Made by a program: the position numbers and the translations under genes. The notes below the pieces were generated by a model. It was not told where the DNA came from and made no database searches. It worked only from the letters and a program-made list of their open reading frames with translations. This document shows positions 1 to 64,000 of a DNA stretch of 64,000 nucleotides, piece after piece. Where the stretch lies: the IMG/VR virus record IMGVR_UViG_3300042350_003801; one strand, 5' to 3'. This DNA comes from a virus (Duplodnaviria; Caudoviricetes). Positions within the stretch are counted from its first letter, which is position 1. The number at the start of each line of letters is the position of its first letter.

Positions 1-62
1 TTGGATAGCATTGTAGCATCACAACTTCTAATCTTGGATCTAGGAGTAGAAGGTCTTCCGCT

Positions 63-257
63 TTAACTGGCCTGCTCATTCTCTTGCTCTCCTTTTGCTT
101 TCTTACGTGATTTTTTTAGGTCCTTCATCAATAGTTTAATCTCTTGATAGGCTTCTTCTGCGGTCATCTTATCGCCAATCTCCAGGCCCACAATAATTTC
201 AATTCTATCGGCAAAAGCCGCCATATCCTTTTCAAACGGGGTTAAATCATAAGCCAT
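63..257 (-). CDS. small hypothetical protein, cyanophage-like
   Basis: ORF track; tightly packed with neighbours, no recognisable motif. Confidence 0.6.
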   Translation of the reverse strand: MAYDLTPFEKDMAAFADRIEIIVGLEIGDKMTAEEAYQEIKLLMKDLKKSRKKAKGEQENEQAS

Positions 258-472
258 TAGTCTTCCTCTTGGTATTCGGGGTCTTCATATTCGTCTTGTA
301 TCTTTTGTATCATATCTTCAAAACGAACAATATTCGTTTCTTCTTCCTCAACACAAACCTCATCTTTAAGAAGTTCAACAATATTCTCTAAATTTTGAAT
401 CAAAAGTTTAAGACGTTTATTGTTTACTTTCTCGGGGACGGGCTGCTCTTGAGGTCGGTAATACCCTAGCAT
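257..472 (-). CDS. hypothetical protein
   Basis: ORF track; stop overlaps next start; GGAG upstream. Confidence 0.6.
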   Translation of the reverse strand: MLGYYRPQEQPVPEKVNNKRLKLLIQNLENIVELLKDEVCVEEEETNIVRFEDMIQKIQDEYEDPEYQEED

Positions 473-487
473 AGTTCCTCCATTTTG

Positions 488-1204
488 TCAAGTCCCGAAC
501 GTGCGGGTGGTATAAATTCCGTCCTTCTCTAAAACTGCGCTACACGTATCGACCCAATCTCCACAGCAGAAATACTGATAATCATCAATAATTCTATGAT
601 TGAGATGATGAATGTGGCCAACAATCGCCCCAGTGTATAGTCTATTGTGGAGATTTTCCTTAATTTTTAGACCGGAAATAACATCCCGTTCATAAGAATC
701 AATATAATCTTTTCCGCGTTTTGTTTTCTTTAAGAAGTTTACCAACGATACATTGAAATTCTTCTTTAGAAAATGATTAAGAGGCGTAATCCATTCATAG
801 CCTTTATGTAAGAAAAACTGTTTCCAATCTCCAGATGAATGAGTTGAAAGTTTATCTCCGTGAATGCACAAGAAGTTATTCCCCTTTAAATCTGTATGAA
901 CATATTCTCTACAGAATTTAATCCCATTTAAGATGGATGAATATCTTGATAGATCCTTTTCGTGATTGCCGTAAATATAGACAATTTCACAACCGTTTTT
1001 CTTCTTTTCTAGAAGTTTATGAATGATAAGAGTATGAAGTCTATTCCATTTTGAACCTCTTTCTAGGCACATTAAATCAATAACATCACCAACGAGAACA
1101 AGTTTCTTCGTCTTAATTTCCGAAAGAAATCCCAAAAGGGCCTCGGCATTGCATCTGCTAGTGCCAATATGTAAATCCGAAATGAAAACGGTGTCGTGAA
1201 TCAT
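488..1204 (-). CDS. metallophosphoesterase, UDP-2,3-diacylglucosamine hydrolase (LpxH)-like
   Basis: motifs SDLHIG, GDVID, GNHE, HGD, GHIH. Confidence 0.8.
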   Translation of the reverse strand: MIHDTVFISDLHIGTSRCNAEALLGFLSEIKTKKLVLVGDVIDLMCLERGSKWNRLHTLIIHKLLEKKKNGCEIVYIYGNHEKDLSRYSSILNGIKFCREYVHTDLKGNNFLCIHGDKLSTHSSGDWKQFFLHKGYEWITPLNHFLKKNFNVSLVNFLKKTKRGKDYIDSYERDVISGLKIKENLHNRLYTGAIVGHIHHLNHRIIDDYQYFCCGDWVDTCSAVLEKDGIYTTRTFGT

Positions 1205-1584
1205 CGTCCAATATCAATAAGTGTATGATAGCCTGCATTCATCTGTTGAAGAATCCATTGGGCGCCAAGTTTTGAATCTGCAATACCGCAAGTATAAATG
1301 TCAAAGGCTGCGGTTCCTTTCTCTGGAAAGGTATGAACTGAAATATGCGATTCAGATAAAAGAAGTATTACGGTTATACCTTGCGGGTCAAATTTATGAG
1401 ACACGACATTTAAAATGGTTGCTCCACATTCATCAGCGGCTTTTCTTAAAACACGAATCATAAAGTCTTCGTTATCAAGAATCTCAAACTTACAACCATA
1501 AACATTGAGTAGACAATGATGCCCCATACTAACCATTTGGAGTATCCTCCAAAAGTTTAGAGACGATTTGTTCGGTTCCGTCAA
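1201..1584 (-). CDS. speD: S-adenosylmethionine decarboxylase proenzyme (true start probably near 1536 or 1527)
   Basis: FDPQGIT...LSESHISVHTFPE...DIYTCG signature with the E-S self-cleavage site. Confidence 0.9.
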   Translation of the reverse strand: MTEPNKSSLNFWRILQMVSMGHHCLLNVYGCKFEILDNEDFMIRVLRKAADECGATILNVVSHKFDPQGITVILLLSESHISVHTFPEKGTAAFDIYTCGIADSKLGAQWILQQMNAGYHTLIDIGR

Positions 1585-1696
1585 GAGTTTTCATCTCGTA
1601 TAGACTACTCCTCATATATTTTTTAATCTTCTTATATCGTTTGAGGAGTTTATTCAACTCATTATCATTAATAATTGCTCTTGCAAAACCGCTCAT
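1529..1696 (-). CDS. 55-aa hypothetical protein (MSGFARAIIND...), not in the ORF track
   Basis: translated by hand; fills the gap; ATGA overlap with the upstream gene. Confidence 0.55.
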   Translation of the reverse strand: MSGFARAIINDNELNKLLKRYKKIKKYMRSSLYEMKTLDGTEQIVSKLLEDTPNG

Positions 1697-2013
1697 TTCT
1701 TTTTGGTTACCTCTTCCTCTTTTTTCTTATTTTGTTTCCAAAGTCTTGGAATAACTCTCCCATTGGAGTAATCAATCTTTTTAATTACTCCCCCGAACCG
1801 GTCGTAATATAAATCAAAAATGTCAACCATTCTTGCTGCTCTACAAATGTCCACTTTTTCTCCTTCTTTATCCTTATAGTGAATTAAATAAGAATCCGAA
1901 GGAAGGTCATATGTATTAACATCTAAAGTGTTGGTAAAGAGAAGTTCGCACCTATAAGAGCTGGGAATGGCTTCTTTTTCTGGTGAAGACCAAGGTTCAA
2001 GAGTTGCGATCAC
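1693..2013 (-). CDS. hypothetical protein
   Basis: ORF track; ATGA overlap with neighbours. Confidence 0.65.
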   Translation of the reverse strand: MIATLEPWSSPEKEAIPSSYRCELLFTNTLDVNTYDLPSDSYLIHYKDKEGEKVDICRAARMVDIFDLYYDRFGGVIKKIDYSNGRVIPRLWKQNKKKEEEVTKKK

Positions 2014-2585
2014 ACTCTATTCCCCCATTGAATCTCGGGAAATGCTTCTTTAACAACATCGAAGGAAATGTTATACTTTTCTTGTAGCTTTTTATCTGTT
2101 ACAAAACAAATAATTTCAGCCTCACGAGGATGTAGACCTTGTAGCAGATTGATGAACATTGTTTCTCGGCGAATTTTAGATAATTCTGCATTTCCACCGT
2201 GAATGAAGTTTCGGAAATTATTATATTCCTTGCGAATAGTTGTTCGGTTATTACTACCATAAGAATCTAACATCTCAGTAGTCTTTAGTTGCTTATTCAT
2301 ACTATCTGAAAAGGTTGTATCATTTCCAACAACACCAATTTCCCTGGCATCGGCAAATGGAACATCCCCCGAGGGAACTGCCGAAACTAAGCTCGGGTCA
2401 TAATTCCAAATGAATACTGCCATCATAGATGGGTCCTTATATTCTTGAAGAACTTCTACTTTTTTGGCATTAGAACGTTGTTTTACAACAAGGTCAAAAA
2501 CTTCAAATAAAAAGGGATTGGCTGGAAGTTTTTTAGGCGTAGTCACCTTCGTCGTCTTCGTCTGTGTCGTCATAATTTTGATCAA
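2010..2585 (-). CDS. conserved T4-like hypothetical protein (likely start MTTQ at 2573)
   Basis: ORF track; start lies inside the remnant 3' end of the upstream gene. Confidence 0.7.
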   Translation of the reverse strand: MIKIMTTQTKTTKVTTPKKLPANPFLFEVFDLVVKQRSNAKKVEVLQEYKDPSMMAVFIWNYDPSLVSAVPSGDVPFADAREIGVVGNDTTFSDSMNKQLKTTEMLDSYGSNNRTTIRKEYNNFRNFIHGGNAELSKIRRETMFINLLQGLHPREAEIICFVTDKKLQEKYNISFDVVKEAFPEIQWGNRV

Positions 2586-2634
2586 ATGTTACTGCGTAAA
2601 GTATGTCTGGTTTGATAGGCCCGTCGCTATTATA
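2555..2634 (-). repeat. displaced original 3' end of the 2839-3060 gene; 80-bp imperfect direct repeat of 2858-2937
   Basis: 71/80 identical by manual alignment; encodes YNSDGPIKPDILYAVTFDQNYDDTDE versus YNYDGSIKPDILYAVTFDQNYDDTDE. Confidence 0.95.
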
Positions 2635-2791
2635 GTAACAAAAACCAATAAGAGCCAAAAACTCTATTGATTTTATAGACGCTTCATAGCAGATGCTAAA
2701 TGGTAAATAACCTTTTTAGTCTTAATTCCGCTCCACGTCCGTAATCGGTGTACTCCACCGATACCCGAAAAGTATTAACTAGCCGAGCGTC
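2612..2791 (-). ncRNA. orphan TnpB omegaRNA-like gene (29-nt leader, scaffold, putative guide)
   Basis: 2657-2762 homologous to the tnpB 3' region 55697-55804 with a compensatory stem change; own TAAATA promoter at 2794-2799. Confidence 0.8.
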
Positions 2792-2937
2792 TTTATTTAT
2801 CTAACTTTTGTTTGTGGATAACTGAAAATACTCTATTCTCAGGCGTCCTCATAATCTTCTTCGTCTGTGTCGTCATAATTTTGGTCAAAAGTTACTGCAT
2901 AAAGGATATCTGGTTTGATAGACCCGTCGTAGTTATA
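2635..2937 (-). mobile_element. non-autonomous, tnpB-less derivative of the tnpB element, carrying a recoded host-gene 3' end
   Basis: same junctions (ATGTAT left, TTACTAT right), same leader and same scaffold as 55695-57089. Confidence 0.75.
2794..2799 (-). promoter_or_regulatory. T4-type late promoter (TAAATA) for the orphan omegaRNA
   Basis: GATAAATAAAG directly upstream of the leader; same context as 57004-57009. Confidence 0.7.
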
Positions 2938-3060
2938 CATCTCAGGGTGAAGTCTAGGAGCCGGGGGATAAAACTTGGATGCTATAAATCCAATAATACC
3001 ACCGAGCATTAAAAAGCAAAGAACTAGTAGAACAGTTAGAGCAGTTAGTAGGCTGAACAT
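2839..3060 (-). CDS. small membrane protein with N-terminal transmembrane helix and acidic tail; 3' end supplied by the inserted element
   Basis: hydrophobic N-terminus; last ~32 codons lie within the element. Confidence 0.7.
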   Translation of the reverse strand: MFSLLTALTVLLVLCFLMLGGIIGFIASKFYPPAPRLHPEMYNYDGSIKPDILYAVTFDQNYDDTDEEDYEDA

Positions 3061-3212
3061 TTTAGTTTTCTCCTGAATGTTTTTTAGTTATTTTTAACTC
3101 AATCTTCAGGTGAATTTCTTTTGAAAAAAATGAAACTACCTTAGCAATTCTAAAATTGAATAGTCCCTCCGTTTTTTCCTGCTTTTTACTGCGGAGCATA
3201 AACTCCACACCC

Positions 3213-3566
3213 CTATTTAGTTTTAACTTTGGCTCTCCTTCCCGGTCTCTTGTCATAAACATATTTCTCGGCGTCGTTAATGAATGATTCCAGGTAGGTC
3301 TTAATACGCCGAGCAAAAGGCTTTGAGAGGTGCCCATAAGCCTCTCTAAGGTAGCAGTGGCGAGGGTCCTGCCCACCCTCAAGGTATTCGGACAATTCTT
3401 GTATGGTGGTCTTTAGATTGACTACTGTGGGGCTACCCAAAAAATCCTGGGCATCAGTTCTTCTAAATTCTTTTTGCTGAAGATATGTATATAAATTAAG
3501 AATGAACTTACTTTCCCCAAAGGCGAAATCAATTGCTCTTTCAACATCAATGTAAACTTCTTCCAT
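3213..3566 (-). CDS. hypothetical protein
   Basis: ORF track; operon packing. Confidence 0.65.
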   Translation of the reverse strand: MEEVYIDVERAIDFAFGESKFILNLYTYLQQKEFRRTDAQDFLGSPTVVNLKTTIQELSEYLEGGQDPRHCYLREAYGHLSKPFARRIKTYLESFINDAEKYVYDKRPGRRAKVKTK

Positions 3567-3802
3567 TACAGAATTTTCTGCTCCTTTAGGAATAGGATTG
3601 TATCTTTACAACCGCCCAATTTTTTATTGCCCATTAAAACTTGAGGAAAAGTTGTCCCCTCACCAAACTCATAGTAAAAATCATCTTTTGAATAATGCTC
3701 ACCAAGATTATAAACAACGTGTTCTAACCCAGCAAGGTGCATCACTTTTTTAATTTGGTCGCAATATGGGCAACAGTCTTTTGAGTAAATTACGAATTTC
3801 AT
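3566..3802 (-). CDS. glutaredoxin
   Basis: CPYC active site; TFPQV and GGC motifs. Confidence 0.9.
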   Translation of the reverse strand: MKFVIYSKDCCPYCDQIKKVMHLAGLEHVVYNLGEHYSKDDFYYEFGEGTTFPQVLMGNKKLGGCKDTILFLKEQKIL

Positions 3803-4056
3803 TTTTGGGTTTCAATATCGGAGATTCTTTTTCTTAGGGTGTCTATTTGTCTCTGCTTGCTTTCATCTTCAGCAGCTTTTCTCTGTGCATCTGCGCTCTG
3901 CTGAAGTTTCTCTTGGTTACTTTGTCGCTGCTGTTCTTGTTCTGCGGCGATTTGTTCTCTTTTTTCTACAGAGTTTTGAGCAGAGGTTGAACGAATAACC
4001 CGTCTGCGTGTTTCTATGTTTGAATTATCTTCGCAAAATTGTTGAAAGGTTTTCAT
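3799..4056 (-). CDS. Gln/Glu-rich coiled-coil protein with a capsid-targeting-like N-terminus
   Basis: starts MKTFQQFCED. Confidence 0.55.
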   Translation of the reverse strand: MKTFQQFCEDNSNIETRRRVIRSTSAQNSVEKREQIAAEQEQQRQSNQEKLQQSADAQRKAAEDESKQRQIDTLRKRISDIETQK

Positions 4057-4079
4057 CCTACTTTTTAAATTAGAACTAT

Positions 4080-4286
4080 TTAGAGGTCAAAAATCTTTCC
4101 AGCCGCAGATTGCTTATAGAACTCCAATTCTTGTCTCAGTTTTTCGTTCTCGGAAAGCAAAGAAGTAACATTTGCATTTACTCGTTCTGATTCAGTGAGA
4201 TTGTTGCGAAAAACATCAAGAGCAGTTTTAAATTTGGTAACAAACATTTCAATTGCGGGTGAGAGGGTGTGAATCGTCTGCACCAT
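4080..4286 (-). CDS. hypothetical coiled-coil protein
   Basis: ORF track. Confidence 0.5.
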   Translation of the reverse strand: MVQTIHTLSPAIEMFVTKFKTALDVFRNNLTESERVNANVTSLLSENEKLRQELEFYKQSAAGKIFDL

Positions 4287-4429
4287 CCAATGACTTGACG
4301 AATAGTTCGGCGAACTTTTGCATTCGTTCAGGAATGACGCTAGATGGTTGCTCGCTGATTGCCTTGCGAAGACTATCCATCTCTTTCCATTCTTCTATTG
4401 TCATTGGTTCGGTTGCATTCATTTTTTAT

Positions 4430-5574
4430 TTAGAGTTTAGTGAAGTTTACAGAGTAGTTTTCGTTTTCTTTAGATTTAAAGAATAGTTGCTGGGTTACAT
4501 TATCCCAACCAAAGGTATTCGGTTGTAGGTCATCAAGAAACTCATCGAGAGTTAACTTATCAGTTTCTCGTCTGTAGAACCAAATAGTGAAACTATCGGG
4601 CTCTTCTTCGGTTTCAATGAATTTCGTTGAAAGTTTTTTTGTAATTTCAAAGAAACCTTCAAAGGGTTGTTGAGTCTCCGCCATTGTCAATCTTTTTAAG
4701 AAGGGTTTCTTGAAGGGTTTTTAGGGCCTCGTATTGTTGGTCAACTACAGAGATATTCTCAATAGAAACAAGAATTTCACCTATTAGACGAATCACTACA
4801 GGCTTTTCAGTTCTAGATGCAAAACTTAGTGCATTGCGAATATGTGAGGCGGCTTCACTAAGTTCTTCTTGCACTCTTTCAGAAATTTGGTTCATTGTTG
4901 GTTTTGCAGGGTTTTGAGTTTAGGATAAATCGTTTCAGCTAGATGATACCGGCCACTATCAAAACTATCATACCAGCCAGCCTCTCTGTTGGAAAGAATT
5001 TCTTCTAGTTCTTTTAGAATAGAATCAAGCATTTCCGGCGGGTTGGGTAGAGATGGAGTTGGGCCGTAATCTGTGATAAGAGACGCTGTTCCAAAAGTCT
5101 CTTTCATATAAACTGGATCTCGGTCTGTTTTTGCCATTGTTTTAGTGAGTTGTGTCTCTGGTAATAGTTGGATAAATTGGTTCAATTTTACTTATGTTGC
5201 ACCAATCTGGTTTTTCCTTAAAGGTGCTACAAAGTTTTTGTTGCTCAGTTTGAGTTTTTGTGGTAAGTTGCCTATGAATGCAGGGAATGAAGACAACTCC
5301 ACAAACTATAGTTGCGGTGATTACATCAATCATCCGCCGAAACAAAACGTTGTGGATGTTGAGTAATTACAGAGTTCCAAACTTCTGGAAACTGCAAGTC
5401 AACTCGCTCAATAGAATATTCTAGAAAGGCAATTGCTGCATCTAATGCTACATCTGGATTTTCAGATTTTTCACGAGTATAATAGAGCATCTGTTTAACG
5501 TGTTCAAAGTTAAACAGAAGTTGTTCCATTTCACTTAATGAATCAAAAGAAGAAATGTAATGTGCGTCAAACAT
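4430..5574 (-). CDS. run of small hypothetical ORFs (4430-4690, 4659-4895, 4892-5185, 5142-5345, 5326-5574)
   Basis: contiguous overlapping minus-strand ORFs; no recognisable motifs. Confidence 0.5.
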
Positions 5575-5576
5575 GA

Positions 5577-6650
5577 TTAAATGAATCCTACAATAGATTT
5601 TGATTTAAGTTGGCTAGAAAAAGGCTGACGATTAAAGACTTCAGCTAGTGAAACCTCTTTTTCAAAAGGTGTTTGTTCAAGTTTAAGAGCCTCGGACACC
5701 GTATTAGCCTGCTGAGCTGTAAGATTCTCAAAATTAAGAATATCAAAGCACCGGCCAGGGCGAATAAGAGCAGGATCAATTTCTTTAACCGAAGGAAGAT
5801 TTGTTGTAAAAATAATCTTCTTATGTTGATTGCTAACTAATCCATCCCCAATATTGAGGAATTTCATAATCATATGATTTCCGTCCTTTCTCGGCCTAAG
5901 GAAAGTGTCGGAATCCTCAAGAACCAAAAGTTGACTATTATCATCACCAATAAAGTTGGCAAAGAAACTATCGTCTTCAAGAATCTTTACATCGTAGGAG
6001 ACGATAGCATTGCTTTTAGTATGTGCAATAAGACCCCGTAGAAATGTAGTCTTTCCGGTTCCAGGTGGACCAATAAGAATGAGAATAGAAGCCCTGGACT
6101 TCATATATTCATCATAATAATCTTCAAGTGACTTTTCACCGAGAAATGGATAGAACTCTTTAATTGGATAGTTGTCAGTTAAAACCGGAAGAGTTATGCT
6201 ATCACCTTTTCGGTTGTAGACCCATTCAATCGATGAAACAACTTCCTCAAAATTATCTTTAAAGAGCTGTTGCACTCTTTGAACCTCTTGCTCTTCTCCG
6301 AAAATTTGAACACTTGTTGAGTTTCGGTGAATAGCGCGAATTTCAATAACACATTGTTCACTCTTAAGAAGAAATGAATATTGCGTCTGCGAAATAACGA
6401 AATCTGGTAAAACCGCTTTTACAAACTCTTTGAGATTTTCTGGATTAGTGTAAAACTTGTAATCGGCCTTAAATACATTTTCTGAATTTTCCCAAGAAGA
6501 GTTGAGGAACTTGCCGAGAATGAAGTCTGAATAACAAATTTCTTGATAAGAGATGGAGTCGTTTGGCATTTCCTTTTTCATTGGTTCGTTCACATCATAG
6601 AACATTTTCGAGCGTGTTGGGTAGTAGGTGGACAGTTTTGTAACCGTCAT
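5577..6650 (-). CDS. AAA+ ATPase
   Basis: Walker A GPPGTGKT, Walker B LLVLED, TTN...IDPALIRPGR second region of homology. Confidence 0.9.
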   Translation of the reverse strand: MTVTKLSTYYPTRSKMFYDVNEPMKKEMPNDSISYQEICYSDFILGKFLNSSWENSENVFKADYKFYTNPENLKEFVKAVLPDFVISQTQYSFLLKSEQCVIEIRAIHRNSTSVQIFGEEQEVQRVQQLFKDNFEEVVSSIEWVYNRKGDSITLPVLTDNYPIKEFYPFLGEKSLEDYYDEYMKSRASILILIGPPGTGKTTFLRGLIAHTKSNAIVSYDVKILEDDSFFANFIGDDNSQLLVLEDSDTFLRPRKDGNHMIMKFLNIGDGLVSNQHKKIIFTTNLPSVKEIDPALIRPGRCFDILNFENLTAQQANTVSEALKLEQTPFEKEVSLAEVFNRQPFSSQLKSKSIVGFI

Positions 6651-8434
6651 AGTTGGTAATAATCGTCTTTTGGCTTGCTCTTTTGAAGTTTAATGAAATC
6701 TTCCGCCCGGTCGTATGAACGAAAAAATATCCTGTGCGGCGGAAAACTGGTTTCCCAATAATCCCAGTACACAAAAAAACGTTTATACTGTGGAACATAA
6801 ATGGTTAAGCCTTCTATGTCTGTTGTTTTTTTGATTCTGTGACTCATTTTTTGGGTTGCGTTTTTTGGAGGGTATAATCTTTTGCTTTTAAAGCATTCCG
6901 TTTAATATATTTTTCCATATCAATTTTATCTTTAAACCAACAAGTCTTCTTTTCGCCCCTATCTGAATGTTGCAGCTCAAATGGAAAGCTCAGATGAAAA
7001 GGCTTTGCATTCGGCTGTTCAACTGGTAGCGGGGCATTTGCAGGAGGATTTACCTTTGTTGTTGCATTGAGATTTCTACGCTTTTTTGCCACTTTCTCGT
7101 CCTGCTTCAAATGCTGCTTTTAACCAAGATAGAAAAACTCTCTCGGCTTCCTTCTTTTGCAGTTCGTCACCATCTTTTAAATAATGGTCACAATCTCCGA
7201 AAAACCTTTCACTCTTAAGAGAGAAATATTCAAGATAATAAAACCATTCGTCAAATGTGCTTTTTGTTTCCATTATCAACCCTCAAAGTCTTTAAATAAT
7301 TTTGATAACGGAGAAATTTTTGAATCGTTGGTTCTACCCCTAGACTCTCACAACAAAAAGTGTAACTAAGGAACTCGAACCAGGGGGCAGTGGAATCAAA
7401 ATCACTCATCATCTTCTTCTTCAGGTTTAAGGTCATAGTAGCACATATCTTCTTCATATCGGTGAAAAATACTACTACACGCCTCAACAAACGAATTTGA
7501 GATTTTCATAACATTCTCGTGACTGTCCTCAAAGTTATTCGTCAAAGAATCAATAAAATCTTCAGAAGGAATTTTAGCAAACAAAAGAGTAAGGGCGGCA
7601 ATCAAATAACCACCAATCCAATGGGCAGGAGAAACATCTCTCATAACTAAGATTCTATCAAAAGTGCTCGGCTCATCTTCTTCTAATTCTTCATCCTCAC
7701 TATAATATGCGATTCTCTGCATTCCGCAGAGCCATACTAATTCCATCATTAGATAGTTTTGCCCGTCGCTATCCAATGGCAATAAGTCTTCTTTTGTTGG
7801 AACCTTTCCACACTGCAAAACCTTAATAATCTCATCTGGAACATCTTCCAGTTCAATGTCTTCATAAAGAGCAGAATCCAGATTATAGCGGCTTTGTAAA
7901 CATTCAATAAACTCAACGGTAAATTCTGATGTGGATTCACTTTCAGCCTTAAGAGAGGCAACCATACTATTCAGTTGGGTAAAATCAAGTTCTTCAGTCA
8001 CAGTTTTGGTTCCTCACTTTTTTTAACATTTTTGACAAGTTCTCTGATAAGGAGACGGTATTCAATTTCCATTCTTAGACGGACTAATGGATTTTTTGGA
8101 TGATTATTCATCAACCACCATAAACCAGCAATCTTAACCCCGAGAAATTTAAGATTAAGAATAATGTATTCGGCAAACCTCGGTTCTATGTAAAGAAGGT
8201 AAAACAAGAAGCCAAAAAAGATTATAAGAGTTTGAAAATAAAGATTCATTTTTTGTGGAGTTTAATTGTTTGCTCTGGGCCAATTTGGACTGGACAATTG
8301 GGAACCGCTTTTCGGAGTTCACGAAAAATATGAACTTTTTGTTTAAGTGATAAGTTAGCAGATTTAACTAATCTTTCAGAAATGTCCACAAGTTGATTGC
8401 AAGTAAGAGTAGTTACAAGTATAAAAGGAAGCAT
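6647..8434 (-). CDS. run of small hypothetical ORFs (6647-6847, 6844-7110, 7076-7279, 7402-8001, 7998-8249, 8246-8434)
   Basis: ORF track; ATGA overlaps. Confidence 0.5.
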
Positions 8435-8446
8435 TATCTTCTGTCC

Positions 8447-9226
8447 TCAAATTTTAATAAACAAGTTTGGATTATAGCCCGTGTTTTGTCCGGGATACCC
8501 GACGGGATTACATATAACCCGACACTCTCCAATTTTGTAATCAAAAGGAGTATGCGTATGCCCGTGGATAAAGTATTTAATTTGAGGGTGTTTCATAATC
8601 AACTCATCTAAATCACTACAATACGCACTATTACACGATGAAGTTTTATACTCATCTGCAACGGAGCGATAACTTGGAGCGTGATGACTAATCACGAATA
8701 CATTCTCTTTGAGAGTTTCAAGTTGATTGAGAAGATAATCCCTACTTTTAAGATGAAAGTTTAGCGTATCTTGTGCCCTCAACTTTCTATAATTGGAACC
8801 AATACGAATGACTTTATAATCATTCATATATTGCTCCGCATCCATCATTTCTATAGGATTTCCATTACGAAAGTTAGTCCATAGAGTGAACCCCACAAAA
8901 GCCCAATCCCCAATCTTAATGGTATCATTCTCTAATAGATGGAAGTTATTGGAAAGATGCGCCCTTAGGGTTTTAAAGGTTCCTTCATAGTTAAATCCGA
9001 AGTGTTCGTGATTTCCTAACACATAAAGAACTTGATTAAAGTTCTTGGAACAATTCTCCAGAAATGTATCGTAAACATTGTGAAGGTACCCATCAGTCTT
9101 AAAATACTTAACCGAAAGAATATCTCCCGCTAAGATTAGTACATCTCCGCATCCTAAATCTGGAAGTATTTGACCAGAAATATAATGGTCAAGGTGGATA
9201 TCCGAAAAGGCCTTAATTTTTATCAT
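8447..9226 (-). CDS. calcineurin-like metallophosphoesterase
   Basis: SDIHLD, AGDI, LGNHE, SHHAP, HGHTH motifs. Confidence 0.9.
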   Translation of the reverse strand: MIKIKAFSDIHLDHYISGQILPDLGCGDVLILAGDILSVKYFKTDGYLHNVYDTFLENCSKNFNQVLYVLGNHEHFGFNYEGTFKTLRAHLSNNFHLLENDTIKIGDWAFVGFTLWTNFRNGNPIEMMDAEQYMNDYKVIRIGSNYRKLRAQDTLNFHLKSRDYLLNQLETLKENVFVISHHAPSYRSVADEYKTSSCNSAYCSDLDELIMKHPQIKYFIHGHTHTPFDYKIGECRVICNPVGYPGQNTGYNPNLFIKI

Positions 9227-9451
9227 CTTTAAGTTCGGTAATTTCTTCCTGAATCCGACAATGGAGTTCTTTTAGTTGAGTTGTAGAAACATCATAGTCG
9301 TCAAACTCATTATACTTTTTAATTGACTTAATTGCCACGGAAAGGCAATAATCAAGATTTTGGAGGTCGTTCAAATTAAGATTCATAGTTCTTTCTTAAT
9401 GAAGAGTTGATGGTTACACCCTACTAGATTTCGCTGGGTTGTGGGTATTTA

Positions 9452-9474
9452 GTGGACGGTTTGGGTACTGTCAC
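9452..9474. repeat. dispersed palindromic motif GTGGACGGTT-N5-ACTGTCAC (one of at least 12 variants)
   Basis: variants at 10057, 18561, 20002, 22485, 27069, 27159, 28483, 28611, 30826, 31135, 32089, 59632. Confidence 0.8.
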
Positions 9475-10001
9475 AAGTCGTTAAAAAGAGGAACGAACAA
9501 CAAAGTCTTACCGTCGTTCAATAAGGTATGCATACCAATTAGTTCATAAGTGGCATCACTGGCGGCATCCCAGGCGGCATCCCAGGCGGCATCCCAGGCG
9601 GCATCCCAGGCGGCATTCCCGGCGGCATCCCTGGCGGCATCCCAGGCGGCATTCCCGGCGGCATCCCTGGCGGCATCCCAGGCGGCATTCCCGGCGGCAT
9701 CCCTGGCGGCATCCCAGGCGGCATTCCCGGCGGCATATCCGGCGGCATATCCGGCGGCAGCCCCGGCGGCAGCCCCGGCGGCATTCCGGGCGGCAGACCA
9801 GGCGGCATTCCCGGCGGCGGAATCTAGGGCGCGGTAGCGGCGGGCAACCTCTTCCCATTGGTCAGCGGTAAGACTATCCATAAACCGCCAGAAGTTCAAG
9901 ACGGTTTCGTAGTTTGGTCCTAGAAAGTCTTGTGGGTTAGTAAGAACTTCTGGATTTTCTAGTTCGTTGGCGAAATTTTGATGGGCTTTGGAGTAATTCA
10001 T
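9471..10001 (-). CDS. Ala-rich repeat protein, paralog 1 (22 AAxx units)
   Basis: conserved N-terminus YSKAHQNF...FLGPNYETV and C-terminus ATYEL...VPLFNDL shared with three other ORFs. Confidence 0.85.
9555..9818 (-). repeat. 12-bp tandem array GCCGCC-NGG-NAT, 22 units, with a 36-bp higher-order period
   Basis: read directly from the sequence. Confidence 0.95.
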
Positions 10002-10082
10002 AAATTCATTAAGATGTGATCACCATATCGCAAACAATGGAGCGACGGTTAAATTGGTGGACAGTTGAGCAACTGTCGGGGT

Positions 10083-10490
10083 TTACCATTCATCTTCCGG
10101 TAATTTATTCTTTATATCATATAGGTCATCATCAATATTTTTGATTTTACATTCAATATCCTGAAGACGACCAAATAGATTTTTTAAAAACAGTTCCATT
10201 CCAGACTTTTCATACTCGTCATCTTTTAGGAAAGTTTCTATTTGGTTGCCCGGTATTCCATTAAACATTTGGCTTGCAAAATTCCACGAGTTAACATTTC
10301 CAAGAAATTCCTCGTGCAACCGAAAATCTTTAAAATCCTCTCTAATCATACTAAAACCATAGGCAGAGGGAACATCGGTATAACCCATTTTCATTCCGTG
10401 TTTTCCATACTCGGGAAGATAAGGAAAAGTTTTTTCCCATTTGGCCTTACCCTTTTTCGTTAATCCATTTGGTTCTAAAAATACTAACAT
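10083..10490 (-). CDS. hypothetical protein
   Basis: ORF track. Confidence 0.55.
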   Translation of the reverse strand: MLVFLEPNGLTKKGKAKWEKTFPYLPEYGKHGMKMGYTDVPSAYGFSMIREDFKDFRLHEEFLGNVNSWNFASQMFNGIPGNQIETFLKDDEYEKSGMELFLKNLFGRLQDIECKIKNIDDDLYDIKNKLPEDEW

Positions 10491-10539
10491 TGTTTTAGTT
10501 CTTTAACTATTATGAGTATACCACACCATCTTGATTTTG

Positions 10540-11340
10540 TCAAGCCCCCTGTGCCACTTGTCCAGATGGCTCGGCAATGCGCCCGTGATAAGGATTAAAA
10601 TCTGTGATTTGTTCAAGAGAAACCTGTGCTCCCATTTGAGACCAGAAATTAAAAATGCCATCATAAGAATTGCGATGAAATAACTCTAAATGGTCACTAT
10701 GTATTGATGAGCCCATATCCAACTTATATAAGAAAAGCGGGCAGGCATACGTCATACCAGCATTATAGATTAGGTCATCTGCGGTTGCTCTTGGTTTTAC
10801 TCCATTGTCTAATTTATATTTGTCATCCCTAATGTGTAGGTCAATAAGTTTTTTTGCATACCTGCGTGTAATGATATAACAGGCAGTGGAAAAACTGTTG
10901 ACGAATCTTGTATGAATTGGAACACTGATATCACCGGTTGAGATAATTGCAAGTTGAATACAATCCCAGGCATAAGGAACTCTGCCAATAAAATCAGCAA
11001 AAGTGAAGTTCCAGAAGCGAGCAATGCTAATGTCTACATCATCTTCCATAAAAAGAGCATAAGGAGACTCAGAAGTTTCATACCACTCCTTGATTGCTTT
11101 TAGATGACTACAAGTGCAACCGATTTCACCACTTGTCATATTCTCTGGATAGGTTCCTCTTAAGATTTCACTAAGATCAGATACTCTCCCATCATATGCA
11201 GAGATTCTTGTGTAGTTTTCAATTTCCCAATAAGAGAACTGCTCCTCCATATATTTACGACGGTTTTCCTGATCATCTAGATTAATATAATAGATTGAAG
11301 GAAGATTCTTTAGTTTATATGCTGATTTGTTGGTGTCCAT
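10540..11340 (-). CDS. glycosyltransferase family 25 (LPS biosynthesis-like)
   Basis: YYINLD...RR, GEIGCTCSH, FMEDD motifs. Confidence 0.85.
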   Translation of the reverse strand: MDTNKSAYKLKNLPSIYYINLDDQENRRKYMEEQFSYWEIENYTRISAYDGRVSDLSEILRGTYPENMTSGEIGCTCSHLKAIKEWYETSESPYALFMEDDVDISIARFWNFTFADFIGRVPYAWDCIQLAIISTGDISVPIHTRFVNSFSTACYIITRRYAKKLIDLHIRDDKYKLDNGVKPRATADDLIYNAGMTYACPLFLYKLDMGSSIHSDHLELFHRNSYDGIFNFWSQMGAQVSLEQITDFNPYHGRIAEPSGQVAQGA

Positions 11341-11348
11341 AATTAAAA

Positions 11349-12101
11349 TTATTGAAGAATATCATCCAAAATATACAATAAAAGATTTGTCTTATTTCCA
11401 TCTTTTACAATATAAAATGTGTCCCAGTTGCAGGCATTTCTAGAATGTAAAAATTTACCATCAAAATGAAGTTCAAAATTATAGCCCAATGTGACACTCT
11501 GATCGGTTAAATCAATGTCCTTGTATGCTTCTGGATATGTTACTCCAGTATTTTTAAATTTTATGTTCTCGTCTCTTAAGATTGTATATGTTCCACCACC
11601 ACTATCAACTTTTTGCCCTTCCACTTCCCCACATTTCCAATTTATTTCATCAAAAGAACTAGTCTTAAATGCAACAAGACCTGGCCAAATGTATTTAACG
11701 TGTTCCCGCTCTTGTAGCAGCCCGAGAATATCGTAACCATTCAACTCTTCAACAAGATTCAAGTCTTCGGTAAGGAAAATATCGTGATCTAAAAATAAAA
11801 CAATCTTATCGTCTAGCCGTTTAACTACACTATCATAAGTCCACTGAAGGACTTCTGAATGATATTGTGATGATTGTAGCCCATTTGGAGATTGGCGGGT
11901 GCGATAGTATAAAGTAAGTTCTTGATACTTTTCACTTATCTTTTTGCAGACAGTTTCAAACTCATTTACCAAACTACCATTTCTAGTGTCGTGAATGACA
12001 TTTAAGTTAAAATCATTTAAAAGAAATTTTTTAAGACAATCTACTTGCAGTTCCAGTAAATCTGGCCTATTAAATGCAAACGTAAATATTTCTATTTTCA
12101 T
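11349..12101 (-). CDS. putative glycosyltransferase (GT-A fold)
   Basis: TFAFNRPD start and FLDHD (DxD); lies in the sugar cluster. Confidence 0.6.
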   Translation of the reverse strand: MKIEIFTFAFNRPDLLELQVDCLKKFLLNDFNLNVIHDTRNGSLVNEFETVCKKISEKYQELTLYYRTRQSPNGLQSSQYHSEVLQWTYDSVVKRLDDKIVLFLDHDIFLTEDLNLVEELNGYDILGLLQEREHVKYIWPGLVAFKTSSFDEINWKCGEVEGQKVDSGGGTYTILRDENIKFKNTGVTYPEAYKDIDLTDQSVTLGYNFELHFDGKFLHSRNACNWDTFYIVKDGNKTNLLLYILDDILQ

Positions 12102-12988
12102 AATTGCCCCCTAATCCACTCAATTACACTGACCTTTGGCTCCCATTCTAAAATGCCTTTGATCTTATCAATATTTGCTCTAGAATGAATAACTTCACCA
12201 ATACGTTCGGGTAAATTAATTTGATTCAAAGAGATAAGATTCGCAATAAATTCAATGGATGTGCCTAGCCCAGTTCCCACATTAAAAACCTCACCATACT
12301 TATATAAGTTTTTTTGGCTCGCAATAATGTTTGCAGATACCACATCAGAAACGTGAACGAAATCCCGTGTTTGATAACCTTCGCCAATAAGAGTAAGAGG
12401 TTCATTATTATTTTTCTGCCTTAGAAAAATTCCCAAAACTGGAGCATAACTTCCAACAAGAGGCTGCCTCTCGCCATAAACATTAAAGTACCGGAAGATA
12501 ACTGTTTTCACCCCGTAAAGGTTGTAATACATCTGGCAAAGTTGTTCACCAGAATATTTTGAGATAGAGTAAGTATTCAAACAATCAATAGGATTAGTTT
12601 CTACACTAGGTAGAAACAGACTATTACCATAAACCGCAGAAGTAGAAGAAAATACTACTCTTTTAATGCCATATTTTCTTGATGCCTCTAGGACATTTAA
12701 AGTAGAAATAACATTATTCTGCATCGTTTCTCGGGGATGCTCTACACAGTATGGAATGGAAATCTCTGAGGCAAGATGAAATACATAATCCGCCCCTTCA
12801 AATAGCCATTCGCTACTATAATCAGATAAGTCTCTCTTATAATAAAGAGCATCATCATTAAAGAAGTATTCAGTTCTCGTTGAAGATGTCTGACTGTCAA
12901 TGACAATAACTTCGTGTCCAAATTCAATAAGTTTATCTACAATATGGGATCCAATAAAACCACAACCACCCGTTACAATACTTTTCAT
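12098..12988 (-). CDS. NAD-dependent nucleotide-sugar epimerase/dehydratase
   Basis: TGGCGFIG, YSISK (YxxxK), RYFNVYG, RDFVHVSDV. Confidence 0.9.
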   Translation of the reverse strand: MKSIVTGGCGFIGSHIVDKLIEFGHEVIVIDSQTSSTRTEYFFNDDALYYKRDLSDYSSEWLFEGADYVFHLASEISIPYCVEHPRETMQNNVISTLNVLEASRKYGIKRVVFSSTSAVYGNSLFLPSVETNPIDCLNTYSISKYSGEQLCQMYYNLYGVKTVIFRYFNVYGERQPLVGSYAPVLGIFLRQKNNNEPLTLIGEGYQTRDFVHVSDVVSANIIASQKNLYKYGEVFNVGTGLGTSIEFIANLISLNQINLPERIGEVIHSRANIDKIKGILEWEPKVSVIEWIRGQL

Positions 12989-13743
12989 ACAATTCTCGCT
13001 GGAACAAAATAACCGGGAATGCCATTAACATCCCGTCTACTTATTAGCGGTCTGAGTGGCGATTTAAACTCTTCATTCAACTTATAGAAGTTCGCATCAT
13101 CAATTAGGATCTGCCGAAAAAAAGACTCTGCATCAGCGGCATCTATTGAGTTCTCTGACAGTTTGCCGGTTGTTACTGCCGACCATTCATATTGCCTGAA
13201 CAATGGTTCGTCCAGTGCATAAACATCAAAGTATTTTTGATTTTCGGCAAAACCAATGTCAAGATGATTATTTACTTCGTAACCGTGATGATATGCAATC
13301 CGTGAGCACATTTGAGTATATTCTTCACTAAGATATAGAATTGCGTGGGTTGCTAGCATATTGTAGACCCTTACACAATTTGCATTAGATTTAGATTTAG
13401 ATGTATGAACATATGGCCCAGAATGATTCAGATATCTGCCCCAATGCGAAATACCAAGATACACAGCATCTGCGGTATTTGGATATTCTATTACACCATT
13501 GAACTCTTTATTTAAGGAACAGTCATCTTCTAGAATAATTGCTGGACCACTAAGAGAAGAGAGAATCTTATGATGTGACCGGGCACAACCAACAATTCTA
13601 CCAGCCTCGTGCTTAATAGCAGAAACGCGGGTTACATCTTTAAACCCCATTTCGCCAAGAAGTTTTTCAGTTCTTTCCTTCTTTTCTACTTCTTCATCCA
13701 GATTAATATAATAAACTGGAATTTTTTTTAAATCGCGTTTCAT
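12985..13743 (-). CDS. GT25-like glycosyltransferase
   Basis: YYINLD, GCARSH, ILEDD; paralog of 15142-15885. Confidence 0.75.
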   Translation of the reverse strand: MKRDLKKIPVYYINLDEEVEKKERTEKLLGEMGFKDVTRVSAIKHEAGRIVGCARSHHKILSSLSGPAIILEDDCSLNKEFNGVIEYPNTADAVYLGISHWGRYLNHSGPYVHTSKSKSNANCVRVYNMLATHAILYLSEEYTQMCSRIAYHHGYEVNNHLDIGFAENQKYFDVYALDEPLFRQYEWSAVTTGKLSENSIDAADAESFFRQILIDDANFYKLNEEFKSPLRPLISRRDVNGIPGYFVPARIV

Positions 13744-14468
13744 TGCCGAACTTCATTATGATTCTTCTGCAATGCCATAATCTTTGGAGGGAATGGAACT
13801 CTCCAGCCGTATGGGTAATATTTAGTTGGAGCCCCATTCTCATCTGCACCTTCTGGAAAGCAATAAGATGGATTAAGTTCAAGAGTTGGGGGATTATCAA
13901 TAAGATAACGATTCATATGAGATTCATCGTGCCATTCTGCAATGATACCACTATCAAAATCTCTATTAATATTTTCAACAATTGTCTCAGCCATACTCAA
14001 AAAGTTCACTGGGGTTCCTCCATTAAATCCTCCAGCATAGTATTTTCTTCCCGCACCATATGGAACATATGCGGTGCTCTGAGGCCGCCTTTCGTAGGTA
14101 AAAGAATCTAATGTCCCATTCCACATTCCAGGATGTTGGGTGGCAACAAGATCCCCAAAAATTTCTTCCCCGACTTTATCTACAATCATCATATCAACAT
14201 CAAGATAAAAACAATAGTCATATTTTTGAATATGTTCCTTTTCTTGAAGAAAATAATGATACCTCTTAAGAGTTGGCATTGGCCAAGGCTCGTGTTGAAT
14301 TTGTGAAACCTTAATTCGTTCAGATTCCACTTCAAGCTCTTGATTAGTAAACACTAGAGCATCAACCATATGACCATTTAAAAAATTTTCATCAATAGAG
14401 TCTAGCAAAGGATTGATGAACCTAATGTAGTGGTTCGTTGCCACATTTAAAATACAAATTTTTTTCAT
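13740..14468 (-). CDS. glycosyltransferase family 6 (alpha-1,3-Gal/GalNAc transferase-like)
   Basis: VATNHY, LDVD, YYAGGFNGG, WHDESHMNRY motifs. Confidence 0.9.
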   Translation of the reverse strand: MKKICILNVATNHYIRFINPLLDSIDENFLNGHMVDALVFTNQELEVESERIKVSQIQHEPWPMPTLKRYHYFLQEKEHIQKYDYCFYLDVDMMIVDKVGEEIFGDLVATQHPGMWNGTLDSFTYERRPQSTAYVPYGAGRKYYAGGFNGGTPVNFLSMAETIVENINRDFDSGIIAEWHDESHMNRYLIDNPPTLELNPSYCFPEGADENGAPTKYYPYGWRVPFPPKIMALQKNHNEVRQ

Positions 14469-15142
14469 TGCTTCTCCCTATAAAATTCATCTGCTACAAA
14501 AACGGTGTTATGAATATCGCTATAAATTTCTACATATTTTTTTGATTTAATAAATTCTCTTAGTTCCCTTATTTCTAGAATTAGATCTGGATATTTTTGA
14601 AACGAGGGATGTTCATCTTCTAATTCAACAATTAGCATTTTGGGTCGCCACTCATCAATATCAAATGTCTTAAAGATTTCAGACTCTTTTCCTTCTACAT
14701 CTACAACAAGAATATCAAAGTTTTTGGGAACCTCTAACCTATTCATCAAAGTGTCCAAACGCATTTGGTCACACATTACTTCATCAAACTGAATATGGGC
14801 AGACCAGTCAATTTCCTTATATCTATCAACTTGTTCAGGATTTAGGGTTGAAAGGGTTTGCCCCCTATACATTTTAATTTCACCCTCTTCTAGACCAATA
14901 GCAACGTTAGCAACTGTAACGTCATTCAGTTCGTGTCGCTTTAGGCATTTTAAATAATATTCATAAACGGGCTCAATATACAGTCCATTCCACCCAATAT
15001 CAGCTAAAAAAGATGTATTTGAAACAAACTCCCCATCATAGGCACCAACTTCAACAAAGAAGCCTTTTGTTGGATAACCGAAATATTTTTGGTAAATTTC
15101 ATTGAGAGTTTTAACTTGACAATCTGGAGTTATATTATACAT
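14465..15142 (-). CDS. FkbM-family methyltransferase
   Basis: FVEVGAYDG, IEP, VDVEGKE. Confidence 0.85.
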   Translation of the reverse strand: MYNITPDCQVKTLNEIYQKYFGYPTKGFFVEVGAYDGEFVSNTSFLADIGWNGLYIEPVYEYYLKCLKRHELNDVTVANVAIGLEEGEIKMYRGQTLSTLNPEQVDRYKEIDWSAHIQFDEVMCDQMRLDTLMNRLEVPKNFDILVVDVEGKESEIFKTFDIDEWRPKMLIVELEDEHPSFQKYPDLILEIRELREFIKSKKYVEIYSDIHNTVFVADEFYREKQ

Positions 15143-15885
15143 TATTTCAGAGGATAAGGATAAAACTGAAGTGAATTAATTTCCATACATTCAGTGTGAT
15201 TAACAGAGGTTATGGATCTATTTGTGGCATTTTCATTGCTACTCTGAGCAAACAATGGGTCGTTAAAGGCATAAACATTAAAGTATCTTTGCACTTCAGC
15301 GAAGGCAACATCGTTATAATTTTCTATAACATAACCAGTATGATATGCTATCCTTTTTATCAGTCTGGTGTATTCTTTACTTAGGTATAGAATGGAATGA
15401 GTCGCCAACATATTGTAAACCCGGAGCAACCCTGGATAATTGTCCACATAATCATATTGAATAAATTCTCCGTTGTGTCCATTCATTCTTCCCCAGGTTG
15501 AATTACCCAGATATATTGCATCGGCATCATCTGGAACATTAATTATTCCACCGTTCCAGTTTTTTTCAATTAAGAACGCATCATCTTCTAGTAAAATAAA
15601 TGGGACTTTTTCGGGGTTCAACGAGTGATAATGTGCCCTAGAACATCCTGCTACGGGATTTTCGGGGTAAATTGACCCATCTAACCGTTGAACGTTTTTA
15701 AAATTTAAACCGGTCAATAGAGTTTCTATCTTTTCTCTTTTGCTTGTGTGTTGCGGCAAATTAATATAATATGTTTGCAATTCAGTTAAATCAATTTGCA
15801 TTTTTACCGTAAATAATATGAACAGTGTGTGGAGGTCTAATTTCTGTTTCAAACGTAATAGAAAAGTCTTTGGAGGCCATTTCAA
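15142..15885 (-). CDS. GT25-like glycosyltransferase (start probably MQIDL)
   Basis: YYINLP, GCSRAH, LLEDD, RVYNMLATH shared with 12985-13743. Confidence 0.75.
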   Translation of the reverse strand: MKWPPKTFLLRLKQKLDLHTLFILFTVKMQIDLTELQTYYINLPQHTSKREKIETLLTGLNFKNVQRLDGSIYPENPVAGCSRAHYHSLNPEKVPFILLEDDAFLIEKNWNGGIINVPDDADAIYLGNSTWGRMNGHNGEFIQYDYVDNYPGLLRVYNMLATHSILYLSKEYTRLIKRIAYHTGYVIENYNDVAFAEVQRYFNVYAFNDPLFAQSSNENATNRSITSVNHTECMEINSLQFYPYPLK

Positions 15886-16573
15886 TAAATGCCTGAGAGT
15901 TTAAATTATTTTCAGTAAAATTATTATAGACGATATAGAAATTTTTAGCAGTTTTAATGAAGGAGTCATAATAAAGTTCTTGATATTCTCTAGAACATTC
16001 AGAGAAAGCATAGTTACTAATAACCAAATCTAAGTTATTATTTTCTACGACTTCACTTGTTGAGATGTGCTTGATTTTAGTTTTAAGGGACTTGAACTTA
16101 TTCAAGTATTTTTTTGATAACCCATTTACTTCTGGGAAGTCTACTAGATGATAAGTATCAAACCTATTAAAAGAACTGAATACTTTACATAAGCCACCAT
16201 ATCCACCACCAATTTCTAAAACATTCCTAAAAGGCATCTCTGAGCCAAAATATGAAATGATATCAAGACTATTCTTAATATATCTAACAGTTGTTGGTGA
16301 AATAACACCGAGTTCGGGGTGATTAAATAGTAAAGGCGAACCATATGCGTCGTTTTCCTTTACTGAGTTTATAAGAGCTTCAGTAAGAATTTCTTTAGAT
16401 TTCATTTCCGAAAAATAAAGATTAGCATCGGTCTCTGTTAAATGTTCAAGAACTGGTGTATATCTTGAATCTACCTTAAAAACATTAAACAAATCATCAT
16501 TTTCTACAAATTCATTACAAGCCTGCAAATAATTGTCAATCATAGACTGATTGACATCCCAAAGTTTATTCAT
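15791..16573 (-). CDS. putative sugar O-methyltransferase
   Basis: VLEIGGGYGGL SAM motif, VDFPEV, ISNYAFSEC. Confidence 0.75.
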   Translation of the reverse strand: MNKLWDVNQSMIDNYLQACNEFVENDDLFNVFKVDSRYTPVLEHLTETDANLYFSEMKSKEILTEALINSVKENDAYGSPLLFNHPELGVISPTTVRYIKNSLDIISYFGSEMPFRNVLEIGGGYGGLCKVFSSFNRFDTYHLVDFPEVNGLSKKYLNKFKSLKTKIKHISTSEVVENNNLDLVISNYAFSECSREYQELYYDSFIKTAKNFYIVYNNFTENNLNSQAFIEMASKDFSITFETEIRPPHTVHIIYGKNAN

Positions 16574-16579
16574 TCCGTT

Positions 16580-17368
16580 TTATATTGTCTTCCAGGACTC
16601 CCTATATATTCCGGTTGAATCTGCTTCCAGCATAGACTTTCCGAACCACAGTTTAGGTGCAACAGTCTTTTTGCTATTTGCCAAATAACTTCCCCACCAC
16701 GAAAAAGAAGAGTTGCAGATAATATGATAAGAACACATACTCTGCAGACATAAATCAACCGCTGTTGTATTATTTTCCGAAATCAAAAATCTATCAACCC
16801 CAAAGAGTTCCTGTTCATAGCACCATTGATGGTCATCCGAAAATACAATAACAGGTAAAGAAGAGTCAAAATGCTTCAAGGCATCTTCATAATAAGACAT
16901 TGGCTGAAGAGGGTGGTTAGGATTATTAACATAGTCACACCTTCGGATGTGTAAAGAGATGTATTCTTCATTGCCTAGAAGATTTCTACAAAGACCTTGA
17001 ATTTCTTCAGAGAACGTAAAGTCTTTTCTAATTTCCTCTTCAATATGTTTGAAGTAGTTCTCGTTTTGAAAGTAGCCAAGAAGATTGGTATTATCTGGGC
17101 AATTGTCAAACAGATTTTGGTCAAAGTTAAATGTTGACTCAGTAACCGTTTGATAATCAGTGATACTATATTTTACTCCGCTAAATTGAAAAGTGTTGTA
17201 AATATTGGCATCAGAGTGTCTGACGTTTAAATCAGTTTGTCCTGCAACATTTGGAGATGGAATACAAAAGTCAAATCCTCTATTTCTTGCAATACCCCTA
17301 AGAGATGCATACTGAAACATCTGATTGCCGAGTCTTCCAAGATTTGCTAAATTGTTAAATGAAATCAT
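16580..17368 (-). CDS. alpha-1,2-fucosyltransferase (GT11)
   Basis: GRLGNQMFQYA, GYFQ, HIRRCDY, FSDD, NSSFSWW. Confidence 0.9.
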   Translation of the reverse strand: MISFNNLANLGRLGNQMFQYASLRGIARNRGFDFCIPSPNVAGQTDLNVRHSDANIYNTFQFSGVKYSITDYQTVTESTFNFDQNLFDNCPDNTNLLGYFQNENYFKHIEEEIRKDFTFSEEIQGLCRNLLGNEEYISLHIRRCDYVNNPNHPLQPMSYYEDALKHFDSSLPVIVFSDDHQWCYEQELFGVDRFLISENNTTAVDLCLQSMCSYHIICNSSFSWWGSYLANSKKTVAPKLWFGKSMLEADSTGIYRESWKTI

Positions 17369-17808
17369 AAGTCGTTAAAAAGAGGAACAAACAATAAGTC
17401 CTTACCATCGTCCAAAAGCGTGTGCATACAAATTAATTCATAAGTTGCATCACTGGCGGCATCCCTGGCGGCAAACCCGGCGGTGTCCCTGGCGGCATCA
17501 CTGGCGGCATCACTGGCCGCCCGCCAGGCGGCCGTGGCGGCAGCATCAGCGTCAGCTCCGGCGGCATCCCAGGCGGCATCCCAGGCGGCATTCCAGGCGG
17601 CATCCCTGGCGGCAACCCTGGCGGCAAGGGCTAGGGCACGGTAACGGCGAGCAACTTCATTCCATTGGTGTCTCGTAAGACCGTCCATATACAACCAGAA
17701 ATTCAGGACGGTTTCGTAGTTTGGTCCTAAAAAGTCTTGTGGATTTGTTGGGGCTTCAAGGTTTTGAAGGCGGTTGGAGAACTTTTGATGGGCTTTTGAG
17801 TGATTCAT
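17365..17808 (-). CDS. Ala-rich repeat protein, paralog 2
   Basis: same termini as paralog 1; about 14 repeat units. Confidence 0.85.
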
Positions 17809-17809
17809 T

Positions 17810-18472
17810 TTACAGAATAAAGTTGCAAAAGTTTGGTCCCTTCAATAATTGCGAAAAACTCCCAATTAAAACTGCATCCCACATTTTTAGTTGGATAAAA
17901 GAAGGAAACATTATGATGCCGCCAATAAACTTAATACCGAGACCAATTTTTACGTCACAATATAGAAGTATACAATAACCAACTATGAGAAGTAAATTAC
18001 CAAACCACCGCAATTTAGTCATTTTTCAAATATGCTGGTTGCCCAGTCAATAGTTTGGCATATTCCTGATCTTCCATTGCATAAGAGCATTGAATGCTAT
18101 TATCAAACAGGACTGAATCTTTCCAGGTTTTAAAGCGAGGATGCCTGATTTGAAGTCTATAATCTGGCATACCATTATGGAAGATGGTTCCCTTAATCAC
18201 AAAGCGAAACTCTTTTGTTTCAAGTAATACTTCAGGTTGAGTTGCCATCAGACCATCACCTCAATTCCGAGTTCTTCTGAAATAAGATTGAGAATCATAA
18301 TATAGTCAGCTTCCACTTCACCGTAAAATGAGACATTCTGATCTTCGTAAAACTTCACAATCTTTTTCCAGAGTTTTGGTTTATCAATAGGAAGAATAAC
18401 TTCTCGGTCAAGGGCTCGCTGGAGAGTATATTTTTCCTTGCGAAACTTTTCGGCAAAAGTTTGTTCAGACAT
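17810..18472 (-). CDS. three small hypothetical ORFs (17810-18022 membrane protein, 18015-18248, 18248-18472)
   Basis: ORF track; overlapping junctions. Confidence 0.55.
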
Positions 18473-18583
18473 ATGTGGCTAGTTTTTATCTTTGGTAAAG
18501 GACAGATGAGATTTCTCTCGGTTTTAGTATAGGGTTTATTGCCCGTTTTGTCAGGCATTAGTGGACGGTTGTGATAGTGTCCA

Positions 18584-18671
18584 TACCAGCCGAGGGTATT
18601 GAACCCTCCCAAAGGCCGTAATCTGCGGCAAAGGTATTATAAGCACCCTCTGAACACCTGTTCTGACTGGC
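18584..18671 (-). tRNA. atypical tRNA, anticodon UAU (nominally Ile), with a long variable arm
   Basis: acceptor GCCAGTC/GGCTGGT; T-arm GAGGG-TTCAATA-CCCTC; loop CT-TAT-AA; variable stem GCCG/CGGC. Confidence 0.7.
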
Positions 18672-18927
18672 TTAAAAATCAACAACCGTCGTTATGCGCT
18701 CTAAGATAGTTAAAAACGACACTATCTTCTTTTTCGTGTGATTGGCTATAAAACGTATAATTGTAATCCGATTCTTCTTTAAATGAAATTAACCGACCAT
18801 TTTTAACTTCAGTGTTTTTCATCATCATTCACTACTATCATTATCCCAAGTATCGGGACCACTATCAATGAAAAACACAAAAGAAAAATAAAGACTTGGG
18901 TTTCCATTAGTCTTACAATAAGTTCTT

Positions 18928-19548
18928 TCATAAGTATTCGGGTGGGTCATATGGTTCCTGGAACATTTCTCGGGAGCGCATTTTTATTGCTCTTTGAGTT
19001 ATTGCATCTATAGAGGAATCTTCAACAAATCTGATTGCTAAAAGAAGTTCCCCTTCTTGTATTGTATTTAGTTCGGGATGACTGCTACTCTTAAATGGAA
19101 TCCAACTTGAACTAAAAATCATTTTTTGTTGAAGAACATCTCCATTGGGTCTATTCCGGTTTTTAAAATTGCACAAGCTCTTTTATAAAACTGACAATCT
19201 GTTTTTCCAGATTCTTCTAAAACGTCTTTAATCTTTTGCCAGTTTTGGCGGGTATGGTCATCCATTTGATTAGTGCATTGAGTTAATTTTATCTTCATAT
19301 TCTTGAAAAATATTCATTTCCCAATAATCAAACTCCTCGTGAATTTTATATACTGCATCCTTGTATGCTTTTTCAGTAAGACAACCAGGATTTTGATAGA
19401 GGACTTTCAGTTGTTCAAGAGCATTTTGAAGGCCTTGAATATATTCAAAACGATATTTGCGGTCATTATATTGCTCTAAGGTCTCGGTTACCCCATCTGG
19501 GTATTGAAACGTTTCTGTTTGAGAATTAAATGTAATTTGGTCAGTCAT
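18928..19548 (-). CDS. hypothetical ORFs (18928-19176, 19270-19548)
   Basis: ORF track. Confidence 0.45.
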
Positions 19549-20024
19549 AAGTCGTTAAAAAGAGGAACAAACAATAAGTCCTTACCATCGTCCAAAAGCG
19601 TGTGCATACCCATTAGTTCATAAGTGGCATACCCGGCGGCATTCCAGGCGGCATTCCTGGCGGCATTCCTGGCGGCATTCCAGGCGGCATACCCGGCGGC
19701 AGACATGGCGGCAGACATGGCGGCAGCCCCGGCGGCAGACCCGGCGGCAGACCTGGCGGCATCGTCTAGGGCATGATAACGGCGGGCAACTTCATTCCAT
19801 TGGTTCTCGGTAAGACCATCAATAAACCACCAGAAGTTAATGACGGTTTCGTAGTTTGGTCCTAGAAAATTCTGTGGATTTGTTAGGGCTTCAGGGTTTT
19901 GAAGGCCGTTGGAGAAGTTTTGATGTGCTTTAGAATAATGCATCTCTCGCTTTGTTTCATTGTATAAACAATAGCACAAACCGCGAGCATTGGGCGAAAC
20001 AGTGGACGGTTTTGAAACTGTCAC
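19545..20024 (-). CDS. Ala-rich repeat protein, paralog 3 (true start probably MHYSKAH near 19943)
   Basis: same termini as the other paralogs; 11 repeat units. Confidence 0.85.
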
Positions 20025-20278
20025 CGCTCCTCAAACGCTATTCTACGAACACCACGCTTTTTTCTTTCTTCCTGCCACATTAAATCAGAAGAAGACAGGA
20101 CACTCGCGGGCTTCTTATAGGAAGGGCTACCAGAAATAATAACAACTTGAGAAAGGTCAACCGCAGATACAGAATCTCCACGAATGGTTGCCATATTTGA
20201 ACATTTACATACTGAAGATTGGCCGGGTTTTGCAAGAACTTCAGTATTACAGGCAAGGCACCGAATTTTTAACATCAT
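20021..20278 (-). CDS. small Cys-containing hypothetical protein
   Basis: CLAC and CKC motifs. Confidence 0.6.
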   Translation of the reverse strand: MMLKIRCLACNTEVLAKPGQSSVCKCSNMATIRGDSVSAVDLSQVVIISGSPSYKKPASVLSSSDLMWQEERKKRGVRRIAFEER

Positions 20279-20331
20279 AAATCACTGAATAACGGTGATG
20301 CTATTTAGTTCTAAAACTACGGAGCAGAAAA

Positions 20332-20775
20332 TTATTGGAGATAAGACCTCAACTTATAAACATTCTTACCGTGGGATTCCATCAAATCCTGCGAAAGATT
20401 TGCAGTTGCATAACTTCTTTGCTTTTCCGCTTCTTCGGAAATGTCCGTGAGCATCTCAATAAGACGCTCATTATCAGCAAGTAGTTGTTCTACCATTCCC
20501 CCTGCATCAATCTCTTGATTGGCATTGGCTGGGCCTTCAATAGCAGAAACCTCAACAATTCGCTCAAGTCGTGAAACCGGGCGAATGTTGAGGTAGCGCA
20601 TATGCTCACTGAGCCTATCAATCTCATCAAACATTTCAGTATATTGGTCACCAAAGAGTTCGTGCAACTGAGGAAAATCAGTTCCAACGACATTATGATG
20701 GTAGTTCCAGGTTTTCTGGAATAGAACAAACAATGTGGCTTGGGTGTCACTCAATAGTTTGAATAATTTTTCCAT
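20332..20775 (-). CDS. dps: Dps / ferritin-like DNA-protection protein
   Basis: YHHNVVGTDFPQLHELF and DRLSEHMR ferroxidase-site pattern. Confidence 0.85.
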   Translation of the reverse strand: MEKLFKLLSDTQATLFVLFQKTWNYHHNVVGTDFPQLHELFGDQYTEMFDEIDRLSEHMRYLNIRPVSRLERIVEVSAIEGPANANQEIDAGGMVEQLLADNERLIEMLTDISEEAEKQRSYATANLSQDLMESHGKNVYKLRSYLQ

Positions 20776-20801
20776 TATAGTCTTTTTGACTATTTAGGAA
20801 A

Positions 20802-21575
20802 TCATATCAGCTGTAGTGAAGTTCCACACTCTGAGCAAAAGTTAGAAGTGGCAGGATTAACCGTGCCGCAAGTTTTGCACTCTAATTTTGTTTTAACTGT
20901 TACAGGTTCTCTGACTTTTTTATTTTCTTCAGTTTCACCTAGCATCTTAATGTTTAAGACATTCATTCCTCCAATTGAGCCATTCCAGAGAGTTGTATTG
21001 AATTTTTGTTTGCTTCTTGAGCCCTCAACAGTTATTCCAGTTTCATTTACTGGAAGTGTGGCATTTGTATTAATGGAATTTTCTACCGAATGATTTAAAC
21101 TGCATCTTGCGATATAATTATATTCTAAACTTTGACCCACATAATAGTTAATTGGGACAGATTTAGTATAAGGAGTCTTTTGGGCAAAAGGTGTATACAA
21201 CGGAAGAGAAATTTCAAACTCATACCGAATAGTAATCAAACCATCATCAAGTTTAATCCCCCTATGGTCTTCAATTTTCTCTGTCCGTTCAATAAATTTA
21301 AAACGGTTGCCTTCGGACAGATTGCCGTTTTTTATAAACCTTTCTAGGTCTACAGTCTCGGATGGGTTTAGAATTAACCCACCTCCAGTTACATTTTCAC
21401 CATCAATTTCTATGGTTACTTTTGTTCTGGATGTATTAATATTCTTTAGGCGGATCTCATATTCAGAGCCAAAGGGTAGATACACAGTATCTCCAAACTC
21501 TCTTAAGATTTTACCGTTTACTTTAATTGCCGCAGCAAAATTTTTTGCGTACATCATCGTTTTCAATACGAGCAC
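20802..21575 (-). CDS. hypothetical protein with a C-terminal zinc ribbon
   Basis: CKTCG...NFCSECG. Confidence 0.7.
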   Translation of the reverse strand: MLVLKTMMYAKNFAAAIKVNGKILREFGDTVYLPFGSEYEIRLKNINTSRTKVTIEIDGENVTGGGLILNPSETVDLERFIKNGNLSEGNRFKFIERTEKIEDHRGIKLDDGLITIRYEFEISLPLYTPFAQKTPYTKSVPINYYVGQSLEYNYIARCSLNHSVENSINTNATLPVNETGITVEGSRSKQKFNTTLWNGSIGGMNVLNIKMLGETEENKKVREPVTVKTKLECKTCGTVNPATSNFCSECGTSLQLI

Positions 21576-21629
21576 ACAGACTAAATGCTCGTTTTGGTTA
21601 GTGTTAAAGTCTGTCAGTTTATTTAGGCC

Positions 21630-21995
21630 CTACAGCAACTTCAAATGACCAGTAATATCCTGAAGTTCTTCCTTTGTTGCAGGACCAATTGCACAGCAAG
21701 TAAGGGTCTTAACCCCTTTAAATTCGGTAAGTCCCGAGTCCTCAATAATCTCGCAAATTTGATTGGTTAGTTTTGCCTTATCGTAGATGGCTAAAAGTTC
21801 TTCTTCGGAATCCACTGATACACAAATCTTAGTAAATGCACCCTTTAGCCACTCTTTGACCCGCCAATCAATTAGATGTGGTAGAATGGCAGCCACAGAG
21901 GCGTGTGCGCCTTGTGCGACCATCTTACCCTTCCGCATATTTAAGTCCTTTCGTATTACGATGACTTGTTGTAGTTTGTTTTCTTCAGTATTCAT
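21630..21995 (-). CDS. pth2: peptidyl-tRNA hydrolase, Pth2 family
   Basis: VIVIRKDLNMRKGKMVAQGAHA, DSGLTEF, T-x-x-AIGP. Confidence 0.9.
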   Translation of the reverse strand: MNTEENKLQQVIVIRKDLNMRKGKMVAQGAHASVAAILPHLIDWRVKEWLKGAFTKICVSVDSEEELLAIYDKAKLTNQICEIIEDSGLTEFKGVKTLTCCAIGPATKEELQDITGHLKLL

Positions 21996-24900
21996 AAAAA
22001 TATTCCATCTCTACATCACCATCATAAACTGTACCGGTATAAGGATAACAGTCTTCAATAGTTTGCTCCGAATCAGAATTAACACTAAATTTATAGATAT
22101 CATCTGAATTACCACCATAACCAACAGAAATAGTTTTACTGTCTGAAAGTGTTGCACTATAAGTAAATGTATATTTGTAGTAAGACTCAAATTTTACCTT
22201 TACCGTTCCATACTTTTCAATAAATTGTTCTTTTGTGATTTCTGCCATTTTAATTACCCGGTTTTGTTGTTTTAGTATTTTGAACTTGTGGAGTAATACA
22301 TTCAACCAATCTAATTTTTTGTGCTACAGTAATTCCAGCAGTAAATGTAATGGGAACGGTAAATGTGACATAAGTTACCATCAGCATAATAGTCGCAGCA
22401 AATCTAAGTTCTTGAAACATTGAAAATCTCCTTTGAGTGTATGAGTGTATTATATGGCATTCTGGATGGTTATGGAGTTCTCTTGTGCCAGTTTCTTAAG
22501 TGTCCATTAAATCAATGATAAATCTATCCCGTGGGTTTTAGAAGACTTTTAAATTCCTCATAAGTATTGAGACCACAATAATATTTGGTTTTTGAACTTT
22601 CAATCTCTTCTTCTGTTATAGTACATTCTTTTTGAATGTACTCCTTTTCCCATTCTTCGTAAGATAGTTTGGTCATACTCTTATAAATTCCGATTATTCA
22701 ATAAAATGTAAAAGTCATCAAATGCAGTCAAACCATTACATCTTTTATTTAAAGTTTCTAAATCCGTAGTCATAATATACCCCCAAATATAAAACGCCAT
22801 TTGAATAGTATGAAACCCACTCATACTTAAATCATCTTTTTTACTATTCATAACCTGTTTCCTCGCCCCTCAAAATTAGGTATATATGGGCAATATCCAA
22901 AACCTTCACTAATCACTAATTTATTTTCCTTTGCTTTAACGCAAAAGGAATGATGAAATCCACCATCCATAAAAACTGTAATATTAAGGGTTCCTTCTGC
23001 AGTATATCCTTGGGCATTTTCAGTTATAGAAAAATTTACCCGTTTAACATCAGTATATTCTACCAAAGTTTTATCATTCATAATTCCTCATCCAAATAAG
23101 CAATCATTTTTACTATATGATAGTTTTCTTTAAAGTGCGCATCGTAATAAAAATCCTCTAAAGCGTCCTCATACTCAAGATATATTTTCTGATTTGTCTT
23201 ATGTAAGTCAGCATAGACCTCTCTATCCTGGCGCTTAGTCATAATCACCCAGAATTCGTGTCCTACTTTGTTAGTCATTTTCAAATTCCCTCCGTTTTTT
23301 GATTAAAAGTGTTTGAAGTTCTTTTACCTTATCTACATCGCTTTCTGCAAATGAATGTTTATCCATAGCAGAACGATAAAAAGAGCAAACAAGACAAAGA
23401 GTTTCTATCTGTTCTTTTATGAAGGTAATTGTTGCATCAGTCATTTGAGTTCCTCATCTAACCACTGACTATCCATACCAATCTCCCACCCGTCAAGAAA
23501 CAAATACCAATTTTCATTATCTTTATCTGGATAATCTCCGTAAAGTTCTTTCCAACACTCTTCTGCTTCAGTTCGCTTCTCATTCATAACCAGTCTCCTC
23601 ACCACTCAAAATCTCCCAGAAGTCCCATTCTTCACCTTTCATATGCCCCTGCCAGTTTCTAAAGTTATCACGACAACCATCAAAACCCCATTTAATTTTC
23701 TGTAAGAATTTTTGAGCGGAGTTTTGATTATTGTAGTCTTCAATTAGTTTAGCAATGTCTGGATGAATGATGATGGAATTCGCACTATCATCATATAGGT
23801 CCCAGAGATTATCACGAAGAATTTTCTCAAAGTCTTTATCTAACTTTTCTTTACACTCATTTAGAATGTTATCCCAAATGAGTTGTTCTAAATTTACACC
23901 CCCATAAAGTTCTTGAAGTAGTTCCGCTGTGATTGGAGGTTCTTCCATTGCCAAACGGTGCAGACATTCTCCATTCTCATCATAAAGACGGTCTAATGCA
24001 GCAAAGGCATTCTCTTTTGCTTCTATATTGTCGTCTAATGATTCAGCCATTTTAGATTCAAGAAGTAAGTGTTTTTTGAATTACTGGCCACCATAATTCC
24101 TCGCGCAAATTATCAATATCGTCCACGGCAATTACACGTTTTCCTTCATTATCAACATAAGTCATTTGTTCAGTCAAAAAGGTTAAAACGCAATCGGAGA
24201 GACTCTCATATTGTGTCCCGCTCTTTGGGTTATGAACCCTTTGTTTTACCCGATCAATGAGAATTTGCGAGCGTGTCGTTGTGGAGTCAATCATTCGGTC
24301 TCCTCGTTGGTTAAATAATCATTATATTGGTCAAGAATAGCATCAACGCGAACTAAGGTTTTTTGTGAAACGCTGATAGTTTTTCCATTCTTATGTGCAT
24401 TATCTATCCCAGTTCGCAGCATATGAAGAACCTCCGCAAGTTCTTGTGCGATGGGTTTTAGTTCAGTCATTTTCAGTTTCCATTAGTTCGGTTACTTATG
24501 CTAGTATTATGGCACCCTTGGTGGCGGGTTTGGTTCTGGAGGGACAGCTAGTGAAGCGTCGGGTTGAAGATATTCTACTTTATCTTTTTGAGATTTTTGA
24601 AAATCCTCAATAATAGAATCATTTGCCCAGTATTTGCTTGAAAAGGAACCACACTTGGAAATATCTACCCAGAAAAACCACAGGACTTTCTTTTGGGGAC
24701 TATACCAAACGCTTCCGTCACCTTTGGTAATTTTTTTAATGCGATAATTATTCATTGAGTCTCGTTCTGGTAAGAAATCTTCACGGATTAATTGGGGTTT
24801 AGGAAATTCAGGTTTCATATATTTTTTAAATTTAAGTGGTGGTTCGTTTTTTGGTGGATTTCGGTTTTCGTATGAACTACCTCCCAACCAGAAAACACCG

Positions 24901-26422
24901 GGAGCAATTTCTCGTTCATTTGAGAAGAGAAACATTAGGACATTAATTAATTTAGTCATTCTTCAACACTTCAAGTTTAGTTACTAGCATTTTATCTAAC
25001 CGCCATTTCGTCGGTGTATACATAAAAGCATAAAATATGAACCCAGCAGTCATATCTCCTGCCTTCACGATTTGCCTCTCAATTCCTTCTATAGTGCAGT
25101 AATCTTTCAACTCCACCGGTTTACCAACTGGAATTCCACCCCACATACTAAGCTGAACTTTGGATTTTATCTGTTCTTTTGAAAAATTATCGAAATTATT
25201 TTTAAGGAACGTTCGTTGTTCTTCGGTTAGTTTTAATTTAGTCATTCTTCAACCTCCATTTCCACTACACGAAACATATCGCGGTAATATTGATAGTCGT
25301 TGGTTTTACGATACTCTTCATCACAAACATAATCATAATCTTCTAGAAGTTTATCTCTCTTCTTATATGCCTTTTTTTCTGTCGAACAGATGTTGCAAAT
25401 GTTTAGACTTGCAACTCCAGGTCCACTGTCAAAATCTTCCACGACGACATAGACTTTCATTTTAGTTTCAAGTGATTATCAAGTTCATATCTATACCGTT
25501 CAAAGCAACCCATAGCAGTTCCGAATGCCCAGTTATCATAATCTTCCTGAGTTGGTTCTGCATCATTACCATCTTCCCATTCCTCAAAGAAGTCTTCAAT
25601 AGGACAATCAAATTCAATGTATGCGGTTTTTGGTTTTATATGCATTTTCCCTAATTCATCGGCAATTTTATAAAGAATACTAGGATAACCATTCATATTG
25701 TCGGCAAATGTTCGCAGAGAAGTAGAAAGTGCGCCCTTCATATCATCGGTTGGCGGCTGGGCTAGTTCACTACAGAATGCTTCCCACATTTTTTGTGCTC
25801 GTTCAGACATTTTCCAGTTCATCGATAAGAGATAAAATACTATTCCGTAAGAATTGATTATTTTGCCATTCGCGGTCTGCTTCATCATCCCAAAATTGAA
25901 AGTCTCCTGGATGCGGATCATTAGGAACAATCTCGTTGACAATAACGAGAAGAATAATACGGGTTGTAGTTAAACTTTTTCCAGTTTGTCTACACTGCTC
26001 GCAAACCTCATTAGACCGAATAATATTTAAAACTTTTTGAGCAGTTGAAGAGATTTGTTTTTTAGTCATTTTCCGTATTTTAAAATCATTTTGAGAGTTG
26101 TTGCGGGTTCCATATTATCTTCAAGTTTATGAGGTTCTAGGAGTTTTGCAAGTTCCTCATATTTTGCTTTGTAGTTAGTTCCTAAATCTACATCCTCATC
26201 ACAAAAAGCATCTTGAACAATTCTCAAAGATGCTCCTATTTTATTTGGATGGTCTTTGGGCGAGTGCTCAAAGTTCTCAAATACACCTCTCAACCATTCT
26301 GGGGTATATGCATACTTATGAATAACTTTTCGGATATCATCTTCATCTAAGGTGTAGCTAAAGTGATATACTGGGAAATATCCAGTATCTGCTGATAGGT
26401 CTTTATAATAATCAAATTTCAT
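21985..26422 (-). CDS. cluster of small early/host-takeover-type hypothetical ORFs (21985-22305, 22848-23081, 23078-23284, 23580-24050, 24058-24294, 24507-24959, 24952-25245, 25242-25460, 25803-26069, 26066-26422 and others)
   Basis: dense short minus-strand ORFs; sigma70-like TATAAT at about 22448-22453 with the palindromic motif upstream. Confidence 0.5.
24948..25253. repeat. 20-bp perfect direct repeat (24948-24967 and 25234-25253) bracketing ORF 24952-25245
   Basis: TAATTTAGTCATTCTTCAAC occurs at both ends. Confidence 0.9.
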
Positions 26423-26451
26423 TTTAGTTCCATTGGTGACTTATTTATTAA

Positions 26452-26623
26452 AATGAATCCCCAACCGAAGTCGGGGATTCTAAATGGTAATTCTCTAAGT
26501 TTTTCTAGAATTCTTAGAGAACGATGAATCTGATACTCAAAAGAGTAGAGCAGCGACGGTATGAAAGGGTTATCTCGCAAGGTGGCGATTTTAAATCACC
26601 GGGCGGGATACACTTTCCAATTC
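26452..26623 (-). ncRNA. candidate structured ncRNA of unknown class
   Basis: TAAATA promoter at 26625-26630, several nested stems, terminator at 26455-26480. Confidence 0.45.
26455..26480 (-). terminator. rho-independent terminator
   Basis: GAATCCCCGAC-TTCG-GTTGGGGATTC followed by ATTTT. Confidence 0.8.
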
Positions 26624-26691
26624 CTATTTATTATTAAGACTTTCATCACAAAACAGGCAAAACTATGTGAAAGAATTTGGCTAAAAGCCAA

Positions 26692-26764
26692 CGACCAATA
26701 GGAGATTTGAACTCCTGTAACCTACTAGACAGGTAGGTGTCCTAGACCACTAGACGAATTGGCC
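26692..26764 (-). tRNA. tRNA-Asp (GUC)
   Basis: canonical cloverleaf; CCTAC-CT GTC TA-GTAGG; AGGAG-TTCAAAT-CTCCT. Confidence 0.95.
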
Positions 26765-26766
26765 AT

Positions 26767-26815
26767 ATCCAGACCGCCCCAAACGGTGCCGTCTACCGCT
26801 GACTTATTCCTGGAT
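26767..26815 (-). pseudogene. truncated tRNA-Pro(UGG)-like fragment
   Basis: D-arm GTC-AGCGGTA-GAC and anticodon arm ACCG-TT TGG GG-CGGT; no T-arm. Confidence 0.55.
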
Positions 26816-26835
26816 GTGTCAACTATTTAGGTTGG

Positions 26836-26990
26836 CAGCGATGTGCTATTACGCCAAAAGAAACTGCATTTTTCCTCGCCACATCACTTACATATGCCAC
26901 CTCTAAGGCCCGACATTACTAAGCATTTCGCAGTCTTGGTGCATTTTCTACTCTTTAAAGGATGGCTGCTTCTAAGCCTACCTTTCGCTG
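26836..26990 (-). ncRNA. 23S rRNA H43/H44 (L11-binding, GTPase-associated centre) mimic with a ~95-nt insert
   Basis: AGGTAGGCTTAGAAGCAGCCATCCTTTAAAGAGT ... GCGTAATAGC, closed by CAGCGA/TCGCTG; promoter at 27029-27034. Confidence 0.8.
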
Positions 26991-27214
26991 TTAATGAAAA
27001 GAAGTTTTGGGTATTTCCTTTCATTGCCTATTTATCATACACTAAAACTGGGGTTGCGGGAGAAGCGTGTGCCAGTTTGGGAGGTGTCTTAAATGTGGCT
27101 CCAATGTTTTTGAAACCTTGGTTACCTTAGGATATTTAAGCGATTTTGTCAAGGGGTAGTGGACGGTTGGGGGAGTGTCTACTTTTTATTTTGATATTTT
27201 TTGATGGGACGTAT

Positions 27215-27637
27215 TCACTCTGGTATATTTAAATAATCTTCAGCCATATGTATTTTTACTTTTTGATTACTTTTCGGTTTGGATAATCTCAGTCCAAGCC
27301 ATTTTTCACACTTGTTGGGGTTAACATAATAGCATTTATCCGTATCTGGACAATAAATGCACATTAAATCTAATTCATTTTTATCGTAATCTTTATGATG
27401 TGAGCCATTTCTGTCGGCCCAAGATGTTCCAAAACGTACATTAATTACGTTATTATTAGCCGCTCTATATTTAACTTGAACTCTTTTAAAAATGCCGTCT
27501 TTATACGCGACTAAATCAAAAGATTCGTGCTCTGTATGCGGGGTAAGAATTAAATAACCCTTTTCATACAAATCAAGTTGGGCTTTTAACACACCAAGGT
27601 CGCCTTTATTTTTAGTATGGTGATACCTCATACTCAT
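27215..27637 (-). CDS. PD-(D/E)XK endonuclease of the group-I-intron-associated type, free-standing
   Basis: KGDLGV...FDLVAYK...RVQVK motif and length resemble I-Ssp6803I-like enzymes. Confidence 0.8.
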   Translation of the reverse strand: MSMRYHHTKNKGDLGVLKAQLDLYEKGYLILTPHTEHESFDLVAYKDGIFKRVQVKYRAANNNVINVRFGTSWADRNGSHHKDYDKNELDLMCIYCPDTDKCYYVNPNKCEKWLGLRLSKPKSNQKVKIHMAEDYLNIPE

Positions 27638-27645
27638 ATTCTCCT

Positions 27646-27736
27646 TTATTAAGTTCGCATTTCTATTTATAAAAATGGGGAGGTTGAACCTCCCCGGAGC
27701 CTTAAAGGTGCGAACTTAATAAGGCATCTCTATTTA
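27646..27736 (-). promoter_or_regulatory. double late promoter with a 14-bp antisense arm and an internal terminator-like hairpin
   Basis: TAAATA at 27731-27736 and 27664-27669; inverted repeat 27646-27659/27709-27722; hairpin 27677-27695. Confidence 0.75.
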
Positions 27737-27756
27737 TAGTAGAAGAATAATTTCAA

Positions 27757-28041
27757 CGAGAACGGCGTGACTCGAACACGCGACTTACTGCTTAGCTTAC
27801 CACTACGGATTTCCCCGCCATTTCTGTTTGTGGTCTGGACCATCTCTTCATCTTATCTTACGACTTAGATGCTTCCCGTATGGCCTCTACACGTTCAGGA
27901 TTTCTCCCGCTTCGCTCGGGATTGCCATAGTCTTACGACTTTAGGGTTCCCCGAATTTGAGAAGTTACATTTATGAAGTTTCCCTCGTAAAGCTCCTATT
28001 TTCGAAGGCAGTTGTTCTAAATCCAACTGAACTACGTTCCC
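27757..28041 (-). tRNA. tRNA-Arg (UCU), split by a group I intron (exons 28041-28005 and 27795-27757)
   Basis: acceptor GGGAACG/CGTTCTC; spliced loop CT-TCT-AA within stem ACTGC/GCAGT. Confidence 0.9.
27796..28004 (-). mobile_element. group I intron (209 nt, no ORF)
   Basis: core elements AAATTCGGGGAA (P), GGCAATCCCGAGC (Q), GTAGAGGCCATACG (R), AAGAGATGGTCCA (S); U-G at the 5' splice site; terminal G. Confidence 0.9.
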
Positions 28042-28173
28042 ATAATAAAACCCGAAATAACTCGGATTATGGTTTATTTAGTAAGAATCAAAAACACCCC
28101 AAATAACACAAAACGCTCCGGACGCTGAACCGGCACAGTTAAGCACCTGAACACCTATTACAATAAGTCAGGC

Positions 28174-28437
28174 TTATTCATTCACTTCATCAGACAAATC
28201 AAAGGTTTTTCTAAACATATTGCGCCCATAAAAGAAAAGCTGTATCATTAAAACATCAAGAAGAACGGTAACAATGAATGCACCGGCAAGAGAGGATACA
28301 TTATTATCGTTTACATAAACACTAACCGAGGAACTAACTCCTTGGTCTAAAAAATAAAATAGTGGAATCCAAAGTAGAATAGCAAGAAATCGTTGTAGAA
28401 TAATCATCGTTAAAATGCATAGGACGTGAATTTCCAT
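28174..28437 (-). CDS. small membrane protein
   Basis: two hydrophobic segments; downstream of an early-type promoter. Confidence 0.5.
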   Translation of the reverse strand: MEIHVLCILTMIILQRFLAILLWIPLFYFLDQGVSSSVSVYVNDNNVSSLAGAFIVTVLLDVLMIQLFFYGRNMFRKTFDLSDEVNE

Positions 28438-28504
28438 TCACCCGTTAAGAATAGCACAAAACCACAAGAACGGGGAAAACGTGTGTCAGTTCGTCAATTG
28501 TCAC

Positions 28505-28570
28505 AAAAAGAGCCCCGAAGGGCTCCAGTCAACTCAACAACAGGAAACAGTTGGGCGCTTATCCCCAACT
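28505..28570 (-). ncRNA. candidate ~65-nt small RNA
   Basis: extended -10 TATTCT at 28576-28581; hairpin 28550-28569; terminator GAGCCC-TTCG-GGGCTC-TTTTT. Confidence 0.45.
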
Positions 28571-28622
28571 CATTAAGAATAACACAAAACCACCAAAACG
28601 GGGAAAGCGTGTGCCAGTTTGA

Positions 28623-29063
28623 TTACTGGCTAATTTCTTCAAGATGTGGCGGAACAAAAGAAGCCCGAATACCCATAACGCCGCCCAACTCACTTTGAGC
28701 CTCGCTATTATCGGGTCTGAACTCATAATACACAGCATTCTCAATAAGAACCCGCTCGGGTCTATACCGATACTCATCAAGTATCTGCTGGTTCTTCATT
28801 TTAGGTTTATGCATTCTCTTTTCTTCTCGTTCATACTGCTCTATCGCAGAATCAACATCGTATTTTACTCTGCTGTTTAACAATTCAGGCGTTTTGATGA
28901 TGTATTCATTTAACTCTTTCGGAGAGTATTTAGTGTTTCTTTGAATCTGGTCATTAAGAACCCAAACTTTCTCTTCAGATAAACCGGTGCAACGGGAAAT
29001 ACAGAAAACAATCGTTGTTAATGTCAGAGATATAACTGTCCATCTAATAGCTTCTTTTTTCAC
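28623..29063 (-). CDS. hypothetical protein with an N-terminal signal/TM segment
   Basis: hydrophobic N-terminus. Confidence 0.55.
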   Translation of the reverse strand: MKKEAIRWTVISLTLTTIVFCISRCTGLSEEKVWVLNDQIQRNTKYSPKELNEYIIKTPELLNSRVKYDVDSAIEQYEREEKRMHKPKMKNQQILDEYRYRPERVLIENAVYYEFRPDNSEAQSELGGVMGIRASFVPPHLEEISQ

Positions 29064-29066
29064 CTA

Positions 29067-29597
29067 TCAATAAGAGCCAGGTTCTTGAAACACAGAGAGA
29101 AATACAGTTCCCTTCTTATAAAGTGGTAGAAGTTTATCTCTTAGATCAATGTTATAAAGTCTTACACAACCTAGTGTGGGGTATAGTGGTTGTCTGGGTG
29201 CCCAGGCTCCTGGCCAAAATGCGGCAGATCCGCCACCGTGAACCATAAGACCGGCTCTACCGTGACGAGCTTCCTGCCCTTCTAGTTCTACCATATCAAA
29301 TGACATCCACCCATATGCCATTAGGGTGCGATCATAGCGGGGGTAATCGCCGTAAGTTGCATAATCATTGTAAAGCTGTCCTAGCTTATAAAGGCCAGGA
29401 ACAGTATCACTTCCAGTTGCAGAAAATAGATAATCGCTACCTTGACCGCGAGCAAGAGCGGGGATTTCCCATAGAAGATTACCATAGAAATCGTATGCCT
29501 TTGCAGTCTCTACAATATCATTAACGACGATGTGAGTATCGCCAGGTTTAAATCCGAATTGTTTTGGACTTTTTCCAGGACCTACAGGTTTAGTCAT
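29067..29597 (-). CDS. L,D-transpeptidase (YkuD)-like protein
   Basis: LMVHGG...TLGCVRL catalytic His/Cys motif. Confidence 0.75.
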   Translation of the reverse strand: MTKPVGPGKSPKQFGFKPGDTHIVVNDIVETAKAYDFYGNLLWEIPALARGQGSDYLFSATGSDTVPGLYKLGQLYNDYATYGDYPRYDRTLMAYGWMSFDMVELEGQEARHGRAGLMVHGGGSAAFWPGAWAPRQPLYPTLGCVRLYNIDLRDKLLPLYKKGTVFLSVFQEPGSY

Positions 29598-29628
29598 AAT
29601 TGCAGCATATTGAACTGTAATTATTTAT

Positions 29629-30126
29629 TTAATATGGATTGCCAGTGAAAACGACAAATAGAACAAAAAGAAAAACCGCAAATCCAATACCAGCAAAAAT
29701 ATTAAATTTAATTATTGGCACAAAAACAAATCCAATAAAAAGAAAAATGCCACCCAAAGTGCCAGCAATTCCCAAAGTAATGCCCAATGCGATAAGAACT
29801 TTAGAGAAAAAAGGTTCCCATAGAAATTCAAGAATATCCCAAATCTCTTTAAAAACAAAGACTATTCCGGTTCCACAAAAATTTAGGAATTTTTTACAAA
29901 GTCTAAGAAGGCCTTTACTTTTATCTCTAGGTGGATTCTTATACTCACTAAAAATTCTAAAGTTTTCAATAGCAGTAGGATCAGCAGAATCTAGCCACTC
30001 TAAAAATTTCTCAGAGTCATAAGAGTTAATTTTTTGCCAATCTTCTTCAAACTCTTCAAAGTAGTCTGGATTATTTTTCAGGAATGCAGTTGTGATTGGT
30101 CTGGTGTGTTTCATTGGTGGTTTCAT
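29629..30126 (-). CDS. membrane protein
   Basis: several C-terminal hydrophobic helices. Confidence 0.55.
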   Translation of the reverse strand: MKPPMKHTRPITTAFLKNNPDYFEEFEEDWQKINSYDSEKFLEWLDSADPTAIENFRIFSEYKNPPRDKSKGLLRLCKKFLNFCGTGIVFVFKEIWDILEFLWEPFFSKVLIALGITLGIAGTLGGIFLFIGFVFVPIIKFNIFAGIGFAVFLFVLFVVFTGNPY

Positions 30127-30190
30127 AATAATACGGGCAAAGGGCTTCTCAAAAGAGAAACCCTTAACATTCCTAAATCAACCGTTTGAA

Positions 30191-30655
30191 TCAGTTAAGA
30201 ACTTCAAGACGAACATCGGCAAGACCACTGGAGGTTACTCCAAGATGACTTGCAATGCCTTGTCCAAGGTCTACAATACGGCCACCAACATAAGGTCCAC
30301 GGTCATTTACTCTTGCAACGGCACTACGACCATTGTTAAGATTAGTGATGCGAACTCTCGTGCCAAATGGCAGGCTACGGTGAGCAACAGTAAAGGTTCC
30401 CGGTCGGTAAGTTTCACCATTAGCAGTGCGATTACCATAGAATCCAGGACCATACCAACTTGCAACACCAGTGTATGCATAGGCAAGATTATGTTGAACC
30501 GAATGATTCTCCTCCATCATCCATTTATTCGTGTTAATAGAAGTTTCAGGAGAAACATCTATAGAATAAGAACTAGAAGAAATTGCTCGTGCCTGAACTG
30601 GGGCTAGCAGAACTGCACCGGCAAAAAGGATTGAGATAGTTTTGTTAATTTGCAT
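30191..30655 (-). CDS. rlpA: RlpA-like lytic transglycosylase (double-psi beta-barrel)
   Basis: signal peptide; GVASWYGPGF...TANGE...AHRSLPFGT...NDRGPY. Confidence 0.9.
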   Translation of the reverse strand: MQINKTISILFAGAVLLAPVQARAISSSSYSIDVSPETSINTNKWMMEENHSVQHNLAYAYTGVASWYGPGFYGNRTANGETYRPGTFTVAHRSLPFGTRVRITNLNNGRSAVARVNDRGPYVGGRIVDLGQGIASHLGVTSSGLADVRLEVLN

Positions 30656-31172
30656 TTAATTGAATAGAACTCGACATCCAGGCTTGAGTACCGTCGCAAC
30701 GCCCCCGTTCTAAAAGGCAGCACTCCCTGGCTCTAGTAACACTTATTTCATTATGAAAAAGTATTTAGGATGAAATTAAACATCCTAATTAAGGATAACA
30801 CAGTTTTAAGGCTTATGGGGCAGCAGTGGCCAGTTGTGGTTCCGACCACTCTTCCACGATTGCTTTTGTGTAATCAGGAAGATTTTTGTCCGTGAGATGT
30901 TTACAGCGTTCAGAAACCCACTTCTTGTTGGCTTCTTCAATTTTTTGTTCGTTGTTCATAGTTATTTAAAATCTACAATGCAATCAAGAACGACGAAAAT
31001 TTGGCAGTAACTACCAAACATAAACCGATTCCAAAAATCAAGGCACTAACTCCTGCTGCAATTTTAATAAATTCCATCATTTGTGGTTAAAGGCATCACT
31101 AACATACATCATTTATTGGCCGATGGACCGTTCAGTGGACACTTCTTAAACTGTCCATAAATAGAAAGAAAA

Positions 31173-31631
31173 ATGTGGCTGTATAATAATCAAGTTCTTG
31201 AAACTGTTCCAGAAGGAATGGAGGGGTTTGTATATCTTATTGAGAACTTAACAAACAATAAGAAATACATCGGTAAAAAGCACTTCTGGGAAAGGAGAAA
31301 GGACCGTAAGACGGGTAGAAGAAAGACAAAAGAGAGCAGTTGGCAATCTTATATGGGGAGTTGCGATGAATTGATTGCCGATTATAAAGAACTAGGAAGG
31401 GTAAACTTCAGGAAAACTATTCTTTATCTTTGCCCGCATAAGAAATCAATGTCTTATTTTGAAACATTAGAGCAGTTCAAAAGAGATGTTATTATGCGCG
31501 AAGATTATTACAATACTAATGTTGAAGGCAAGTTTTTCACTTCAGAGAAAGACAACATTTACAGTAAGGTTTTAATATCTGAAACGGTTCAAGACCAATC
31601 TTCAAACATAAATCCACTTGCAGTTGAATAG
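31173..31631 (+). CDS. GIY-YIG family endonuclease (Seg-like)
   Basis: GFVYLIENLTNNKKYIGKK; plus-strand late promoter ATAAATA just upstream. Confidence 0.8.
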   Translation: MWLYNNQVLETVPEGMEGFVYLIENLTNNKKYIGKKHFWERRKDRKTGRRKTKESSWQSYMGSCDELIADYKELGRVNFRKTILYLCPHKKSMSYFETLEQFKRDVIMREDYYNTNVEGKFFTSEKDNIYSKVLISETVQDQSSNINPLAVE

Positions 31632-32032
31632 TGAATCTTTGTTATTCCATTATGTTTAAGAAACAAAGTACATAGAGGACACGGGCGGGAGTTTCGGAGT
31701 TTATTACCACCGTGGCCTCCAACTCTTGCGATAATAATTGTATCACCTTCCTCTTTCGCTCTTATTGTGGCCAAAATTTCGGAATGCAAAAACTGCTTTT
31801 TTGAATACACGTCATTATCGTGAATGCGACTTGCAAGAATAGCATACTTCTCTTGAATAGGATGAGTCTTTCTATCATAATTACAGGCAGCGGAGATAAT
31901 TTTTCTTTTTTTAAGAAGTATACTTCCAACTCGTTTTTTAGAAGGAGATGCCATTGCAACCGAAATTGCACTATTAAGAATCTCCGGTTTCATTTGCGAC
32001 GGGACTGCAATAATATCGCTCAAAAGATACAT
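31589..32032 (-). CDS. cytidine/dCMP deaminase-like protein
   Basis: HSE...PCPLC zinc-binding motif. Confidence 0.8.
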   Translation of the reverse strand: MYLLSDIIAVPSQMKPEILNSAISVAMASPSKKRVGSILLKKRKIISAACNYDRKTHPIQEKYAILASRIHDNDVYSKKQFLHSEILATIRAKEEGDTIIIARVGGHGGNKLRNSRPCPLCTLFLKHNGITKIHYSTASGFMFEDWS

Positions 32033-32106
32033 CAGTTAGGCATTAAAAAAACACTCTAGCACAGTGTTGCGACCAGAGTGATTTAGGTGTGACAGTTTCT
32101 AAAGTG

Positions 32107-33276
32107 TCAGTCTTCTAGATAGTTGCTTGCAAACTCGGTTAAGGTTTCAGTGGACATATCCTCTAAGATAGACACTGCCTGACTTTCAGTTTCAGCATAT
32201 CCTTCATTAATAAGATCTTCAATCATATATTGCGTTAGGAGATCGTAGTCTACTGACGCATTTACATTTTGCCGTTTCCTTGCACTACGAATTGCAGGGG
32301 CAACAGCCGAACCTTTAAGAGGATTACCGGCCTTAGATGTAACTTGAACCCCCATTTTTGATCTAGTTCTTGATGGGAAGGCAGTAGGATTAACAGGAGC
32401 AGCGGGCCTATTGCTTAGACCCTGTAGACCCAATCTAGGCCGATTAGTTTCCGCAGAAGTAGCGGAACGAAGTCTTTGGGCAGCAGCGGAGGCTTTTGAA
32501 GTTGCAGGTTTTGCAAATACATCATCATTTGTGGCTCGGGCAGAAGCTCTGGCCTGCCGAGTTTGCTCCCTACCTGGAGTTCTGGGGGTTGGCTTGGTTA
32601 GAGGAGCCTTGTAGCCGCTTTTAGCGCCCTGATATGCGCCTCTAGCAGCATTGACTAGGCGTCTACCACCCCGGCCAACTCTTGCCAGAGCGGCTTGAGC
32701 TTTTCCTGCTACTTCACTACCAGTTTTCTTTAGTTGAGCCTTTCTATCTCTGATTTTCTTATTAGCGATTTCCATCGCACCTTTAACACTTCGCTTTGCA
32801 CCACTAAGAGCGCCACGAATGGCAGCGGATCTAGATGCACGCCGGGCTCTGGCGGCGGAATCTGAAGCAGAAGAAAGAGAACGTTTTGCAAGTTCAGAAG
32901 CAGATTCCAAATCTTTTGTGGCTTTTGCTCCAGATGCAGCTGCAGAAGTTTTAAAACGTGCGGCATCTTGGGCACTATAGCCACCCTTCAAGCCTCGCTG
33001 CGAAGATCTTCTTTGTGAAACTGACATTGCCTCATTAATCATCTCTAGAGATTCAGCGAGAATCTCATTATCAGAGAAAGTGGCTTCAAGAGTATCTACA
33101 GCCTCGTCTAGAGTATCACCATAATCCATAAATTCCCAAATTAGGGATTCCATTACCTCTTCAATTTCTTCTTGTTGAAGATAGTCTACGAAGCGAAGGT
33201 TATCGTAAAAACTGGCTTCAGTAAAACGGCTATTATAAAGTTCACCGTAAGCCTCAGTTAGATGGTATCTAGACAT
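32107..33276 (-). CDS. Ala/Arg/Ser-rich low-complexity late protein, possible head internal protein
   Basis: acidic termini around a basic low-complexity core; late promoter at about 33304-33309. Confidence 0.5.
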   Translation of the reverse strand: MSRYHLTEAYGELYNSRFTEASFYDNLRFVDYLQQEEIEEVMESLIWEFMDYGDTLDEAVDTLEATFSDNEILAESLEMINEAMSVSQRRSSQRGLKGGYSAQDAARFKTSAAASGAKATKDLESASELAKRSLSSASDSAARARRASRSAAIRGALSGAKRSVKGAMEIANKKIRDRKAQLKKTGSEVAGKAQAALARVGRGGRRLVNAARGAYQGAKSGYKAPLTKPTPRTPGREQTRQARASARATNDDVFAKPATSKASAAAQRLRSATSAETNRPRLGLQGLSNRPAAPVNPTAFPSRTRSKMGVQVTSKAGNPLKGSAVAPAIRSARKRQNVNASVDYDLLTQYMIEDLINEGYAETESQAVSILEDMSTETLTEFASNYLED

Positions 33277-33306
33277 ATTTTGTTTTAGGTTATATTCTCC
33301 TATTAT

Positions 33307-33474
33307 TTAGGAAACTTGTCCCAGCAACTTTTCCTCAAAGTCTTCCCAGTATTTGTCTGTTGCCTCTGTATTATCTTCGGGGCTTCCTAGATAATCAAAC
33401 CAGAACTCTCCCGATTCGTGAAAGTTCTCCCAAAAGGCGGTTTTAATTTGGTCTAAAGTAAAAGTTTCTTCCAT
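33307..33474 (-). CDS. 55-aa acidic hypothetical protein (MEETFTLDQ...), not in the ORF track
   Basis: translated by hand; fills the gap after nrdB. Confidence 0.5.
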   Translation of the reverse strand: MEETFTLDQIKTAFWENFHESGEFWFDYLGSPEDNTEATDKYWEDFEEKLLGQVS

Positions 33475-33479
33475 TGTGT

Positions 33480-34670
33480 TTAAAGTTTAAAGTTTGCAAA
33501 GGCTGTAGGACTAACATCTTGTTTAATTCCACCAACAACATAACTCGAGATATTCTCTTCTTGTGGTGGAACTTGTTCATTTCTACTATTTAACCATTTC
33601 TCGGTCCAGGGTAATGGATTATTCTTAGATGAAATATCATACAGGGGTTTAAATCCAATGGCTCGCATTCTACGATTGGCAATCCATTCAATGTAATTGC
33701 AAAGTAGTTTTTCGCTGAGTCCGATCATTGATCCATCTTTAAAAAGGTAATGAGCCCAATTTTTTTCTTCATTTACCGTATTTTCAAACATACGGTAACA
33801 AAGTGCTTCTTCTTCTCTGGCTATCTGAACCATATCTAGGTCATCGCCATTTCTCCATTTAGTGAGGATATTCTGAGTTAAGAATAGATGAAGTCTTTCA
33901 TCAAGGGCAATTTTAGAAATAATTTTTGCCGAACCTTCCATTAGTTCGCGTTCGCCAAATGCGAAACTACAGGCAAAAGAGATATAAAAACGAATGCCTT
34001 CTAAAATGTTAACATTCATCACCGCCCGGTAAAGTTTCCGCTTTAGTTCATAAAGCTCTTGCTTTCCCAATGGAACTCCTTCATTATTAAATTTCCATAG
34101 TTCAGATGAACCATACTGTTGAGCAGAATTAATAAAATCATCATAAGATGCAGTAACACTAGATGCTCGCTCTAGAATCTTCTCATCATCAATAATGTGG
34201 TCAAACACTTCTGACGGGTTGCTGGTATAGACATTCTTAATAATGTATGTATAAGAATAACTATGAACCATCTCCATAAACTGCCAGGCAATCATACAAG
34301 ATTCTAGTTCTGGCAAAGAGCAATAAGGAATGAAAGCCATTCCTGGACCTCTTCCTTGAACTGAATCCAACATAATCTGATACTTCAGATTGGAAGTAAA
34401 AATATGCTTTTGATATGGAGAAAGTTTTAAATAATCAGTGCGATCTTTTTGAAGTGGAAACTCTTCTGGTCTCCAAAATGCACCCAGTTGATCCTGCGTA
34501 AGGCGATAAAATGCAGGATATTTATGGACATCATATCTTTGAACTCCTAGGGGTTTCCCAAAGAACATTTTCTCTTTTGTTGTATCTACGTTTGTTGAAT
34601 TAAAAACGGTCATTCCCGTAACCTCAGATGCTACATCCTTCACAATAATCCTCTCCTTCACTTGTTTCAA
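33480..34670 (-). CDS. nrdB: ribonucleotide reductase class Ia beta subunit (true start may be slightly downstream)
   Basis: FWRPEE, LDSVQG, EMVHSYSY, LEGIRFY, DERLH. Confidence 0.95.
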   Translation of the reverse strand: MKQVKERIIVKDVASEVTGMTVFNSTNVDTTKEKMFFGKPLGVQRYDVHKYPAFYRLTQDQLGAFWRPEEFPLQKDRTDYLKLSPYQKHIFTSNLKYQIMLDSVQGRGPGMAFIPYCSLPELESCMIAWQFMEMVHSYSYTYIIKNVYTSNPSEVFDHIIDDEKILERASSVTASYDDFINSAQQYGSSELWKFNNEGVPLGKQELYELKRKLYRAVMNVNILEGIRFYISFACSFAFGERELMEGSAKIISKIALDERLHLFLTQNILTKWRNGDDLDMVQIAREEEALCYRMFENTVNEEKNWAHYLFKDGSMIGLSEKLLCNYIEWIANRRMRAIGFKPLYDISSKNNPLPWTEKWLNSRNEQVPPQEENISSYVVGGIKQDVSPTAFANFKL

Positions 34671-37434
34671 TAGTATTAATCAAATTTTCTAGTTCGTTTA
34701 CCTGTTCAAGTTCCACTTCAGCAGAATCAGAATCCTTCTTACTATCGTATGTATTATGATAATACAGCGTCTTGACCCCCATCTTGTATGCATAAAGAAC
34801 TTCGCCGAGAATAAGACTCATTGGGACTTCCTTATCGGGGAACATCTCTGGATTGTATGCAGTATTGGCACTGATTGACTGGTCAATAAACTTTTGAAGA
34901 ACCGCAACAATGTTAAGATAACCAATATTAGACGGGGCATCCCATAGTAGACTATAATTATTCTTTAAAGATGAATATTGTGGAACAATTTGCTTAAGTC
35001 TACGCTTAACCGATAGATGTTCTCTTGGCATTTCAATACCATTTGGGGCATTTAACATCAGGCTTGATGATTCACCGGGCATCGCACAACTGAGAGTAGA
35101 ATGTCTCAAGCCATATTGTATAATGTCTTGCCGCAGTTGTTCCCAATCGTGCTGTAGTGGAACCGAACAAATTTCATCAACATCTTTCTTGTAAGTATCA
35201 ATAGGAAGAATACCATCTGCATACTTCGTTCTACCAAAGTATTCACAATGGCCGCGTTCTTGTGCAATCTTATTAGATGCCCTTAAAAGGAAGTATTGAA
35301 TACTTTCACCCAGTCTATGGCAACTATCCCAGGCCGATTGTTCGTGATAAGATTGACCAAGTTTAGCAAGATAGTGAGCCAGACCCATAATACCAATTCC
35401 TAGAGACCTTCTCGCCCTTGTTGAAATTTCCGCAGCCTTAACAAGATAATCTTGCCATTCAATCAACTCTTCAAGAGCCCTTACAATCAATTCACAGCAC
35501 TCCTCTAGTTCCTTATCGTTTTTGATTGTTCCAACATTCAGTCCTCCGAGAATACACAAAGAAATTTCTGCCAGTTCATCTTCAAGGCTTTGAATAGGAT
35601 GAACCGGCAAAGTTACCTCGACACAGTTATGAACCAAAATTCCATTTGCAAAGAAGTTATGCGTTCCCTCTACTGTAATGTCATAGACTGGGATTTCTTC
35701 TTCTAGGTATTCAATAGTTCTATATTTATTTTTAACTTTTTTAATTCCATCATCCCATAGAACAACTAGCTGATCTGTCCCCTGAATATCTTTTGCCTCA
35801 ACATACCCACGATTTTCTGTGAAGACTTTATGCTCAGGTGTTAAAATAACCCGACCATCATTAAGAGACAATACTTTCGCGCTGGGAGATGTTTGAGCAA
35901 ATGCTGTGATTGGACTCCAAACTCTTTCACCTTTTTCAGTATCGTAAGAAAGAACTTGAATTTTAGGAACATCGCTTTCTTTGCGAAATGAAACCTCTCT
36001 TTCTCTATCGAGAAAATAATCCTCCAACTCTCGAATCTCAATTTCAGCACTGCATAGTTCCCAACAGGAACCAATGGATACTGGATACTCAATTCTAATT
36101 TTGGTGTCACCAGCAACACAGAGGTTGCTCATACTAATATGGTCTTTAAAAGAACTATGAGTATTGCAATGGTCAATATTCATAATGTAAATGCGACCAG
36201 TTTCGCTTCTTTCTTTGAGAATATTCAAAATAAGTTCCTGGGCTTTTACTTTACGCTTAGGAATAGTCGGATCATTCTCATATTGAACATAAAGGTCATC
36301 AAAACGTTCAGTTCCAAACGATTCTTCTAGATTGGGAACGTGGTGAGGAGAAAATAGAGTAATTTCTCCATCTTGAATATAACGCTCATAGAATAGTTTT
36401 GAAATCTTGATTGCATAATCAATATTTCTCACTCTGTTTTCATCATTGCCCTTATTATTCTTAAGGACAATAATATCTTCAATCTCTTGATGCCAAATGC
36501 TAACGTATGCCGTCATACTCCCTTTTCTTACGCCACCTTGATGGCAAGATTCAAGAGACGCCTGAAACTTTTTAAGATATGGAATCAAACCCGATGAAAT
36601 AACTTTACCCTTACGAATTTTACTCCTAATGCCACGAATTTTACTAACGTCAATACCAACACCGGCTCCACCTGAAACGTATTTCATCATTGCTCCATCA
36701 GATGCAATGATGCTGTCAAGTGTATCATCTACATCAATGAGACAACAAGATGCAGCCTGCTTATCTGGCGTTCTGACACTTGCCATTACGGGTGTGGGCA
36801 GATTAATCTTATGCTTACTTACAACCTCATAATAACGCTTAACATATGATAGCCTTACATCTTTTGAATAATTTGCAAAGATTGTAAGAGCAATCATAAT
36901 ATACATAAACTGAGGCGTCTCGAAGACCTGTTTAGTATCACGGTCTTGAACAAGATATTTATCTTCAGCCTGCTTAAGACCAGCATAGGTGAAAAGAAAA
37001 TCTCGGTCGTGGTCAATGAAAGAATTTACGGTATCAATTTCTTCTTTTGAATATTTGGTGTAAATATCTGCATCATAATATTCTCGGGCAATGCAAAAAT
37101 TAATATGTTCTTCAAGATGTGGCATATCAATACGGCCACCGTATAAACGCTTACGAATAGAAAAAAGAAGCAATCTAGCCGCAACATATTGATAATTTGG
37201 ATGGTCCAAACTGATTAAATCCGATGCAGACTTAACAAGAATCTGCTGAATTTCATCAGTTGTAATTCCAGCATAAAACTGAAGACCAGAGTTCATTTCA
37301 ATCTGCGAGGCAGATACATTGGCCAAACCAACGCAAGCACAATTCACCATATCGTGAATTTTTTCTAGCATCAATGGCTCAACATTGCCATTGCGCTTAA
37401 CTACAGTAATACCATTGCTCATTTTTTCTTCCAT
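34624..37434 (-). CDS. nrdA: ribonucleotide reductase class Ia alpha subunit, with intein
   Basis: N-terminal ATP cone (VVKRNG), SNLC...E, MPGESSS, C-terminal CEGC. Confidence 0.95.
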   Translation of the reverse strand: MEEKMSNGITVVKRNGNVEPLMLEKIHDMVNCACVGLANVSASQIEMNSGLQFYAGITTDEIQQILVKSASDLISLDHPNYQYVAARLLLFSIRKRLYGGRIDMPHLEEHINFCIAREYYDADIYTKYSKEEIDTVNSFIDHDRDFLFTYAGLKQAEDKYLVQDRDTKQVFETPQFMYIMIALTIFANYSKDVRLSYVKRYYEVVSKHKINLPTPVMASVRTPDKQAASCCLIDVDDTLDSIIASDGAMMKYVSGGAGVGIDVSKIRGIRSKIRKGKVISSGLIPYLKKFQASLESCHQGGVRKGSMTAYVSIWHQEIEDIIVLKNNKGNDENRVRNIDYAIKISKLFYERYIQDGEITLFSPHHVPNLEESFGTERFDDLYVQYENDPTIPKRKVKAQELILNILKERSETGRIYIMNIDHCNTHSSFKDHISMSNLCVAGDTKIRIEYPVSIGSCWELCSAEIEIRELEDYFLDREREVSFRKESDVPKIQVLSYDTEKGERVWSPITAFAQTSPSAKVLSLNDGRVILTPEHKVFTENRGYVEAKDIQGTDQLVVLWDDGIKKVKNKYRTIEYLEEEIPVYDITVEGTHNFFANGILVHNCVEVTLPVHPIQSLEDELAEISLCILGGLNVGTIKNDKELEECCELIVRALEELIEWQDYLVKAAEISTRARRSLGIGIMGLAHYLAKLGQSYHEQSAWDSCHRLGESIQYFLLRASNKIAQERGHCEYFGRTKYADGILPIDTYKKDVDEICSVPLQHDWEQLRQDIIQYGLRHSTLSCAMPGESSSLMLNAPNGIEMPREHLSVKRRLKQIVPQYSSLKNNYSLLWDAPSNIGYLNIVAVLQKFIDQSISANTAYNPEMFPDKEVPMSLILGEVLYAYKMGVKTLYYHNTYDSKKDSDSAEVELEQVNELENLINTIETSEGEDYCEGCSI
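35626..36120 (-). mobile_element. 165-aa mini-intein in NrdA
   Basis: NL|CVAGDT ... LTPEHKVFT ... FFANGILVHN|CVE; no endonuclease domain. Confidence 0.95.
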
Positions 37435-38393
37435 TCGTTAAAGTTGAGATTTGCTAAAAGACCAGTATAGATGTTTTCTTTAATTATCTGGTTTACATCC
37501 AAACCAGAAAGAACCATTAGATTAACGTCCTTTTGTTTTACGTTTTTGGGCCAGATTACTAATGGTAGATTTTGGGCAATGGTTCTTTCCATTCTATCAA
37601 CAATCTCTTTATTTCTGGGTTCGTTATCGTAAATGTAAATTGGTTGTTTGATATTTAGTTTTGCTAGGTCTACATCCGCTCCACACATCGCAATGGAGTT
37701 ACTGATAAAATAGGAATCAAATGGACCCTCAAGAATGTAAACCGGTTCATTATTATCTATGCTATCATAATTGTATACCTTTGGGGCATTTTCATCTAGC
37801 ATAATCGTGATATATTTAATTGTAGATTTACCCAAAGTTCTTCCCTGAATACCAATTAGCTCTTTATGGTAGTAAAGAGGAATGATTAGTCTTTCTTCTT
37901 CGTAAAACAATGCCCGTTTATTAAACGTTGGCTTTAAAGTGTTGACCCACTTTTTAAACTCTTTGGCATAATAAAACTTTGTTGCATCTATATTTCTAGA
38001 TTCAAGATAAGACCTCGTTATTTCTTCTTCGGATGCTTTTGGTAGGTTTATTCTTGCTCTAAAAATTGGCTTGGGATTTTCAAACTTGGGTGCAGTTGTT
38101 ACGAAGTTCTTACCGGTTAGTCCTTTCTTATATTTTGCTAAAGAATAGTCTTCATGTAGAGTGGGGTCTACTTGTTTTAGATAATTATTAAAAGAAACAT
38201 TTATGCCACAGTTATGGCACTTATAGTTTGTGTTATTTCCCTTTTCATAAAAGTAACCACGAGCTTTTGTTTTATTTTTCTGGGAATCTCCGCAGATATT
38301 ACATCTACAATTATAGAGGCCGGGTTTTATCTTTTTAAATTTTTCTAAGCGTGTTGATAAGAGATTAATATAATAGTCGTCTATGGCATCCAT
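37419..38393 (-). CDS. gp61: DNA primase (T4 gp61-like)
   Basis: CRCNICGDS...CHNCG zinc finger; EGPFD and YDNEP TOPRIM motifs. Confidence 0.95.
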   Translation of the reverse strand: MDAIDDYYINLLSTRLEKFKKIKPGLYNCRCNICGDSQKNKTKARGYFYEKGNNTNYKCHNCGINVSFNNYLKQVDPTLHEDYSLAKYKKGLTGKNFVTTAPKFENPKPIFRARINLPKASEEEITRSYLESRNIDATKFYYAKEFKKWVNTLKPTFNKRALFYEEERLIIPLYYHKELIGIQGRTLGKSTIKYITIMLDENAPKVYNYDSIDNNEPVYILEGPFDSYFISNSIAMCGADVDLAKLNIKQPIYIYDNEPRNKEIVDRMERTIAQNLPLVIWPKNVKQKDVNLMVLSGLDVNQIIKENIYTGLLANLNFNEWKKK

Positions 38394-38804
38394 TCATCCC
38401 CTGTCAAGGACCCTTATCATAGCACGTTCCGCTGGTTTTGTCAAGTCCCCCTTAAAAAGGCCGATGATTGGAGGAAGGGCAATGAATAAAAAATTCAGGG
38501 CTAAAACGATACCAATGCCAATATTAACCTTATCCTGCAACCCTTTAATTACACCCAAAACCTCTTCTTTATCAGTATTCATTTTTGTAGTGAGCCCTCG
38601 TATCCCCTCTTCTACCTTTCGGTTAATATCATCTCCCCTTTGTTGCTGCTGTTCAATTTTTACTTGGTGGACAGCAAAAAGTTCACTGATTCTTACGTTT
38701 ACCTTGCTAATTTCCGAGATTGCTTCTCTTAGCGTTGCCATCTCCTTTTCACTATTTTCCTGACTCCTTTCAAGTAGAGCCAAACGAACAGATTCTTCTT
38801 GCAT
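38394..38804 (-). CDS. coiled-coil protein with a C-terminal TM helix
   Basis: heptad pattern followed by a hydrophobic segment. Confidence 0.6.
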   Translation of the reverse strand: MQEESVRLALLERSQENSEKEMATLREAISEISKVNVRISELFAVHQVKIEQQQQRGDDINRKVEEGIRGLTTKMNTDKEEVLGVIKGLQDKVNIGIGIVLALNFLFIALPPIIGLFKGDLTKPAERAMIRVLDRG

Positions 38805-38865
38805 TGTGTGCTCCGTGGAGATGTTTATCTCACAAAAATATCCATAAAGTTATAACTATTTAGGG

Positions 38866-39460
38866 TCATAGTAACCCAGATGTGCGGAGCCATGCATCAT
38901 AATGCCTCTTATAATTTTTACTTCTTCTATCAACTAAACCAGATTTTCTTTTCATTAAACCCATTACTGGGTCATATCCGGCTCTTGGGTCTTTTGAGTC
39001 TGCCCCAAATCCACCACCTTCTCCAGCAGAGTTAGCGGTCATTAAATCTTCTCGTATAATTACTATTACTCTATCTAGCGGTGTCATCTTCAATTCCAAG
39101 AAGTTCTCGTTTACAGTATTGGTCTTCTTCTAATTGGTGAATGTAACCTTTTGGATACTCTGGAAGACGGTTTAAAAATACAATAAATGTCTTAATCGTA
39201 TTCCACATTTCAAAGTCGTTTTTAAATAATAACATTGGAGTCGTTGCCTCCCCAAAAATATTATAAAGTATCACAAAATGATTGAGTAGAAGATGAACTT
39301 TTAAATCCCCAGTTTTTTTATATTTTTTAAGAAGACGTTTAACATACTTAAAGTGATTTAAGTCTTTATCAAAGTCTTCTTTTGTTATTGCCTGGGGATT
39401 TTCATAATTTTTTATGGCAAAAAGAAGAAAATTTTCTTCATTCAATTCATTAAATTGCAT
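38866..39460 (-). CDS. two conserved T4-like hypothetical proteins (38866-39099, 39071-39460)
   Basis: ORF track; position upstream of the primase. Confidence 0.6.
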
Positions 39461-39467
39461 TTAGAGG

Positions 39468-40238
39468 TCAGGCAAAGATTGTAAGAGTTGTGGTGCCAAT
39501 ACCTACTCCAGAACCAAAAGCCCCCGCACCGCCAACATTGCGAATCATATCGGCAGTAAATGTGGAAGTTACTCCAACACCACCCGAGAAGTCTGTAATA
39601 ACTCCAATAAAACCTCTACTGGTGTCAATCCTAAGAACTGAACCAATACCAGTTGCAGGAGCAGTGAATGCAAAGGCAACACGATTGGTAATTTGGCCAT
39701 TATAACTCGTGAATGTTCTAAATGATTGACCATTAACAAAATTGGTTACGGTTGAACCGCTTGCAAATGAACGAGCAGTTGCAACAATTGGGGTGCCAGT
39801 TAGAGTGCCAGTAGCAGTAAATTGATTAATAAGCACCGTTGCACCAGCAGAAACGTTTACAATTTCGTTAAAAACTAGATGCACAGAACCATTTCTACCG
39901 GTTCCAATACCAGAGGTGCCGCCAGCACCAATGGAAATAGGCGAGGATAGGTTTGGGTCTTCAAAAAATACCGCTACAGGAGTTGCGAGACCAAGACCAG
40001 TAGTATTTGAACCAACACCAACGGTATTAAGACCTGCAACCGGCACTAGAATTTCATCATAATAAGAAGTGGAAAGGCCAGAATGATCGTTACTTCCATA
40101 GATACGATAAATCCAACCTCTTTCATCCGCAAAGCAGTTATGTGGTGTTTTGTTTTTGTCCACATCGCGCAGAAACTTAGGAATACCATACCGGTTGGCA
40201 GCGGTTTCAGTAGTTGTTGAAATTCCCCAGAGAGCCAT
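39468..40238 (-). CDS. Gly/Thr-rich putative virion structural protein
   Basis: beta-rich composition; late promoter at about 40272-40277. Confidence 0.55.
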   Translation of the reverse strand: MALWGISTTTETAANRYGIPKFLRDVDKNKTPHNCFADERGWIYRIYGSNDHSGLSTSYYDEILVPVAGLNTVGVGSNTTGLGLATPVAVFFEDPNLSSPISIGAGGTSGIGTGRNGSVHLVFNEIVNVSAGATVLINQFTATGTLTGTPIVATARSFASGSTVTNFVNGQSFRTFTSYNGQITNRVAFAFTAPATGIGSVLRIDTSRGFIGVITDFSGGVGVTSTFTADMIRNVGGAGAFGSGVGIGTTTLTIFA

Positions 40239-40293
40239 TAATATTACCTTAAATAGTATTTGCTAAGAATTATTTATGCGAATTTTTTATTAC

Positions 40294-40322
40294 AAAAAAG
40301 CGGAGAATTAATCTCCGCTTTT
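40294..40322. terminator. bidirectional rho-independent terminator
   Basis: AAAAAAGCGGAGA-ATTAA-TCTCCGCTTTT. Confidence 0.8.
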
Positions 40323-40480
40323 GTTATTTTTAGTTGCTGCTATTAAAAAATTTCTGACAAATTGATAGACATTGTTTGCCTTAATTTTCTTGTTCTGGCC
40401 AAGAAATTCAGAGAAGGCAAAAAGCAACCCAAGAAGAAGCGTAATGCCAGAATTAAGAGCAATACAAGCGGCTAATGACA

Positions 40481-40639
40481 TCAGACTTTGAGTTCAGAAC
40501 GAACGAATTGAACTAGAGCATTATCAATCTTGTTATCAGTAGAAGCAGCATAACGCTCAAGAAGAGCAACTACTAGGGCACGGGCTTCCCTGGAATCCCA
40601 GAACCACTTAACAACAACGCCAGCGAATTTGGTGAGCAT
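40481..40639 (-). CDS. 52-aa hypothetical protein (MLTKFAGVVV...), not in the ORF track
   Basis: translated by hand; GGAG and a late promoter upstream. Confidence 0.55.
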   Translation of the reverse strand: MLTKFAGVVVKWFWDSREARALVVALLERYAASTDNKIDNALVQFVRSELKV

Positions 40640-40670
40640 AATTATATCTCCTTAGTTAGGGTATAATTAT

Positions 40671-41063
40671 TTAGGAGTTTTGCACTCTCCTCGCTGCCCG
40701 TTGCGCACTTCTTGCTCGGGCTTTTTCAGCTTTTTCTCTTTTCTCTTTCTGTGTAGGATCTTGTCGTTGGGCAGCTAGAATTTCGGCGGCTTTAGCTAAT
40801 TTTGCATTTTTGTCTTGTTCAGCGGTTTGAGATGCTTGTTGGGCTTCTCTCTGTCTTTTAATGTCTAGCTGAGCCGCCGAGGCAGTAGTTCCGGTTCCAG
40901 CAGGTAGATTTGAAAGGCGTTGGGTTCTATCTTTCTCTTCTTTACTTCTTCTCGTTGAAGAGACATTTATTGTTCCGTGTGCTCCCCGTAGAAACCGCCC
41001 AGAGCCTTTAATATCTCTTTGAGATGCGTGAGCTTCACCAAAAAACTGTTCAAATGTTTTCAT
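40671..41063 (-). CDS. basic protein with a capsid-targeting-like N-terminus
   Basis: MKTFEQFFGE start; Arg/Ala/Gln-rich. Confidence 0.6.
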   Translation of the reverse strand: MKTFEQFFGEAHASQRDIKGSGRFLRGAHGTINVSSTRRSKEEKDRTQRLSNLPAGTGTTASAAQLDIKRQREAQQASQTAEQDKNAKLAKAAEILAAQRQDPTQKEKREKAEKARARSAQRAARRVQNS

Positions 41064-42307
41064 TCTTCTTTCTTATTAGGAAGACCTTTATGCTTAGTCG
41101 CGGCAAACTTACGAATTTCTGCCCCGGACATACCATCAACAATTTCTAAAACTTTATCGCTGACTTTTGAGCGGGAAACTTCTCCGCGCTTAACGGAAAG
41201 TGCCAAGCCAAAGATTTTTTGCTGCTGCTCGCTTGTTGCTTTTTCTACAAGAAAGTCATATCTTTCAGTCAATTGGCCTAGAGTGCAATCAGAAAGGTCG
41301 TAGCCTTCATCCATTAACCGCTCAACCCATTCTCTAAATTCTGGCTTATAGAAAGCAGCCTTAAGAGCAGCCCCAATTTGTCCGCCAAATCCTTTACCAG
41401 AGGCTTTTGCTTTTTTGCTAGCTTCTCTTGCCCTAATGTCTCTATCAATTCCTTCTCTTGCAGATTGGGCTAAAGTTGAAAATACTCCTCTTGTTACATT
41501 TTTAAGTTTCTCTTTATTTGCACCGGGAGCTTTCTTAGATTCAGGTTGCTGGCTTACTGCAGCTTTAACGGCTTCATCACCTTTACTTTGAGTCATCCTC
41601 TTAGCGAGGACTTCTTTATGTTTTTCCTTACTCTCAGCGTTTAGAGCTTTTCGTTTTGCCTCAAGAGCCTTAAGTTCAGCGGGAGTTCTTTTAGTCTTAG
41701 TTGCTTCAGTAAGAATACTATCTTCGGCAACATAGAGCACATACTCCAGAAACTTTTCTTCACCAAGATAATCAATAACCATTTCAAGGCCGTGTTCATT
41801 TAGACCTTTACTCGCAAAATATTCAGCAGCAAAGTTTGAGGTTTCTACAATAAATTCTTCAGATAATTCTTGAGTATCAATAATTGCGAACTTTTCAGTA
41901 ACAGTGGGATTTATAGTAATCTTATTTTTAACTGGCTTTTCTGAAATTTGTTCCCGGCCAATATCTCTCACCTTTGGTTCTGGTTCAAGTTTTGAGATTA
42001 CTTCATAGAGGTCATCTCTCCAGCTAGAAAATGACTCCGTTTTCATATCATCTTCTTTTTTACTCTTTTTCTTTTTATCTCCGTCTTCTGTTGCATCCCT
42101 AATTGCTCTATCTTTTACGCCAGCATATTCATCGGATTCATCTTCAACTTCACCGTCGCCGTCATAATCTTTGCTTTTTTTACCAGTCTTTTTATATTTC
42201 TTTTCAAACTTTTCACCGTAATCTTTATCTTCTTTTTCTTCATTAAGAATCTGAGTAAGATAAATATTTTTCATTTCAGAAAAACCTTGAATAATGCGGT
42301 CAGACAT
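41060..42307 (-). CDS. charged low-complexity late protein, possible head internal protein
   Basis: Lys/Glu-rich blocks; LMDEGYDLSD-type motif. Confidence 0.55.
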   Translation of the reverse strand: MSDRIIQGFSEMKNIYLTQILNEEKEDKDYGEKFEKKYKKTGKKSKDYDGDGEVEDESDEYAGVKDRAIRDATEDGDKKKKSKKEDDMKTESFSSWRDDLYEVISKLEPEPKVRDIGREQISEKPVKNKITINPTVTEKFAIIDTQELSEEFIVETSNFAAEYFASKGLNEHGLEMVIDYLGEEKFLEYVLYVAEDSILTEATKTKRTPAELKALEAKRKALNAESKEKHKEVLAKRMTQSKGDEAVKAAVSQQPESKKAPGANKEKLKNVTRGVFSTLAQSAREGIDRDIRAREASKKAKASGKGFGGQIGAALKAAFYKPEFREWVERLMDEGYDLSDCTLGQLTERYDFLVEKATSEQQQKIFGLALSVKRGEVSRSKVSDKVLEIVDGMSGAEIRKFAATKHKGLPNKKEE

Positions 42308-42332
42308 ATTACGTTTATTAAGAACTTATGAA

Positions 42333-43559
42333 CTATTTAGACTTTTTCTTGCTCTTTCTATAATTGGTCAAGAAATTTGTAATCTCTTTTGTATTCGTCA
42401 TTTTCATTGCATACTTACGAAGAGAATCCGTTCCAACTAAACGCTGGTCAGATGGAACACCAGAAACATCGGTCCACTCGGTAATGTCTTTAATCCAAGA
42501 CTTAAACATTATATTATCTTCTGTGACACAAATAACATAATTTGGCCCACGTCTTGTAATTCTACCAACTAGACCTGTATTGAGATTCTCTACAATGTCT
42601 TCAATGTTAAAAATATTATTTTGGTAGTATTGCTCTTTTAGATTTTCATAATCAAGTTTAGGGGCGATTTTCCACATCTCTGCAACCGTTCCATCACCTT
42701 CAAGGCCACGTTGAACAGCGTGAAACAAATTCTCTACTTCTTTAGGTGGCATTGTTCTGGGAATACCGGCCCGAAACTCAGTGAAGTCATCAGAAACTGC
42801 AGCTTTTCTTAATTTTGCAGATGACATACTTGTTATATCATCCGTTGAATCTGGATCTCTATTACCAGCAGAAATGACTTTAATTTCTTCAAAATTATAA
42901 ATATCTTTTTCTTTATTGTGCTTATTTGCAAGTCGTTCAAATTCTGATACCCTATCGGCTCCTACAATAATATTAACTTTTTTAAAGCCATCTTCATAGA
43001 TATTTCTTAGAACTTCATAAATGGTTGTTAATGAACGGTCATTAACAATTTTCTTTTTAAATTCCGGGAACATCTTCCGCATATATTTAATCTTCTGCGG
43101 AGGATTCAAAGGATCTGTAGTGGTATTCTGCTGTCTTGAGGGATAGATTCTTAGTTCTCCCCCGGATGCAACCTGTTTTGCCTTATCAAAAACTTTTTTA
43201 TGTCCAATTGTCGGTGGATTGAATCTTCCCAGGACGATCGTGATTACCTTTTCGGTTTCCACTTCTGGTGCAGATTCCTGTTCTTTGGGGGCGGTAATGC
43301 CAGGGCGAATGCCGCCTTGAGCCGGTTTAACTTTCGGGGCTTCTCTTTCTGCTGCTGGATTTATTTTGGCTTCCGGTTTTTCAGGTGATGGAGACTTTTT
43401 CTGAACAAACTGAAGGTCACCACTTACTGTTTGGGCAATAAGTTTCCCGGCACGGTCAACCCAGCCACCATGCTTGTTTGAAATTAGGCCGAGTCTGGAG
43501 GCTTTTTCACTTGCTCGGCTTCCACGGTATTCTAGTAGAAATTCTAGAAATGTCTTCAT
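42333..43559 (-). CDS. cytidyltransferase-like (HxGH-class nucleotidyltransferase) protein
   Basis: GRFNPPTIGH, VGADR, MSSAKLR; MKTFLEFLLE start. Confidence 0.85.
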   Translation of the reverse strand: MKTFLEFLLEYRGSRASEKASRLGLISNKHGGWVDRAGKLIAQTVSGDLQFVQKKSPSPEKPEAKINPAAEREAPKVKPAQGGIRPGITAPKEQESAPEVETEKVITIVLGRFNPPTIGHKKVFDKAKQVASGGELRIYPSRQQNTTTDPLNPPQKIKYMRKMFPEFKKKIVNDRSLTTIYEVLRNIYEDGFKKVNIIVGADRVSEFERLANKHNKEKDIYNFEEIKVISAGNRDPDSTDDITSMSSAKLRKAAVSDDFTEFRAGIPRTMPPKEVENLFHAVQRGLEGDGTVAEMWKIAPKLDYENLKEQYYQNNIFNIEDIVENLNTGLVGRITRRGPNYVICVTEDNIMFKSWIKDITEWTDVSGVPSDQRLVGTDSLRKYAMKMTNTKEITNFLTNYRKSKKKSK

Positions 43560-43578
43560 TATATCTTATATTTACTCC

Positions 43579-44334
43579 TTATTTATTGGGGTTTTTAGGT
43601 TGAATACCAACAACTCTTTGTATCCTATTAGTTCCCGTTCTTAGTTGCCGTTGAGTTACGTTTGCTTCAGTTCTTGATGGGTTTCCTCTGGGACTAATTG
43701 AACGTTGCGAGGATTGATTATCCGCTTGAGATGGTAAACGTCTTACCGGTTTTACTGGGTTACCTGAGACTGATTCTGGCGGTTTAGTTGCTTGTTTGGA
43801 TTTTTTCTTTTCAGTTGGAGCAGAATCTCTTCTAGATAAATTATCAGACTCGTCTCTACTGTATCTCTGAGATGGGGTTCCACCCACTTTTGCACCAACA
43901 TTAATAGTTGAACTAATGTTAGGATTGAAAACTTGTGAAGAGTTTTGACCGGGTTTCACTCCTTTAAAAGAAGTAGTTGTTGGGGAAAAATCAGATTGTG
44001 AGATAAGCGGTGAACCTCTCCCAGTTGTAACTTTAGAGTGAGGTTTATTTGGATTTTCTCCAGCCCTTGCTAGGATTTGATTAGCCGCTGCAGTTCTCCC
44101 CCTTTGACCCAATGTTGGTAGTTCTCCACCTCTAGGATTCGGTCTATCTTTTTGAGCACCAGAAGTTGACCGATAAGGATCAACCGCTCTATTTTGTGCT
44201 CTTCTTGTTTCAATTTGTCCTCTGCGACTCGCTCGTTCTTCTGGAGATAGAGCCTCATTTAAAATATAATCAAAAAACCATCCCTGTTTTGTTGCGGCCC
44301 CCGCTTCGGTTAAGAAATCGTCAAAAGTTTTCAT
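43579..44334 (-). CDS. Arg/Ser/Pro-rich protein with a capsid-targeting-like N-terminus
   Basis: MKTFDDFLTE start. Confidence 0.55.
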   Translation of the reverse strand: MKTFDDFLTEAGAATKQGWFFDYILNEALSPEERASRRGQIETRRAQNRAVDPYRSTSGAQKDRPNPRGGELPTLGQRGRTAAANQILARAGENPNKPHSKVTTGRGSPLISQSDFSPTTTSFKGVKPGQNSSQVFNPNISSTINVGAKVGGTPSQRYSRDESDNLSRRDSAPTEKKKSKQATKPPESVSGNPVKPVRRLPSQADNQSSQRSISPRGNPSRTEANVTQRQLRTGTNRIQRVVGIQPKNPNK

Positions 44335-44735
44335 TTTTGCCTTTTAGTTTTTCCCTTTAATGCTGCACCAACCTTTGCTCTAGCTGAAGGCTGAATTTCA
44401 GCTAATCTCCGGGAAATAGACTGAATAGATGAATCATCACCTTTCTGCATTGCAGTTCGCATTTGCCCGCGAAGTCTCGCAAGTTCTCCTGCAACTTCAC
44501 TATCTTCAGATGCTTCAACGATAGAATCAATCCATTGCTCGCTCATATTAGCCATAAGAACCTGGGCATCTTCAATAGTATCGGCGAAACCTTCACCTAG
44601 TAGGTGTTCTAGAACTACGTCGTATAGGTCATATTCGTATGAGGTATTAAGTTCGCCCACTTCTTCACTAAGAACATCCTGGCGGTAAACATCACCATAA
44701 GATTGATATAGTTCCCAAAACTGACTGCCGTTCAT
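44331..44735 (-). CDS. late hypothetical protein
   Basis: YDLYDVVLEHLLGEGFA...MANMSEQW domain resembles the C-terminus of 32107-33276; late promoter at about 44758-44763. Confidence 0.6.
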   Translation of the reverse strand: MNGSQFWELYQSYGDVYRQDVLSEEVGELNTSYEYDLYDVVLEHLLGEGFADTIEDAQVLMANMSEQWIDSIVEASEDSEVAGELARLRGQMRTAMQKGDDSSIQSISRRLAEIQPSARAKVGAALKGKTKRQK

Positions 44736-45082
44736 TTGATTAGTTAAAATACTCTAACTATTTAGAATATTAAAAAAGGACAGCAATTTGCCGTCCTTTG
44801 GATTATTATTGATTTGTTACAAATTTAAAAAATCTTTCCGCGACTGTAAGAATATCATCCACTGTGGCTTCATTATCTCCGTTTCTACCTTTTGCGATTT
44901 CTCTAGCCACGTAAATTATATCAAGTTTAAGTCTATAGCGTTGTAGTTCGTCCATTTTTTTACCTCAAAGATTTGTAAGTTGGTCAATTACTTTACGAAT
45001 CCGAACAATCCGTTCAGGAGTGTGCTCGGTTCCATAGCCCCGTTGATGTTCAATAAGAACATCACGAATATCTGTTGCTTCT

Positions 45083-45763
45083 TCAGTTGTTAGATTCAGT
45101 TTGTGTGTTTGCGGTTTCATCTTCTACCTGTCCATATCTTAGTTTATATTTATTGAATTTTTTATTTTTTAAAACACTGTATAGTACGCAATTTTTTAAA
45201 TTTGAAAAATATTCTACCAATTCTTCCTTACTATCAAAAACGATACTATTAACCATATAAGGTTTATGATTATAAGAAAATGTTGAAGATTTTGAGAACC
45301 CAATAAAATAATCTTTGATGGCATCAATAATTTCTAATGATTCTTCTCTAGAATACATCTCTTGATCCATAGAAGTTAAATCGCTCAAAAAAACTTCTAA
45401 ATATTCTTCAAAATTTCTTGTGAAGTTATACTCTTTTTCCGGTAGGGGTTCATCTTCCCATTTTCCATCTAAAGTGGAATCGTTTCTAAGTGCTCGTTGT
45501 TTAATTTCTTCAAACTCTTTAAGGTCATTTGAAATCTTATCATTAATGACACACTGAATTTTGTAAACATTTGTAGAATAATCAATTGCAGTTTCATCCT
45601 CAAGAAGATGCTCAACAGTATTACCAATGTCACTAGCAAAATAACTATAAGCATCAAGAATAAGATTTGTAGTTAAACCATCTTTATTTTTTCTATCTAA
45701 AAATTCTTGTAGTCGTTTTTTAGACTCTTCTTCTATATGTTTTATGAATTCTTGAGCATTCAT
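45083..45763 (-). CDS. AT-rich hypothetical protein
   Basis: ORF track. Confidence 0.55.
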   Translation of the reverse strand: MNAQEFIKHIEEESKKRLQEFLDRKNKDGLTTNLILDAYSYFASDIGNTVEHLLEDETAIDYSTNVYKIQCVINDKISNDLKEFEEIKQRALRNDSTLDGKWEDEPLPEKEYNFTRNFEEYLEVFLSDLTSMDQEMYSREESLEIIDAIKDYFIGFSKSSTFSYNHKPYMVNSIVFDSKEELVEYFSNLKNCVLYSVLKNKKFNKYKLRYGQVEDETANTQTESNN

Positions 45764-46170
45764 ACATCACATTCCTTACGGTTTTCAGAACGGCTTGCGA
45801 CAAATGTTCCCTCGGGATAACGAGCCGATAGTTTTTCAAAGTTCATCTGAATTACCTCATCTAGAGATACACCTAATGCAGTACAGGCCATTTGAACGTA
45901 AAATTGCACATCTCCTAATTCTTTCTTCAATTTAGTAATATTCTCTTCGTTATATGGTTTGGATTGCCATAAAATCTTCTTTATAAGGTCGGTAAACTCC
46001 CCAGCCTCTGCAACAATACCGTGAGATGCGGTAAGAAGTTGTGGGACGCTTACACCTTGTTCTTGTAGTTCGTCAATTCTGGCCTTAAGAACTTCAACAT
46101 CGGAAGAAGTCTTTGAAGTTACTTGAGTAACAAAATTTGCATATTCAGTTGTGGTGATTTGTTGTGTCAT
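45760..46170 (-). CDS. mazG: MazG-like NTP pyrophosphohydrolase
   Basis: HGIVAEAGEFTDLIKK...KELGDVQFY. Confidence 0.9.
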   Translation of the reverse strand: MTQQITTTEYANFVTQVTSKTSSDVEVLKARIDELQEQGVSVPQLLTASHGIVAEAGEFTDLIKKILWQSKPYNEENITKLKKELGDVQFYVQMACTALGVSLDEVIQMNFEKLSARYPEGTFVASRSENRKECDV

Positions 46171-46181
46171 AATGTTTTCAA

Positions 46182-46643
46182 TCAGTTAGGATTAGTTGTT
46201 TCGGTATTAATAATTAAAAATTTATCTATAGAGATATATTCAATTACGGGTGGTACTTCTAGTTTTTTTCCAGTATATTCGGAAATATCATTGAGTTCTT
46301 CTTGGGCCAAGAGTGATTTCAAAGTTCCCTCGCGCTCAGATTTTTCTTCAGGCGACAAAACGCGGCTATAATACCCAAAGAATCCATAATTATTGGAGCT
46401 ATGGTTAGTATCACTATCGCAACGTAAAATTTGTTCTTCAATTCCAGACATAGTTGAGAACAAAAGTTTACTAGGTATCTCAATATTCAAATTATTTAAT
46501 TTTTCGGCTAGATAATCTTTTTCTATTTCTTTTGTAGTTTTTGAATTTGGATGGTATTCAATTTCAAGATTTTCATTCTCATTGAAAGTGTCAAGAAGCA
46601 TTTGTCGCGTTTTTTCAGAGATGGTATACATAATTTCAATCAA
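46182..46643 (-). CDS. hypothetical protein
   Basis: ORF track. Confidence 0.5.
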   Translation of the reverse strand: MIEIMYTISEKTRQMLLDTFNENENLEIEYHPNSKTTKEIEKDYLAEKLNNLNIEIPSKLLFSTMSGIEEQILRCDSDTNHSSNNYGFFGYYSRVLSPEEKSEREGTLKSLLAQEELNDISEYTGKKLEVPPVIEYISIDKFLIINTETTNPN

Positions 46644-47067
46644 AGTTAAAGTTTTTGAATTTGGATTTGAAGTCTTTCTTTTCTGGTTCTAAATCTACTA
46701 TTTCTACAAGTGTGTCCTGGGCTTCTTGCTCTACATCATACAGCCTCATCTTTGCCCTATCTATGCCAACCGTAAACCGACGATATGGGTCTAGTGCTCC
46801 GTAACGATTCTTGAGTTGTTTAACAAGAATCTGATTAAGACCTTCTAGTTCTTCGGTTGAAATAAGACCAAACATATAATCAACAGTATGTGTAATACCA
46901 ATACTTTCAGATGTATCCGAGAGGTTTAAGTCTGAACTGGAAATTGCACTATTATGAGTTAAAATATTATTAGCAAAAAATAAATTATCGCCAGATACCT
47001 CAATATCTATAGTTTCTTCAATTCCAATTTTCTCAATAGAAACAATCTCATCTACAAAAATTTGCAT
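46636..47067 (-). CDS. gp41: gp41 helicase C-terminal fragment fused to a C-intein (IntC 46951-47067, 39 aa)
   Basis: IDIEVSGDNLFFANNILTHN|SAI followed by SDTSESIG...KQLKNRYG. Confidence 0.95.
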   Translation of the reverse strand: MQIFVDEIVSIEKIGIEETIDIEVSGDNLFFANNILTHNSAISSSDLNLSDTSESIGITHTVDYMFGLISTEELEGLNQILVKQLKNRYGALDPYRRFTVGIDRAKMRLYDVEQEAQDTLVEIVDLEPEKKDFKSKFKNFNFD

Positions 47068-48422
47068 TTTTCATACTCCGTGAATTCCATTAAACTGAAC
47101 ATTTTTTCTAAGTCTTCTGTTATTTTCCAAGACCGAAGAATTAAAACATTGTAACCACGTTGCTCTGCTATCCATTTTTTAAAAAAATCTCTGTTATACT
47201 CAAAGTTGTTAATATTCTCTTTAGTGGCCATAAGTGTCGAATTGTAATCTATATCACTATGAAATTTAGCTCCATGATATTCTATTATTAAATTTGATTT
47301 TGGAATATAAAAATCATAGAAAAAGTATCTATTTTTGTTATATATTTTATGCTCATTTAAAGTTAGGAAAATTCCTATTTCGTCTTCTCTATAGAGACAT
47401 TTTTTACCTCTTTTTTTTAAAATTTCATTTAATTTATTAAAATAAAATAGAGATTCTTTTGAAAATTTAGAAATTTTTTTATTTCTTTCCCAGTGTATTT
47501 TTGATATGATTTCAAAAGATATATCTTCTGGGATATTTCTTTTTTCATAGTATTCAATACACATCGGATTGGCTTCTTTATGTCTTTTAATGAATTCTTC
47601 GTATTTTATCCGGCCATCTTTTTCCCCATATCTTGCTATAAATGAATGAATTGAATTATTATCCCATCTATTGAGAATTTCTATTCTTATTTCATCGTAA
47701 GATGCTCCTTCATTTAACATTTTTTTAATAAGAGTTTCTTTATTTAAAGATTTGGATTTTTTGTCATTCAACTCTTTAAATTTTTTTAACCCTTCTTCCT
47801 CACCGTATTTTAAAATTTTGGCGTTTAATGTATTATTTTCGCCCTGTTTTTTAGAAAAATCAATATAATGTTTTTCCCAGTCGTCACCATACCTTTTTTT
47901 AAATGCCCTTTTAGAAGTTCCGAATCCAGTAAAGTCCCAAAATTCTCTAAAAACTATGGGTCCTTCTATTTCACCGTGTCTTTTAATGCACATTTCAAGT
48001 GACATAGATTTTGATTTATTATATTCTTCATATTTTATTTTTCCATCAATTTCCCCATATTTTGTAATAAATTTTTCCAGTGTTTGTTTGCAATTGTTAT
48101 TTTTTTGTTCATATCTTCTTTTACCCTCTTCGTCACCATACCTAAGTTTAGATGCTTCCAGAGATGAGGAATCTTTACTATATTTTAATAGTTCAATTGT
48201 TCTTCCGTAAATATTATCCAATCCGAGATTAATTTGTTTGGAAATTACTTTCATTCTAGAATGTATTGAAAATTCTCCTCTATTATGACATTCAACTAAT
48301 TTTTTAAGGTCTTCTTCATACGAATCAATATTTTTCAGGCCGGACAAAATTTTTAATCTATCCATCAAATAAGGTAATTCCATTCTATTTTTATCGGCAA
48401 CACAATTATTTATGTAAAACAA
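47052..48422 (-). CDS. free-standing homing endonuclease, Vsr-like/PD-(D/E)XK C-terminus (likely start MELPY at 48383)
   Basis: YDFYIPKSNLIIEYHGAKFH; six (K/R)(Y/H)GxxxG-type repeats; sits between the split-intein halves. Confidence 0.8.
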   Translation of the reverse strand: MFYINNCVADKNRMELPYLMDRLKILSGLKNIDSYEEDLKKLVECHNRGEFSIHSRMKVISKQINLGLDNIYGRTIELLKYSKDSSSLEASKLRYGDEEGKRRYEQKNNNCKQTLEKFITKYGEIDGKIKYEEYNKSKSMSLEMCIKRHGEIEGPIVFREFWDFTGFGTSKRAFKKRYGDDWEKHYIDFSKKQGENNTLNAKILKYGEEEGLKKFKELNDKKSKSLNKETLIKKMLNEGASYDEIRIEILNRWDNNSIHSFIARYGEKDGRIKYEEFIKRHKEANPMCIEYYEKRNIPEDISFEIISKIHWERNKKISKFSKESLFYFNKLNEILKKRGKKCLYREDEIGIFLTLNEHKIYNKNRYFFYDFYIPKSNLIIEYHGAKFHSDIDYNSTLMATKENINNFEYNRDFFKKWIAEQRGYNVLILRSWKITEDLEKMFSLMEFTEYEKCKFL

Positions 48423-48436
48423 TATTTGCGTCGCCG
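48395..48436 (-). promoter_or_regulatory. late promoter inside a hairpin whose 3' arm is the endonuclease mRNA leader
   Basis: CGGCGACGCAA (48436-48426) pairs with TTGTGTTGCCG (48405-48395); TAAATA at 48407-48412. Confidence 0.7.
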
Positions 48437-48439
48437 TAA

Positions 48440-49765
48440 TTATTGTTTTACAAACAATTTATCTCCAACCGATAAGCCACTGAGTATATTCCTTTCCCCC
48501 ATAACAGTTGGAAAAATATGTTTATTTGAACAACGTATCTTTTTACCAGATTTCGTTGTAATTTCGTAAACTTGTTGTTTCTCAACCGCAAAAACATTTT
48601 TAACTATAACCGGTTTTGTATGAGATTCAATAATGTCACCCACTCTAATGTCTTTTATTGTAACAATTTCTCCTGAAGATTTAGTGACGTTTGTGTTTAA
48701 ACTCAAACACCTATTTGTTTGAGTTGCACTAATAACCGGAACATCAAACTCCACGGCAATTGAACGCACTTCTTCTGCAATAGATTTTACGATTGTATAG
48801 CTATTTGCCTGGCCATTATTTTTATAACGGCTGGAAGCACAGATATTTAGATAGTCAACGATAATCACATCAGGAGTAAATGACTTCTTCAGTTTTAGTT
48901 CATTGATAAATGCCCTAAAGTGACCGGCGTGTGCCGATACAGGAGGATACTCTTTAACAATTAATTTGCCTTGGGTTTTGGAAGATAGGCGCTTAACCTT
49001 TGAATCAAAATCAGATTTTGCAATCTTTGCGAAATCTTTAATGTCTACATCAAGAAGATTTGCATCAATTCTCTGAGCAATCTTTTTTTCCGACATTTCA
49101 AGAGTAATGTAAAGAACATTCTTACCTTGAAGAAGATATGATGCAGCAAAGTGGCACATTACCAAACTTTTTCCTATACCCGTAGAAGCAATGAGAACCG
49201 TAAGTGTTTTAGCTAAAAGACCACCATCAGTAATCCTATTAAAATAAGACAAGTCAAACGGTAGTTTTTCTTCTTTTAGAATATAAGATTCATAACGAGC
49301 ATCTGAATCTTCAAGATAATCGTGGCCAATATGACTATCAAAACTTACGGCAAGAGCATCACTAAGAATTGATGGAATTGCTTCTTTTGTAAGTTTTGAG
49401 TCGCTACCATCCGCAATCTGAATACATTCACGAATGGCAAGATAAACTGCCCTATCTTTACACCATTGTTCAGTTGTTTTTAGTAGCCATTCTTTCTCTG
49501 CTGGTTCATCGGAGAGACCAGAAACAATCTCTACAATATTTGCAAACGACTCCTCGTTTAAGTCGGTTCTTTTTTCCAACTCAATATAAAGAGATTCTTG
49601 AGTTGGAAGTGCATTGTATTCAACAACGAATGATGAAATTTCATCATAAAGGACCTTTTGCAAGGAGTCATTAAAGTATTCAGTTTTGATAAACGGAAGA
49701 ACTTTTCTTGTGAAGTCTTCATTGTATATTAAGTTTCTAAGAATTAGTGCTTCAGTTGTTTCCAT
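48440..49765 (-). CDS. gp41: gp41 replicative helicase N-terminal fragment fused to an N-intein (IntN 48443-48709, 89 aa)
   Basis: ASTGIGKS Walker A, IIVDYLNI, SATQTNR|CLSLNT. Confidence 0.95.
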   Translation of the reverse strand: METTEALILRNLIYNEDFTRKVLPFIKTEYFNDSLQKVLYDEISSFVVEYNALPTQESLYIELEKRTDLNEESFANIVEIVSGLSDEPAEKEWLLKTTEQWCKDRAVYLAIRECIQIADGSDSKLTKEAIPSILSDALAVSFDSHIGHDYLEDSDARYESYILKEEKLPFDLSYFNRITDGGLLAKTLTVLIASTGIGKSLVMCHFAASYLLQGKNVLYITLEMSEKKIAQRIDANLLDVDIKDFAKIAKSDFDSKVKRLSSKTQGKLIVKEYPPVSAHAGHFRAFINELKLKKSFTPDVIIVDYLNICASSRYKNNGQANSYTIVKSIAEEVRSIAVEFDVPVISATQTNRCLSLNTNVTKSSGEIVTIKDIRVGDIIESHTKPVIVKNVFAVEKQQVYEITTKSGKKIRCSNKHIFPTVMGERNILSGLSVGDKLFVKQ

Positions 49766-49771
49766 TCATTA

Positions 49772-50812
49772 TCATTCTTCGGTTTCTTCTTCTTCGTTTT
49801 CTACATTTAAACTTGAGCCATACTTAAACTTTTTCTGGGCATAAACATCAATCTGTTCTAGAACATCTTGTGTGAAGAAAGTTTCAGGATTATTCATAAT
49901 TTCTTTTTCCCAAAACTTCTTCTCACCAAAAACATAACGATTTCCAACTCGTTCAATAATACCACCTTCTACTGCAAGAGGCAATAGTCCATAATAGCGG
50001 TCAAGACCACGTTCATCATAGAATAACCTTACCTCTACATCACGATTTTCTCTGGATAGACGCGATTTTACTGTTTTAAATTTTAGAATAGCCCCAATAA
50101 CTTCTGTTCCCTCTTTTTCCTTTGATTTTGAAATAAACAAGATTGAAGATGCCGAAAATTTGAGACCTGAACCCCCCGACATATCTTTAGGGGAATACAT
50201 TGACATTGAACTATAAAGGTGATTATTTACTATCATAGGAACATTTGCTTCACCTAGCTTCAATGTTAACATCCTAAAAGCCCCTTTAATAAGTTGGGCC
50301 TTAGTCATATCCCTAGTATCCTTTTCATCTAAAGCATCTCCAATCTCTTTATTGGTAGAGAGCATACCTAGGGAATCTAAAACAATAAAAAAGGGTTTTC
50401 GCTCCACTTCAGGTTTCTTCAAATACATATCAATAATTTTAAGAGCCTTAGAGCGAAACTCTTCTACTGTTACAACATTACTGATAATCACTCTGTTAAC
50501 ATCAATTCCACGCTCTAATAGTAGAGTCTTATTGATTCCAGATTCAGTATCAAAATATAGACAAATTCCTTCTTCATTTTTATTAAGGAACTCTTTAACT
50601 ACATTTAGGGCAATAAATGTTTTACCACACGATTCATCGGCAGCTAAGGCGGTAATTCTCTTTTGTGAAATCCCACCAAAAATACTACCAGAAATTAGGG
50701 CATTAAGAACATAGGAGCCGGTATCTAAGAAAGTCTCGGCTTCCTTAATTTCGGAAGCGAGTTGAGTATATTCACTTTTAATTTCTTTTAAAATATCTTT
50801 TAAAAAGTCCAT
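49772..50812 (-). CDS. uvsX: RecA-like recombinase
   Basis: ADESCGKT, FDTES, VLDSLGML, MSGGSGLKFSAS. Confidence 0.95.
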   Translation of the reverse strand: MDFLKDILKEIKSEYTQLASEIKEAETFLDTGSYVLNALISGSIFGGISQKRITALAADESCGKTFIALNVVKEFLNKNEEGICLYFDTESGINKTLLLERGIDVNRVIISNVVTVEEFRSKALKIIDMYLKKPEVERKPFFIVLDSLGMLSTNKEIGDALDEKDTRDMTKAQLIKGAFRMLTLKLGEANVPMIVNNHLYSSMSMYSPKDMSGGSGLKFSASSILFISKSKEKEGTEVIGAILKFKTVKSRLSRENRDVEVRLFYDERGLDRYYGLLPLAVEGGIIERVGNRYVFGEKKFWEKEIMNNPETFFTQDVLEQIDVYAQKKFKYGSSLNVENEEEETEE

Positions 50813-50819
50813 ACGTTAA

Positions 50820-53318
50820 TCATCCAAATAAAAAGTCTAGTGAACTTGTCTCTACTGTATTCCAACCGATAACATCCAAAATTGCCTTAAGAGGTGAAAT
50901 GAATGTCTTTTCAAACTGTGTATTATAGTCTACAAACTTATTTAACCCCAACTCGGTTGGAAATCTTTGAATGAATGCAATTGCATTTTCATTAATTGGG
51001 TTTGGCATTTTAAGATAACAGAACTTGATCTTTTCCCCGTCTTTAATCAAAGGGTATTTCATTTCTAGTTTCTTCTCTTTGATGTGTCTATTGTAAATCA
51101 GTGAGGCTCTAGATTGAATGGGTGTTCCTGATATGTAAGAGTTATTATGCGCTGCATATTTATTGACGTTGCTGACGCTTTTTGGGAATGATACCTCTTC
51201 TGGAGTAAGAGTAAAAAACTCTTTCTTGCAAACACTGATAAAATCAATAATGTCTTTATTGTCTCCATTAAGAATAAGTTTAATTCCTTCGCGGATTTTA
51301 TTTCTGCAATAGGCCGGAGTTGAAGACTTAATTGCAGAGATTCCAGAGATAACAATCTTTGGTTCTGCAAATCTTAATCCTTCATTGTCCCAGACGTTCA
51401 TTATGTAGTTCTTCTTTGCAACCCATAGCCCAGATGAGCAGAGTTTTTCTCTTTTCATACTGAGTTGTCTATCAAAAGATCCAAGGGTATCACAAATTTC
51501 ATTAAATGAATTATCAATGCACTCTTGAACTTTAGTGGAGCAAACCTTATCCATAAAGTCAATGATTTTACTCATATCAACTTCTTTATCGCCAAAAATA
51601 CGCTGAATTATCGGTTCAAAATTAACCATAATGGAATCGGTATCCATTGCAATGGCAAAGTCAAAGTCTTGGGTTCCGGCAATCTTATTAAGAAAGGCAT
51701 TCATCTTTTTCTCCAGCCAGCGAATAATTGCCTGACCAGTGTAAGTGATTGCCTCTGCGTTTCTCAGGTCATAATATCTAAAATACTCACAACCTAGGGT
51801 GCCAAATGCCGAGTTAAGAACTGTTTTCTTTACGTTCTGATAATTGTTGTAAACGGTGATCTTTTTCTTGATTTCTTCTGATGGATTATTTTCATATTCA
51901 GCTTTGGCTGCTAACATCATCTTTTTATAGATAACACGTTCATTATAAAGTTTTTCCATCAATTTTGGTAGAAAACCTTGTTGTGACTTATCATACATTG
52001 AACCATTAGCACATACGCTATATTCTGTATCATTTGTAAACTCCTCGGAAAGAATAGTGTCTACAGAAATATCAGTATTTCGTTGTCTTACAAGAGTCTC
52101 GGGACTGATGTTAAAGGTGCGAATAATTGAAGGATATAGAGAATGAACGTCATATGTTACAACGTAATTAAACTTACCAACCTGGGTTTGTTTTACATAT
52201 GCACCCTTGAACTTCTCGGTTTTTAGAGTTATCTCTTGCCTTTGTGGAATACATATATTCTCCTTTCTGAGGTAGTTGTAAATGATTGAATCCCACATTC
52301 TACTTTGAAAGAAAACATCTTCAAAGTTTACTCTTGTATCAAATGCCATTGCAAGTGATAATCCAATAAGACCCAAATGCTCTTCTAGTCTACTTACAAG
52401 TTCACAGTCTTTAATATTATAAAGCGTGAATGTTGTAAAGTCCTGAGTATAGAAATCAGCAAAAGTCTCATACTGTGTGTGGTCTAATTTTGAATCACCT
52501 AGAATCTCTTGGGCAACTGTATCTAGTCTATTATTCTCTAACTTAATTCCACTGAACTTTTTAAAGAGAGCAAGAAAGTCAAGGCAAGAAGTTCCAGAAA
52601 TCTCATAAACATATTCTTCTCTATTTGAATTTTCAACTCTTACTTTACGCTCTCTGATATACTTCCATACTGATAGCCTTTTTGCATCAGCCTCAGATAA
52701 AGTAACCGCAATCCTGCGAAGAAGATACGGCATATCAAAAAACTCGCAGTTAAACCCAGAGACAATATCTGGATAATCAGATTCCCAGAATTGGATGAAC
52801 TGCTCTAGCAAGTCCATCTCATTTTTACACTCAAAGTAGATGTTATTTTCTACTTTTTCTGCAAACGGACGGCTACCCCAGGTATAGGTTTTCTTTGTTG
52901 CAAAATCTTGAATTGTAATAAGAAGAACTTCTTCTCTTACTTGCTCAACGTTAGGAAAACCATAAGTTGAAGTCGTCTCAATGTCAATGATGTAAATTTT
53001 CATCTTCTTGACATCAAACTCAATATTCTCTTCTGGATAATTGTCCGAAATATATTGATTTATTGGAGAAATATCCCCATAGATTGAAAAGTTGTCAATG
53101 TCTTTATATTTGTTAATAAACTCTCTTGTATCCCTGATGGTTCCAGGCCAAACTGGTTTTAGATAATCACCTTGTAGAGTTTTATATTTTGAGGGTTCTG
53201 GGCTTTTTAAAAATAAGGTAGGCTGATATTCAATTCTATTTTTAAAGGAAACTCCATCTTCATAACCCCGAACATAGATGTAGTTTCCTAGTTGCTTTAC
53301 ATTTGTATAAAATCTCAT
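50820..53318 (-). CDS. gp43: family B DNA polymerase
   Basis: DIETTS exonuclease motif, YDVHSLYPS, KTVLNSAFG, AMDTDS. Confidence 0.97.
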   Translation of the reverse strand: MRFYTNVKQLGNYIYVRGYEDGVSFKNRIEYQPTLFLKSPEPSKYKTLQGDYLKPVWPGTIRDTREFINKYKDIDNFSIYGDISPINQYISDNYPEENIEFDVKKMKIYIIDIETTSTYGFPNVEQVREEVLLITIQDFATKKTYTWGSRPFAEKVENNIYFECKNEMDLLEQFIQFWESDYPDIVSGFNCEFFDMPYLLRRIAVTLSEADAKRLSVWKYIRERKVRVENSNREEYVYEISGTSCLDFLALFKKFSGIKLENNRLDTVAQEILGDSKLDHTQYETFADFYTQDFTTFTLYNIKDCELVSRLEEHLGLIGLSLAMAFDTRVNFEDVFFQSRMWDSIIYNYLRKENICIPQRQEITLKTEKFKGAYVKQTQVGKFNYVVTYDVHSLYPSIIRTFNISPETLVRQRNTDISVDTILSEEFTNDTEYSVCANGSMYDKSQQGFLPKLMEKLYNERVIYKKMMLAAKAEYENNPSEEIKKKITVYNNYQNVKKTVLNSAFGTLGCEYFRYYDLRNAEAITYTGQAIIRWLEKKMNAFLNKIAGTQDFDFAIAMDTDSIMVNFEPIIQRIFGDKEVDMSKIIDFMDKVCSTKVQECIDNSFNEICDTLGSFDRQLSMKREKLCSSGLWVAKKNYIMNVWDNEGLRFAEPKIVISGISAIKSSTPAYCRNKIREGIKLILNGDNKDIIDFISVCKKEFFTLTPEEVSFPKSVSNVNKYAAHNNSYISGTPIQSRASLIYNRHIKEKKLEMKYPLIKDGEKIKFCYLKMPNPINENAIAFIQRFPTELGLNKFVDYNTQFEKTFISPLKAILDVIGWNTVETSSLDFLFG

Positions 53319-53683
53319 CCGTTAAGTAGTGCTTCGTATTTTGACTGTAGCACTGCATTTGGCTTAGCTAGTGTTAACATCTTATCAGAATTAATGACAA
53401 ATCTATTTGAATCGGTATATTCTAATAGATATGGAGAAAGTGTAGAGAGATTTGCATCTTCTATAACAAATGGCTCAATCATAACCCATTCATTTTCTCC
53501 GTCTTCATCTACATTTTTAACTAGTTGAGTAATCAGAATAATATGTGGAAAAACTACAATCCAGGCTTCTACTTCTTTTTTTCTTTTTGGGAGTGTTATT
53601 TTCTTTTTCGCTTTTTCTCTTGTCGATTGCGGTGCCGGGGCAGCTTGTGGCATATTAACTTCAGTTAGCATTGTTTCAATCAT
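53315..53683 (-). CDS. hypothetical protein
   Basis: ORF track; sits between hsp20 and gp43. Confidence 0.6.
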   Translation of the reverse strand: MIETMLTEVNMPQAAPAPQSTREKAKKKITLPKRKKEVEAWIVVFPHIILITQLVKNVDEDGENEWVMIEPFVIEDANLSTLSPYLLEYTDSNRFVINSDKMLTLAKPNAVLQSKYEALLNG

Positions 53684-53710
53684 TTCATTCTTGTAAAATA
53701 GTAAAAAAAT

Positions 53711-53750
53711 AGCAGGGCGGTATCTGATATGTGCCAGATGCCCTGCTTTT
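53711..53750 (-). terminator. terminator downstream of hsp20
   Basis: AGCAGGGC...GCCCTGCT stem flanked by A/T runs. Confidence 0.7.
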
Positions 53751-53786
53751 AATTGGCAACGATAATTAGGGAGCAGCCCGTTCTAT

Positions 53787-54218
53787 TTAGAACCTATAGT
53801 CCTGTCTTTTTTCGTGCTCGGGCACGTGGCGATCAATAGAAATGGTTAGAAGACCGTTAACAAAAGTTACAGTTTCAACTTTCCAGGTTTCTGGCAAAAC
53901 TCTTGCCCATTTAAAGTTGCGAAGAGCAACTCCTCTTTCAATGTATGTATCGGTTGATTTTTCATTCTTGGCTCCTTCCACGACAAGTTTTCCACTTTCA
54001 GTGTAGACTTGGATTTCCGAACTATTGAAACCGGCAAGTGCAATTTCTACTCTACGTCGGGTATCAGATTCTTGAACAATATTAACTGGAGGGTAATTTG
54101 TATATGTCCCGGAAAGAGATGTTACTCTATCAAAGAAAGTATCAAATCCGAGAGAGTATCGGTCAATATCATCAAAAAATTTTGATAGATTGGCAGTTGC
54201 ATAGCGCGTGATTGTCAT
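53787..54218 (-). CDS. hsp20: small heat shock protein
   Basis: NYPPVNI, EIALAGF, RGVALRNF, NGLLTI. Confidence 0.95.
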   Translation of the reverse strand: MTITRYATANLSKFFDDIDRYSLGFDTFFDRVTSLSGTYTNYPPVNIVQESDTRRRVEIALAGFNSSEIQVYTESGKLVVEGAKNEKSTDTYIERGVALRNFKWARVLPETWKVETVTFVNGLLTISIDRHVPEHEKRQDYRF

Positions 54219-54323
54219 TTGTTTCTCCTTTTAAGCGAGTGTTTTAATTGCAAGACCCCTAAGGCATCGTGCTACGCTTATTTAGCAGAAAATGATTGAA
54301 AAATAAAGTGAGGAAAGCCGCAT

Positions 54324-54776
54324 TCACCCGTTCGGTGTTTCCACCTTTGAGGTCTTCTTCTTTCCACCAATAGTGTATTTTGAAACCAATTCGTAATCCT
54401 GACGTTCTTTATATGTAAGAACCTTAATAAGGCTCAGAGGAGCCATATCTTCAATTTGTTCTGGTCTTACAATATTGATTAGTCCCCAATCACTTAAAAG
54501 TTTTGCAATCCTATTACGTCTCCGAACATCATCTTCAGATAGAGTGCAATACTTACCATCAAGAGCAAATAGTTCTTTATATGAAATGATATAGTATTTT
54601 CCTGACTTATGAAGAATGTGAGCACTCTGGTATAGTTTCTTTTCGTGCTTACTTGAAATACCTACACGCTGTAGGGTTTCTTTAACAACTAGAAAAGTAT
54701 CTGGTTCATCAAGTGTTACTTCAATCATCAGAGAGGGATTCCAATCAACGTATCCCTCTTTATTCAATTCACTCAT
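54324..54776 (-). CDS. regA: translational repressor RegA
   Basis: FLVVKETLQRVGISS...KLYQSAHILHKSGKYYI. Confidence 0.95.
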   Translation of the reverse strand: MSELNKEGYVDWNPSLMIEVTLDEPDTFLVVKETLQRVGISSKHEKKLYQSAHILHKSGKYYIISYKELFALDGKYCTLSEDDVRRRNRIAKLLSDWGLINIVRPEQIEDMAPLSLIKVLTYKERQDYELVSKYTIGGKKKTSKVETPNG

Positions 54777-55165
54777 TTTCTCATTCCACCTTTATTCAAT
54801 CTTTGTTTGATAAAATTTATCTCTTCTCTATTTAGAAGTCTTAGGGCTTCTAATGCCCGTTTATCATTGTAACCATAATATTCTTTAATGGCGGCTAGAT
54901 TCTCTGCATCTTCTTTTTTAACCCAAGGAGTGTATCTCTTTTTCTTTCTCAAAGAATGTAGATAAAAGGCATATTGCATATCCTTAGAGATATAAGGATA
55001 TTGATTCAGTTCATTGGCAAACAGAATCGTATCAAGATGCCCAGCAACACACTTATTGACAATATAAGGAGTATAGGAAGAAATATTTTCAGGAATCTCC
55101 TCAATAAGATTCTCTTTCGAGAAATTGATTGAAGTTAGCCACTGTCCTAAATCCGGTGCAGTCAT
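54773..55165 (-). CDS. gp62: clamp loader small subunit
   Basis: YTPYIVNKC, LRKKKRYTPW, KEYYGYNDKRA. Confidence 0.9.
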   Translation of the reverse strand: MTAPDLGQWLTSINFSKENLIEEIPENISSYTPYIVNKCVAGHLDTILFANELNQYPYISKDMQYAFYLHSLRKKKRYTPWVKKEDAENLAAIKEYYGYNDKRALEALRLLNREEINFIKQRLNKGGMRK

Positions 55166-55683
55166 TTAACCTAGATCTTGTAAAAAACCCGTTTCAAGAA
55201 ATGCCTCTTGTTCCATATCAACAATAGGTGTTGCAAACTCAATAGGAGGATTTGCAGTTTCAAACGTTTCAGTGCATAGACCAAAAAGTTCAATAAGGGT
55301 TAGAGTATCTGTTACATCAATTGCCTTTAGGTCTTTTTCAATTACCCAGTCTTGAAATAGGTCAATCTCTTTCCAGGGGTCTTCGGAATAACCCCACGGT
55401 GGTTTAATGTCATTCATTATGCAGCTCCAGTTTTTAGAAATTCGGGTAGACCCTTATAAAGGCTATAGGCATACTGCCGTTGCTCTTCGGTTAGTGAATC
55501 TTGATGCAGTTCACTAAACTCCCCGGCGGGCTCTTCTCCTAAAAGGTCCATAACAATGTTTGGCTTCCAGTTGTCATATGCAAAAGGATTCTGCCAAGTT
55601 GAGTCTTCGGTTAGATTGTTATAAAAAACTGTTGCAAGTGTAGCCAGGTCGTCGGTTTGATTTCGGTTCATAATTAACTCCAT
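55166..55683 (-). CDS. two acidic hypothetical proteins (55166-55417, 55417-55683) between gp44 and gp62
   Basis: ORF track; the RBS of the upstream one lies in the gp44 remnant. Confidence 0.55.
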
Positions 55684-55694
55684 TCGATTTCATA
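55674..55694 (-). pseudogene. displaced original gp44 3' end (TAT GAA ATC GAA TGG AGT TAA = YEIEWS*), occupying the putative guide position
   Basis: matches the current gp44 end YELEFSG* at peptide level; abuts the element end TTAC. Confidence 0.75.
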
Positions 55695-55804
55695 GTAAAA
55701 AACTCTATTGATTTTCTAGACGCTTCACAGCAGATGCTAAATGGTGAAAATCACCGCTCAGTCTTAATTCCGCTCCACGCCCGTAATCGGCGTACTCCGC
55801 CGAT
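55695..55804 (-). ncRNA. cis omegaRNA scaffold overlapping the tnpB 3' end
   Basis: hairpin ATCGGCG/CGCCGAT; GGGCGTGGAG...TGAAGCGTC pairing typical of IS200/IS605 right ends; homologous to 2657-2762. Confidence 0.8.
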
Positions 55805-56901
55805 GAAATTTCTTTATCGGTTAGGCTGCGCCAACCTTCCTTTAAGATATTGATAGAGGCATTTAAGTCTCTATCATGTTTTGAGCCGCAAGACGGACAA
55901 GTCCATTCCCGAATGTTTAGAGGCATCTTGTCTTCCTTGTAACCACAAGAACTACAAGTCTTACTAGAGGGAAAGAAGCGGTTAATCTTAACCAAGACTT
56001 TTCCATACCAGTTGCATTTATACTCTAACATAGAAACAAAAGTAGACCAGGCTGCATCAGAAATAGACTTCGCCAGTTTGCGGTTTTTCAGCATTCCAGA
56101 AACATTAAGGTCTTCAAGAACTATTAAATCAAATGTGTTCACTAAAGCGGTAGACACATTATGAAGAAAATAAATTCTTGAATTGGTAATGAATTCGTGT
56201 ACTTTAGCAACTTTTATTCGTTGCCGGTTGTAACGATTACTACCTTTAGTCTTACGACTTAAATGTTTCTGTGCTTTTTTGAGTTTCGCTTGGTTCTTGC
56301 GAAACCACTTGGGGTTGTTGATAACTTGACCATTTGAAAGAATGAACAAGTCTTTAATGCCCAAATCAATACCTACTACTTTACCCGTAGAGGGTATTGG
56401 ATTGAGTTCTTGCTTAATCAAGATAGAGACAAAATATTTTCCGGTTGGTGTTTTAGAAACAGTAATGCTCCTGAAGTCTGCTTCTTCGGGAATTTCGCGG
56501 TCAATAACAACTTTAACCCAACCAATTTTTTCAAGTCTAACTAAAGAGTTTTTTTGGTCAAGTTTAAACCTTTGATTATTGAGTCTAAAAGACTGCCTAT
56601 TTGATTTCTTCTTGTATCTGGGTCTTCCGAGTTTAACCTTTCGTTTCTTGTTGAAAAACTGTTTCTTAAATTCAATAAAGTCATCTCTTTTTTGTTGAAG
56701 GGTAGAAGCAGAAACCTCTTTAAGAAACTCAAATTCAGGAGTGTCTTTAAGCGTCTTCTCGGTAATAACTTCCTTGGAGTTGTTATTGAAGTTTTCAACA
56801 AGTTTATTCCAAACAAACCTGCAACAGCCGAAAGTCTTTGCTAGTAGAATTTCTTGCTCTTCAGACGGATAAATCCGAAACTTGTATGCTTTTAAGTGCA
56901 T
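55705..56901 (-). CDS. tnpB: TnpB RNA-guided endonuclease (IS200/IS605 family)
   Basis: N-terminal [12 protein letters not shown]; RuvC GIDLG, VLEDL, DRDLNAS; zinc finger CSSCG...CPSCG; all three acidic catalytic residues present. Confidence 0.97.
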
Positions 56902-56913
56902 CCGCTCTGTTTA

Positions 56914-57009
56914 TTGGTTGGCAATACTATTTAGTAAAGTTTTATTTTATAAGGGGAGAATTGCTCCTCCCCACCTGAAAAGCGCCAACCAACCAGGCAT
57001 CTTTATTTA
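56914..57009 (-). promoter_or_regulatory. double late promoter / antisense leader module of tnpB
   Basis: TAAATA at 57004-57009 and 56928-56933; hairpin 56953-56972; TTGGTTGGC (56992-56984) complementary to GCCAACCAA (56922-56914). Confidence 0.7.
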
Positions 57010-57065
57010 GTGAAGTTTTAACAACAAAAAACATAATGCACAATATAATTTTCAAGTAAGTTAAG

Positions 57066-58055
57066 TTAACCAGAAAACTCCAATTCATACATAATTTCAG
57101 TTACACAAGACATCATATTGATTTCTTGGTCTGCAACTTTCGTTGCTAAATCCTGGTATTTTGCCAGAATCACAATACAAGGAGGAATCGTTGCTTTAAC
57201 GATTTCTTCATTTTTCCATAACTCATCAAAGATTTTTCTGATTGTAATGGATGGGTCGTTATCAATGTTCTGAATAACCCATTTTCGCACATTAGCATAG
57301 TTCTTGCTCTTGATGTGCTGAAATAATTCAATAACTGAAACATCGGATGTTGTTCCAAGAATACCAACATCAATGATACCGTTTCTTGCATATCCCTGAA
57401 GTTCTAGAAGTGTTCTCCTAAAATCAGGATAATATTTACCAACATAAGATGCAACAACTTTTTTGTCAAACTCAATATTCTCAGTTTCTAAAATCGTGCA
57501 AACACTCTTAAAGAATCGGGCAAGAATCTTTTGTTTTTCGTCAGACGGAAATGTGAAGTCCTTATTAATACACCTTGAGCACAGGGCTTTGTCAATTCGG
57601 TTCTTGTAATTACAAGTGAAGATGAAGACACAATTTGATTGAAAGTCTTCAATAAATGCCCGAAGTGCAAGTTGTGCATCGTGAGTGAGATTGTCGGCCT
57701 CGTCAATCAGTAGAAACTTCTTCCCGGTTGATAAAAGAGAAATCGTAGAAGCATATGATTTAACTTTATTGCGAATCACATCAATGCTTCTTTCTTCACT
57801 TCCATTAATCTTTATGAAGTCTCTACCTAGTTCATCTGCAAGCGCAAGCGTTACTGATGTTTTTCCAGTTCCAGACGGGCCAGAAAGGAGAAGATTTGGG
57901 ACATTTCCAGAATCCCTCAGTTCAATAAAGTATGACTTTAATTGTTCAGGAAGAATACATTCATCTACTGTTTTTGGCCTATGTTTTTCAGTGAAGAGGA
58001 ACTCATTGTTCATTATATAAATTGCGGGGTTAATCAAATAGTTCAACGTCTTCAA
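57066..58055 (-). CDS. gp44: clamp loader large subunit (last ~7 codons supplied by the tnpB element)
   Basis: EKHRPKTV, GPSGTGKT, IDEAD, SRC motif. Confidence 0.95.
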   Translation of the reverse strand: MKTLNYLINPAIYIMNNEFLFTEKHRPKTVDECILPEQLKSYFIELRDSGNVPNLLLSGPSGTGKTSVTLALADELGRDFIKINGSEERSIDVIRNKVKSYASTISLLSTGKKFLLIDEADNLTHDAQLALRAFIEDFQSNCVFIFTCNYKNRIDKALCSRCINKDFTFPSDEKQKILARFFKSVCTILETENIEFDKKVVASYVGKYYPDFRRTLLELQGYARNGIIDVGILGTTSDVSVIELFQHIKSKNYANVRKWVIQNIDNDPSITIRKIFDELWKNEEIVKATIPPCIVILAKYQDLATKVADQEINMMSCVTEIMYELEFSG

Positions 58056-58587
58056 TAAAGAATTTAAGGTCTTCTTCTGTCATAGAGACATCATTCTCCA
58101 CCTTAACTTTAGGTCCAATAAAATCATTGATTCGTTGAATTCTTGTTTCAATGTCTTTTACATCAAGATTATGAAGTTCATAATTTCCGGTGAAGTCAAA
58201 CAGTGGAACAAAGGTTAGAGAATCACCCCGTTCAAAGAGTTTGTGCATACCCATTAGTTCGTAAGTGGCAGCCCCGGCGGCGGCAACGACACGCCGATCG
58301 GAGGCGGCATACCCGGCGGCATACCAGGCGGCATTCCCGGCGGCAGCCCCGGCGGCATACCTGGCGGCATTCCCGGCGGCATTCCTGGCGGCATAGTAGG
58401 TGGCATAGTCGGGGGCATCATAACGGCGGGCAACTTCATCCCATTGGTTCTCGGTAAGACCATCCATAAACCACCAGAAGTTAAGGACGGTTTCGTAGTT
58501 TGGTCCTAGAAAATTCTGTGGATTTTTTAGGGCTTCAGGGTTTTGAAGTTCGTTGGAGAAGTTTTGATGTGCTTTGGAGTAGTTCAT
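58030..58587 (-). CDS. Ala-rich repeat protein, paralog 4, with an extended C-terminus
   Basis: same N-terminus and ATYELMGMH motif as the other paralogs; inserted between gp45 and gp44. Confidence 0.85.
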
Positions 58588-59276
58588 AAGTCGTTAAAAG
58601 AACTGTCAGGTTCTAGGGCAATAACATATTCAAGTTCTTGGTTTGCATTGCTGAACTTGGAAGCAAATCTACCGCCAGGAAAACGGGCGATATCCAGTTG
58701 ATAAGAGCCAGGAAGAATCATAATGTTCTTCTCTACGAAGTTAAGAGCGAACTCATTTTCAGTTGTTCCTAGAGTAATGTTGTAACTCTTTGATGTTGTT
58801 TCTTCTTTATTGTGAACAACAAGTTCTACTTGCCCTTCTGCACCAACAAGAGAAAGGTCAGTAAGAAAGTACATACTTGCAGCCTTACGAACACGTTCAA
58901 TAACATCAGAATCAAGATTTACACTGAGAACAATATCTTCAAAAGGAAAGTCTTGAGTAGGAATGTTAAGATTCTTAGTCAGTGAAAACAGGTCAGCATA
59001 ATAAAACTTCATCTTAGTGTGTCCTTGGCTGACGAGAATATAATGTTCATCTGAAAAATCTACATCGGCGTCTTTATGGAGCGAGAAAATATTCAAAAAT
59101 TGACGCAGTTCATAAATCGGAATATCACGGGGAAATGTTTCGGCAACAGTAGTCTTGGCAAAAACATTACGCTCAGAGTTAATAGTTCGGATAACATTTC
59201 CAGGTGAAATAACAATAGAGTTATTAATTGTCGAAAAGTTTTTCAATAGTTCAATAGTTTCAGGAGAAAGTCTCAT
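58584..59276 (-). CDS. gp45: sliding clamp
   Basis: LLKNFSTINNSI, IYELRQFL, YVIALEPDS. Confidence 0.95.
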   Translation of the reverse strand: MRLSPETIELLKNFSTINNSIVISPGNVIRTINSERNVFAKTTVAETFPRDIPIYELRQFLNIFSLHKDADVDFSDEHYILVSQGHTKMKFYYADLFSLTKNLNIPTQDFPFEDIVLSVNLDSDVIERVRKAASMYFLTDLSLVGAEGQVELVVHNKEETTSKSYNITLGTTENEFALNFVEKNIMILPGSYQLDIARFPGGRFASKFSNANQELEYVIALEPDSSFNDL

Positions 59277-59574
59277 ATTGTTCAGTAGTAGGTTTATCGT
59301 GATTTGAGAAATGAAATAGAAAGATGCCGAAATGAATAATCTTTAGACAATCAGCCTTAGAAAGTCCGTTCTTCTTTCCATATCTGCTTGCATATTTGAT
59401 AATGCTAGAGCGCGAAAATGGAATACCATCTCCAATCGCTGAAATCAGGTCCATTGCCTGAACTCCATTTTCTCCAACATAATGAGCACCATATGTGCCA
59501 ATTAAATATTCTTCAATCTGATTGAGGATTTCACCCTCGTTATATTTCCAAAAGTGCTGGTTTTTATCTGTCAT
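59260..59574 (-). CDS. conserved T4-like hypothetical protein (DUF3310-like)
   Basis: TYGAHY, IKYASRYGKK, DCLKIIHF pattern. Confidence 0.6.
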   Translation of the reverse strand: MTDKNQHFWKYNEGEILNQIEEYLIGTYGAHYVGENGVQAMDLISAIGDGIPFSRSSIIKYASRYGKKNGLSKADCLKIIHFGIFLFHFSNHDKPTTEQYETFS

Positions 59575-59642
59575 AAGTTTTCTTCCTTGAATAGTAATGT
59601 ATCACTAAAAACACATTAGCGGTGCTTATGTGTGCCAGTTCG

Positions 59643-61364
59643 TCAAGTGGCACGGGCAATGCGGCTGAAGTTACCCTGCTTCTCAAATTCAATAACGTGC
59701 TCAAACTTTTCTGTCACTCCTTCTCGATGAGAAATAATGAACGTATTAGTATCAGTAAAGACATACTTGATAATTTTAATGAATTCTTCCATACCAGATT
59801 CATCAAGTGAACTGTCTAAAATCTCATCAAAGATGAGCAGATTTGTATTAGTTGAGTTCTTGATTTTTACAAGTTCTCTAAACGTCCAAAGAATGCTAAG
59901 ATTAATTCGTTGTTTCTGTCCTTCTGAGAATGAACTATAAGAAAAATTATCATATAAAGGCGAGTTAATTGTTTCATTGAACTCTTCATCAAAGTTGAAG
60001 TTGATGAACATATCCATCGTATTGAGATACTTGTTAATCAGCTGATTGATTACTGGTAGATACTTCCGAATAATTCTAGTCTTAACTCCGCCATCTTTAA
60101 GAAGACCACTCATATACTCATAATACTGCAGTGAATCCTTCTTCTTAATAAAGTCAGATTGAATTTGCAGTAAATCGGTCTCAAGTTGAGATAGCTTTTC
60201 ATTTTCGCTATTGCGATTTTGAATACTTTCTTGAATGGATTCAATCTCCTGATTCAATTCAGAAATCTGCTTTTGAGCATGAGTGATTTGAATATTATGA
60301 GACTGAATCCTCTGATTAAGTTGTATAATTTGTTGAGATAGTTTTGTGAAAGTTCCTTGTTTTTCATCTTCTTTTTCAATTGCATCAGTTAGTTCTTTAA
60401 ATGCAACAGTTAATTCCTCTGATGATTTTTGATACTCCCCGATTTTGGAGTGTTTGAAACCTTCGTCAATTTCTTGAGTGCAAGTTGGACAAACTGAATT
60501 TTCGGTAAAGAACTTAAGGTCTTTATTAATTGTTCCAATTCTCTGGGATAGTTTACCCTTTAAGGTTCCAAGTTTCTTAAGTTTTTCTCCAGACGAAGAA
60601 ACATCAACGATTGTTTGGTTAAGTTCTTCTACTTTCTCTTCAATCTTTGTGTTATTTTCTAGGGTTTTATCAATGAAGTTTGTTAACTCTTCAATTCGTG
60701 ATTGCTTTTCGTTGATTCTGTTGTTGCCTTCTTTTTCAATCCCTTCAATGAAACTTCTTTGCATTACTGCTTTTTCGTGAAGATGAGTCTCTGAAACGTT
60801 TAGTTGCTTCAGTTCATCTTTGATTGTCTTTAGTTTATCTTTAAGAATAACATTCATTGAAGAGAAGATACGAATATCTAACAAGTCTTCAATAATTTCC
60901 CGTCTTGATGCAAGGGGCAATTGCATAAATGGCACATAGTTACTGCTACCAAGAATAACAATTTGAATGAACGTCTTATAGTTCATCTTTAGAACATTTT
61001 GCTCAAACCACTTTTGTTGATCTACGGCAGAGGCATCTTGCTCAATTAATTGCCCATTTCTATACAGTTCAAAAATATTTGGTTTAAGACCTCTTCTCAC
61101 CATCCATTGCGTTTGGTTTGCTGAAAACTCTAGTTCAACTACACAGTCTTTTTCATTAATTGAGTTAATCAGTTGTGGAAGATTAACTGGTCTATATGCT
61201 TTCTTGAATAGGGCAAATGTAATAGATTCAATAACCGTTGACTTTGAACTTCCGTTTTTACCAATAAGAAGTGTTGTTGGGTTTTTATTCAGTTCAATCT
61301 CAACAAAATTATTACCAACGGAAAGGAGGTTCTTATAGCGTACTTTCTCTAAGGTTATCATCAA
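59643..61364 (-). CDS. gp46: recombination endonuclease ATPase subunit (SbcC/Rad50-like)
   Basis: GKNGSSKS, CPTC zinc hook, FSEGQKQR, LIFDE. Confidence 0.95.
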   Translation of the reverse strand: MMITLEKVRYKNLLSVGNNFVEIELNKNPTTLLIGKNGSSKSTVIESITFALFKKAYRPVNLPQLINSINEKDCVVELEFSANQTQWMVRRGLKPNIFELYRNGQLIEQDASAVDQQKWFEQNVLKMNYKTFIQIVILGSSNYVPFMQLPLASRREIIEDLLDIRIFSSMNVILKDKLKTIKDELKQLNVSETHLHEKAVMQRSFIEGIEKEGNNRINEKQSRIEELTNFIDKTLENNTKIEEKVEELNQTIVDVSSSGEKLKKLGTLKGKLSQRIGTINKDLKFFTENSVCPTCTQEIDEGFKHSKIGEYQKSSEELTVAFKELTDAIEKEDEKQGTFTKLSQQIIQLNQRIQSHNIQITHAQKQISELNQEIESIQESIQNRNSENEKLSQLETDLLQIQSDFIKKKDSLQYYEYMSGLLKDGGVKTRIIRKYLPVINQLINKYLNTMDMFINFNFDEEFNETINSPLYDNFSYSSFSEGQKQRINLSILWTFRELVKIKNSTNTNLLIFDEILDSSLDESGMEEFIKIIKYVFTDTNTFIISHREGVTEKFEHVIEFEKQGNFSRIARAT

Positions 61365-61620
61365 AAATCACAGGAGGGACAACAATATCGTCTGGTCTAA
61401 TAATCGTATATTTTGTATTTGTTAATTCACAAGTTATAAGAAGTTGCTTATCTTCATATTCAAAAATTTCAGTTTTAGGGTATCCACTTTCTTCAAGTTG
61501 CATTGCGAATCTTGAAACATCATCCTCTTCTTGAAACAAATAGATTACCTTTTCTCCTTTTTCATTGATAACGGAAAAGGCACCTTTTTCTTCAGAACCT
61601 TTCATTGAAATTAAAAACAT
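61333..61620 (-). CDS. conserved hypothetical protein between gp47 and gp46
   Basis: ORF track; position in the operon. Confidence 0.65.
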   Translation of the reverse strand: MFLISMKGSEEKGAFSVINEKGEKVIYLFQEEDDVSRFAMQLEESGYPKTEIFEYEDKQLLITCELTNTKYTIIRPDDIVVPPVIFDDNLRESTL

Positions 61621-62666
61621 TAGACTAACTCACAAGCTTCTTTATGTATTTCGGAGAGAATAAGTTTGAGTTTTTCTTTATTTAAATCAATTTCACTTTC
61701 CTCAACGAATCGTTGAATTAATGTAAAGGTATCCTCATTCTCTAAAGAAACATCAAACTCTTGTTCTACTTCTTGAGAATAGTTCTCAATAATTTTTAGG
61801 TCTGCAACTCCAACTGAATAGAAACTAGTAATAAACTGGTCAAATAAAACATTATCGGATTTCTTTCTTACGATGACTTTAATGATTTTACCGGCATAAG
61901 AATCAAAGTCAAAATCTTCAATATCAGTATCTTCGTAATAAACGTAATCAAACAGCGAGTAAGGATTGTTTACATATGCGTGTTTAAGGGTTTCAGTATC
62001 AAAAACAACAAATCCTCTCTGGTCTCCTGCATCATTGAAGAACATTTCATAAGGGTTTCCGATATAGTAGACTGTTCCGTTATCTGAGCGAGTATGATAA
62101 TGTCCAGTAAACACCTTTTTAAATCTTGAGAAAATATCTGGGTCTCGTCCATCTTCCATTGCGGTTCCACGATTGACATAGAATCCGTTAAGTTCAAGAT
62201 GGCCCATTACAACTTTTGCCTTAGTTGTCTCAATAAGTTTTAGCGTTTCCGCCTCGTTTTCTTGATTAATCCAAGGAACAAAAAGAACCGGGAGTTTATC
62301 AAGATTTACAATAGTCGGAGACGAGTAAGTTTGAATGTTTGGATATTGATTGAGAAGTAGTTCAGGTGTATTAATCCTGTTTGTATTGCGGTAATAAGAC
62401 GTATGATTTCCAACAATTGTATGAACCCGGCAGTTTAGGGCTTCTAGCCTATCATAAAAGTTAGTCTTTGCCCATTCAACAGTTGTAAGATCCAAGGTCT
62501 TTCGGTTATCAAATGTATCCCCCATATCAACAATGGTTGTGATATTGTTCTCTTCAATGAAGGGAAAGAACACATCATTATAGAACTTCAAGAAGTAATC
62601 GTGAAAGACTGTTGATTGTCTTTTGAATCCGAAGTGAGAATCAGAGAAGATAATGACACGGCTCAT
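61620..62666 (-). CDS. gp47: recombination endonuclease nuclease subunit (SbcD/Mre11-like)
   Basis: SDSHFG, GDTFD, GNH, GHLE, GHYH. Confidence 0.95.
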   Translation of the reverse strand: MSRVIIFSDSHFGFKRQSTVFHDYFLKFYNDVFFPFIEENNITTIVDMGDTFDNRKTLDLTTVEWAKTNFYDRLEALNCRVHTIVGNHTSYYRNTNRINTPELLLNQYPNIQTYSSPTIVNLDKLPVLFVPWINQENEAETLKLIETTKAKVVMGHLELNGFYVNRGTAMEDGRDPDIFSRFKKVFTGHYHTRSDNGTVYYIGNPYEMFFNDAGDQRGFVVFDTETLKHAYVNNPYSLFDYVYYEDTDIEDFDFDSYAGKIIKVIVRKKSDNVLFDQFITSFYSVGVADLKIIENYSQEVEQEFDVSLENEDTFTLIQRFVEESEIDLNKEKLKLILSEIHKEACELV

Positions 62667-63166
62667 CAGTAACGCATCCTTGAATGAACTGCATCTTTAA
62701 TGCTATTGTAATCAGAATAGTTTGAATTATCTGAATTACCATTGTCTTCAGTGAAGACCTGTTCGTAACCATTTCTTTCAAGTAATCTATCATACAGTTC
62801 TAGATTTCTTTTCTCTTGCTTGATTCTACGAACAAATGCCCAGTAACAAATTTGTGTAAAATATGCAAATGGATTTTTGGTTACGTCTGGATTGAAGTTT
62901 AGAACATACTTTACACAATCAGTATAGCCATCTGAAATCATTGAGTCTTTACTTGGGTAGTTCACGAAGTTTGGCTTGAAACTCAAGTGAGTAGCAATCT
63001 TCAGGAAACATTCACCAATATAGTTTGGAATACGAGGCTTTGGTCGGTTTTCACTTTCTGCTTCCCTAACTTGATCTTTGTATATAATCAGGGCATCATA
63101 GAAGTCGGAATTATTAACATAATGTACGACTCTCTTCTTTTTTCTCATTACTGATGTAGTAATCAT
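62666..63166 (-). CDS. gp55: late transcription sigma factor
   Basis: HYVNNSDF, YIGECFLKIA, NPFAYFTQICYWAF. Confidence 0.95.
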   Translation of the reverse strand: MITTSVMRKKKRVVHYVNNSDFYDALIIYKDQVREAESENRPKPRIPNYIGECFLKIATHLSFKPNFVNYPSKDSMISDGYTDCVKYVLNFNPDVTKNPFAYFTQICYWAFVRRIKQEKRNLELYDRLLERNGYEQVFTEDNGNSDNSNYSDYNSIKDAVHSRMRY

Positions 63167-63366
63167 TCATTCCTCTTTCGTTTTCTAATATTTTCAAGTA
63201 GTTCTTCTAGAGCGCGATTTTGTTCTCTCAATTTCTCGGTTTCTTCTCTTATCTTGATTTCTTCTTCTCTTAATCGTTTTGTTTCTTCTCTTAGCCTGAT
63301 TTCTTCTTCTCTTAACGATAACGTCTTTTCTCTAAGAGCCCGTATGATTCTATTTGATTCAAACAT
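63163..63366 (-). CDS. short coiled-coil protein made of 7-aa repeats
   Basis: REEEIRL REETKRL REEEIKI REETEKL REQNRAL. Confidence 0.55.
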   Translation of the reverse strand: MFESNRIIRALREKTLSLREEEIRLREETKRLREEEIKIREETEKLREQNRALEELLENIRKRKRNE

Positions 63367-63555
63367 TTATCCGTCTTTTTATCTCATAGGAGACTAGCAT
63401 ACTATCTTGATTTTGTCAAGCCCCCTATGGTATTGTCAGCATTTACTCACGTAGTATTTCTACCTATTGACAAACTCTTTAAAGTCTGCTACGCTCCGCT
63501 TTGTCAAAAGTGATAAACCAGTAGTATTCAATAATATTAAAGAGTATTAAAGTCA

Positions 63556-63942
63556 TCAAGAACCATTGAAGATTCGTTCAAGTTTGTTCTTTGCCTCAGA
63601 TACAGTGCCAACGTAACCCATAGTTGAACTAATCTTCTCCTCGTTATATCGGGTGTTCTCACGAGAAGCAACATATTTATTGTGCATTTTAATAAGTTCA
63701 GCATCCTCTAATTCGGACATAGTAAGAACATCCTCTTTATTAATAACGAAAATACCTTCATTACCAATCTTAATCCAAGGTTCTACTGAATATGCAGGAC
63801 CACGTTTGGACTTAACAAATGAAATAGTAACAGGATGGTATAAAAGGATAACTTCCTTACCATTTTCTTCTGTTGGACTTACTTGAGCAAAGAATTCTTC
63901 ACCATTCTTTAACTTTACAACTGCATAAAATTCTTCTTCCAT
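63556..63942 (-). CDS. conserved cyanophage hypothetical protein
   Basis: VKLKNGEE...PW motif; sits between uvsW and gp55. Confidence 0.65.
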   Translation of the reverse strand: MEEEFYAVVKLKNGEEFFAQVSPTEENGKEVILLYHPVTISFVKSKRGPAYSVEPWIKIGNEGIFVINKEDVLTMSELEDAELIKMHNKYVASRENTRYNEEKISSTMGYVGTVSEAKNKLERIFNGS

Positions 63943-64000
63943 TTAATCTCCTAACTTGATTGTTTTAATGTCATATTCAAATTCTTCTTCATTATAGTTT
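63943..64000 (-). CDS. 3' end of a gene cut by the window edge, probably the UvsW helicase
   Basis: translates to ...YNEEEFEYDIKTIKLGD*; position consistent with T4-like gene order. Confidence 0.55.
   Translation of the reverse strand, partial: NYNEEEFEYDIKTIKLGD

Follow-up and report, generated by a model that had tools for sequence, protein, structure and literature searches.

The closest described relatives of the two inserts considered here are the TnpB/omegaRNA elements of the IS200/IS605 and IS607 families (ISDra2, Geobacillus). The resemblance extends to the protein family, to a scaffold that overlaps the 3' end of tnpB, to the right-end flank as guide, to a short AT-rich motif 5' of the target, to insertion without duplication, and to the lack of tnpA in most copies (Karvelis 2021, PMC8612924; Meers 2023, 10.1101/2023.03.14.532601). 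In bacteria and plasmids, homing driven by TnpB is an established process (10.1101/2023.03.14.532601; PMC11870625), and spread independent of TnpA has been termed non-restorative homing, with co-infecting phages named as a theoretical target (PMC13565253). The IS605 TnpB plasmid gene drive spreads in this way, by the cutting of insert-free copies and recombinational repair (PMC11870625), but that case is experimental and concerns multicopy plasmids, whereas here the data come from a natural phage population and include a frame-restoring tail and a guide shift. In restorative homing, the target is the sister chromosome after excision; here the host is a lytic T4-like phage, and TnpB is predicted to attack the corresponding site in a co-infecting genome. 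The phage inserts differ also in lying inside coding 3' ends, with a substitute tail. IS607 elements end in GG, are inserted at GG and have G-rich TAMs (AGGAG/GAGGG) (PMC13565253); the partner transposase in relatives of the phage is a serine recombinase, but the phage elements lack GG ends, and their motif is not rich in G.

The free-standing homing endonucleases of T-even phages (Seg, Mob; intronless homing) share with the inserts the type of host, the recombination machinery, a location between or at the ends of conserved genes, presence/absence polymorphism, and a distinction of self from non-self by sequence differences near the insert (PMC13565253). In the present case, however, recognition would be by an RNA guide, changeable through small changes at a junction and suppliable as a protein-free cassette. 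The ability to live in a gene without destroying it is shared with integrating elements that bring a replacement 3' end of their target gene, such as those that integrate into tRNA genes. Integrases use an identical attachment core, whereas the phage elements use a diverged duplicate of the coding tail, the old tail apparently doubling as guide. IStrons likewise spare the host gene, in their case by RNA splicing (PMC10690162). PATE-like protein-free derivatives of IS605 are similar in being non-autonomous, in carrying the ends of their family, and in encoding an omegaRNA dependent on TnpB in trans (10.1101/2023.03.14.532601), but the mini element described below has its own late-type promoter box, a gene-tail site with substitute tail, and at least two loci with one deletion junction.

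The stretch of DNA analyzed (the window, 64,000 nt) comes from a lake T4-like phage and carries one TnpB element and one protein-free guide-RNA copy. Both inserts are on the minus strand, each in the last codons of a host gene whose stop codon overlaps the start of the next gene. Each is preceded by TGTAT, ends in TTAC-TAT and is followed by the displaced native tail of the gene, and the two have in common a TAAATA leader and a scaffold of 110-130 nt. This anatomy, described in a first-pass annotation of the sequence, was confirmed in its coordinates and shared parts. The best reading of the two inserts, with a probability of roughly 0.6, is that they would spread by RNA-guided homing between co-infecting phages. 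The annotation had named recombination genes that would carry out the repair, and UvsX-like and gp46-like genes are indeed present in the window.

One insert, locus A, lies in a gene encoding a small membrane protein:

2839..3060, minus strand: conserved 73-aa membrane-protein gene (ORF 3060..2839)
2935..2939, minus strand: TGTAT, TAM-like, 5' of the left tail copy (ATGTAT 2940-2935); in empty alleles, directly 5' of the guide-matched sequence
2934-2839, minus strand: substitute (left) tail, the last 32 codons of the 73-aa gene, of natural allele class ..EDYEDA
2800..2838, minus strand: spacer from the new stop codon to the conserved left-end core, homologous but diverged in L292
2764..2799, minus strand: TAAATA late-promoter-like box and leader, joined to the scaffold at a deletion junction
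2635..2763, minus strand: omegaRNA scaffold of the mini element, ending TTAC (2638-2635); covariance model 140.9 bits
2533..2634, minus strand: shared TAT (2634-2632), then the displaced native tail, right copy (2631-2533)
2631-2614, minus strand: predicted guide of the mini element, the first ~18-20 nt of the displaced tail

The mini element, about 200 nt in length, has no ORF, keeps the ends of its family and is found at more than one locus, which by these tests makes it a PATE/MITE-like non-autonomous derivative. Its deletion junction (cttttcgggta/tcggtgg) is common to locus A of the window, to L292 (the same locus in a diverged lineage), and to L008 (a different locus). The duplication of the gene tail covers about 100 nt, with 86% identity between left and right copies, and in two lineages it extends just as far as the stop codon. 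The next gene (DUF6433) begins within the displaced tail. In L292, the left copy has kept the conserved protein sequence and the right copy has five amino-acid changes, though its first 12 nt still agree with natural alleles.

The other insert, locus B, carries tnpB and lies in gp44:

57066..58055, minus strand: gp44 clamp-loader large subunit (ORF 58055..57066)
57102..57107, minus strand: TGTGTA, neighbouring target site of the L014-type sister lineage; TGTAT(C/T) in empty alleles
57087..57091, minus strand: TGTAT, TAM-like motif of the window-type target (ATGTAT 57092-57087)
57086-57066, minus strand: gp44 substitute tail, ELEFSG*; first 10 nt as in the natural allele of L097
57011..57076, minus strand: locus-specific stretch from the copied tail to the conserved left-end core, identical in all gp44-locus inserts
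56902..57010, minus strand: conserved left end and 5' UTR (TAAATA 57009-57004), with two ACTAAATA boxes
55705..56901, minus strand: tnpB, 398 aa (Pfam HTH_OrfB_IS605, OrfB_IS605, Cas12f TNB)
55695..55805, minus strand: omegaRNA scaffold overlapping the tnpB 3' end, ending TTAC (55698-55695); covariance model 131.8 bits
55674..55694, minus strand: shared TAT (55694-55692), then the displaced native gp44 tail EIEWS* (55691-55674), the predicted guide

The left end of locus B contains a covarying long-range stem around a GC hairpin, and its displaced tail overlaps the start region of the downstream gene. The terminal hairpin kept in the scaffold of locus A has been lost from that of locus B, where about 19 nt of it are missing; the hairpin-deficient gp44 copy nonetheless persists in many lineages. 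A copied gene tail exists here, as the first reading of the sequence had it, but it is short, only 10 nt in the window genome; the sister lineage shows it to belong to a duplication of 28 nt.

TnpB aligns with ISDra2 TnpB (8exa/8h1j) at E = 9e-73 and about 45% identity, with the RuvC D/E/D motifs (GIDLG, LEDL, HDRD) and the CxxC pairs of the zinc finger in place, and the same protein, identical throughout, is found in several independent assemblies. To judge by its sequence, TnpB is intact, and the catalytic motifs retained in the alignment are consistent with the claim that it acts as a nuclease. A covariance model built from 21 aligned scaffolds of the family has a consensus of 25 pairs, 7 with compensatory changes. 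Applied to the window, it recovers the two copies listed above (140.9 and 131.8 bits), and no other match exceeds 15.5 bits; a chance likeness of the two scaffolds is excluded. No Rfam family matches the scaffold. The ORF-free copy, too, has kept the covarying scaffold. In protein, in scaffold, and in having a predicted right-end guide whose match in insert-free DNA lies beside a fixed short motif (the putative TAM), the system belongs with the OMEGA systems.

The inserts belong to a TnpB/omegaRNA family of more than 25 copies, one common among T4-like phages of lakes and rich in remnants and deletion derivatives. Where full copies lie between genes, their conserved left end begins directly after (G/A/T)GTAT and the right end is always TTAC-TA. 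The majority of copies show no duplication of any kind, and most have the IS200/IS605 feature of insertion 3' of a short AT-rich target (TGTAT/GTAT) without a duplication made by the element. Subterminal hairpins are present at the left end and, with covariation, at the right end of the long form, the latter being partly deleted at locus B. The left ends had been called locus-specific. This is so for the stretch between TGTAT and the core, but from about 57020 downstream, the left end of locus B is conserved across the family.

Neither window locus (A or B) has tnpA, and Y1_Tnp gave no match in any of five records from related phages, one of which is complete, nor beside any family copy examined. 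In L001, an ORF (7678-8265) with a match to Resolvase (E = 2.5e-21) runs into the start of a tnpB of 83% identity, and resolvase genes were found in related phage records. Because some relatives carry a serine-recombinase TnpA, the architecture of the family appears IS607-like rather than plain IS200/IS605, transposition in trans stays a route to new sites, and much of the distribution could be the product of ordinary transposition and vertical descent. The GG ends and G-rich TAM of IS607 were not found in the family: the right end is TTAC-TA(T) and the motif (T/G/A)GTAT.

Empty sites are available at both loci. The gp44 site carries the insert in the window, L099, L282-285, and L297-298 and is empty in L097, L098, and L017; the locus-A site carries it in the window and L292 and is empty in L130, L128, L129, L286-288, L295, and L296. 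Flanks in the relatives with empty alleles are 88-98% identical. Such presence/absence polymorphism at an identical site, with undisturbed empty sites among close relatives, is a feature of homing elements. Empty alleles had been predicted to read ATGTAT followed by the displaced tail. At both loci, relatives do read ATGTA(T/C) plus tail, with no target duplication (the three gp44 empties having TGTAC at the window-type target), but none of the sampled empty alleles perfectly matches either guide. The best match, in L296, differs from the guide at 1 of 12 nt and at 4 of 20, and the gp44 empty alleles differ at 3-4 of 20. Within the window, neither guide has another match at three or fewer mismatches. 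On either strand of the window, TGTAT turns up roughly once every 800 nt. Comparison with empty alleles is possible at four sites (locus A, two in gp44, and L211), and at each of them TGTAT stands on the 5' side of the guide match; L210 has the same motif. Its recurrence at four independent sites agrees with the proposal of a TAM-like motif within ATGTAT, and TGTAT may be the TAM itself. Contigs from four lake runs, compared with the element locus, included none that skips the element, a weak test given that only contigs were compared. Divergence between lineages is similar for element and flank, hence nothing points sharply to recent sweeps.

The substitute tails were at first taken for recoded 3' ends. 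Rather than purpose-made recodings, they are natural alleles from other lineages, that of locus A belonging to the class ..EDYEDA and the first 10 nt of that of locus B being those of the empty relative L097. To the guides, the left copies are no more mismatched than the sampled empty or natural alleles. In the L014-type sister lineage (L282, L283, L285), the left junction in gp44 is identical to that of the window, and the guide begins 16 nt earlier, at a neighbouring TGTAT. At this sister-lineage target, the gp44 left copy reads TGTGTA, and the TGTAT motif is lost.

Perhaps the inserts are passive, placed by TnpA in trans (the serine recombinase of a co-resident IS607-type element) and vertically inherited along with their decay products. 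TnpB would then at most restore the donor site after excision, the mini element would be a dead remnant, the tail duplications would be compensatory rearrangements under selection for the host gene, and there would be no drive. The serine-recombinase TnpA directly upstream of tnpB in L001, the resolvase genes of related records, the abundance of remnants and deletion derivatives, the imperfect match of guides to sampled empty alleles, and the like divergence of element and flank are all compatible with this account. It is nevertheless unlikely, in view of the absence of tnpA from both window loci, a TnpB that is intact and identical across samples, and a mini element that has kept its promoter box and a scaffold with compensatory changes at two loci with one deletion junction. 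Moreover, the shift has brought the guide precisely to a second TGTAT, and the locus-B copy persists in many lineages despite the loss of its right-end hairpin.

The inserts might also be weapons, with guides aimed at essential or conserved genes of insert-free relatives, so that cleavage mainly kills or excludes competitors and copying of the cassette is a by-product. The gp44 target is a core replication gene, related genomes differ by 5-12% (which may limit recombinational repair), and a phage intron endonuclease that acts as a weapon against competitors is known from work cited in PMC13565253. But cassettes with identical junctions in genomes with differing flanks fit copying as well as killing, and the two outcomes are compatible rather than exclusive; as the main explanation, interference seems improbable. 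Still less credence is due the idea that the tail duplications are target-site duplications or scars of insertion or cleavage chemistry (e.g., the broken end of the recipient kept up to the TnpB cut site), with no selected repair of the gene. The gp44 left copy ends 26-28 nt after the motif, near the position at which TnpB-type nucleases (ISDra2 TnpB, Cas12f) cut. The locus-A copy, however, runs for about 100 nt and in two lineages finishes precisely with the stop codon, duplications are absent from most members of the family, and neither IS605-type nor IS607-type transposition makes any (PMC13565253).

RNA-guided homing between co-infecting phages might proceed as follows. Locus B is a full copy without tnpA, and locus A a non-autonomous derivative with late-type promoter, scaffold, and right end only. 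The displaced native tail, beside the right end, would be transcribed as guide and also supplies the start of the next gene. The second tail copy, from another natural allele, lies between TGTAT and the left end and closes the reading frame, and the host gene therefore survives. In a mixed infection, TnpB with either omegaRNA (that of the mini element being served in trans) would cut insert-free alleles that have TGTAT and a matching tail, and phage recombination (UvsX, gp46/47) would repair the break from the insert-bearing genome, copying the cassette. The phage's own genome would be spared on two counts: the right end presents CTAT rather than GTAT, and in the left copy either the motif has gone or the first 12 nt include mismatches to the guide. 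The duplicated tail most likely goes back to a single illegitimate join, at the left, of a guide-resistant allele with an insert-bearing genome.

Since the guides of the two gp44 lineages differ by 16 nt, retargeting to the next TGTAT is suggested. Tentatively, then, the inserts may represent a natural RNA-guided gene drive in lytic phages, wherein transposase-free TnpB elements, and protein-free omegaRNA cassettes served by them in trans, would invade the coding 3' ends of conserved genes in co-infecting relatives, would be made harmless by a guide-resistant substitute tail, and would be redirected by a small change at the junction of right end and guide.

The source of the window is a T4-like phage of lake water. 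It encodes gp44, the neighbourhood of a B-family polymerase, a RecA/UvsX homologue, a gp46-like SMC/Rad50 ATPase, and a DnaB-type helicase, and the runs containing it are lake-water metagenomes. Among cultured phages, its closest relatives are the Synechococcus phages, with about 70% identity (weak similarity only), and the other matches in cultured phages are to unrelated TnpBs, again of weak similarity. The window has 10 occurrences of the motif ACTAAATA, probably the core of the phage's late promoter, all of them on the minus (coding) strand (e.g., at 3214-3221, 56928-56935, and 57004-57011), against an expectation of about 4.6 for the two strands together. A group I catalytic intron (RF00028, 66 bits; 27814-28014, minus strand), near a tRNA gene (26692-26764, minus strand), is a further self-splicing or homing-type element of the same phage, and an intein splicing domain (PF14890) occupies residues 485-603 of the ribonucleotide reductase large-subunit ORF (34624-37434, minus strand).

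Two loci concern us here: locus A, an ORF-free mini element (omegaRNA only) in the 3' tail of a conserved 73-aa gene, and locus B, a tnpB element in the 3' tail of gp44. The first-pass annotation had placed both on the minus strand, where they do lie.

Features of locus B and locus A
58055..57066, minus strand: gp44 (clamp-loader large subunit), which crosses ATGTAT (57092-57087) and continues for seven more codons
After the gp44 tail and before tnpB, minus strand: left end of locus B, with two ACTAAATA boxes
56901..55705, minus strand: tnpB, 398 aa, intact
55698-55695, minus strand: TTAC at the scaffold end of locus B, followed by TAT and then a coding stretch, EIEWS-stop
3060..2839, minus strand: 73-aa ORF, which crosses ATGTAT (2940-2935) into a 32-codon tail
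After the stop of the 73-aa ORF, minus strand: spacer of locus A, 39 nt
2799-2764, minus strand: TAAATA box and leader of locus A
2763-2635, minus strand: scaffold of locus A, 129 nt, with TTAC at its end
2631-2533, minus strand: second copy of the tail at locus A, preceded by TAT

At locus B, the EIEWS-stop stretch overlaps the start region of the following gene. At locus A, the left and right copies of the tail are 86% identical. The locus A insert also occurs in a second, diverged lineage (contig L292), where the architecture is the same and the join again falls at the stop codon. The left copy there still encodes the conserved protein sequence; the right copy carries 5 amino-acid changes in 22 codons, with the first 12 nt still equal to those of natural alleles. 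The 5' UTR of tnpB (56902-57010, minus strand) contains a long-range stem that encloses a GC hairpin and sits between two promoter-like boxes. The stem covaries between copies, including the left ends of the related loci L105, L107, and L003, and may control the expression of TnpB.

It had been predicted that relatives lacking the inserts would read ATGTAT followed by the tail now found at the right end, and such empty alleles exist for both genes. Nine were found for locus A, with ATGTAT and then the tail (one has ATGTAC). At gp44, two close relatives whose flanks are 88-98% identical (L097 and L098) and a more distant one (L017) have ATGTAC and then the natural tail, with which the start of the next gene overlaps. 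Since the empty alleles at both loci carry it uninterrupted, the sequence adjoining the right end is the displaced native tail, which is the predicted guide. The presence of TGTAC rather than TGTAT in the gp44 alleles counts against homing; it could represent escape or a mere synonymous variant. Also on that side of the ledger, none of the empty alleles sampled matches a guide perfectly. None of the contigs of four lake runs placed on locus B skips the element, a weak negative because contigs drop minority variants. P0028 was considered as an unrepaired insert and rejected, as it is an empty allele with a point mutation.

TGTAT, the candidate TAM, lies 5' of the guide match at all four independent sites that could be checked against empty alleles (locus A, two gp44 sites, and the gene of L211), and the same motif is present at the insertion site in L210. 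With TGTAT occurring in the window only about once per 800 nt per strand, this is not chance. At the right end the corresponding position reads CTAT, so the element's own junction would be spared as a target.

The substitute tails had been read as purpose-made recodings, a claim that does not survive comparison with relatives. Natural C-termini of the 73-aa protein fall into two classes, ..EDYEDA and ..GNYT/GDYA; the left copy at locus A belongs to the former and the right copy to the latter. In gp44, the first 10 nt of the substitute tail are those of the natural allele of L097, after which unrelated sequence runs in frame to the stop. Over the first 12 nt, the left copy differs from the guide at three positions at locus A and five at locus B, and sampled empty alleles differ from the guides at 1-5 of 12. 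The tails are thus natural allele types with no more guide mismatches than other alleles have. A simpler origin would be that a guide-resistant allele was joined illegitimately, in a single event, to an insert-bearing genome, and that the product was kept since it restored the gene. Duplication is required because each of the two genes has a stop that overlaps the following gene's start: the old copy must remain for the downstream gene, and the upstream gene requires a new one. Most copies in the family have no duplication, and in L008, L101, L213, and L001 the upstream ORF simply terminates within the left end. L211, once taken for a third clear copied tail, is now doubtful: its right copy is the natural tail (..YYGTPKELD), and its left tail (YVRSNVE) matches no natural allele, with only 14 of 21 nt shared. 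L111 has a possible short tail copy (8 of 9 nt). Exact-pattern scans found nothing for the locus A tail and only the known insert for the locus B spacer, and a short-word search of all retrieved loci did not find the source of either spacer.

A sister form of the gp44 insert occurs in lake runs X9 and X10 and in contigs L282, L283, and L285. Its left side is identical to the window's, and at its right end 16 extra nt of gp44 tail follow, making a duplication of 28 nt (24 of 28 positions identical). The missing 16 nt, between TTAC and the TA(T/C) repeat, are the only difference between the forms. The guide of the sister form starts at a neighbouring TGTAT of the empty allele, where the left copy reads TGTGTA, so that the motif is lost. 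The two forms recur in L010 and L011, there with other tail alleles. Whichever direction the change went, both forms put TGTAT-adjacent sequence at the guide position, which would be difficult to account for if the position were of no importance. Having one left junction and two guides, these lineages offer a rare natural view of guide change. The middle of tnpB (56000-56500, minus strand) is 75-90% identical to that of L282 and L283, the flanks 89-97%, and the left ends 99-100%, a mosaic that suggests gene conversion between TnpB copies.

With a 17-nt scaffold word and the TnpB protein as queries, more than 25 related copies were retrieved from viral and metagenome contigs. When the window is scanned with a covariance model of 21 scaffolds of the family, just these two copies are found (140.9 and 131.8 bits; next best 15.5), at locus A and locus B, and the fold is conserved, with compensatory changes at 7 of 25 pairs. 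Rfam at gathering thresholds gave no scaffold match in the window, only the group I intron and the tRNA; with three related loci at E <= 1 it gave chance matches and no scaffold family. TnpB aligns with ISDra2 TnpB (E = 9e-73) and keeps the RuvC and zinc-finger motifs; a TldR-like, nuclease-dead regulatory role was ruled out because the catalytic motifs are intact. In lake run X5, contigs with junctions at window 55697-55699 connect this scaffold with two or more other flanks (..TTACTAT|TTAACT and ..TTACTAT|CATTAT), and there are therefore more insertion sites in that community.

Right ends throughout the family read TTAC and then TA(T/C/A), always. Left ends had been called locus-specific, which holds only for the stretch from TGTAT to the core, since in full-length intergenic copies a common, conserved left end begins immediately after (G/A/T)GTAT. 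A search of relatives for tnpA turned up the serine-recombinase type. The tnpB of L001, 83% identical, has such a gene (Resolvase, E = 2.5e-21) immediately upstream, and its start is overlapped by that gene; more distant relatives share this arrangement. Among five related phage records, two have a resolvase, none has a Y1 transposase, and each has 1-4 TnpB genes. The gene content of the family is therefore of the IS607 type. Its ends and target motif, however, are AT-rich, whereas the rule for IS607 is GG ends and G-rich sequence (PMC13565253). Records G002-G004 (those of L104, L105, and L107) have 2-4 TnpB genes each, some with other omegaRNA types; an IS607 of the resolvase type is present in two records, a Y1 transposase in none. 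In L210 (3067-3218) a family element sits at ..CTTGTAT, where it separates the tnpA gene of a different IS607-type element from its tnpB gene. Downstream of the family element in L111 is an unusually long terminase large-subunit-like ORF (2957-5110, 717 aa), and an intervening element may lie within it.

The mini element is a mobile lineage. Its internal deletion junction, fusing leader to scaffold, is common to locus A, L292 (same locus), and L008 (a different locus); a further derivative without an ORF, L002, has another junction. Its TAAATA box resembles ACTAAATA. Remnants are found in L281 and, as a derivative at the gp44 locus, in runs X9 and X10. The L281 remnant (1480-1560, minus strand) is a right end, the last 60 nt or so, directly upstream of the promoter-like box of the next gene. 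Bacterial protein-free omegaRNA elements reliant on TnpB in trans have been described (10.1101/2023.03.14.532601).

What goes beyond the anatomy and the population pattern we infer from them. With a probability of roughly 0.6, TnpB/omegaRNA selfish elements persist and spread among related lake phages through RNA-guided homing: the nuclease would cut insert-free alleles, and the phage recombination system, in repairing the cut, would copy the cassette. The proposed system would be an RNA-guided counterpart of the intronless homing by Seg and Mob enzymes of T-even phages. It would also be an instance, in nature, of non-restorative homing, which has been demonstrated in plasmids (PMC11870625) and suggested for phages (PMC13565253).

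Several observations count against homing. The element has diverged about as much as its flanks, the locus B scaffold is without part of the terminal hairpin, and the serine recombinase of relatives keeps plain transposition in play. Passive insertions with compensatory rearrangements are an unlikely account. A role in killing competitors, compatible with homing rather than exclusive of it, seems less probable again. That the tail duplication is a direct scar of cleavage is hardly credible: for locus A, comparison with L292 rules out a scar of fixed length from the cut site.

The nuclease family, its guide logic, its role in homing, and guide-only derivatives are already known, and in bacteria and plasmids TnpB biases how the transposon that carries it is inherited (10.1101/2023.03.14.532601; PMC11870625). 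Its action between co-infecting phages has so far been a matter of theory (PMC13565253). In the literature searched we found no description of a lytic-phage setting, of insertion into coding ends where essential genes overlap, a substitute tail being supplied and the old tail acting as guide, of a natural guide shift between adjacent motifs, or of a mixed IS605/IS607 character. The two loci provide a concrete natural system for testing TnpB action between co-infecting phages, with defined guides, a candidate TAM, natural alleles that look susceptible and others that look resistant, and a candidate trans-acting guide-only cassette. They also illustrate how an RNA-guided selfish element can reside in essential overlapping genes, the coding tail being duplicated and the old tail reused as guide. 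If the system is active, RNA-guided nucleases would join homing endonucleases in the ecology by which genetic exchange among T4-like phages is shaped.

Follow-up and report, generated by a model that had tools for sequence, protein, structure and literature searches.

A protein-free omegaRNA cassette flanked by two copies of the interrupted gene end in a lytic freshwater cyanophage: a candidate RNA-guided homing cassette acting in trans

The Seg and Mob proteins of T-even phages are free-standing homing endonucleases which bring about intronless homing with co-conversion or marker exclusion. In synthetic CRISPR gene drives of the home-and-rescue or cleave-and-rescue type the guide targets the wild-type version of a required gene and is linked to a recoded, guide-resistant rescue copy. 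RNA-guided homing endonucleases are also found in nature as TnpB and its omegaRNA in the "OMEGA" elements of the IS200/IS605/IS607 superfamily (PMC8612924; PMC10055086). In addition, PATE-like protein-free derivatives of IS200/IS605 still encode omegaRNAs that are used in trans (PMC10055086), and in IStrons an IS605/IS607 element is joined to a group I intron (PMC10690162). Both TnpB homing and protein-free omegaRNA elements are therefore known already, the former having been shown for bacterial IS elements which tolerate gene disruption or are intergenic. In the literature searched, no TnpB/omegaRNA cassette with a replacement copy of the interrupted segment and no multi-locus arrangement in a lytic phage was found.

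The window analysed here, a stretch of 64,000 nucleotides from the virus record IMGVR_UViG_3300042350_003801 (Duplodnaviria; Caudoviricetes), derives from a freshwater T4-like cyanophage with a lytic life style, and in the part considered all genes are read from the minus strand. At the 3' end of a small gene, gene A, an insert of 204 nt lies between two diverged copies of this gene end (Table 1). The whole is probably an RNA-guided homing cassette which acts in trans and brings its own rescue copy along.

With the OMEGA elements the phage shares an ISDra2-like TnpB with intact RuvC and zinc finger, an omegaRNA that overlaps both the 3' end of tnpB and the right end, and a predicted guide formed by the DNA directly past the right end. 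A short motif preceding the target in unoccupied sites is a candidate counterpart of their TAM; the cutting of the empty allele and its repair from the occupied one, as in these elements, is proposed here as well. However, the carrier is a T4-like cyanophage of the lytic kind, the target is placed in the 3' end of a gene overlapping its neighbour, and the occupied allele has a diverged second copy between motif and element, which canonical elements never have. Furthermore, no tnpA lies nearby: the ORF list for these loci has none adjoining either element, and no ORF within the miniature copy. Like the PATE-like elements the cassette comprises ends and omegaRNA only and would need a TnpB whose gene lies elsewhere in the genome, but its left end is a phage late promoter plus leader, a rescue duplication flanks it and it resides in a phage instead of a bacterial chromosome. 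Resemblance to Seg and Mob would lie in a selfish cassette between conserved phage genes, in the few substitutions of a conserved neighbour gene which would set self apart from non-self and in a possible co-conversion of flanking markers; in contrast, recognition is proposed to be exerted by a guide RNA and not by a protein, and nuclease gene and cassette are 53 kb apart. IStrons are likewise TnpB-family elements able to spare the gene they interrupt, but they restore it by RNA splicing, whereas a spare gene end at the DNA level is found here. A guide against the wild-type allele and a linked rescue copy resistant to it, both predicted here, are features of the synthetic rescue drives, too. 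Unlike these, the present arrangement is natural, phage-borne and TnpB-based, and its rescue is a 3' segment only, mostly a pre-existing natural allele and not a deliberately recoded one.

Table 1 Features of the gene A cassette, of the tnpB element and of their surroundings in the window
Feature	Position	Strand	Remarks
Gene A	2839..3060	-	73-aa small membrane protein, phrog_275; PHROG E 5.6e-11; 20 homologue clusters aligned
Candidate TAM ATGTAT	2935..2940	-	within gene A, immediately 5' of the duplicated segment
Upstream ("new") gene A 3' end	2834..2937	-	class-2 allele (...EEDYEDA, stop); holds a dead copy of the gene B start
Junction spacer, new tail to element	2810..2833	-	starts TAGAGTATTTTCAGTTATCCACAA..., ~24 nt, includes GAGTAT
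Left-end remnant	2763..2809	-	leader with the late-promoter-like GATAAATAA; counterpart upstream of tnpB at 56973-57019 (70 % identity)
OmegaRNA scaffold / right end	2632..2762	-	131 nt; ends in family-conserved hairpin plus TTACTAT
Predicted guide AATAGCGACGGGCCTATCAA	2612..2631	-	first 20 nt past the right end; position by analogy with TnpB omegaRNAs
Downstream ("old") gene A 3' end	2528..2634	-	class-1 allele (...DEDDEGDYA, stop)
Gene B	2010..2564	-	DUF6433 / phrog_461; Pfam E 2.3e-32
Old gp44 tail (EIEWS, stop)	55674..55691	-	adjoins the right end of the tnpB element, where the cis omegaRNA would have its guide
Full tnpB element	55692..57019	-	leader, tnpB, omegaRNA; from alignments
tnpB	55705..56901	-	398 aa, apparently intact; Pfam HTH_OrfB_IS605, OrfB_IS605, Cas12f1-like_TNB
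gp44 (clamp loader), ATGTAT plus replacement tail (ELEFSG, stop)	57066..57092	-	ATGTAT at 57087-57092; from sequence comparison

By a direct-repeat search of the 64-kb window positions 2552-2634 and 2855-2937 were found to form an 83-nt direct repeat with 88 % identity, which is the sole close long pair in the window, gene-family and tandem repeats aside. The sequence-only reading had counted nine differences in 80 positions between 2858-2937 and 2555-2634, and the same number was returned by a script. In the frame of gene A six codon differences are synonymous (AAC/AAT, GAT/GAC, ATC/ATA, TAT/TAC, ACT/ACA and GAC/GAT) and two are non-synonymous (TAC/AGC, Y/S; TCT/CCT, S/P), again as had been listed. 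The duplication is longer than noted at that time, about 105 nt (~2834-2937 and ~2528-2634), both copies reaching to their stop codons plus ~8 nt, and the two tails are 12-20 % diverged, an indel lying within the stretch for the acidic C-terminus. A complete gene A depends on the upstream, new tail. The old tail has lost its translation as gene A and carries the ribosome site of gene B together with its ATG (MTTQTK...), the latter already recognised in the first reading. In terms of function, gene A is made whole again by the upstream copy, and the start of gene B is kept by the downstream one.

Relatives without the element (L001-L007, L191-L194, L205 and L207-L210) have one tail with the gene B ATG inside and no insert. 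The end of gene A overlaps the start of gene B in every uninterrupted relative, and the tail is preceded by ATGTAT (or ATGTAC). It had been proposed that one allele was replaced by another, the downstream copy being the old one. This agrees with the relatives: all uninterrupted ones, which do not carry the omegaRNA, have a single tail, and it is the downstream and not the upstream copy that represents the resident-type allele, because it has a class-1 ending like L007, L191 and L205, is contiguous with gene B and shares the AGC codon with the uninterrupted L205. Two natural tail classes exist, one ending in ...EEGNYT and stop (like the old tail, ...EGDYA) and one in ...EDYEDA and stop (like the new tail). 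To judge from the alignment, the upstream copy represents another of the natural alleles, apart from a single codon peculiar to carriers. It is homologous to natural class-2 alleles (L192) as far as GCCTGAGAA, and its TAC codon is confined to the proteins of cassette carriers (P0021, P0022, P0023 and P0025), the same site coding for P, S or R in all 20 other clusters. Eleven of the 12 variant states occur also in natural uninterrupted alleles, the exception being ATA in the old tail. The synonymous differences, which had been taken for a special recoding, are mostly standing allelic variation between the two natural classes. The idea that the non-synonymous changes are escape mutations may hold in part: TAC is seen in cassette carriers only, but the change from TCT to CCT is derived in the old, non-coding copy, where CCT and ATA are both derived and found in no natural allele. 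Contigs without the insert were not seen in four lake runs, which speaks against a homing cassette but weighs little since contigs drop rare variants.

The insert is composed of a late-promoter-like box, a leader and the omegaRNA scaffold, and is homologous to blocks on both sides of the tnpB ORF of the intact TnpB element which the phage carries at 55.7-57.0 kb, at a distance of 53 kb; it is therefore a tnpB-less miniature of this element, in line with the earlier view that it holds an omegaRNA. Positions 2657-2762 are ~89 % identical to 55698-55804 (repeats D12/D15/D16, blastn). The left end of the miniature is reduced to promoter and leader. In the window CTAAATA is distributed 25:1 between coding and other strand and ATAAATA 16:3, and because of this strand bias such boxes behave like late promoters in this phage. 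Between leader and new tail lies the junction spacer, which in the alignment resembled neither the relatives nor any part of the full tnpB element.

An alignment of ten sequences gives a consensus fold of the scaffold with 28 pairs, three of them with double compensatory changes and few broken (fold z = -3.6). When the 3' ends of eleven IMG/VR tnpB loci (L082-L093) were aligned, the right end hairpin and TTACTAT were conserved and the flanks diverged beyond them; the miniature keeps this canonical right end, which is common to L083-L093. Lake-water metagenome contigs from four lake runs cover 2658-2750 at 4-16 times the depth of the flanks, and several of them match up to 2630-2633 and then enter unrelated DNA. 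The RNA module is thus multi-copy in nature, with a boundary at 2632. The insert matches no deposited phage, and exact-pattern scans of IMG/VR gave a match neither for the scaffold core nor for the deletion joint of the miniature. In Rfam no family was assigned to it at gathering or at permissive thresholds and no intron features were detected; the tRNA/tmRNA scan returned a tRNA-Asp only, away from the insert. An intrinsic terminator (hairpin and U-run, 2640-2669) was considered and rejected, as the hairpin belongs to the right end conserved throughout the family and is kept in the miniature of a further gene, gene Z (see below), with different sequence and without the U-run. A PeSL-type regulatory cassette of T4 (sigma70-like TTGGCT-18-TATAAT) was abandoned on the homology to the tnpB element.

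The full element provides the only nuclease gene in the window whose product could use the cassette RNA. Its product is related to ISDra2 TnpB structures (E 9e-73), and the RuvC motifs of the D/E/D type and the CxxC...CxxC zinc finger align with the related top match 9yyg. The omegaRNA linked to tnpB has a right end without the 3' half of the terminal hairpin, which the miniature retains. In a complete 250-kb IMG/VR relative a tnpB-linked omegaRNA is the only one. Genes for TnpB are common in phage records (436 records, none of them close). A flank duplication is present in none of 25 other tnpB loci examined, and L083-L109 are without it.

The old tail begins exactly at the right end of the miniature, and its first 16-20 nt therefore occupy the guide position of the omegaRNA. 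If the terminal TAT is counted as flank instead, the guide is shifted by 3 nt and nothing else is changed. In intact gene A genes the first guide-matching base is preceded by GAGATGTAT. The guide-equivalent base of gp44 in the window is preceded by ATTATGTAT, the gp44 site used by L082 by GCATGTAT, as read in the empty relative L110, and the site of gene Z in L197 by GGGGTAT. A motif of the GTAT type is thus seen at four sites (ATGTAT in gene A and at two gp44 sites, GGTAT in gene Z), from which it may reasonably be inferred that a candidate TAM ends in GTAT, beside a right end whose last letters are CTAT. In some empty alleles GTAC or GTGT stands in place of GTAT, and the uninterrupted alleles of gene Z with a matching target have GTGT and not GTAT.

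An unoccupied natural allele with the predicted recognition site exists. In the uninterrupted L205 ATGTAT is followed by AATAGCGACGGGTCTATTAA, which matches the guide in 12 of 12 seed positions and in 18 of 20 overall; guide position 13 is mismatched to every natural allele seen. The new tail has mismatches to the guide at positions 3, 4, 5 and 13. Cleavage by TnpB is seed-dependent, and because of this dependence and of these mismatches the new tail is predicted to remain uncut. On paper, then, the functional gene A copy of the occupied genome is a non-target of the predicted guide. A scan of JGI metagenomes with the CCN-bearing form only, a pattern which misses TCT alleles such as L205 and also the window's own junction, gave no junction or empty allele and one unrelated chance match (L190). 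In the search for empty sites of L083 the pattern matched the element's own contigs only, and with the 18-nt guide of L087 three contigs were hit, about the number expected by chance; these are unrelated, their flanks differ and GTAT is absent from them.

The arrangement of new copy, promoter, omegaRNA and old copy is also found at gp44 and at gene Z. At gp44 the tnpB element itself lies between the two tails, and the old tail carries the ribosome site of the next gene. In the empty relative L110 gp44 reads ...ATGTAC followed by GAACTTGAATGGAATTAA, and L082 holds a longer old tail (TACTGAAATTATGTATGAACTGGAATGGAGTTAA); ATGTAT precedes the L082-type site in L110. Gene Z, a gene of 45 aa in L197 and L191, contains a miniature 87-89 % identical to that of gene A at the window-equivalent position 3207/3208, flanked by two 128-nt copies of the gene which are ~20 % diverged. 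Both miniatures share the internal deletion joint between CTTTTCGGGT and ATCGGTGG. Therefore one miniature lineage has colonised at least two loci, at each with a locus-specific duplication. The gene A cassette is carried also by L197 and L198, whose genome is ~92 % identical to the window overall. Across 2500-2999 they differ from it by five mismatches, and 2600-2799 is identical. The tract is bounded by recombination switches at ~2997 and ~2514, and the cassette with ~60-120 nt of flank on each side is 99-100 % identical. This near-identity across diverged genomes fits copying with co-conversion; however, mosaic tracts elsewhere in these genomes are comparable, and the shared tract does not by itself single out a drive.

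According to the mechanism proposed for the homing cassette, its RNA would be expressed and the TnpB encoded at 55705-56901 would load this orphan omegaRNA in trans. The complex would cut co-infecting phage genomes bearing ATGTAT and a matching tail, the target being ATGTAT followed by AATAGCGACGGG..., and recombinational repair from the cassette-bearing genome would copy in the new tail together with the cassette, which would thereby be driven through the population. The carrier itself would be spared, as mismatches at seed positions 3-5 set its intact gene A apart from the guide. Several points speak against this mechanism: guide position 13 is mismatched to every natural allele seen, the candidate TAM is read from four sites with GTGT in matching gene Z alleles, the tnpB-linked omegaRNA has an incomplete terminal hairpin, the differences between the tails are mostly ordinary polymorphism, and the duplication is a product foreign to canonical IS605/IS607 chemistry and absent from other family members.

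The most serious alternative, which we nevertheless regard as unlikely, is that the locus is an inert scar. A non-autonomous mini element of the IS605/IS607 type would have landed in the 3' end of gene A, a rare event of illegitimate recombination with the intact genome of a co-infecting phage would have restored the gene and made the duplication, and the RNA module would now be a passenger devoid of nuclease-guided activity, spread only by the ordinary rampant recombination of T4-like phages. High-identity mosaic tracts are in fact frequent between the window and L197. Moreover, the mismatches are not significantly enriched in the seed, where escape mutations had been thought to be concentrated. 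Within the 80 nt 4 of 20 positions next to the junction differ against 5 of 60, which is not significant, and over the full duplication the proportions are 4/20 and 17/84; with three loci pooled p = 0.24. The old tail holds derived changes of a non-coding type (CCT and ATA), one of them inside the guide, the cis omegaRNA is truncated, and a 243-kb relative with the same gene A cassette has a truncated tnpB at another locus. On the other hand, tnpB is intact in the present genome, and in the miniature the promoter, the leader, the whole scaffold and the canonical right end are all retained, some of the substitutions being compensatory. Against an inert scar speak also an architecture repeated at three loci, two of them occupied by one miniature lineage, a junction placed exactly at ATGTAT (GGTAT in gene Z) and a natural allele which offers a perfect seed (L205).

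Much less probable is a weapon for the exclusion of competitors that does not home. The guide would direct TnpB at gene A of rival phages, which would be degraded without copying of the cassette, and the new tail would be the resistant allele of the carrier. The guide position, the candidate TAM and the seed mismatches support such a function as they do the homing reading, and phage homing endonucleases which kill too-divergent competitors have been described (PMC13565253). However, the near-identical cassette with its apparently co-converted flanks in a divergent genome is better explained by copying. A target-site duplication made by transposition itself, which had been denied from the start, can practically be dismissed: direct repeats do flank a mobile-element remnant, but at ~105 nt and 12-20 % divergence they are long and dissimilar, they come from different natural allele classes with an indel, an unrelated spacer of ~24 nt separates the upstream copy from the element, canonical family members lack them, and IS200/IS605/IS607 elements make no such duplications (PMC13565253).

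If the homing reading is extended to all three loci, lytic freshwater cyanophages may, as we suggest with some hesitation, harbour a natural gene drive that is guided by RNA and acts at several loci. A single TnpB would serve several protein-free guide cassettes, each placed at GTAT inside a gene overlapping its neighbour and each with a guide-resistant rescue copy of the interrupted segment, and the cassettes would spread through co-infecting populations without gene loss, leaving TAM or seed escape alleles behind. An element in tightly packed, overlapping phage genes appears to solve the problem of disruption by a spare gene end at the DNA level, at three loci. If active, the system would be the first natural counterpart of the engineered rescue-type gene drives and an RNA-guided analogue of the Seg and Mob homing endonucleases of T-even phages. 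It would furthermore supply compact TnpB/omegaRNA pairs together with naturally occurring guide cassettes that act in trans, and drive, resistance alleles and guide decay would be directly observable in time series of lake metagenomes.

Several origins of the duplication were considered. Neither an unequal crossover at the repeated heptamer CCTGAGA nor an over-length-circle or permuted-insertion model fits all three loci, and of two further candidates, an aberrant excision with re-insertion and a canonical insertion after which selection favoured illegitimate recombination with an intact genome, neither accounts for all three left junctions. Transposition by Y1 or by a serine recombinase does not yield the duplication either, and canonical members of the family are without it. 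In the relatives L085 and L101 the end of an ORF of the serine-recombinase type lies upstream of tnpB.

At the gene Z locus, a second protein-free omegaRNA cassette is present in L197, a locus of the 243-kb relative that carries the gene A cassette, and in L191. On either side of the cassette lies a 128-nt copy of a 45-aa gene (MLRSKKQEK...), the two copies being about 20 % diverged from each other. The internal deletion joint of the cassette is the same as in the gene A cassette. The sequence 5′ of the upstream gene copy is GGTAT in L197 and GGCAT in L191. GGTGT stands at the same site in those uninterrupted alleles whose target matches, the window among them, and seed mismatches are present in the uninterrupted alleles bearing GGTAT (L192). 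This pattern of either GGTGT or seed mismatches is possibly an escape signature, with few alleles behind it.

An element-free allele of gene A was found in the contig L206 (643-999), in which the 5′ part of the new tail (TAC, TCT, GAT...) is fused to the GACGAAGACGACGAAGGT of the old tail. Such a hybrid tail matches the expectation for recombination between both repeat copies. The scaffold runs into unrelated GC-rich DNA immediately past the hybrid tail and may therefore be chimeric.

Among the tnpB-bearing loci, deletions with one edge exactly at the right end of the element were observed. Relative to L082, the first 16 nt of the guide-side flank are gone in the window and in L088, and the first 29 nt are gone in L097 relative to L096. 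Each of these deletions brings new sequence into the guide position, and in the intact gene this sequence is preceded by GTAT or GTAC. An ORF ending in ...ITSF.ARIYG.RRSKR..E.LI is located upstream of tnpB in close as well as distant relatives (L085, 899-1510; L101, upstream of 1501); read by eye, it encodes a putative serine-recombinase (IS607-type) TnpA. A tnpB in the 243-kb record lies at a locus other than gp44 and is 5′-truncated; therefore, this relative holds at least one decayed copy.

The tnpB gene of the window is preceded by two copies of CTAAATA, a heptamer occurring 25 times on the coding (minus) strand vs once on the other strand, often 20-60 nt 5′ of ORF starts. It is likely the core of a late promoter.

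Coordinates of cassettes, deletions, RNAs and repeats
Feature	Location	Strand	Remarks
Second omegaRNA cassette	L197:2037-2500; L191:~1045-1500		window-equivalent empty site 3207/3208
Right-end deletions	window 55692-55700 vs L082:1205-1235; L097 vs L096
Truncated tnpB	L211:2501-3145	inverted vs neighbours	214 aa; same record as L197
CTAAATA, examples	window 57010, 56934, 3220, 4083, 20797	-
Group I intron	window 27814-28014	-	Rfam, 66 bits
tRNA-Asp(GTC)	window 26691-26765	-
Four-member repeat family	window 9434-9983, 17364-17790, 19544-19925, 58188-58569		70-83 % identity over 200-300 nt
~50-nt motif AAAACCAC..ACGGGGAAA.CGTGTG.CAGTT	window 28440-28632, 59607-59653		three copies

The group I intron and the tRNA gene are about 1 kb from each other. 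The four-member repeats, the first of which contains a 12-nt periodic array, presumably belong to a family of paralogous genes whose N- or C-terminal region is repetitive. Two copies of the ~50-nt motif are arranged in tandem with a spacing of 128 nt.

Follow-up and report, generated by a model that had tools for sequence, protein, structure and literature searches.

A 64,000-nt stretch of IMG/VR phage DNA (hereafter, the window) holds two copies of one ωRNA scaffold: one overlaps the 3' end of a tnpB gene, and the other stands alone some 53 kb away. The stand-alone copy raises the question of whether it is the remnant of a tnpB element that decayed in place or a unit in its own right, whose guide RNA could serve a TnpB encoded elsewhere. 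Our judgment tips, modestly, toward a non-autonomous, protein-free miniature of ~200 to 300 bp, derived from a tnpB element family of large freshwater phages.

Anatomy of the miniature and of the full element

Pairwise alignment, BLAST, and a covariance model agreed that 2657 to 2762 (minus strand) is homologous to 55697 to 55804, as the first-pass annotation of this DNA had claimed. The BLAST match between the miniature and the tnpB-linked scaffold spanned 108 nt at 88.9% identity (E = 3e-33), and the covariance model scored 139.8 and 116.1 bits at the two copies, compared to 16 bits for the next best position in the window, where these are the only two scaffold copies. The core alignment therefore stood, but the feature itself proved larger than claimed: homology to the element family reaches 3' to position 2633, taking in an extra hairpin arm and TTAC-TA, and a promoter-like motif lies at 2800 to 2794. 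Because the miniature retains the 3' arm of the terminal hairpin, its scaffold is 2633 to 2762 rather than 2657 to 2762. The claim of an ωRNA scaffold copy without tnpB was likewise upheld. The miniature consists of a promoter-like motif, a 29-nt left-end leader, a complete 130-nt right-end scaffold, and its own guide (Table 1), with both element ends retained, no protein gene, and a stop in the former reading frame.

The TnpB of the full element contains the Pfam domains HTH_OrfB_IS605, OrfB_IS605, and Cas12f1-like TNB. It aligns with the ISDra2 TnpB-ωRNA structures (PDB 8exa and 8h1j) over 354 residues (E = 1e-72), with the catalytic motifs GIDLG, LED, and HDRD and both CxxC pairs present. 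Its dN/dS relative to family members (0.058 to 0.08) indicates that the nuclease is under constraint. As in ISDra2, the scaffold overlaps the 3' end of the gene. The functional ISDra2 scaffold is ~116 nt long, similar to the 112 to 130 nt kept here, and the ISDra2 target-adjacent motif (TAM) is TTGAT, compared with a predicted ATGTA for the phage element (see below). The RNA sequences are unrelated at the Rfam level: a search with the phage scaffold gave no Rfam match up to E = 10, and perhaps this ωRNA lineage is simply uncurated there.

The full element lies in a T4-like replication module (gp44 lid domain, gp45, and family-B polymerase). In complete copies of the family, the scaffold runs past the tnpB stop codon into an A/U-rich hairpin and ends in TTAC-TA, after which the sequence is unrelated across ~12 loci. 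The tnpB copies at the gp44 locus (55693 to 55720, minus strand, and L007, L008, and L010) have lost the 3' arm of this terminal hairpin, with a ~20-nt deletion between GTTTTT repeats. TnpB is still under purifying selection; the terminal hairpin may serve mobility rather than nuclease function. The same difference counts against use of the resident TnpB in trans: the miniature has this hairpin, the scaffold of the resident TnpB is without it, and 11% of the sequence differs between the two, so compatibility of this TnpB with the miniature is only presumed. Protein search also placed a 90%-identical TnpB on a contig of 250,336 nt, equal in length to the contig that the window comes from, and this genome may thus have a further tnpB besides the one 53 kb from the miniature.

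Table 1. Features of the miniature, the full element, and their insertion sites (positions in the window)
Feature	Position	Strand	Sequence	Remarks
ATAAATA promoter-like motif (P1) of miniature	2794..2800	-	ATAAATA	homologous to CTAAATA, 57004-57010
29-nt leader of miniature, left-end derived	2763..2791	-		5' arm and closing stem of tnpB riboregulator; partnerless here
ωRNA scaffold (right end) of miniature	2633..2762	-		five helices including terminal hairpin; ends in TTAC-TA
Predicted guide of miniature ωRNA	2613..2632	-		first 20 nt of right flank; displaced 3' part of small membrane-protein gene
Right copy of 83-nt duplicated gene segment	2552..2634	-		guide template; holds DUF6433 gene start at 2585
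Left copy of 83-nt duplicated gene segment	2855..2937	-		functional 3' end of 73-aa gene (2839-3060); intact ATGTA ahead
tnpB, 398 aa	55705..56901	-		Pfam; RuvC D/E/D and zinc-finger cysteines present
ωRNA scaffold of full element	55693..55804	-		overlaps last 33 codons of tnpB; without 3' arm of terminal hairpin; ends in TTAC-TA
Predicted guide of full element	55673..55692	-		variant of gp44 gene tail and next gene's ribosome-binding region
Left-end regulatory cassette of full element	56902..57010	-		P1 CTAAATA, leader, GC hairpin and T run, P2 CTAAATA, anti-leader segment, ATG
Miniature right junction			GTTAC-TA-TAATAGCG	is the guide template
Empty site in relatives			ATG-TA-TAA...	guide match varies by relative
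L170 and L171 empty sites			ATGTA, then guide match	18/20; no mismatch at positions 1-6
Resident functional copy			ATGTA kept	mismatched at guide positions 4, 5, 6, and 14

Scaffold structure and the left-end cassette

Across 18 homologues, a structure of five helices and 41 pairs was 97.5% paired, compared with 37 to 52% when the 3' partners were slid, a covariation signal to be read with the caveat that the scaffold of full copies is also coding sequence up to the tnpB stop codon. Five pairs had changes on both sides, and the observed values were reached in 0 to 1 of 500 shuffles; the fold of the miniature itself had a z-score of -4.1. The base changes previously listed between the two copies in the window were recovered in the alignment. 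The hairpin ATCGGTG/CACCGAT corresponds to ATCGGCG/CGCCGAT, GGACG and GGGCG each pair with CGTCT (A-U versus G-U), and the short distal hairpin is preserved despite its differing sequence (GGT/ACC versus GGTGA/TCACC). What could not be sustained was the reading of the compensatory swap as selection after the loss of tnpB. The hairpin 1 variant of the miniature is identical in L070, a full-length, tnpB-linked copy, so the C-G/T-A swap predates the miniature and reflects divergence among tnpB-linked copies, in which the sequence is also coding, rather than post-loss selection. The miniature in the window and a second one in the phage L005 are mutual closest relatives (89% identity); with the distal hairpin re-registered, every pair survives their 14 differences, and two double changes fall in the distal hairpin of the L005 copy. 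These two sequences, a small sample, are suggestive of structure-preserving change specific to the miniature lineage.

The leader of the miniature matches 56973 to 57001 upstream of tnpB with 10 differences, all transitions, and its closing stem carries the compensatory change that had been described (CCTG/CAGG versus CTCG/CGGG). Its assignment to the guide RNA, on the other hand, had to be given up. Upstream of tnpB, full copies share the order [C/A]TAAATA (P1), leader with a 4- to 5-bp closing stem, GC hairpin plus T run, a second [C/A]TAAATA (P2), ~25 nt, and ATG. The leader loop is complementary over 8 to 14 nt to the segment between P2 and ATG, in a sequence that differs from element to element, and in five of six cases complementarity of this length was reached in 0 to 11 of 500 shuffles. 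The leader of full elements thus pairs upstream of the tnpB start codon; for that of the miniature, no pairing partner above chance was found. Since the miniature has P1 and the leader without the partner segment, the leader is a vestige, an orphaned riboregulator arm, and not part of the guide RNA. Most scaffold differences are transitions, as are all of those between the leaders at 2763 to 2791 and 56973 to 57001; mutational bias or tolerance of G-U pairs is possible.

The stand-alone copy had also been credited with its own late promoter. A promoter-like motif is indeed present, and motifs of this kind are positionally enriched: of 41 cases of [C/A]TAAATA, 20 lie 8 to 60 nt ahead of an ORF start (3.9 expected at random), TTAAATA and GTAAATA show no such enrichment upstream of starts, and CTAAATA falls on the coding strand in 25 of 26 cases. 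The designation "late" is by analogy to the T4 motif TATAAATA only. T4-type late promoters carry a TATAAATA-like motif whose distance to the late gene downstream is fixed, and they depend on gp55, and the start regions of T4 intron-encoded and free-standing endonucleases are hidden in read-through transcripts and exposed in late-promoter transcripts. The tnpB gene is wired into the same late-promoter and hairpin control as these classical phage homing endonucleases, "late" again being by analogy.

The same cassette (promoter, leader, GC hairpin, and second promoter; 27630 to 27750, minus strand) was observed upstream of a PD-(D/E)XK endonuclease gene (PF11645; 27215 to 27637, minus strand), where leader and anti-leader are complementary over 14 nt. 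This suggests that tnpB and the PF11645 endonuclease, both selfish nuclease genes, share a late-expression riboregulator. The endonuclease gene lies just downstream of a tRNA-like gene (~27755 to 28045, minus strand) seemingly split by a group I intron (Rfam match at 27814 to 28014); the tRNA intron and the adjoining endonuclease would represent a collaborative-homing arrangement. A TA inside ACTAAATA was considered as a left recombination core and dropped for lack of proof; upstream of this TA, independent insertions show partial sequence conservation.

Predicted target sites and other loci

In relatives, a single gene for a 73- to 76-aa membrane protein overlaps the DUF6433 gene at its end. 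The window has two copies of an 83-nt piece of that gene end, one on each side of the insertion, and the right-hand piece supplies a 20-nt guide sequence that is unique within the window. The closest element-free relatives are L170 and L171, with 95% identity in the neighboring protein. Relative to L170, the resident functional copy has eight differences, four of them within the first 7 of 81 nt (post hoc binomial P ~ 0.003), and this clustering in the seed is the only respect in which it stands out. The idea that the left copy is a foreign allele was rejected, both copies lying within population diversity (10 to 13 differences per 81 nt in every comparison). A search of IMG/VR for an exact guide target found none, the best site having 2 mismatches in 20.

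The right junction of the tnpB locus is ATTATG-TA in relatives without the element (L153 and others). Both loci with clean empty sites thus have ATGTA where the element is inserted; these are two loci only, the third (L004) being a mosaic in which no TAM is readable. On this evidence ATGTA is the putative TAM, from which the element end ACTA differs at -3. The full element is flanked by a 13- to 35-nt duplication of the gp44 tail, shorter than the 83 nt at the miniature, and ten other loci gave no convincing flanking duplications. Of the two ends, only the right one is precise. The fuzzy left boundary and the 83-nt flanking duplication are predicted by neither IS605 nor IS607 transposition and are counted against the explanation that we favor below.

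The miniature is found at other loci as well. A scan with a 16-mer spanning its internal junction returned 56 chance matches and one true match, in IMG/VR phage L005, where TTTTCGGGT is again joined to ATCGGTGG, here between two unrelated genes at a structural-gene locus. In metagenome X9, a 92 to 96% identical relative has the miniature at the same site as the window and, in addition, a second miniature left end joined at window position 3075, with 3075 to 3207 at double depth. Scaffold depth in X9 was 4,500 to 8,900, compared to 640 to 690 for the flanks (7 to 13 times), and contigs with many different flanks break at 2630 to 2633, consistent with a sharp right end. Among ~85 homologous loci in relatives, none had element sequence at the locus of the miniature. 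The same junction at other loci, together with the absence of a full element here in relatives, indicates that the element arrived as a miniature. The earlier statement that it is no decaying scar was therefore borne out as far as local decay is concerned. The extra left end in X9, known from Logan contigs only, would be a further insertion with a flanking duplication of ~133 nt. In L005 (4520 to 4560, minus strand), the guide template AACCCTATTGCCCAGTCATT matches at 17/20 positions the opening codons of the downstream structural gene, which lie 34 nt beyond it; here, too, the guide resembles a nearby functional gene segment.

An independent protein-free derivative, L003, has its start 4 nt ahead of hairpin 1 and immediately after [C/A]TAAATA. 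On the right it is flanked by sequence homologous to the upstream region of a gene at 40.6 kb in the window (40610 to 40730, minus strand). This scaffold-only cassette (L003, 6970 to 7115, plus strand) lies 16 nt ahead of the ribosome-binding site of a gene.

Pattern scans for the scaffold core found 16 IMG/VR loci and 5 metagenome loci. A GTDB scan of 185,579 prokaryotic genomes found 0, and thus no host copy was seen. By protein search, the family comprises >100 TnpB clusters at ≥75% identity, several of them on contigs of 240 to 250 kb and three on a single contig of 243,166 nt. Among INPHARED phages, the near search was empty and the distant search returned only tnpB fragments of unrelated phages. 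The stretch occurs in lake-water metagenomes, and 24 of the 24 sequencing runs that contain it are DNA. In L001, a resolvase-type serine-recombinase gene, tnpA (PF00239), lies directly upstream of tnpB and overlaps it, which points to IS607 ancestry; the remaining tnpB copies, including that in the window, are without tnpA. A second, distantly related tnpB (L002, 4940 to 6127, plus strand) was observed 1.7 kb from a family copy on the same 127-kb phage contig.

Proposed working, alternatives, and known systems

The explanation that fits best as a whole, and to which we give slightly better than even credence, is that the miniature is a guide cassette that homes into related phages by means of TnpB supplied in trans. 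Through an internal deletion, the first ~37 nt of the left end (the promoter-like [C/A]TAAATA and the leader) would have come to adjoin the final 130 nt of the right end. The [C/A]TAAATA-type promoter would then transcribe the leader, the scaffold, and the adjoining 16 to 20 nt of flank, and TnpB from a full-length copy would bind this RNA in trans. The complex is predicted to cut co-infecting relatives whose membrane-protein gene is uninterrupted and whose guide match, as observed, directly follows ATGTA. The carrier would be spared: there, the guide sequence comes after the element end ACTA, and the functional gene copy has mismatches to the seed. Repair of the cut genome by recombination with the carrier would then bring in the miniature and the replacement gene tail, a homing step proposed on the model of TnpB in IS605/IS607 elements and of T4 homing endonucleases. 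On this view, the miniature would be at once a parasite of the nuclease and a weapon against rival phages. A wider proposal, which we offer tentatively and rate below an even chance, is that ~250-kb lake phages run an RNA-guided homing or competition system. One or a few tnpB genes would serve several promoter-driven, protein-free guide cassettes, each at a conserved gene end, each with a guide-resistant tail, and each targeting the uninterrupted allele of rivals.

The strongest competitor, although on our estimate an unlikely one, is that the miniature is an inert hitchhiker: a deletion derivative moved by the illegitimate or promoter-mediated recombination of T4-like phages, with no functional guide RNA and a structure that is intact only through young age. 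The flanking duplications of 83 and ~133 nt do look like recombination products, and the fuzzy left boundaries, the lost pairing partner of the leader, the inheritance of the compensatory changes from full-length copies, and the lack of a perfect target in IMG/VR all fit this account. It is harder to reconcile with the miniature family and L003: these are independent derivatives without a protein gene, and each retains, behind [C/A]TAAATA, precisely the complete scaffold (hairpin 1 through TTAC-TA). The unbroken pairs between the window and L005 miniatures despite 14 differences, the sharp right end at many flanks, and the mismatch of the resident copy specifically in the guide seed (four of the eight L170 differences in the first 7 of 81 nt) argue against it as well.

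Mobility could instead be the work of the serine-recombinase TnpA of the family, acting in trans on a MITE-like element whose ends were kept as recombinase sites and whose ωRNA is incidental. We consider this improbable, since tnpA is absent from the window and from beside any family copy other than L001, and since flanking duplications and non-conserved left junctions misfit conservative serine recombination. Moreover, the retained part of the left end is the promoter and riboregulator common to an unrelated homing-endonuclease gene, not a demonstrated recombinase site. The L001 arrangement, with a resolvase-type tnpA directly upstream of a family tnpB, nonetheless speaks for such a route, as does the invariant TA after TTAC at ~12 independent right ends. 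This TA is common to the target at both empty sites and is compatible with an IS607-like core dinucleotide; the MITE-like reading is, however, compatible with guide function as well. Least probable of all, and in our view very doubtful, is a domesticated expression cassette whose promoter and structured leader mainly drive or tune the downstream DUF6433 gene, the native promoter region having been displaced. Relatives express the same gene without the cassette, and this account leaves the conservation of a five-helix nuclease scaffold and the sharp TTAC-TA end unexplained, even though the right end lies within 1 to 50 nt of a gene start in every case and no terminator follows the guide.

Protein-free ωRNA elements have already been described in bacteria, and the miniature is a phage-borne variant of them. 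PATE-like minimal IS200/IS605 elements of Geobacillus stearothermophilus encode ωRNAs for use in trans (Meers et al., PMC10055086); like the miniature, they have no protein gene, keep the left and right ends, the scaffold, and a locus-specific guide, and presumably use TnpB from another copy. The miniature differs in its setting, a virulent-type, T4-like large freshwater phage rather than a bacterial chromosome, and in its left end, where a phage promoter and riboregulator arm take the place of a TnpA-bound hairpin. Its insertion brings a replacement tail for the interrupted gene, flanked by the 83-nt duplication, and its family is without Y1 tnpA, one member having a serine recombinase. In the IS607-family CboIStron, TGGG and TCGG differ at -3 (Zedaveinyte et al., PMC10690162). 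The phage family resembles it in that the L001 tnpA overlaps tnpB, a constant dinucleotide closes the right end, and the scaffold end is similar to the target-adjacent motif except at -3; for both, the role proposed is homing driven by TnpB. The phage elements have TA/ATGTA in place of GG/TGGG, most copies are without tnpA, and there is no intron. IS607 elements are characterized by the absence of a target-site duplication, whereas here duplications of 83 nt flank the miniature and 13 to 35 nt the full element.

The free-standing homing endonucleases of T4-like phages (seg and mob, with I-TevI-type control) are likewise sited between or at the ends of conserved genes, with a late-type promoter and a hairpin that hides the start in read-through transcripts; sequence differences protect their carrier allele, and co-infection is where they are expected to spread. 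Target recognition by the miniature would be by RNA, and the miniature encodes no nuclease. A 2026 review raises TnpB homing into co-infecting phages only as a possibility, and our literature search found no description of protein-free TnpB guide cassettes in phages. Bacterial stand-alone ωRNA elements have been inferred before, and natural use of TnpB in trans is not yet demonstrated. Here, the sequence reveals the carrier, a near-matching empty target, a resident copy with mismatches in the seed, and a nuclease that is intact and constrained, making the miniature a concrete, testable case of RNA-guided homing between viruses, which bears on how single-guide systems could grow into multi-guide systems. 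If the homing or competition reading is true, this would be the smallest known self-propagating homing element (~200 to 300 bp, no protein), a natural split gene drive.

Several further repeats and insertions were observed in the window. The ORF between gp44 and gp45 is one member of a paralogous gene family with 12-nt tandem repeats, in which 300-nt blocks are 71 to 83% identical (9434 to 9983, 17364 to 17790, 19544 to 19925, and 58188 to 58569). The gene for the ribonucleotide reductase large subunit (34624 to 37434, minus strand) contains an intein (PF14890). Repeats of the form GGGGCTTGACAAAATC...TATACT occur on the minus strand at 466 to 496, 10518 to 10553, 27123 to 27153, 38419 to 38449, and 63357 to 63429; with their conserved upstream GGGG, they have the look of sigma-70-type early promoters.

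Follow-up and report, generated by a model that had tools for sequence, protein, structure and literature searches.

A large lytic phage from lake water, whose replication module is T4-like (gp43-type DNA polymerase, gp46/SbcC-like nuclease, ribonucleotide reductase), carries among its tRNA genes a 155-nt RNA element resembling the GTPase-associated centre (GAC) of 23S rRNA. The element occupies positions 26990..26836 on the minus strand of the window, i.e. the whole stretch of 64,000 nucleotides analysed here (IMG/VR record IMGVR_UViG_3300042350_003801), and all genes around it lie on this strand. Hundreds of phage contigs share its two halves, each time enclosed by another, covarying outer helix, a recurrence far above what chance would give. 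As judged from the aligned sequences, the native three-dimensional GAC fold is under selection. We think it rather probable that tRNA-rich large phages of many bacterial phyla make an autonomous copy of the GAC, rarely accompanied by a copy of the sarcin-ricin loop (SRL), on a modular RNA that captures either a host factor that binds to ribosomes or an immune effector directed against the factor-binding site. These RNAs would thereby form an undescribed class of viral rRNA-domain mimics manipulating translation or the stringent response.

Layout of the element and its similarity to 23S rRNA

Read along the minus strand, the element is composed of CAGCGA, A-AGG-U-A, GGCUUAGAAGCAGCCAUC, C-UUUAAAGAGU, a 91-nt insert, UUUG, GCGUAAUAGC, ACA and UCGCUG. 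All parts described in the following are given in minus-strand orientation. The closing helix, which takes the place of H42, pairs CAGCGA (26985..26990, corresponding to nt 1050-1055 of 23S rRNA) with UCGCUG (26836..26841, nt 1104-1109); its 6 bp are of non-rRNA sequence. The first strand is followed by a copy of H43 (26959..26984, nt 1056-1081) including the A1067 loop, in which position 1061 is an A, and by the junction (26950..26958), which consists of UUAAA containing the lone pair 1082-1086 and of GAGU (nt 1087-1090). Between U1090 and G1091 the GAC copy is interrupted by the insert domain (26859..26949) and the linker UUUG (26855..26858; UUUR in the family consensus). The H44 hairpin GCGUAAUAGC (nt 1091-1100, with the A1095 loop) and A1101-C1102-A1103 complete the domain (26842..26854). 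According to the predicted folds and the basal pairs conserved in the family, the insert starts with a basal helix of ten positions, nine of them paired, and continues with a module termed class W, whose parts in the window are CUGC, GAAAUG, a 37-nt hairpin, UGAU, GUGG and an A-rich strand. A preliminary description of this DNA had given the insert a length of 95 nt; insert and basal helix are indeed present, but the value of 95 had counted the UUUG linker in.

We compared the element with a real E. coli 23S rRNA gene. Over nt 1057-1103 the window is identical at 41 of 47 positions, and nt 1062-1079, 1081-1088 and 1091-1100 show no change at all, in agreement with the identity of 1062-1079 and 1091-1100 asserted earlier. 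Four of the six changes form two compensatory pairs, 1058/1080 (U-A to G-C) and 1090/1101 (A-U to U-A), the other two being U1061A and A1089G. An A at position 1061 is also present in 51 of 148 family cores. For the 58-nt domain of rRNA it has been reported that it folds independently and binds L11, and that U1061A stabilises its tertiary fold (PMC2719339). In contrast to a genuine 23S gene, the window copy is flanked by a phage intergenic leader and tRNAs instead of the H41/H42 kink-turn and H45, and its H44 is interrupted. The near-identity over nt 1057-1103 within a non-rRNA outer stem bears out the view that the window RNA is a self-contained copy of the uL11-binding GAC. The LSU rRNA model of Rfam, which the preliminary description had suggested for a search, gave local matches to the 5' half in relatives but none in the window.

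Folding of the window element with ViennaRNA reproduced H43 and the H44 hairpin as well as the outer stem and the helix at the base of the insert. The z-scores of the folding energy, -0.43 for the window element and -1.0 in a second fold test, are not significant, so that the case for the structure has to be a comparative and not an energetic one.

For the surroundings of the element, a related contig of IMG/VR from another metagenome (L011) is informative. The only upstream block conserved between both is TTGACA-17 nt-TAAGGT (27124..27152, minus strand), which was recognised in the alignment with L011 and is weak, lying below the threshold of the sigma-70 scan. Because of its conservation we regard it as a candidate promoter of the ncRNA-tRNA unit. 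A leader of 102 nt (26994..27095, minus strand) is specific to the window and absent from L011. It holds the TGTATGAT and TAAATA motifs, previously interpreted as an early-type and a late promoter, as well as an 11-bp hairpin (27025..26993) with 10 Watson-Crick pairs and one G-U pair. The leader hairpin exists as described, but like the promoter motifs it is situated in an indel that L011 lacks. Furthermore, the sigma-70 scan found no promoter directly upstream of the element, and for the TAAATAG-type motif the window shows no enrichment, with 5 copies against 5.1 expected. We therefore do not count hairpin and motifs as parts of the conserved unit, and neither of the two promoters could be upheld.

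Downstream of the element and on the same strand follow a remnant of tRNA-Pro(UGG) (26767..26817), which has lost its T arm by a 26-nt deletion and was not called by ARAGORN in the window, and tRNA-Asp(GUC) (26691..26765). The tRNA-Pro gene is intact in L011 (6105-6178). A weak terminator-like hairpin (26691..26677) follows tRNA-Asp(GUC), and then a strong one (26480..26455). The latter ends an ORF-poor stretch on the minus strand (26452-26630), where a weak match to the Rfam family BSnc120 turned out to be the terminator only. About 800 nt upstream of the element, a group I catalytic intron was detected on the minus strand (27814-28014, RF00028, 66 bits), which is flanked by small ORFs at 28174-28437 and 27895-28026.

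Occurrence and genomic setting of the family

An element so similar to rRNA might be an artefact of chimeric assembly with host rDNA, or else a relic, either a piece of rRNA acquired by transduction or exons left over from a decayed rRNA intron. Real 23S metagenome contigs do pile up on the 34-nt core, and some phage records among the blastn matches contain true 23S rRNA, e.g. that of Paenibacillus phage Pd_22F. The depth spike on the core, however, represents real 23S rRNA of other organisms and is thus irrelevant to the window locus. This locus is crossed by an 18.7-kb metagenome contig without any difference and is present in lake-water metagenomes from several studies; the same element is present on L011, where the change of the linker from UUUG to UUUA is the only difference within it. 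No other rRNA sequence adjoins the element, and the hundreds of covarying copies share derived features that are not those of rRNA, namely U1090-A1101, UUUR, the insert and the generic outer stem. In line with the preliminary description, which had dismissed contamination, an artefact or relic is refuted by these observations and retains next to no probability.

More than 240 IMG/VR contigs belong to the family, which is a lower bound. Scans of IMG/VR yielded 25 contigs with the 29-nt 5' half, at least 120 matches to the 3' half UUUR-GCGUARNAGCACAC and at least 118 to its U1092-A1099 variant. Among isolated phages, blastn found the 41-nt core in the Pseudomonas phages pf16 and UNO-G1W1. In both, the element fills an unannotated gap between tRNA genes and has the same architecture, with different complementary outer stems. 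At lower stringency Xanthomonas phage XacN1, Cronobacter phage GAP32, Pectobacterium phage CBB, Aeromonas phage 4_4572, Vibrio phage 2.275.O and the Pseudomonas phages Milchi and Astolliot were added. The full two-half element was confirmed by sequence in XacN1, GAP32 and 4_4572, while CBB, 2.275.O, Milchi and Astolliot are assigned by their core match only, the Pectobacterium and Vibrio phages being probable members. In XacN1 (L029, about 1150-1480) the element directly follows an annotated 2'-5' RNA ligase gene and has a promoter-like site (TTGACT-17-TAATAT) and an intrinsic terminator of its own.

In the genome contigs of GTDB (596 Gb), chance alone would produce the 18-mer searched for about 277 times, and credible elements, which possess the two halves as well as a closing stem, number only 38. 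Nearly all of these lie on tRNA-dense MAG contigs; one is present in the isolate Flintibacter muris. An 8.3-kb MAG contig (L186) contains two family members (3999-4345 and 5207-5387), both inside a tRNA array.

A tRNA gene lies within 300 nt of the element in about half of the cases and is missing at this distance in the other half. Where there is a neighbouring tRNA, it is always encoded on the strand of the element (64 of 64 cases in IMG/VR, 24 of 24 in genome contigs). Thereby, the spacing is often that of adjacent tRNAs: of 138 elements, 34 are followed by a tRNA beginning 1-21 nt past the outer stem, and 24 are preceded by one that ends 0-11 nt ahead of it. The element thus fills a tRNA-like slot of the array, from which RNase P and the 3'-end machinery would be expected to release the RNA at its outer stem.

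No protein is conserved in the neighbourhood, the largest ORF cluster being represented at 9 of 178 loci. Recurrent neighbours are genes of RNA repair and tRNA maintenance, namely those of Pnkp-Rnl1 fusions, CCA-adding enzyme, metallophosphatases or phosphoesterases and DUF2828/DUF7788 proteins (possibly Ro-like), as well as GIY-YIG endonucleases. Pnkp-Rnl1 repair fusions are encoded 1-4 kb downstream at seven loci and DUF2828/DUF7788 proteins occur at seven loci. In L050, L076, L100, L123, L131 and L226, which probably derive from related phages, the element is followed after about 105 nt by the gene of the CCA-adding enzyme. Neither in the window nor at the related loci did we find a ribosomal-protein gene adjoining the element, and the L11 gene is absent from five isolate phage genomes. 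On these grounds we rejected an autoregulatory leader of a ribosomal-protein operon. The missing conserved neighbour protein and the absence of L11 from the isolate genomes also suggest that the partner of the RNA is probably a host component.

No RNA sequencing runs holding the window element are listed. A homologue of 26842-26984 is present as a 182-nt contig in a freshwater-sediment metatranscriptome; its two halves are separated by about 82 nt, and it has an outer stem of its own, GAUUGG/CCAAUC. This contig, the sole trace of the family in an RNA library, comes from a run that otherwise contains rRNA contigs only. It is compatible with an unspliced RNA; since RNA libraries can contain DNA, it is weak evidence of expression.

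Conservation of the fold and structure of the inserts

Covariation was evaluated in 137 distinct cores and for some positions in up to 171. The set of 137 had been selected by the 3' half, so that the 5' half is unbiased. A1088 was set by the sequence filter and is therefore uninformative with regard to invariance. Every helix of the GAC covaries (137-171 distinct cores). The pair 1054-1105 is formed in 137 of 137 cores (G-C 101, A-U 31, U-A 5), 1058-1080 in 136 of 137 with four pair types, 1057-1081 in 136 and 1064-1074 in all 137. The lone pair 1082-1086 is formed in 131 of 137 (U-A 75, C-G 42, A-U 14), and covariation of the outer stem reaches to about 1047-1112. All these values are far above those of the shuffle controls.

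Conservation extends to the tertiary contacts. For 1072 and the pair 1092-1099, which form the established base triple of the GAC, 171 distinct cores with both variants of the 3' half pooled contain C/C-G in 116 and U/U-A in 53 cases and a mixed form in two. Position 1072 is U in 53 of the 55 cores with U-A at 1092-1099, and the combination U/C-G does not occur. U/U-A is the isosteric alternative of C/C-G. In a blind mutual-information scan over all column pairs, exactly the pairs of the GAC and the triple stood out, in addition to a weaker coupling of 1056 to 1082:1086. Furthermore, U1060, the pair G1059-C1079, G1071 and A1077 are essentially invariant. The covariation of helices and triple together with these invariant positions indicates that the native three-dimensional fold is kept and not the helices alone.

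The loops are conserved less strictly. The A1067 loop, earlier described as preserved, is present in the window copy, but among 148 family cores position 1067 is A in 111 (75%) and G in 33; G1068, A1070, 1096 and 1097 are variable as well. Contact with a translation factor or with thiostrepton is hence not what selection holds most strongly. The alignments show selection to be stronger on the three-dimensional fold than on those nucleotides of the loops that are in contact with EF-G, tRNA and thiostrepton. As the outer stem has no conserved H42 or kink-turn sequence, binding of L10 by the element appears doubtful.

Compared to the GAC of 23S rRNA (H42-H44, nt 1051-1108), the phage RNAs agree in the sequence of H43, the 1082-1086 junction and the H44 hairpin, in all helices, the lone pair and the triple with its C/C-G and U/U-A alternatives, and in the invariant U1060, G1071 and A1077. 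They differ in being free-standing, with H42 replaced by a generic stem of 6-12 bp lacking the kink-turn sequence, and in an H44 that is split at 1090/1091 by a domain of 23-365 nt and UUUR. They also have U1090-A1101, and A1067 and 1096/1097 are relaxed. U1090-A1101 is found in all members, rarely as U-G. An insert is likewise found in every member (median length about 130 nt), and among copies with the A1101 3' signature of the family none was truly insert-free (0 of 5 matches). Of the elements detected by their 5' half only, nearly all have UUUR or a one-base variant of it before G1091.

At the base of the insert, the first two pairs are Watson-Crick in 137 of 137 cores and the third in 129 of 137, and only 3-4 basal pairs are conserved. 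This short conserved base, the presence of conserved modules and the lack of insert-free members do not fit the resemblance to intervening sequences excised by RNase III that had been proposed for the insert. There is no module common to all inserts, and in some members the insert is only a hairpin of 23-41 nt. The common denominator of the family is thus the GAC core. Two modules recur and are sometimes combined in one insert. Class A (CACCCCG, a small GNRA-type hairpin and GGUAAGG, with covarying flanking pairs) was found in 31 of 121 dereplicated inserts. Class W (NUGC-GAAAUG-hairpin-UGAU-GUGN) is represented by 12 distinct sequences with covarying stems, including that of the window; a canonical kink-turn was rejected for its internal loop since the register does not fit. 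In several members (L041, L080, L106, L110, L134, L142, L144, L107, L067) a second hairpin is located in H43 beside A1077/U1078. It frequently carries a UUGAGCAA-like loop, which could be an internal docking loop or a protein-binding loop.

About two of 182 inserts (approximately 1%) contain a credible hairpin resembling the SRL, L371 with UAGUACGAGAGGA within a stem and L068 with a similar sequence. They thus imitate the GTPase-binding site in both of its rRNA elements. A blastn-short search of 182 inserts against the E. coli rrn operon gave five short matches, about nine being expected by chance; only the SRL match was credible, and no other rRNA pieces were detectable.

Related RNAs and possible function

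Extra-ribosomal RNAs that imitate the rRNA site of a protein and bind the free protein are known from the leaders of ribosomal-protein operons, e.g. the rplJ leader binding L10(L12)4 and the L1-binding leader. Such leaders are cellular, act in cis in the operon of the protein itself and are usually loose mimics. In contrast, the phage element is encoded in trans within tRNA arrays, reproduces a whole tertiary domain almost exactly and has no ribosomal-protein gene nearby. We know of no mimic of the uL11 site. EBER1 of EBV, an abundant viral small RNA, binds the ribosomal protein L22. It corresponds to the role proposed below in sequestering a ribosomal protein, but is unrelated in sequence and structure and copies no rRNA domain. 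GOLLD and ROOL as well as rnaC and rnaD of T4 are, like the present family, structured phage-associated RNAs beside tRNA genes and probably co-transcribed with them (PMC5737381; T4 annotation), yet have no known likeness to rRNA. The Rfam models of GOLLD and ROOL gave no match to the element, and GAC motifs are absent from rnaC and rnaD. The pseudo-ToxI of phage PhiTE is reported to be a virus-encoded RNA mimicking an antitoxin (PMC3475682); it has no relation in sequence or structure to the element and copies no rRNA domain.

The window and 10 related loci were compared with Rfam 15 at the gathering scores and at permissive E values up to 1-10. No family, including ribosomal-protein leaders, tmRNA and RNase P, matched the element; tRNAs, a group I intron and local LSU matches were the only hits. 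Our literature search of open-access and bioRxiv full text found no description of the family, and a paper on 224 motifs does not mention it. As far as Rfam 15 and these texts show, the family of several hundred phage RNAs appears to be new.

Regarding the function, we tentatively favour a model in which the free GAC domain binds and sequesters a host component recognising the GAC, uL11 being the most likely candidate. The element would be the gene of a stable small RNA, transcribed with the phage tRNAs and cut out like a tRNA. Its two ends would fold on their own into the native GAC domain (H43/H44 on a generic closing stem), from which the variable extra domain would project between U1090 and G1091 of H44. 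The free domain could then bind the component that recognises this fold on the ribosome, probably uL11, a protein that binds the 58-nt domain in isolation by virtue of the shape of the RNA. Present at tRNA-like levels, the RNA might draw uL11 off ribosomes or newly made ribosomes, and this loss may shift RelA activation, factor turnover and RF1-dependent termination in favour of the phage. We prefer uL11 because it reads the isolated fold, because the nucleotides of the fold are invariant while A1067 is not, and because no phage partner is evident. The variability of A1067 and 1096/1097 fits a partner reading the fold, as uL11 does, better than one reading the loops. Several points speak against uL11. 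A pure sponge would not need the insert and UUUR, although both are obligatory. The second hairpin beside A1077/U1078 of H43 in a subset of members might overlap the uL11 footprint, and the SRL copy of a few members points to GTPases or ribotoxins instead. Moreover, mature ribosomes already hold uL11, and infection cycles are short.

The SRL hairpins of L371 and L068 are understandable only with ligands that recognise the factor site as a whole. They would be explained if the RNA were a decoy for an agent that attacks or uses this site, i.e. a GAC- or SRL-directed effector, a translational GTPase or RelA, so that ribosomes are spared; candidate effectors are an ADP-ribosyltransferase, a nuclease or a thiopeptide-like compound of anti-phage or interbacterial origin. 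The neighbourhood of Pnkp-Rnl1, CCA-adding enzyme, phosphoesterases, the 2'-5' RNA ligase of XacN1 and Ro-like DUF2828 proteins suggests a setting of counter-measures against RNA-damaging defences. To our knowledge, no anti-phage system directed against the GAC has been described, and the variation of A1067 and 1096/1097 is odd for an RNA that should attract EF-G or an enzyme reading the loops. Only about 1% of the inserts carry SRL copies. The GAC itself is a proven target in bacterial conflicts: the T6SS toxin Tre23 is reported to ADP-ribosylate nt 1095-1098 of H44 and to block EF-G (PMC8661411), but it acts on translating ribosomes and not on naked rRNA. We hold a decoy of this kind, the main rival of the uL11 model, to be conceivable but on the unlikely side. 

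The obligatory insert, the recurrent covarying modules (class A in 31 of 121, class W in 12 sequences) and the relaxed functional loop nucleotides would be understandable if the GAC fold were a stable, nuclease-resistant clamp joining the RNA ends, the function residing in protein-binding or catalytic modules of the inserts and the likeness to rRNA reflecting ancestry. Against this stand the members whose insert is a mere 23-41-nt hairpin and the approximately 40 core positions still identical to rRNA across phages of distant hosts, which in a mere clamp could drift; simpler clamps exist, too. We judge it unlikely. A signal acting in cis on processing, stability or folding of tRNA operon transcripts, with no function of the free RNA, would agree with the constant strand, the tRNA-like spacers and the vicinity of tRNAs in about half of the elements. 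It is very improbable, since the other half has no tRNA within 300 nt, the XacN1 element possesses a stand-alone promoter-like site and terminator, and a role in processing needs no tertiary domain of rRNA. None of the functional readings, including the preferred sequestration of uL11, accounts for the obligatory insert together with UUUR.

The family comprises phages of many hosts, including the culturable pf16, UNO-G1W1, XacN1, GAP32 and Aeromonas phage 4_4572, and is easy to test; the XacN1 element with its own promoter-like site and terminator is a good experimental model. Independently of its function, the family provides a data set of natural variation for one of the best-studied RNA tertiary folds and natural scaffolds carrying foreign domains. 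If binding of uL11 or of another ligand of the factor site applies, the family would provide the first known case of viral RNAs that copy an rRNA tertiary domain in its entirety, and it would represent a new route by which phages act against translation, stringent signalling or ribosome-directed immunity.
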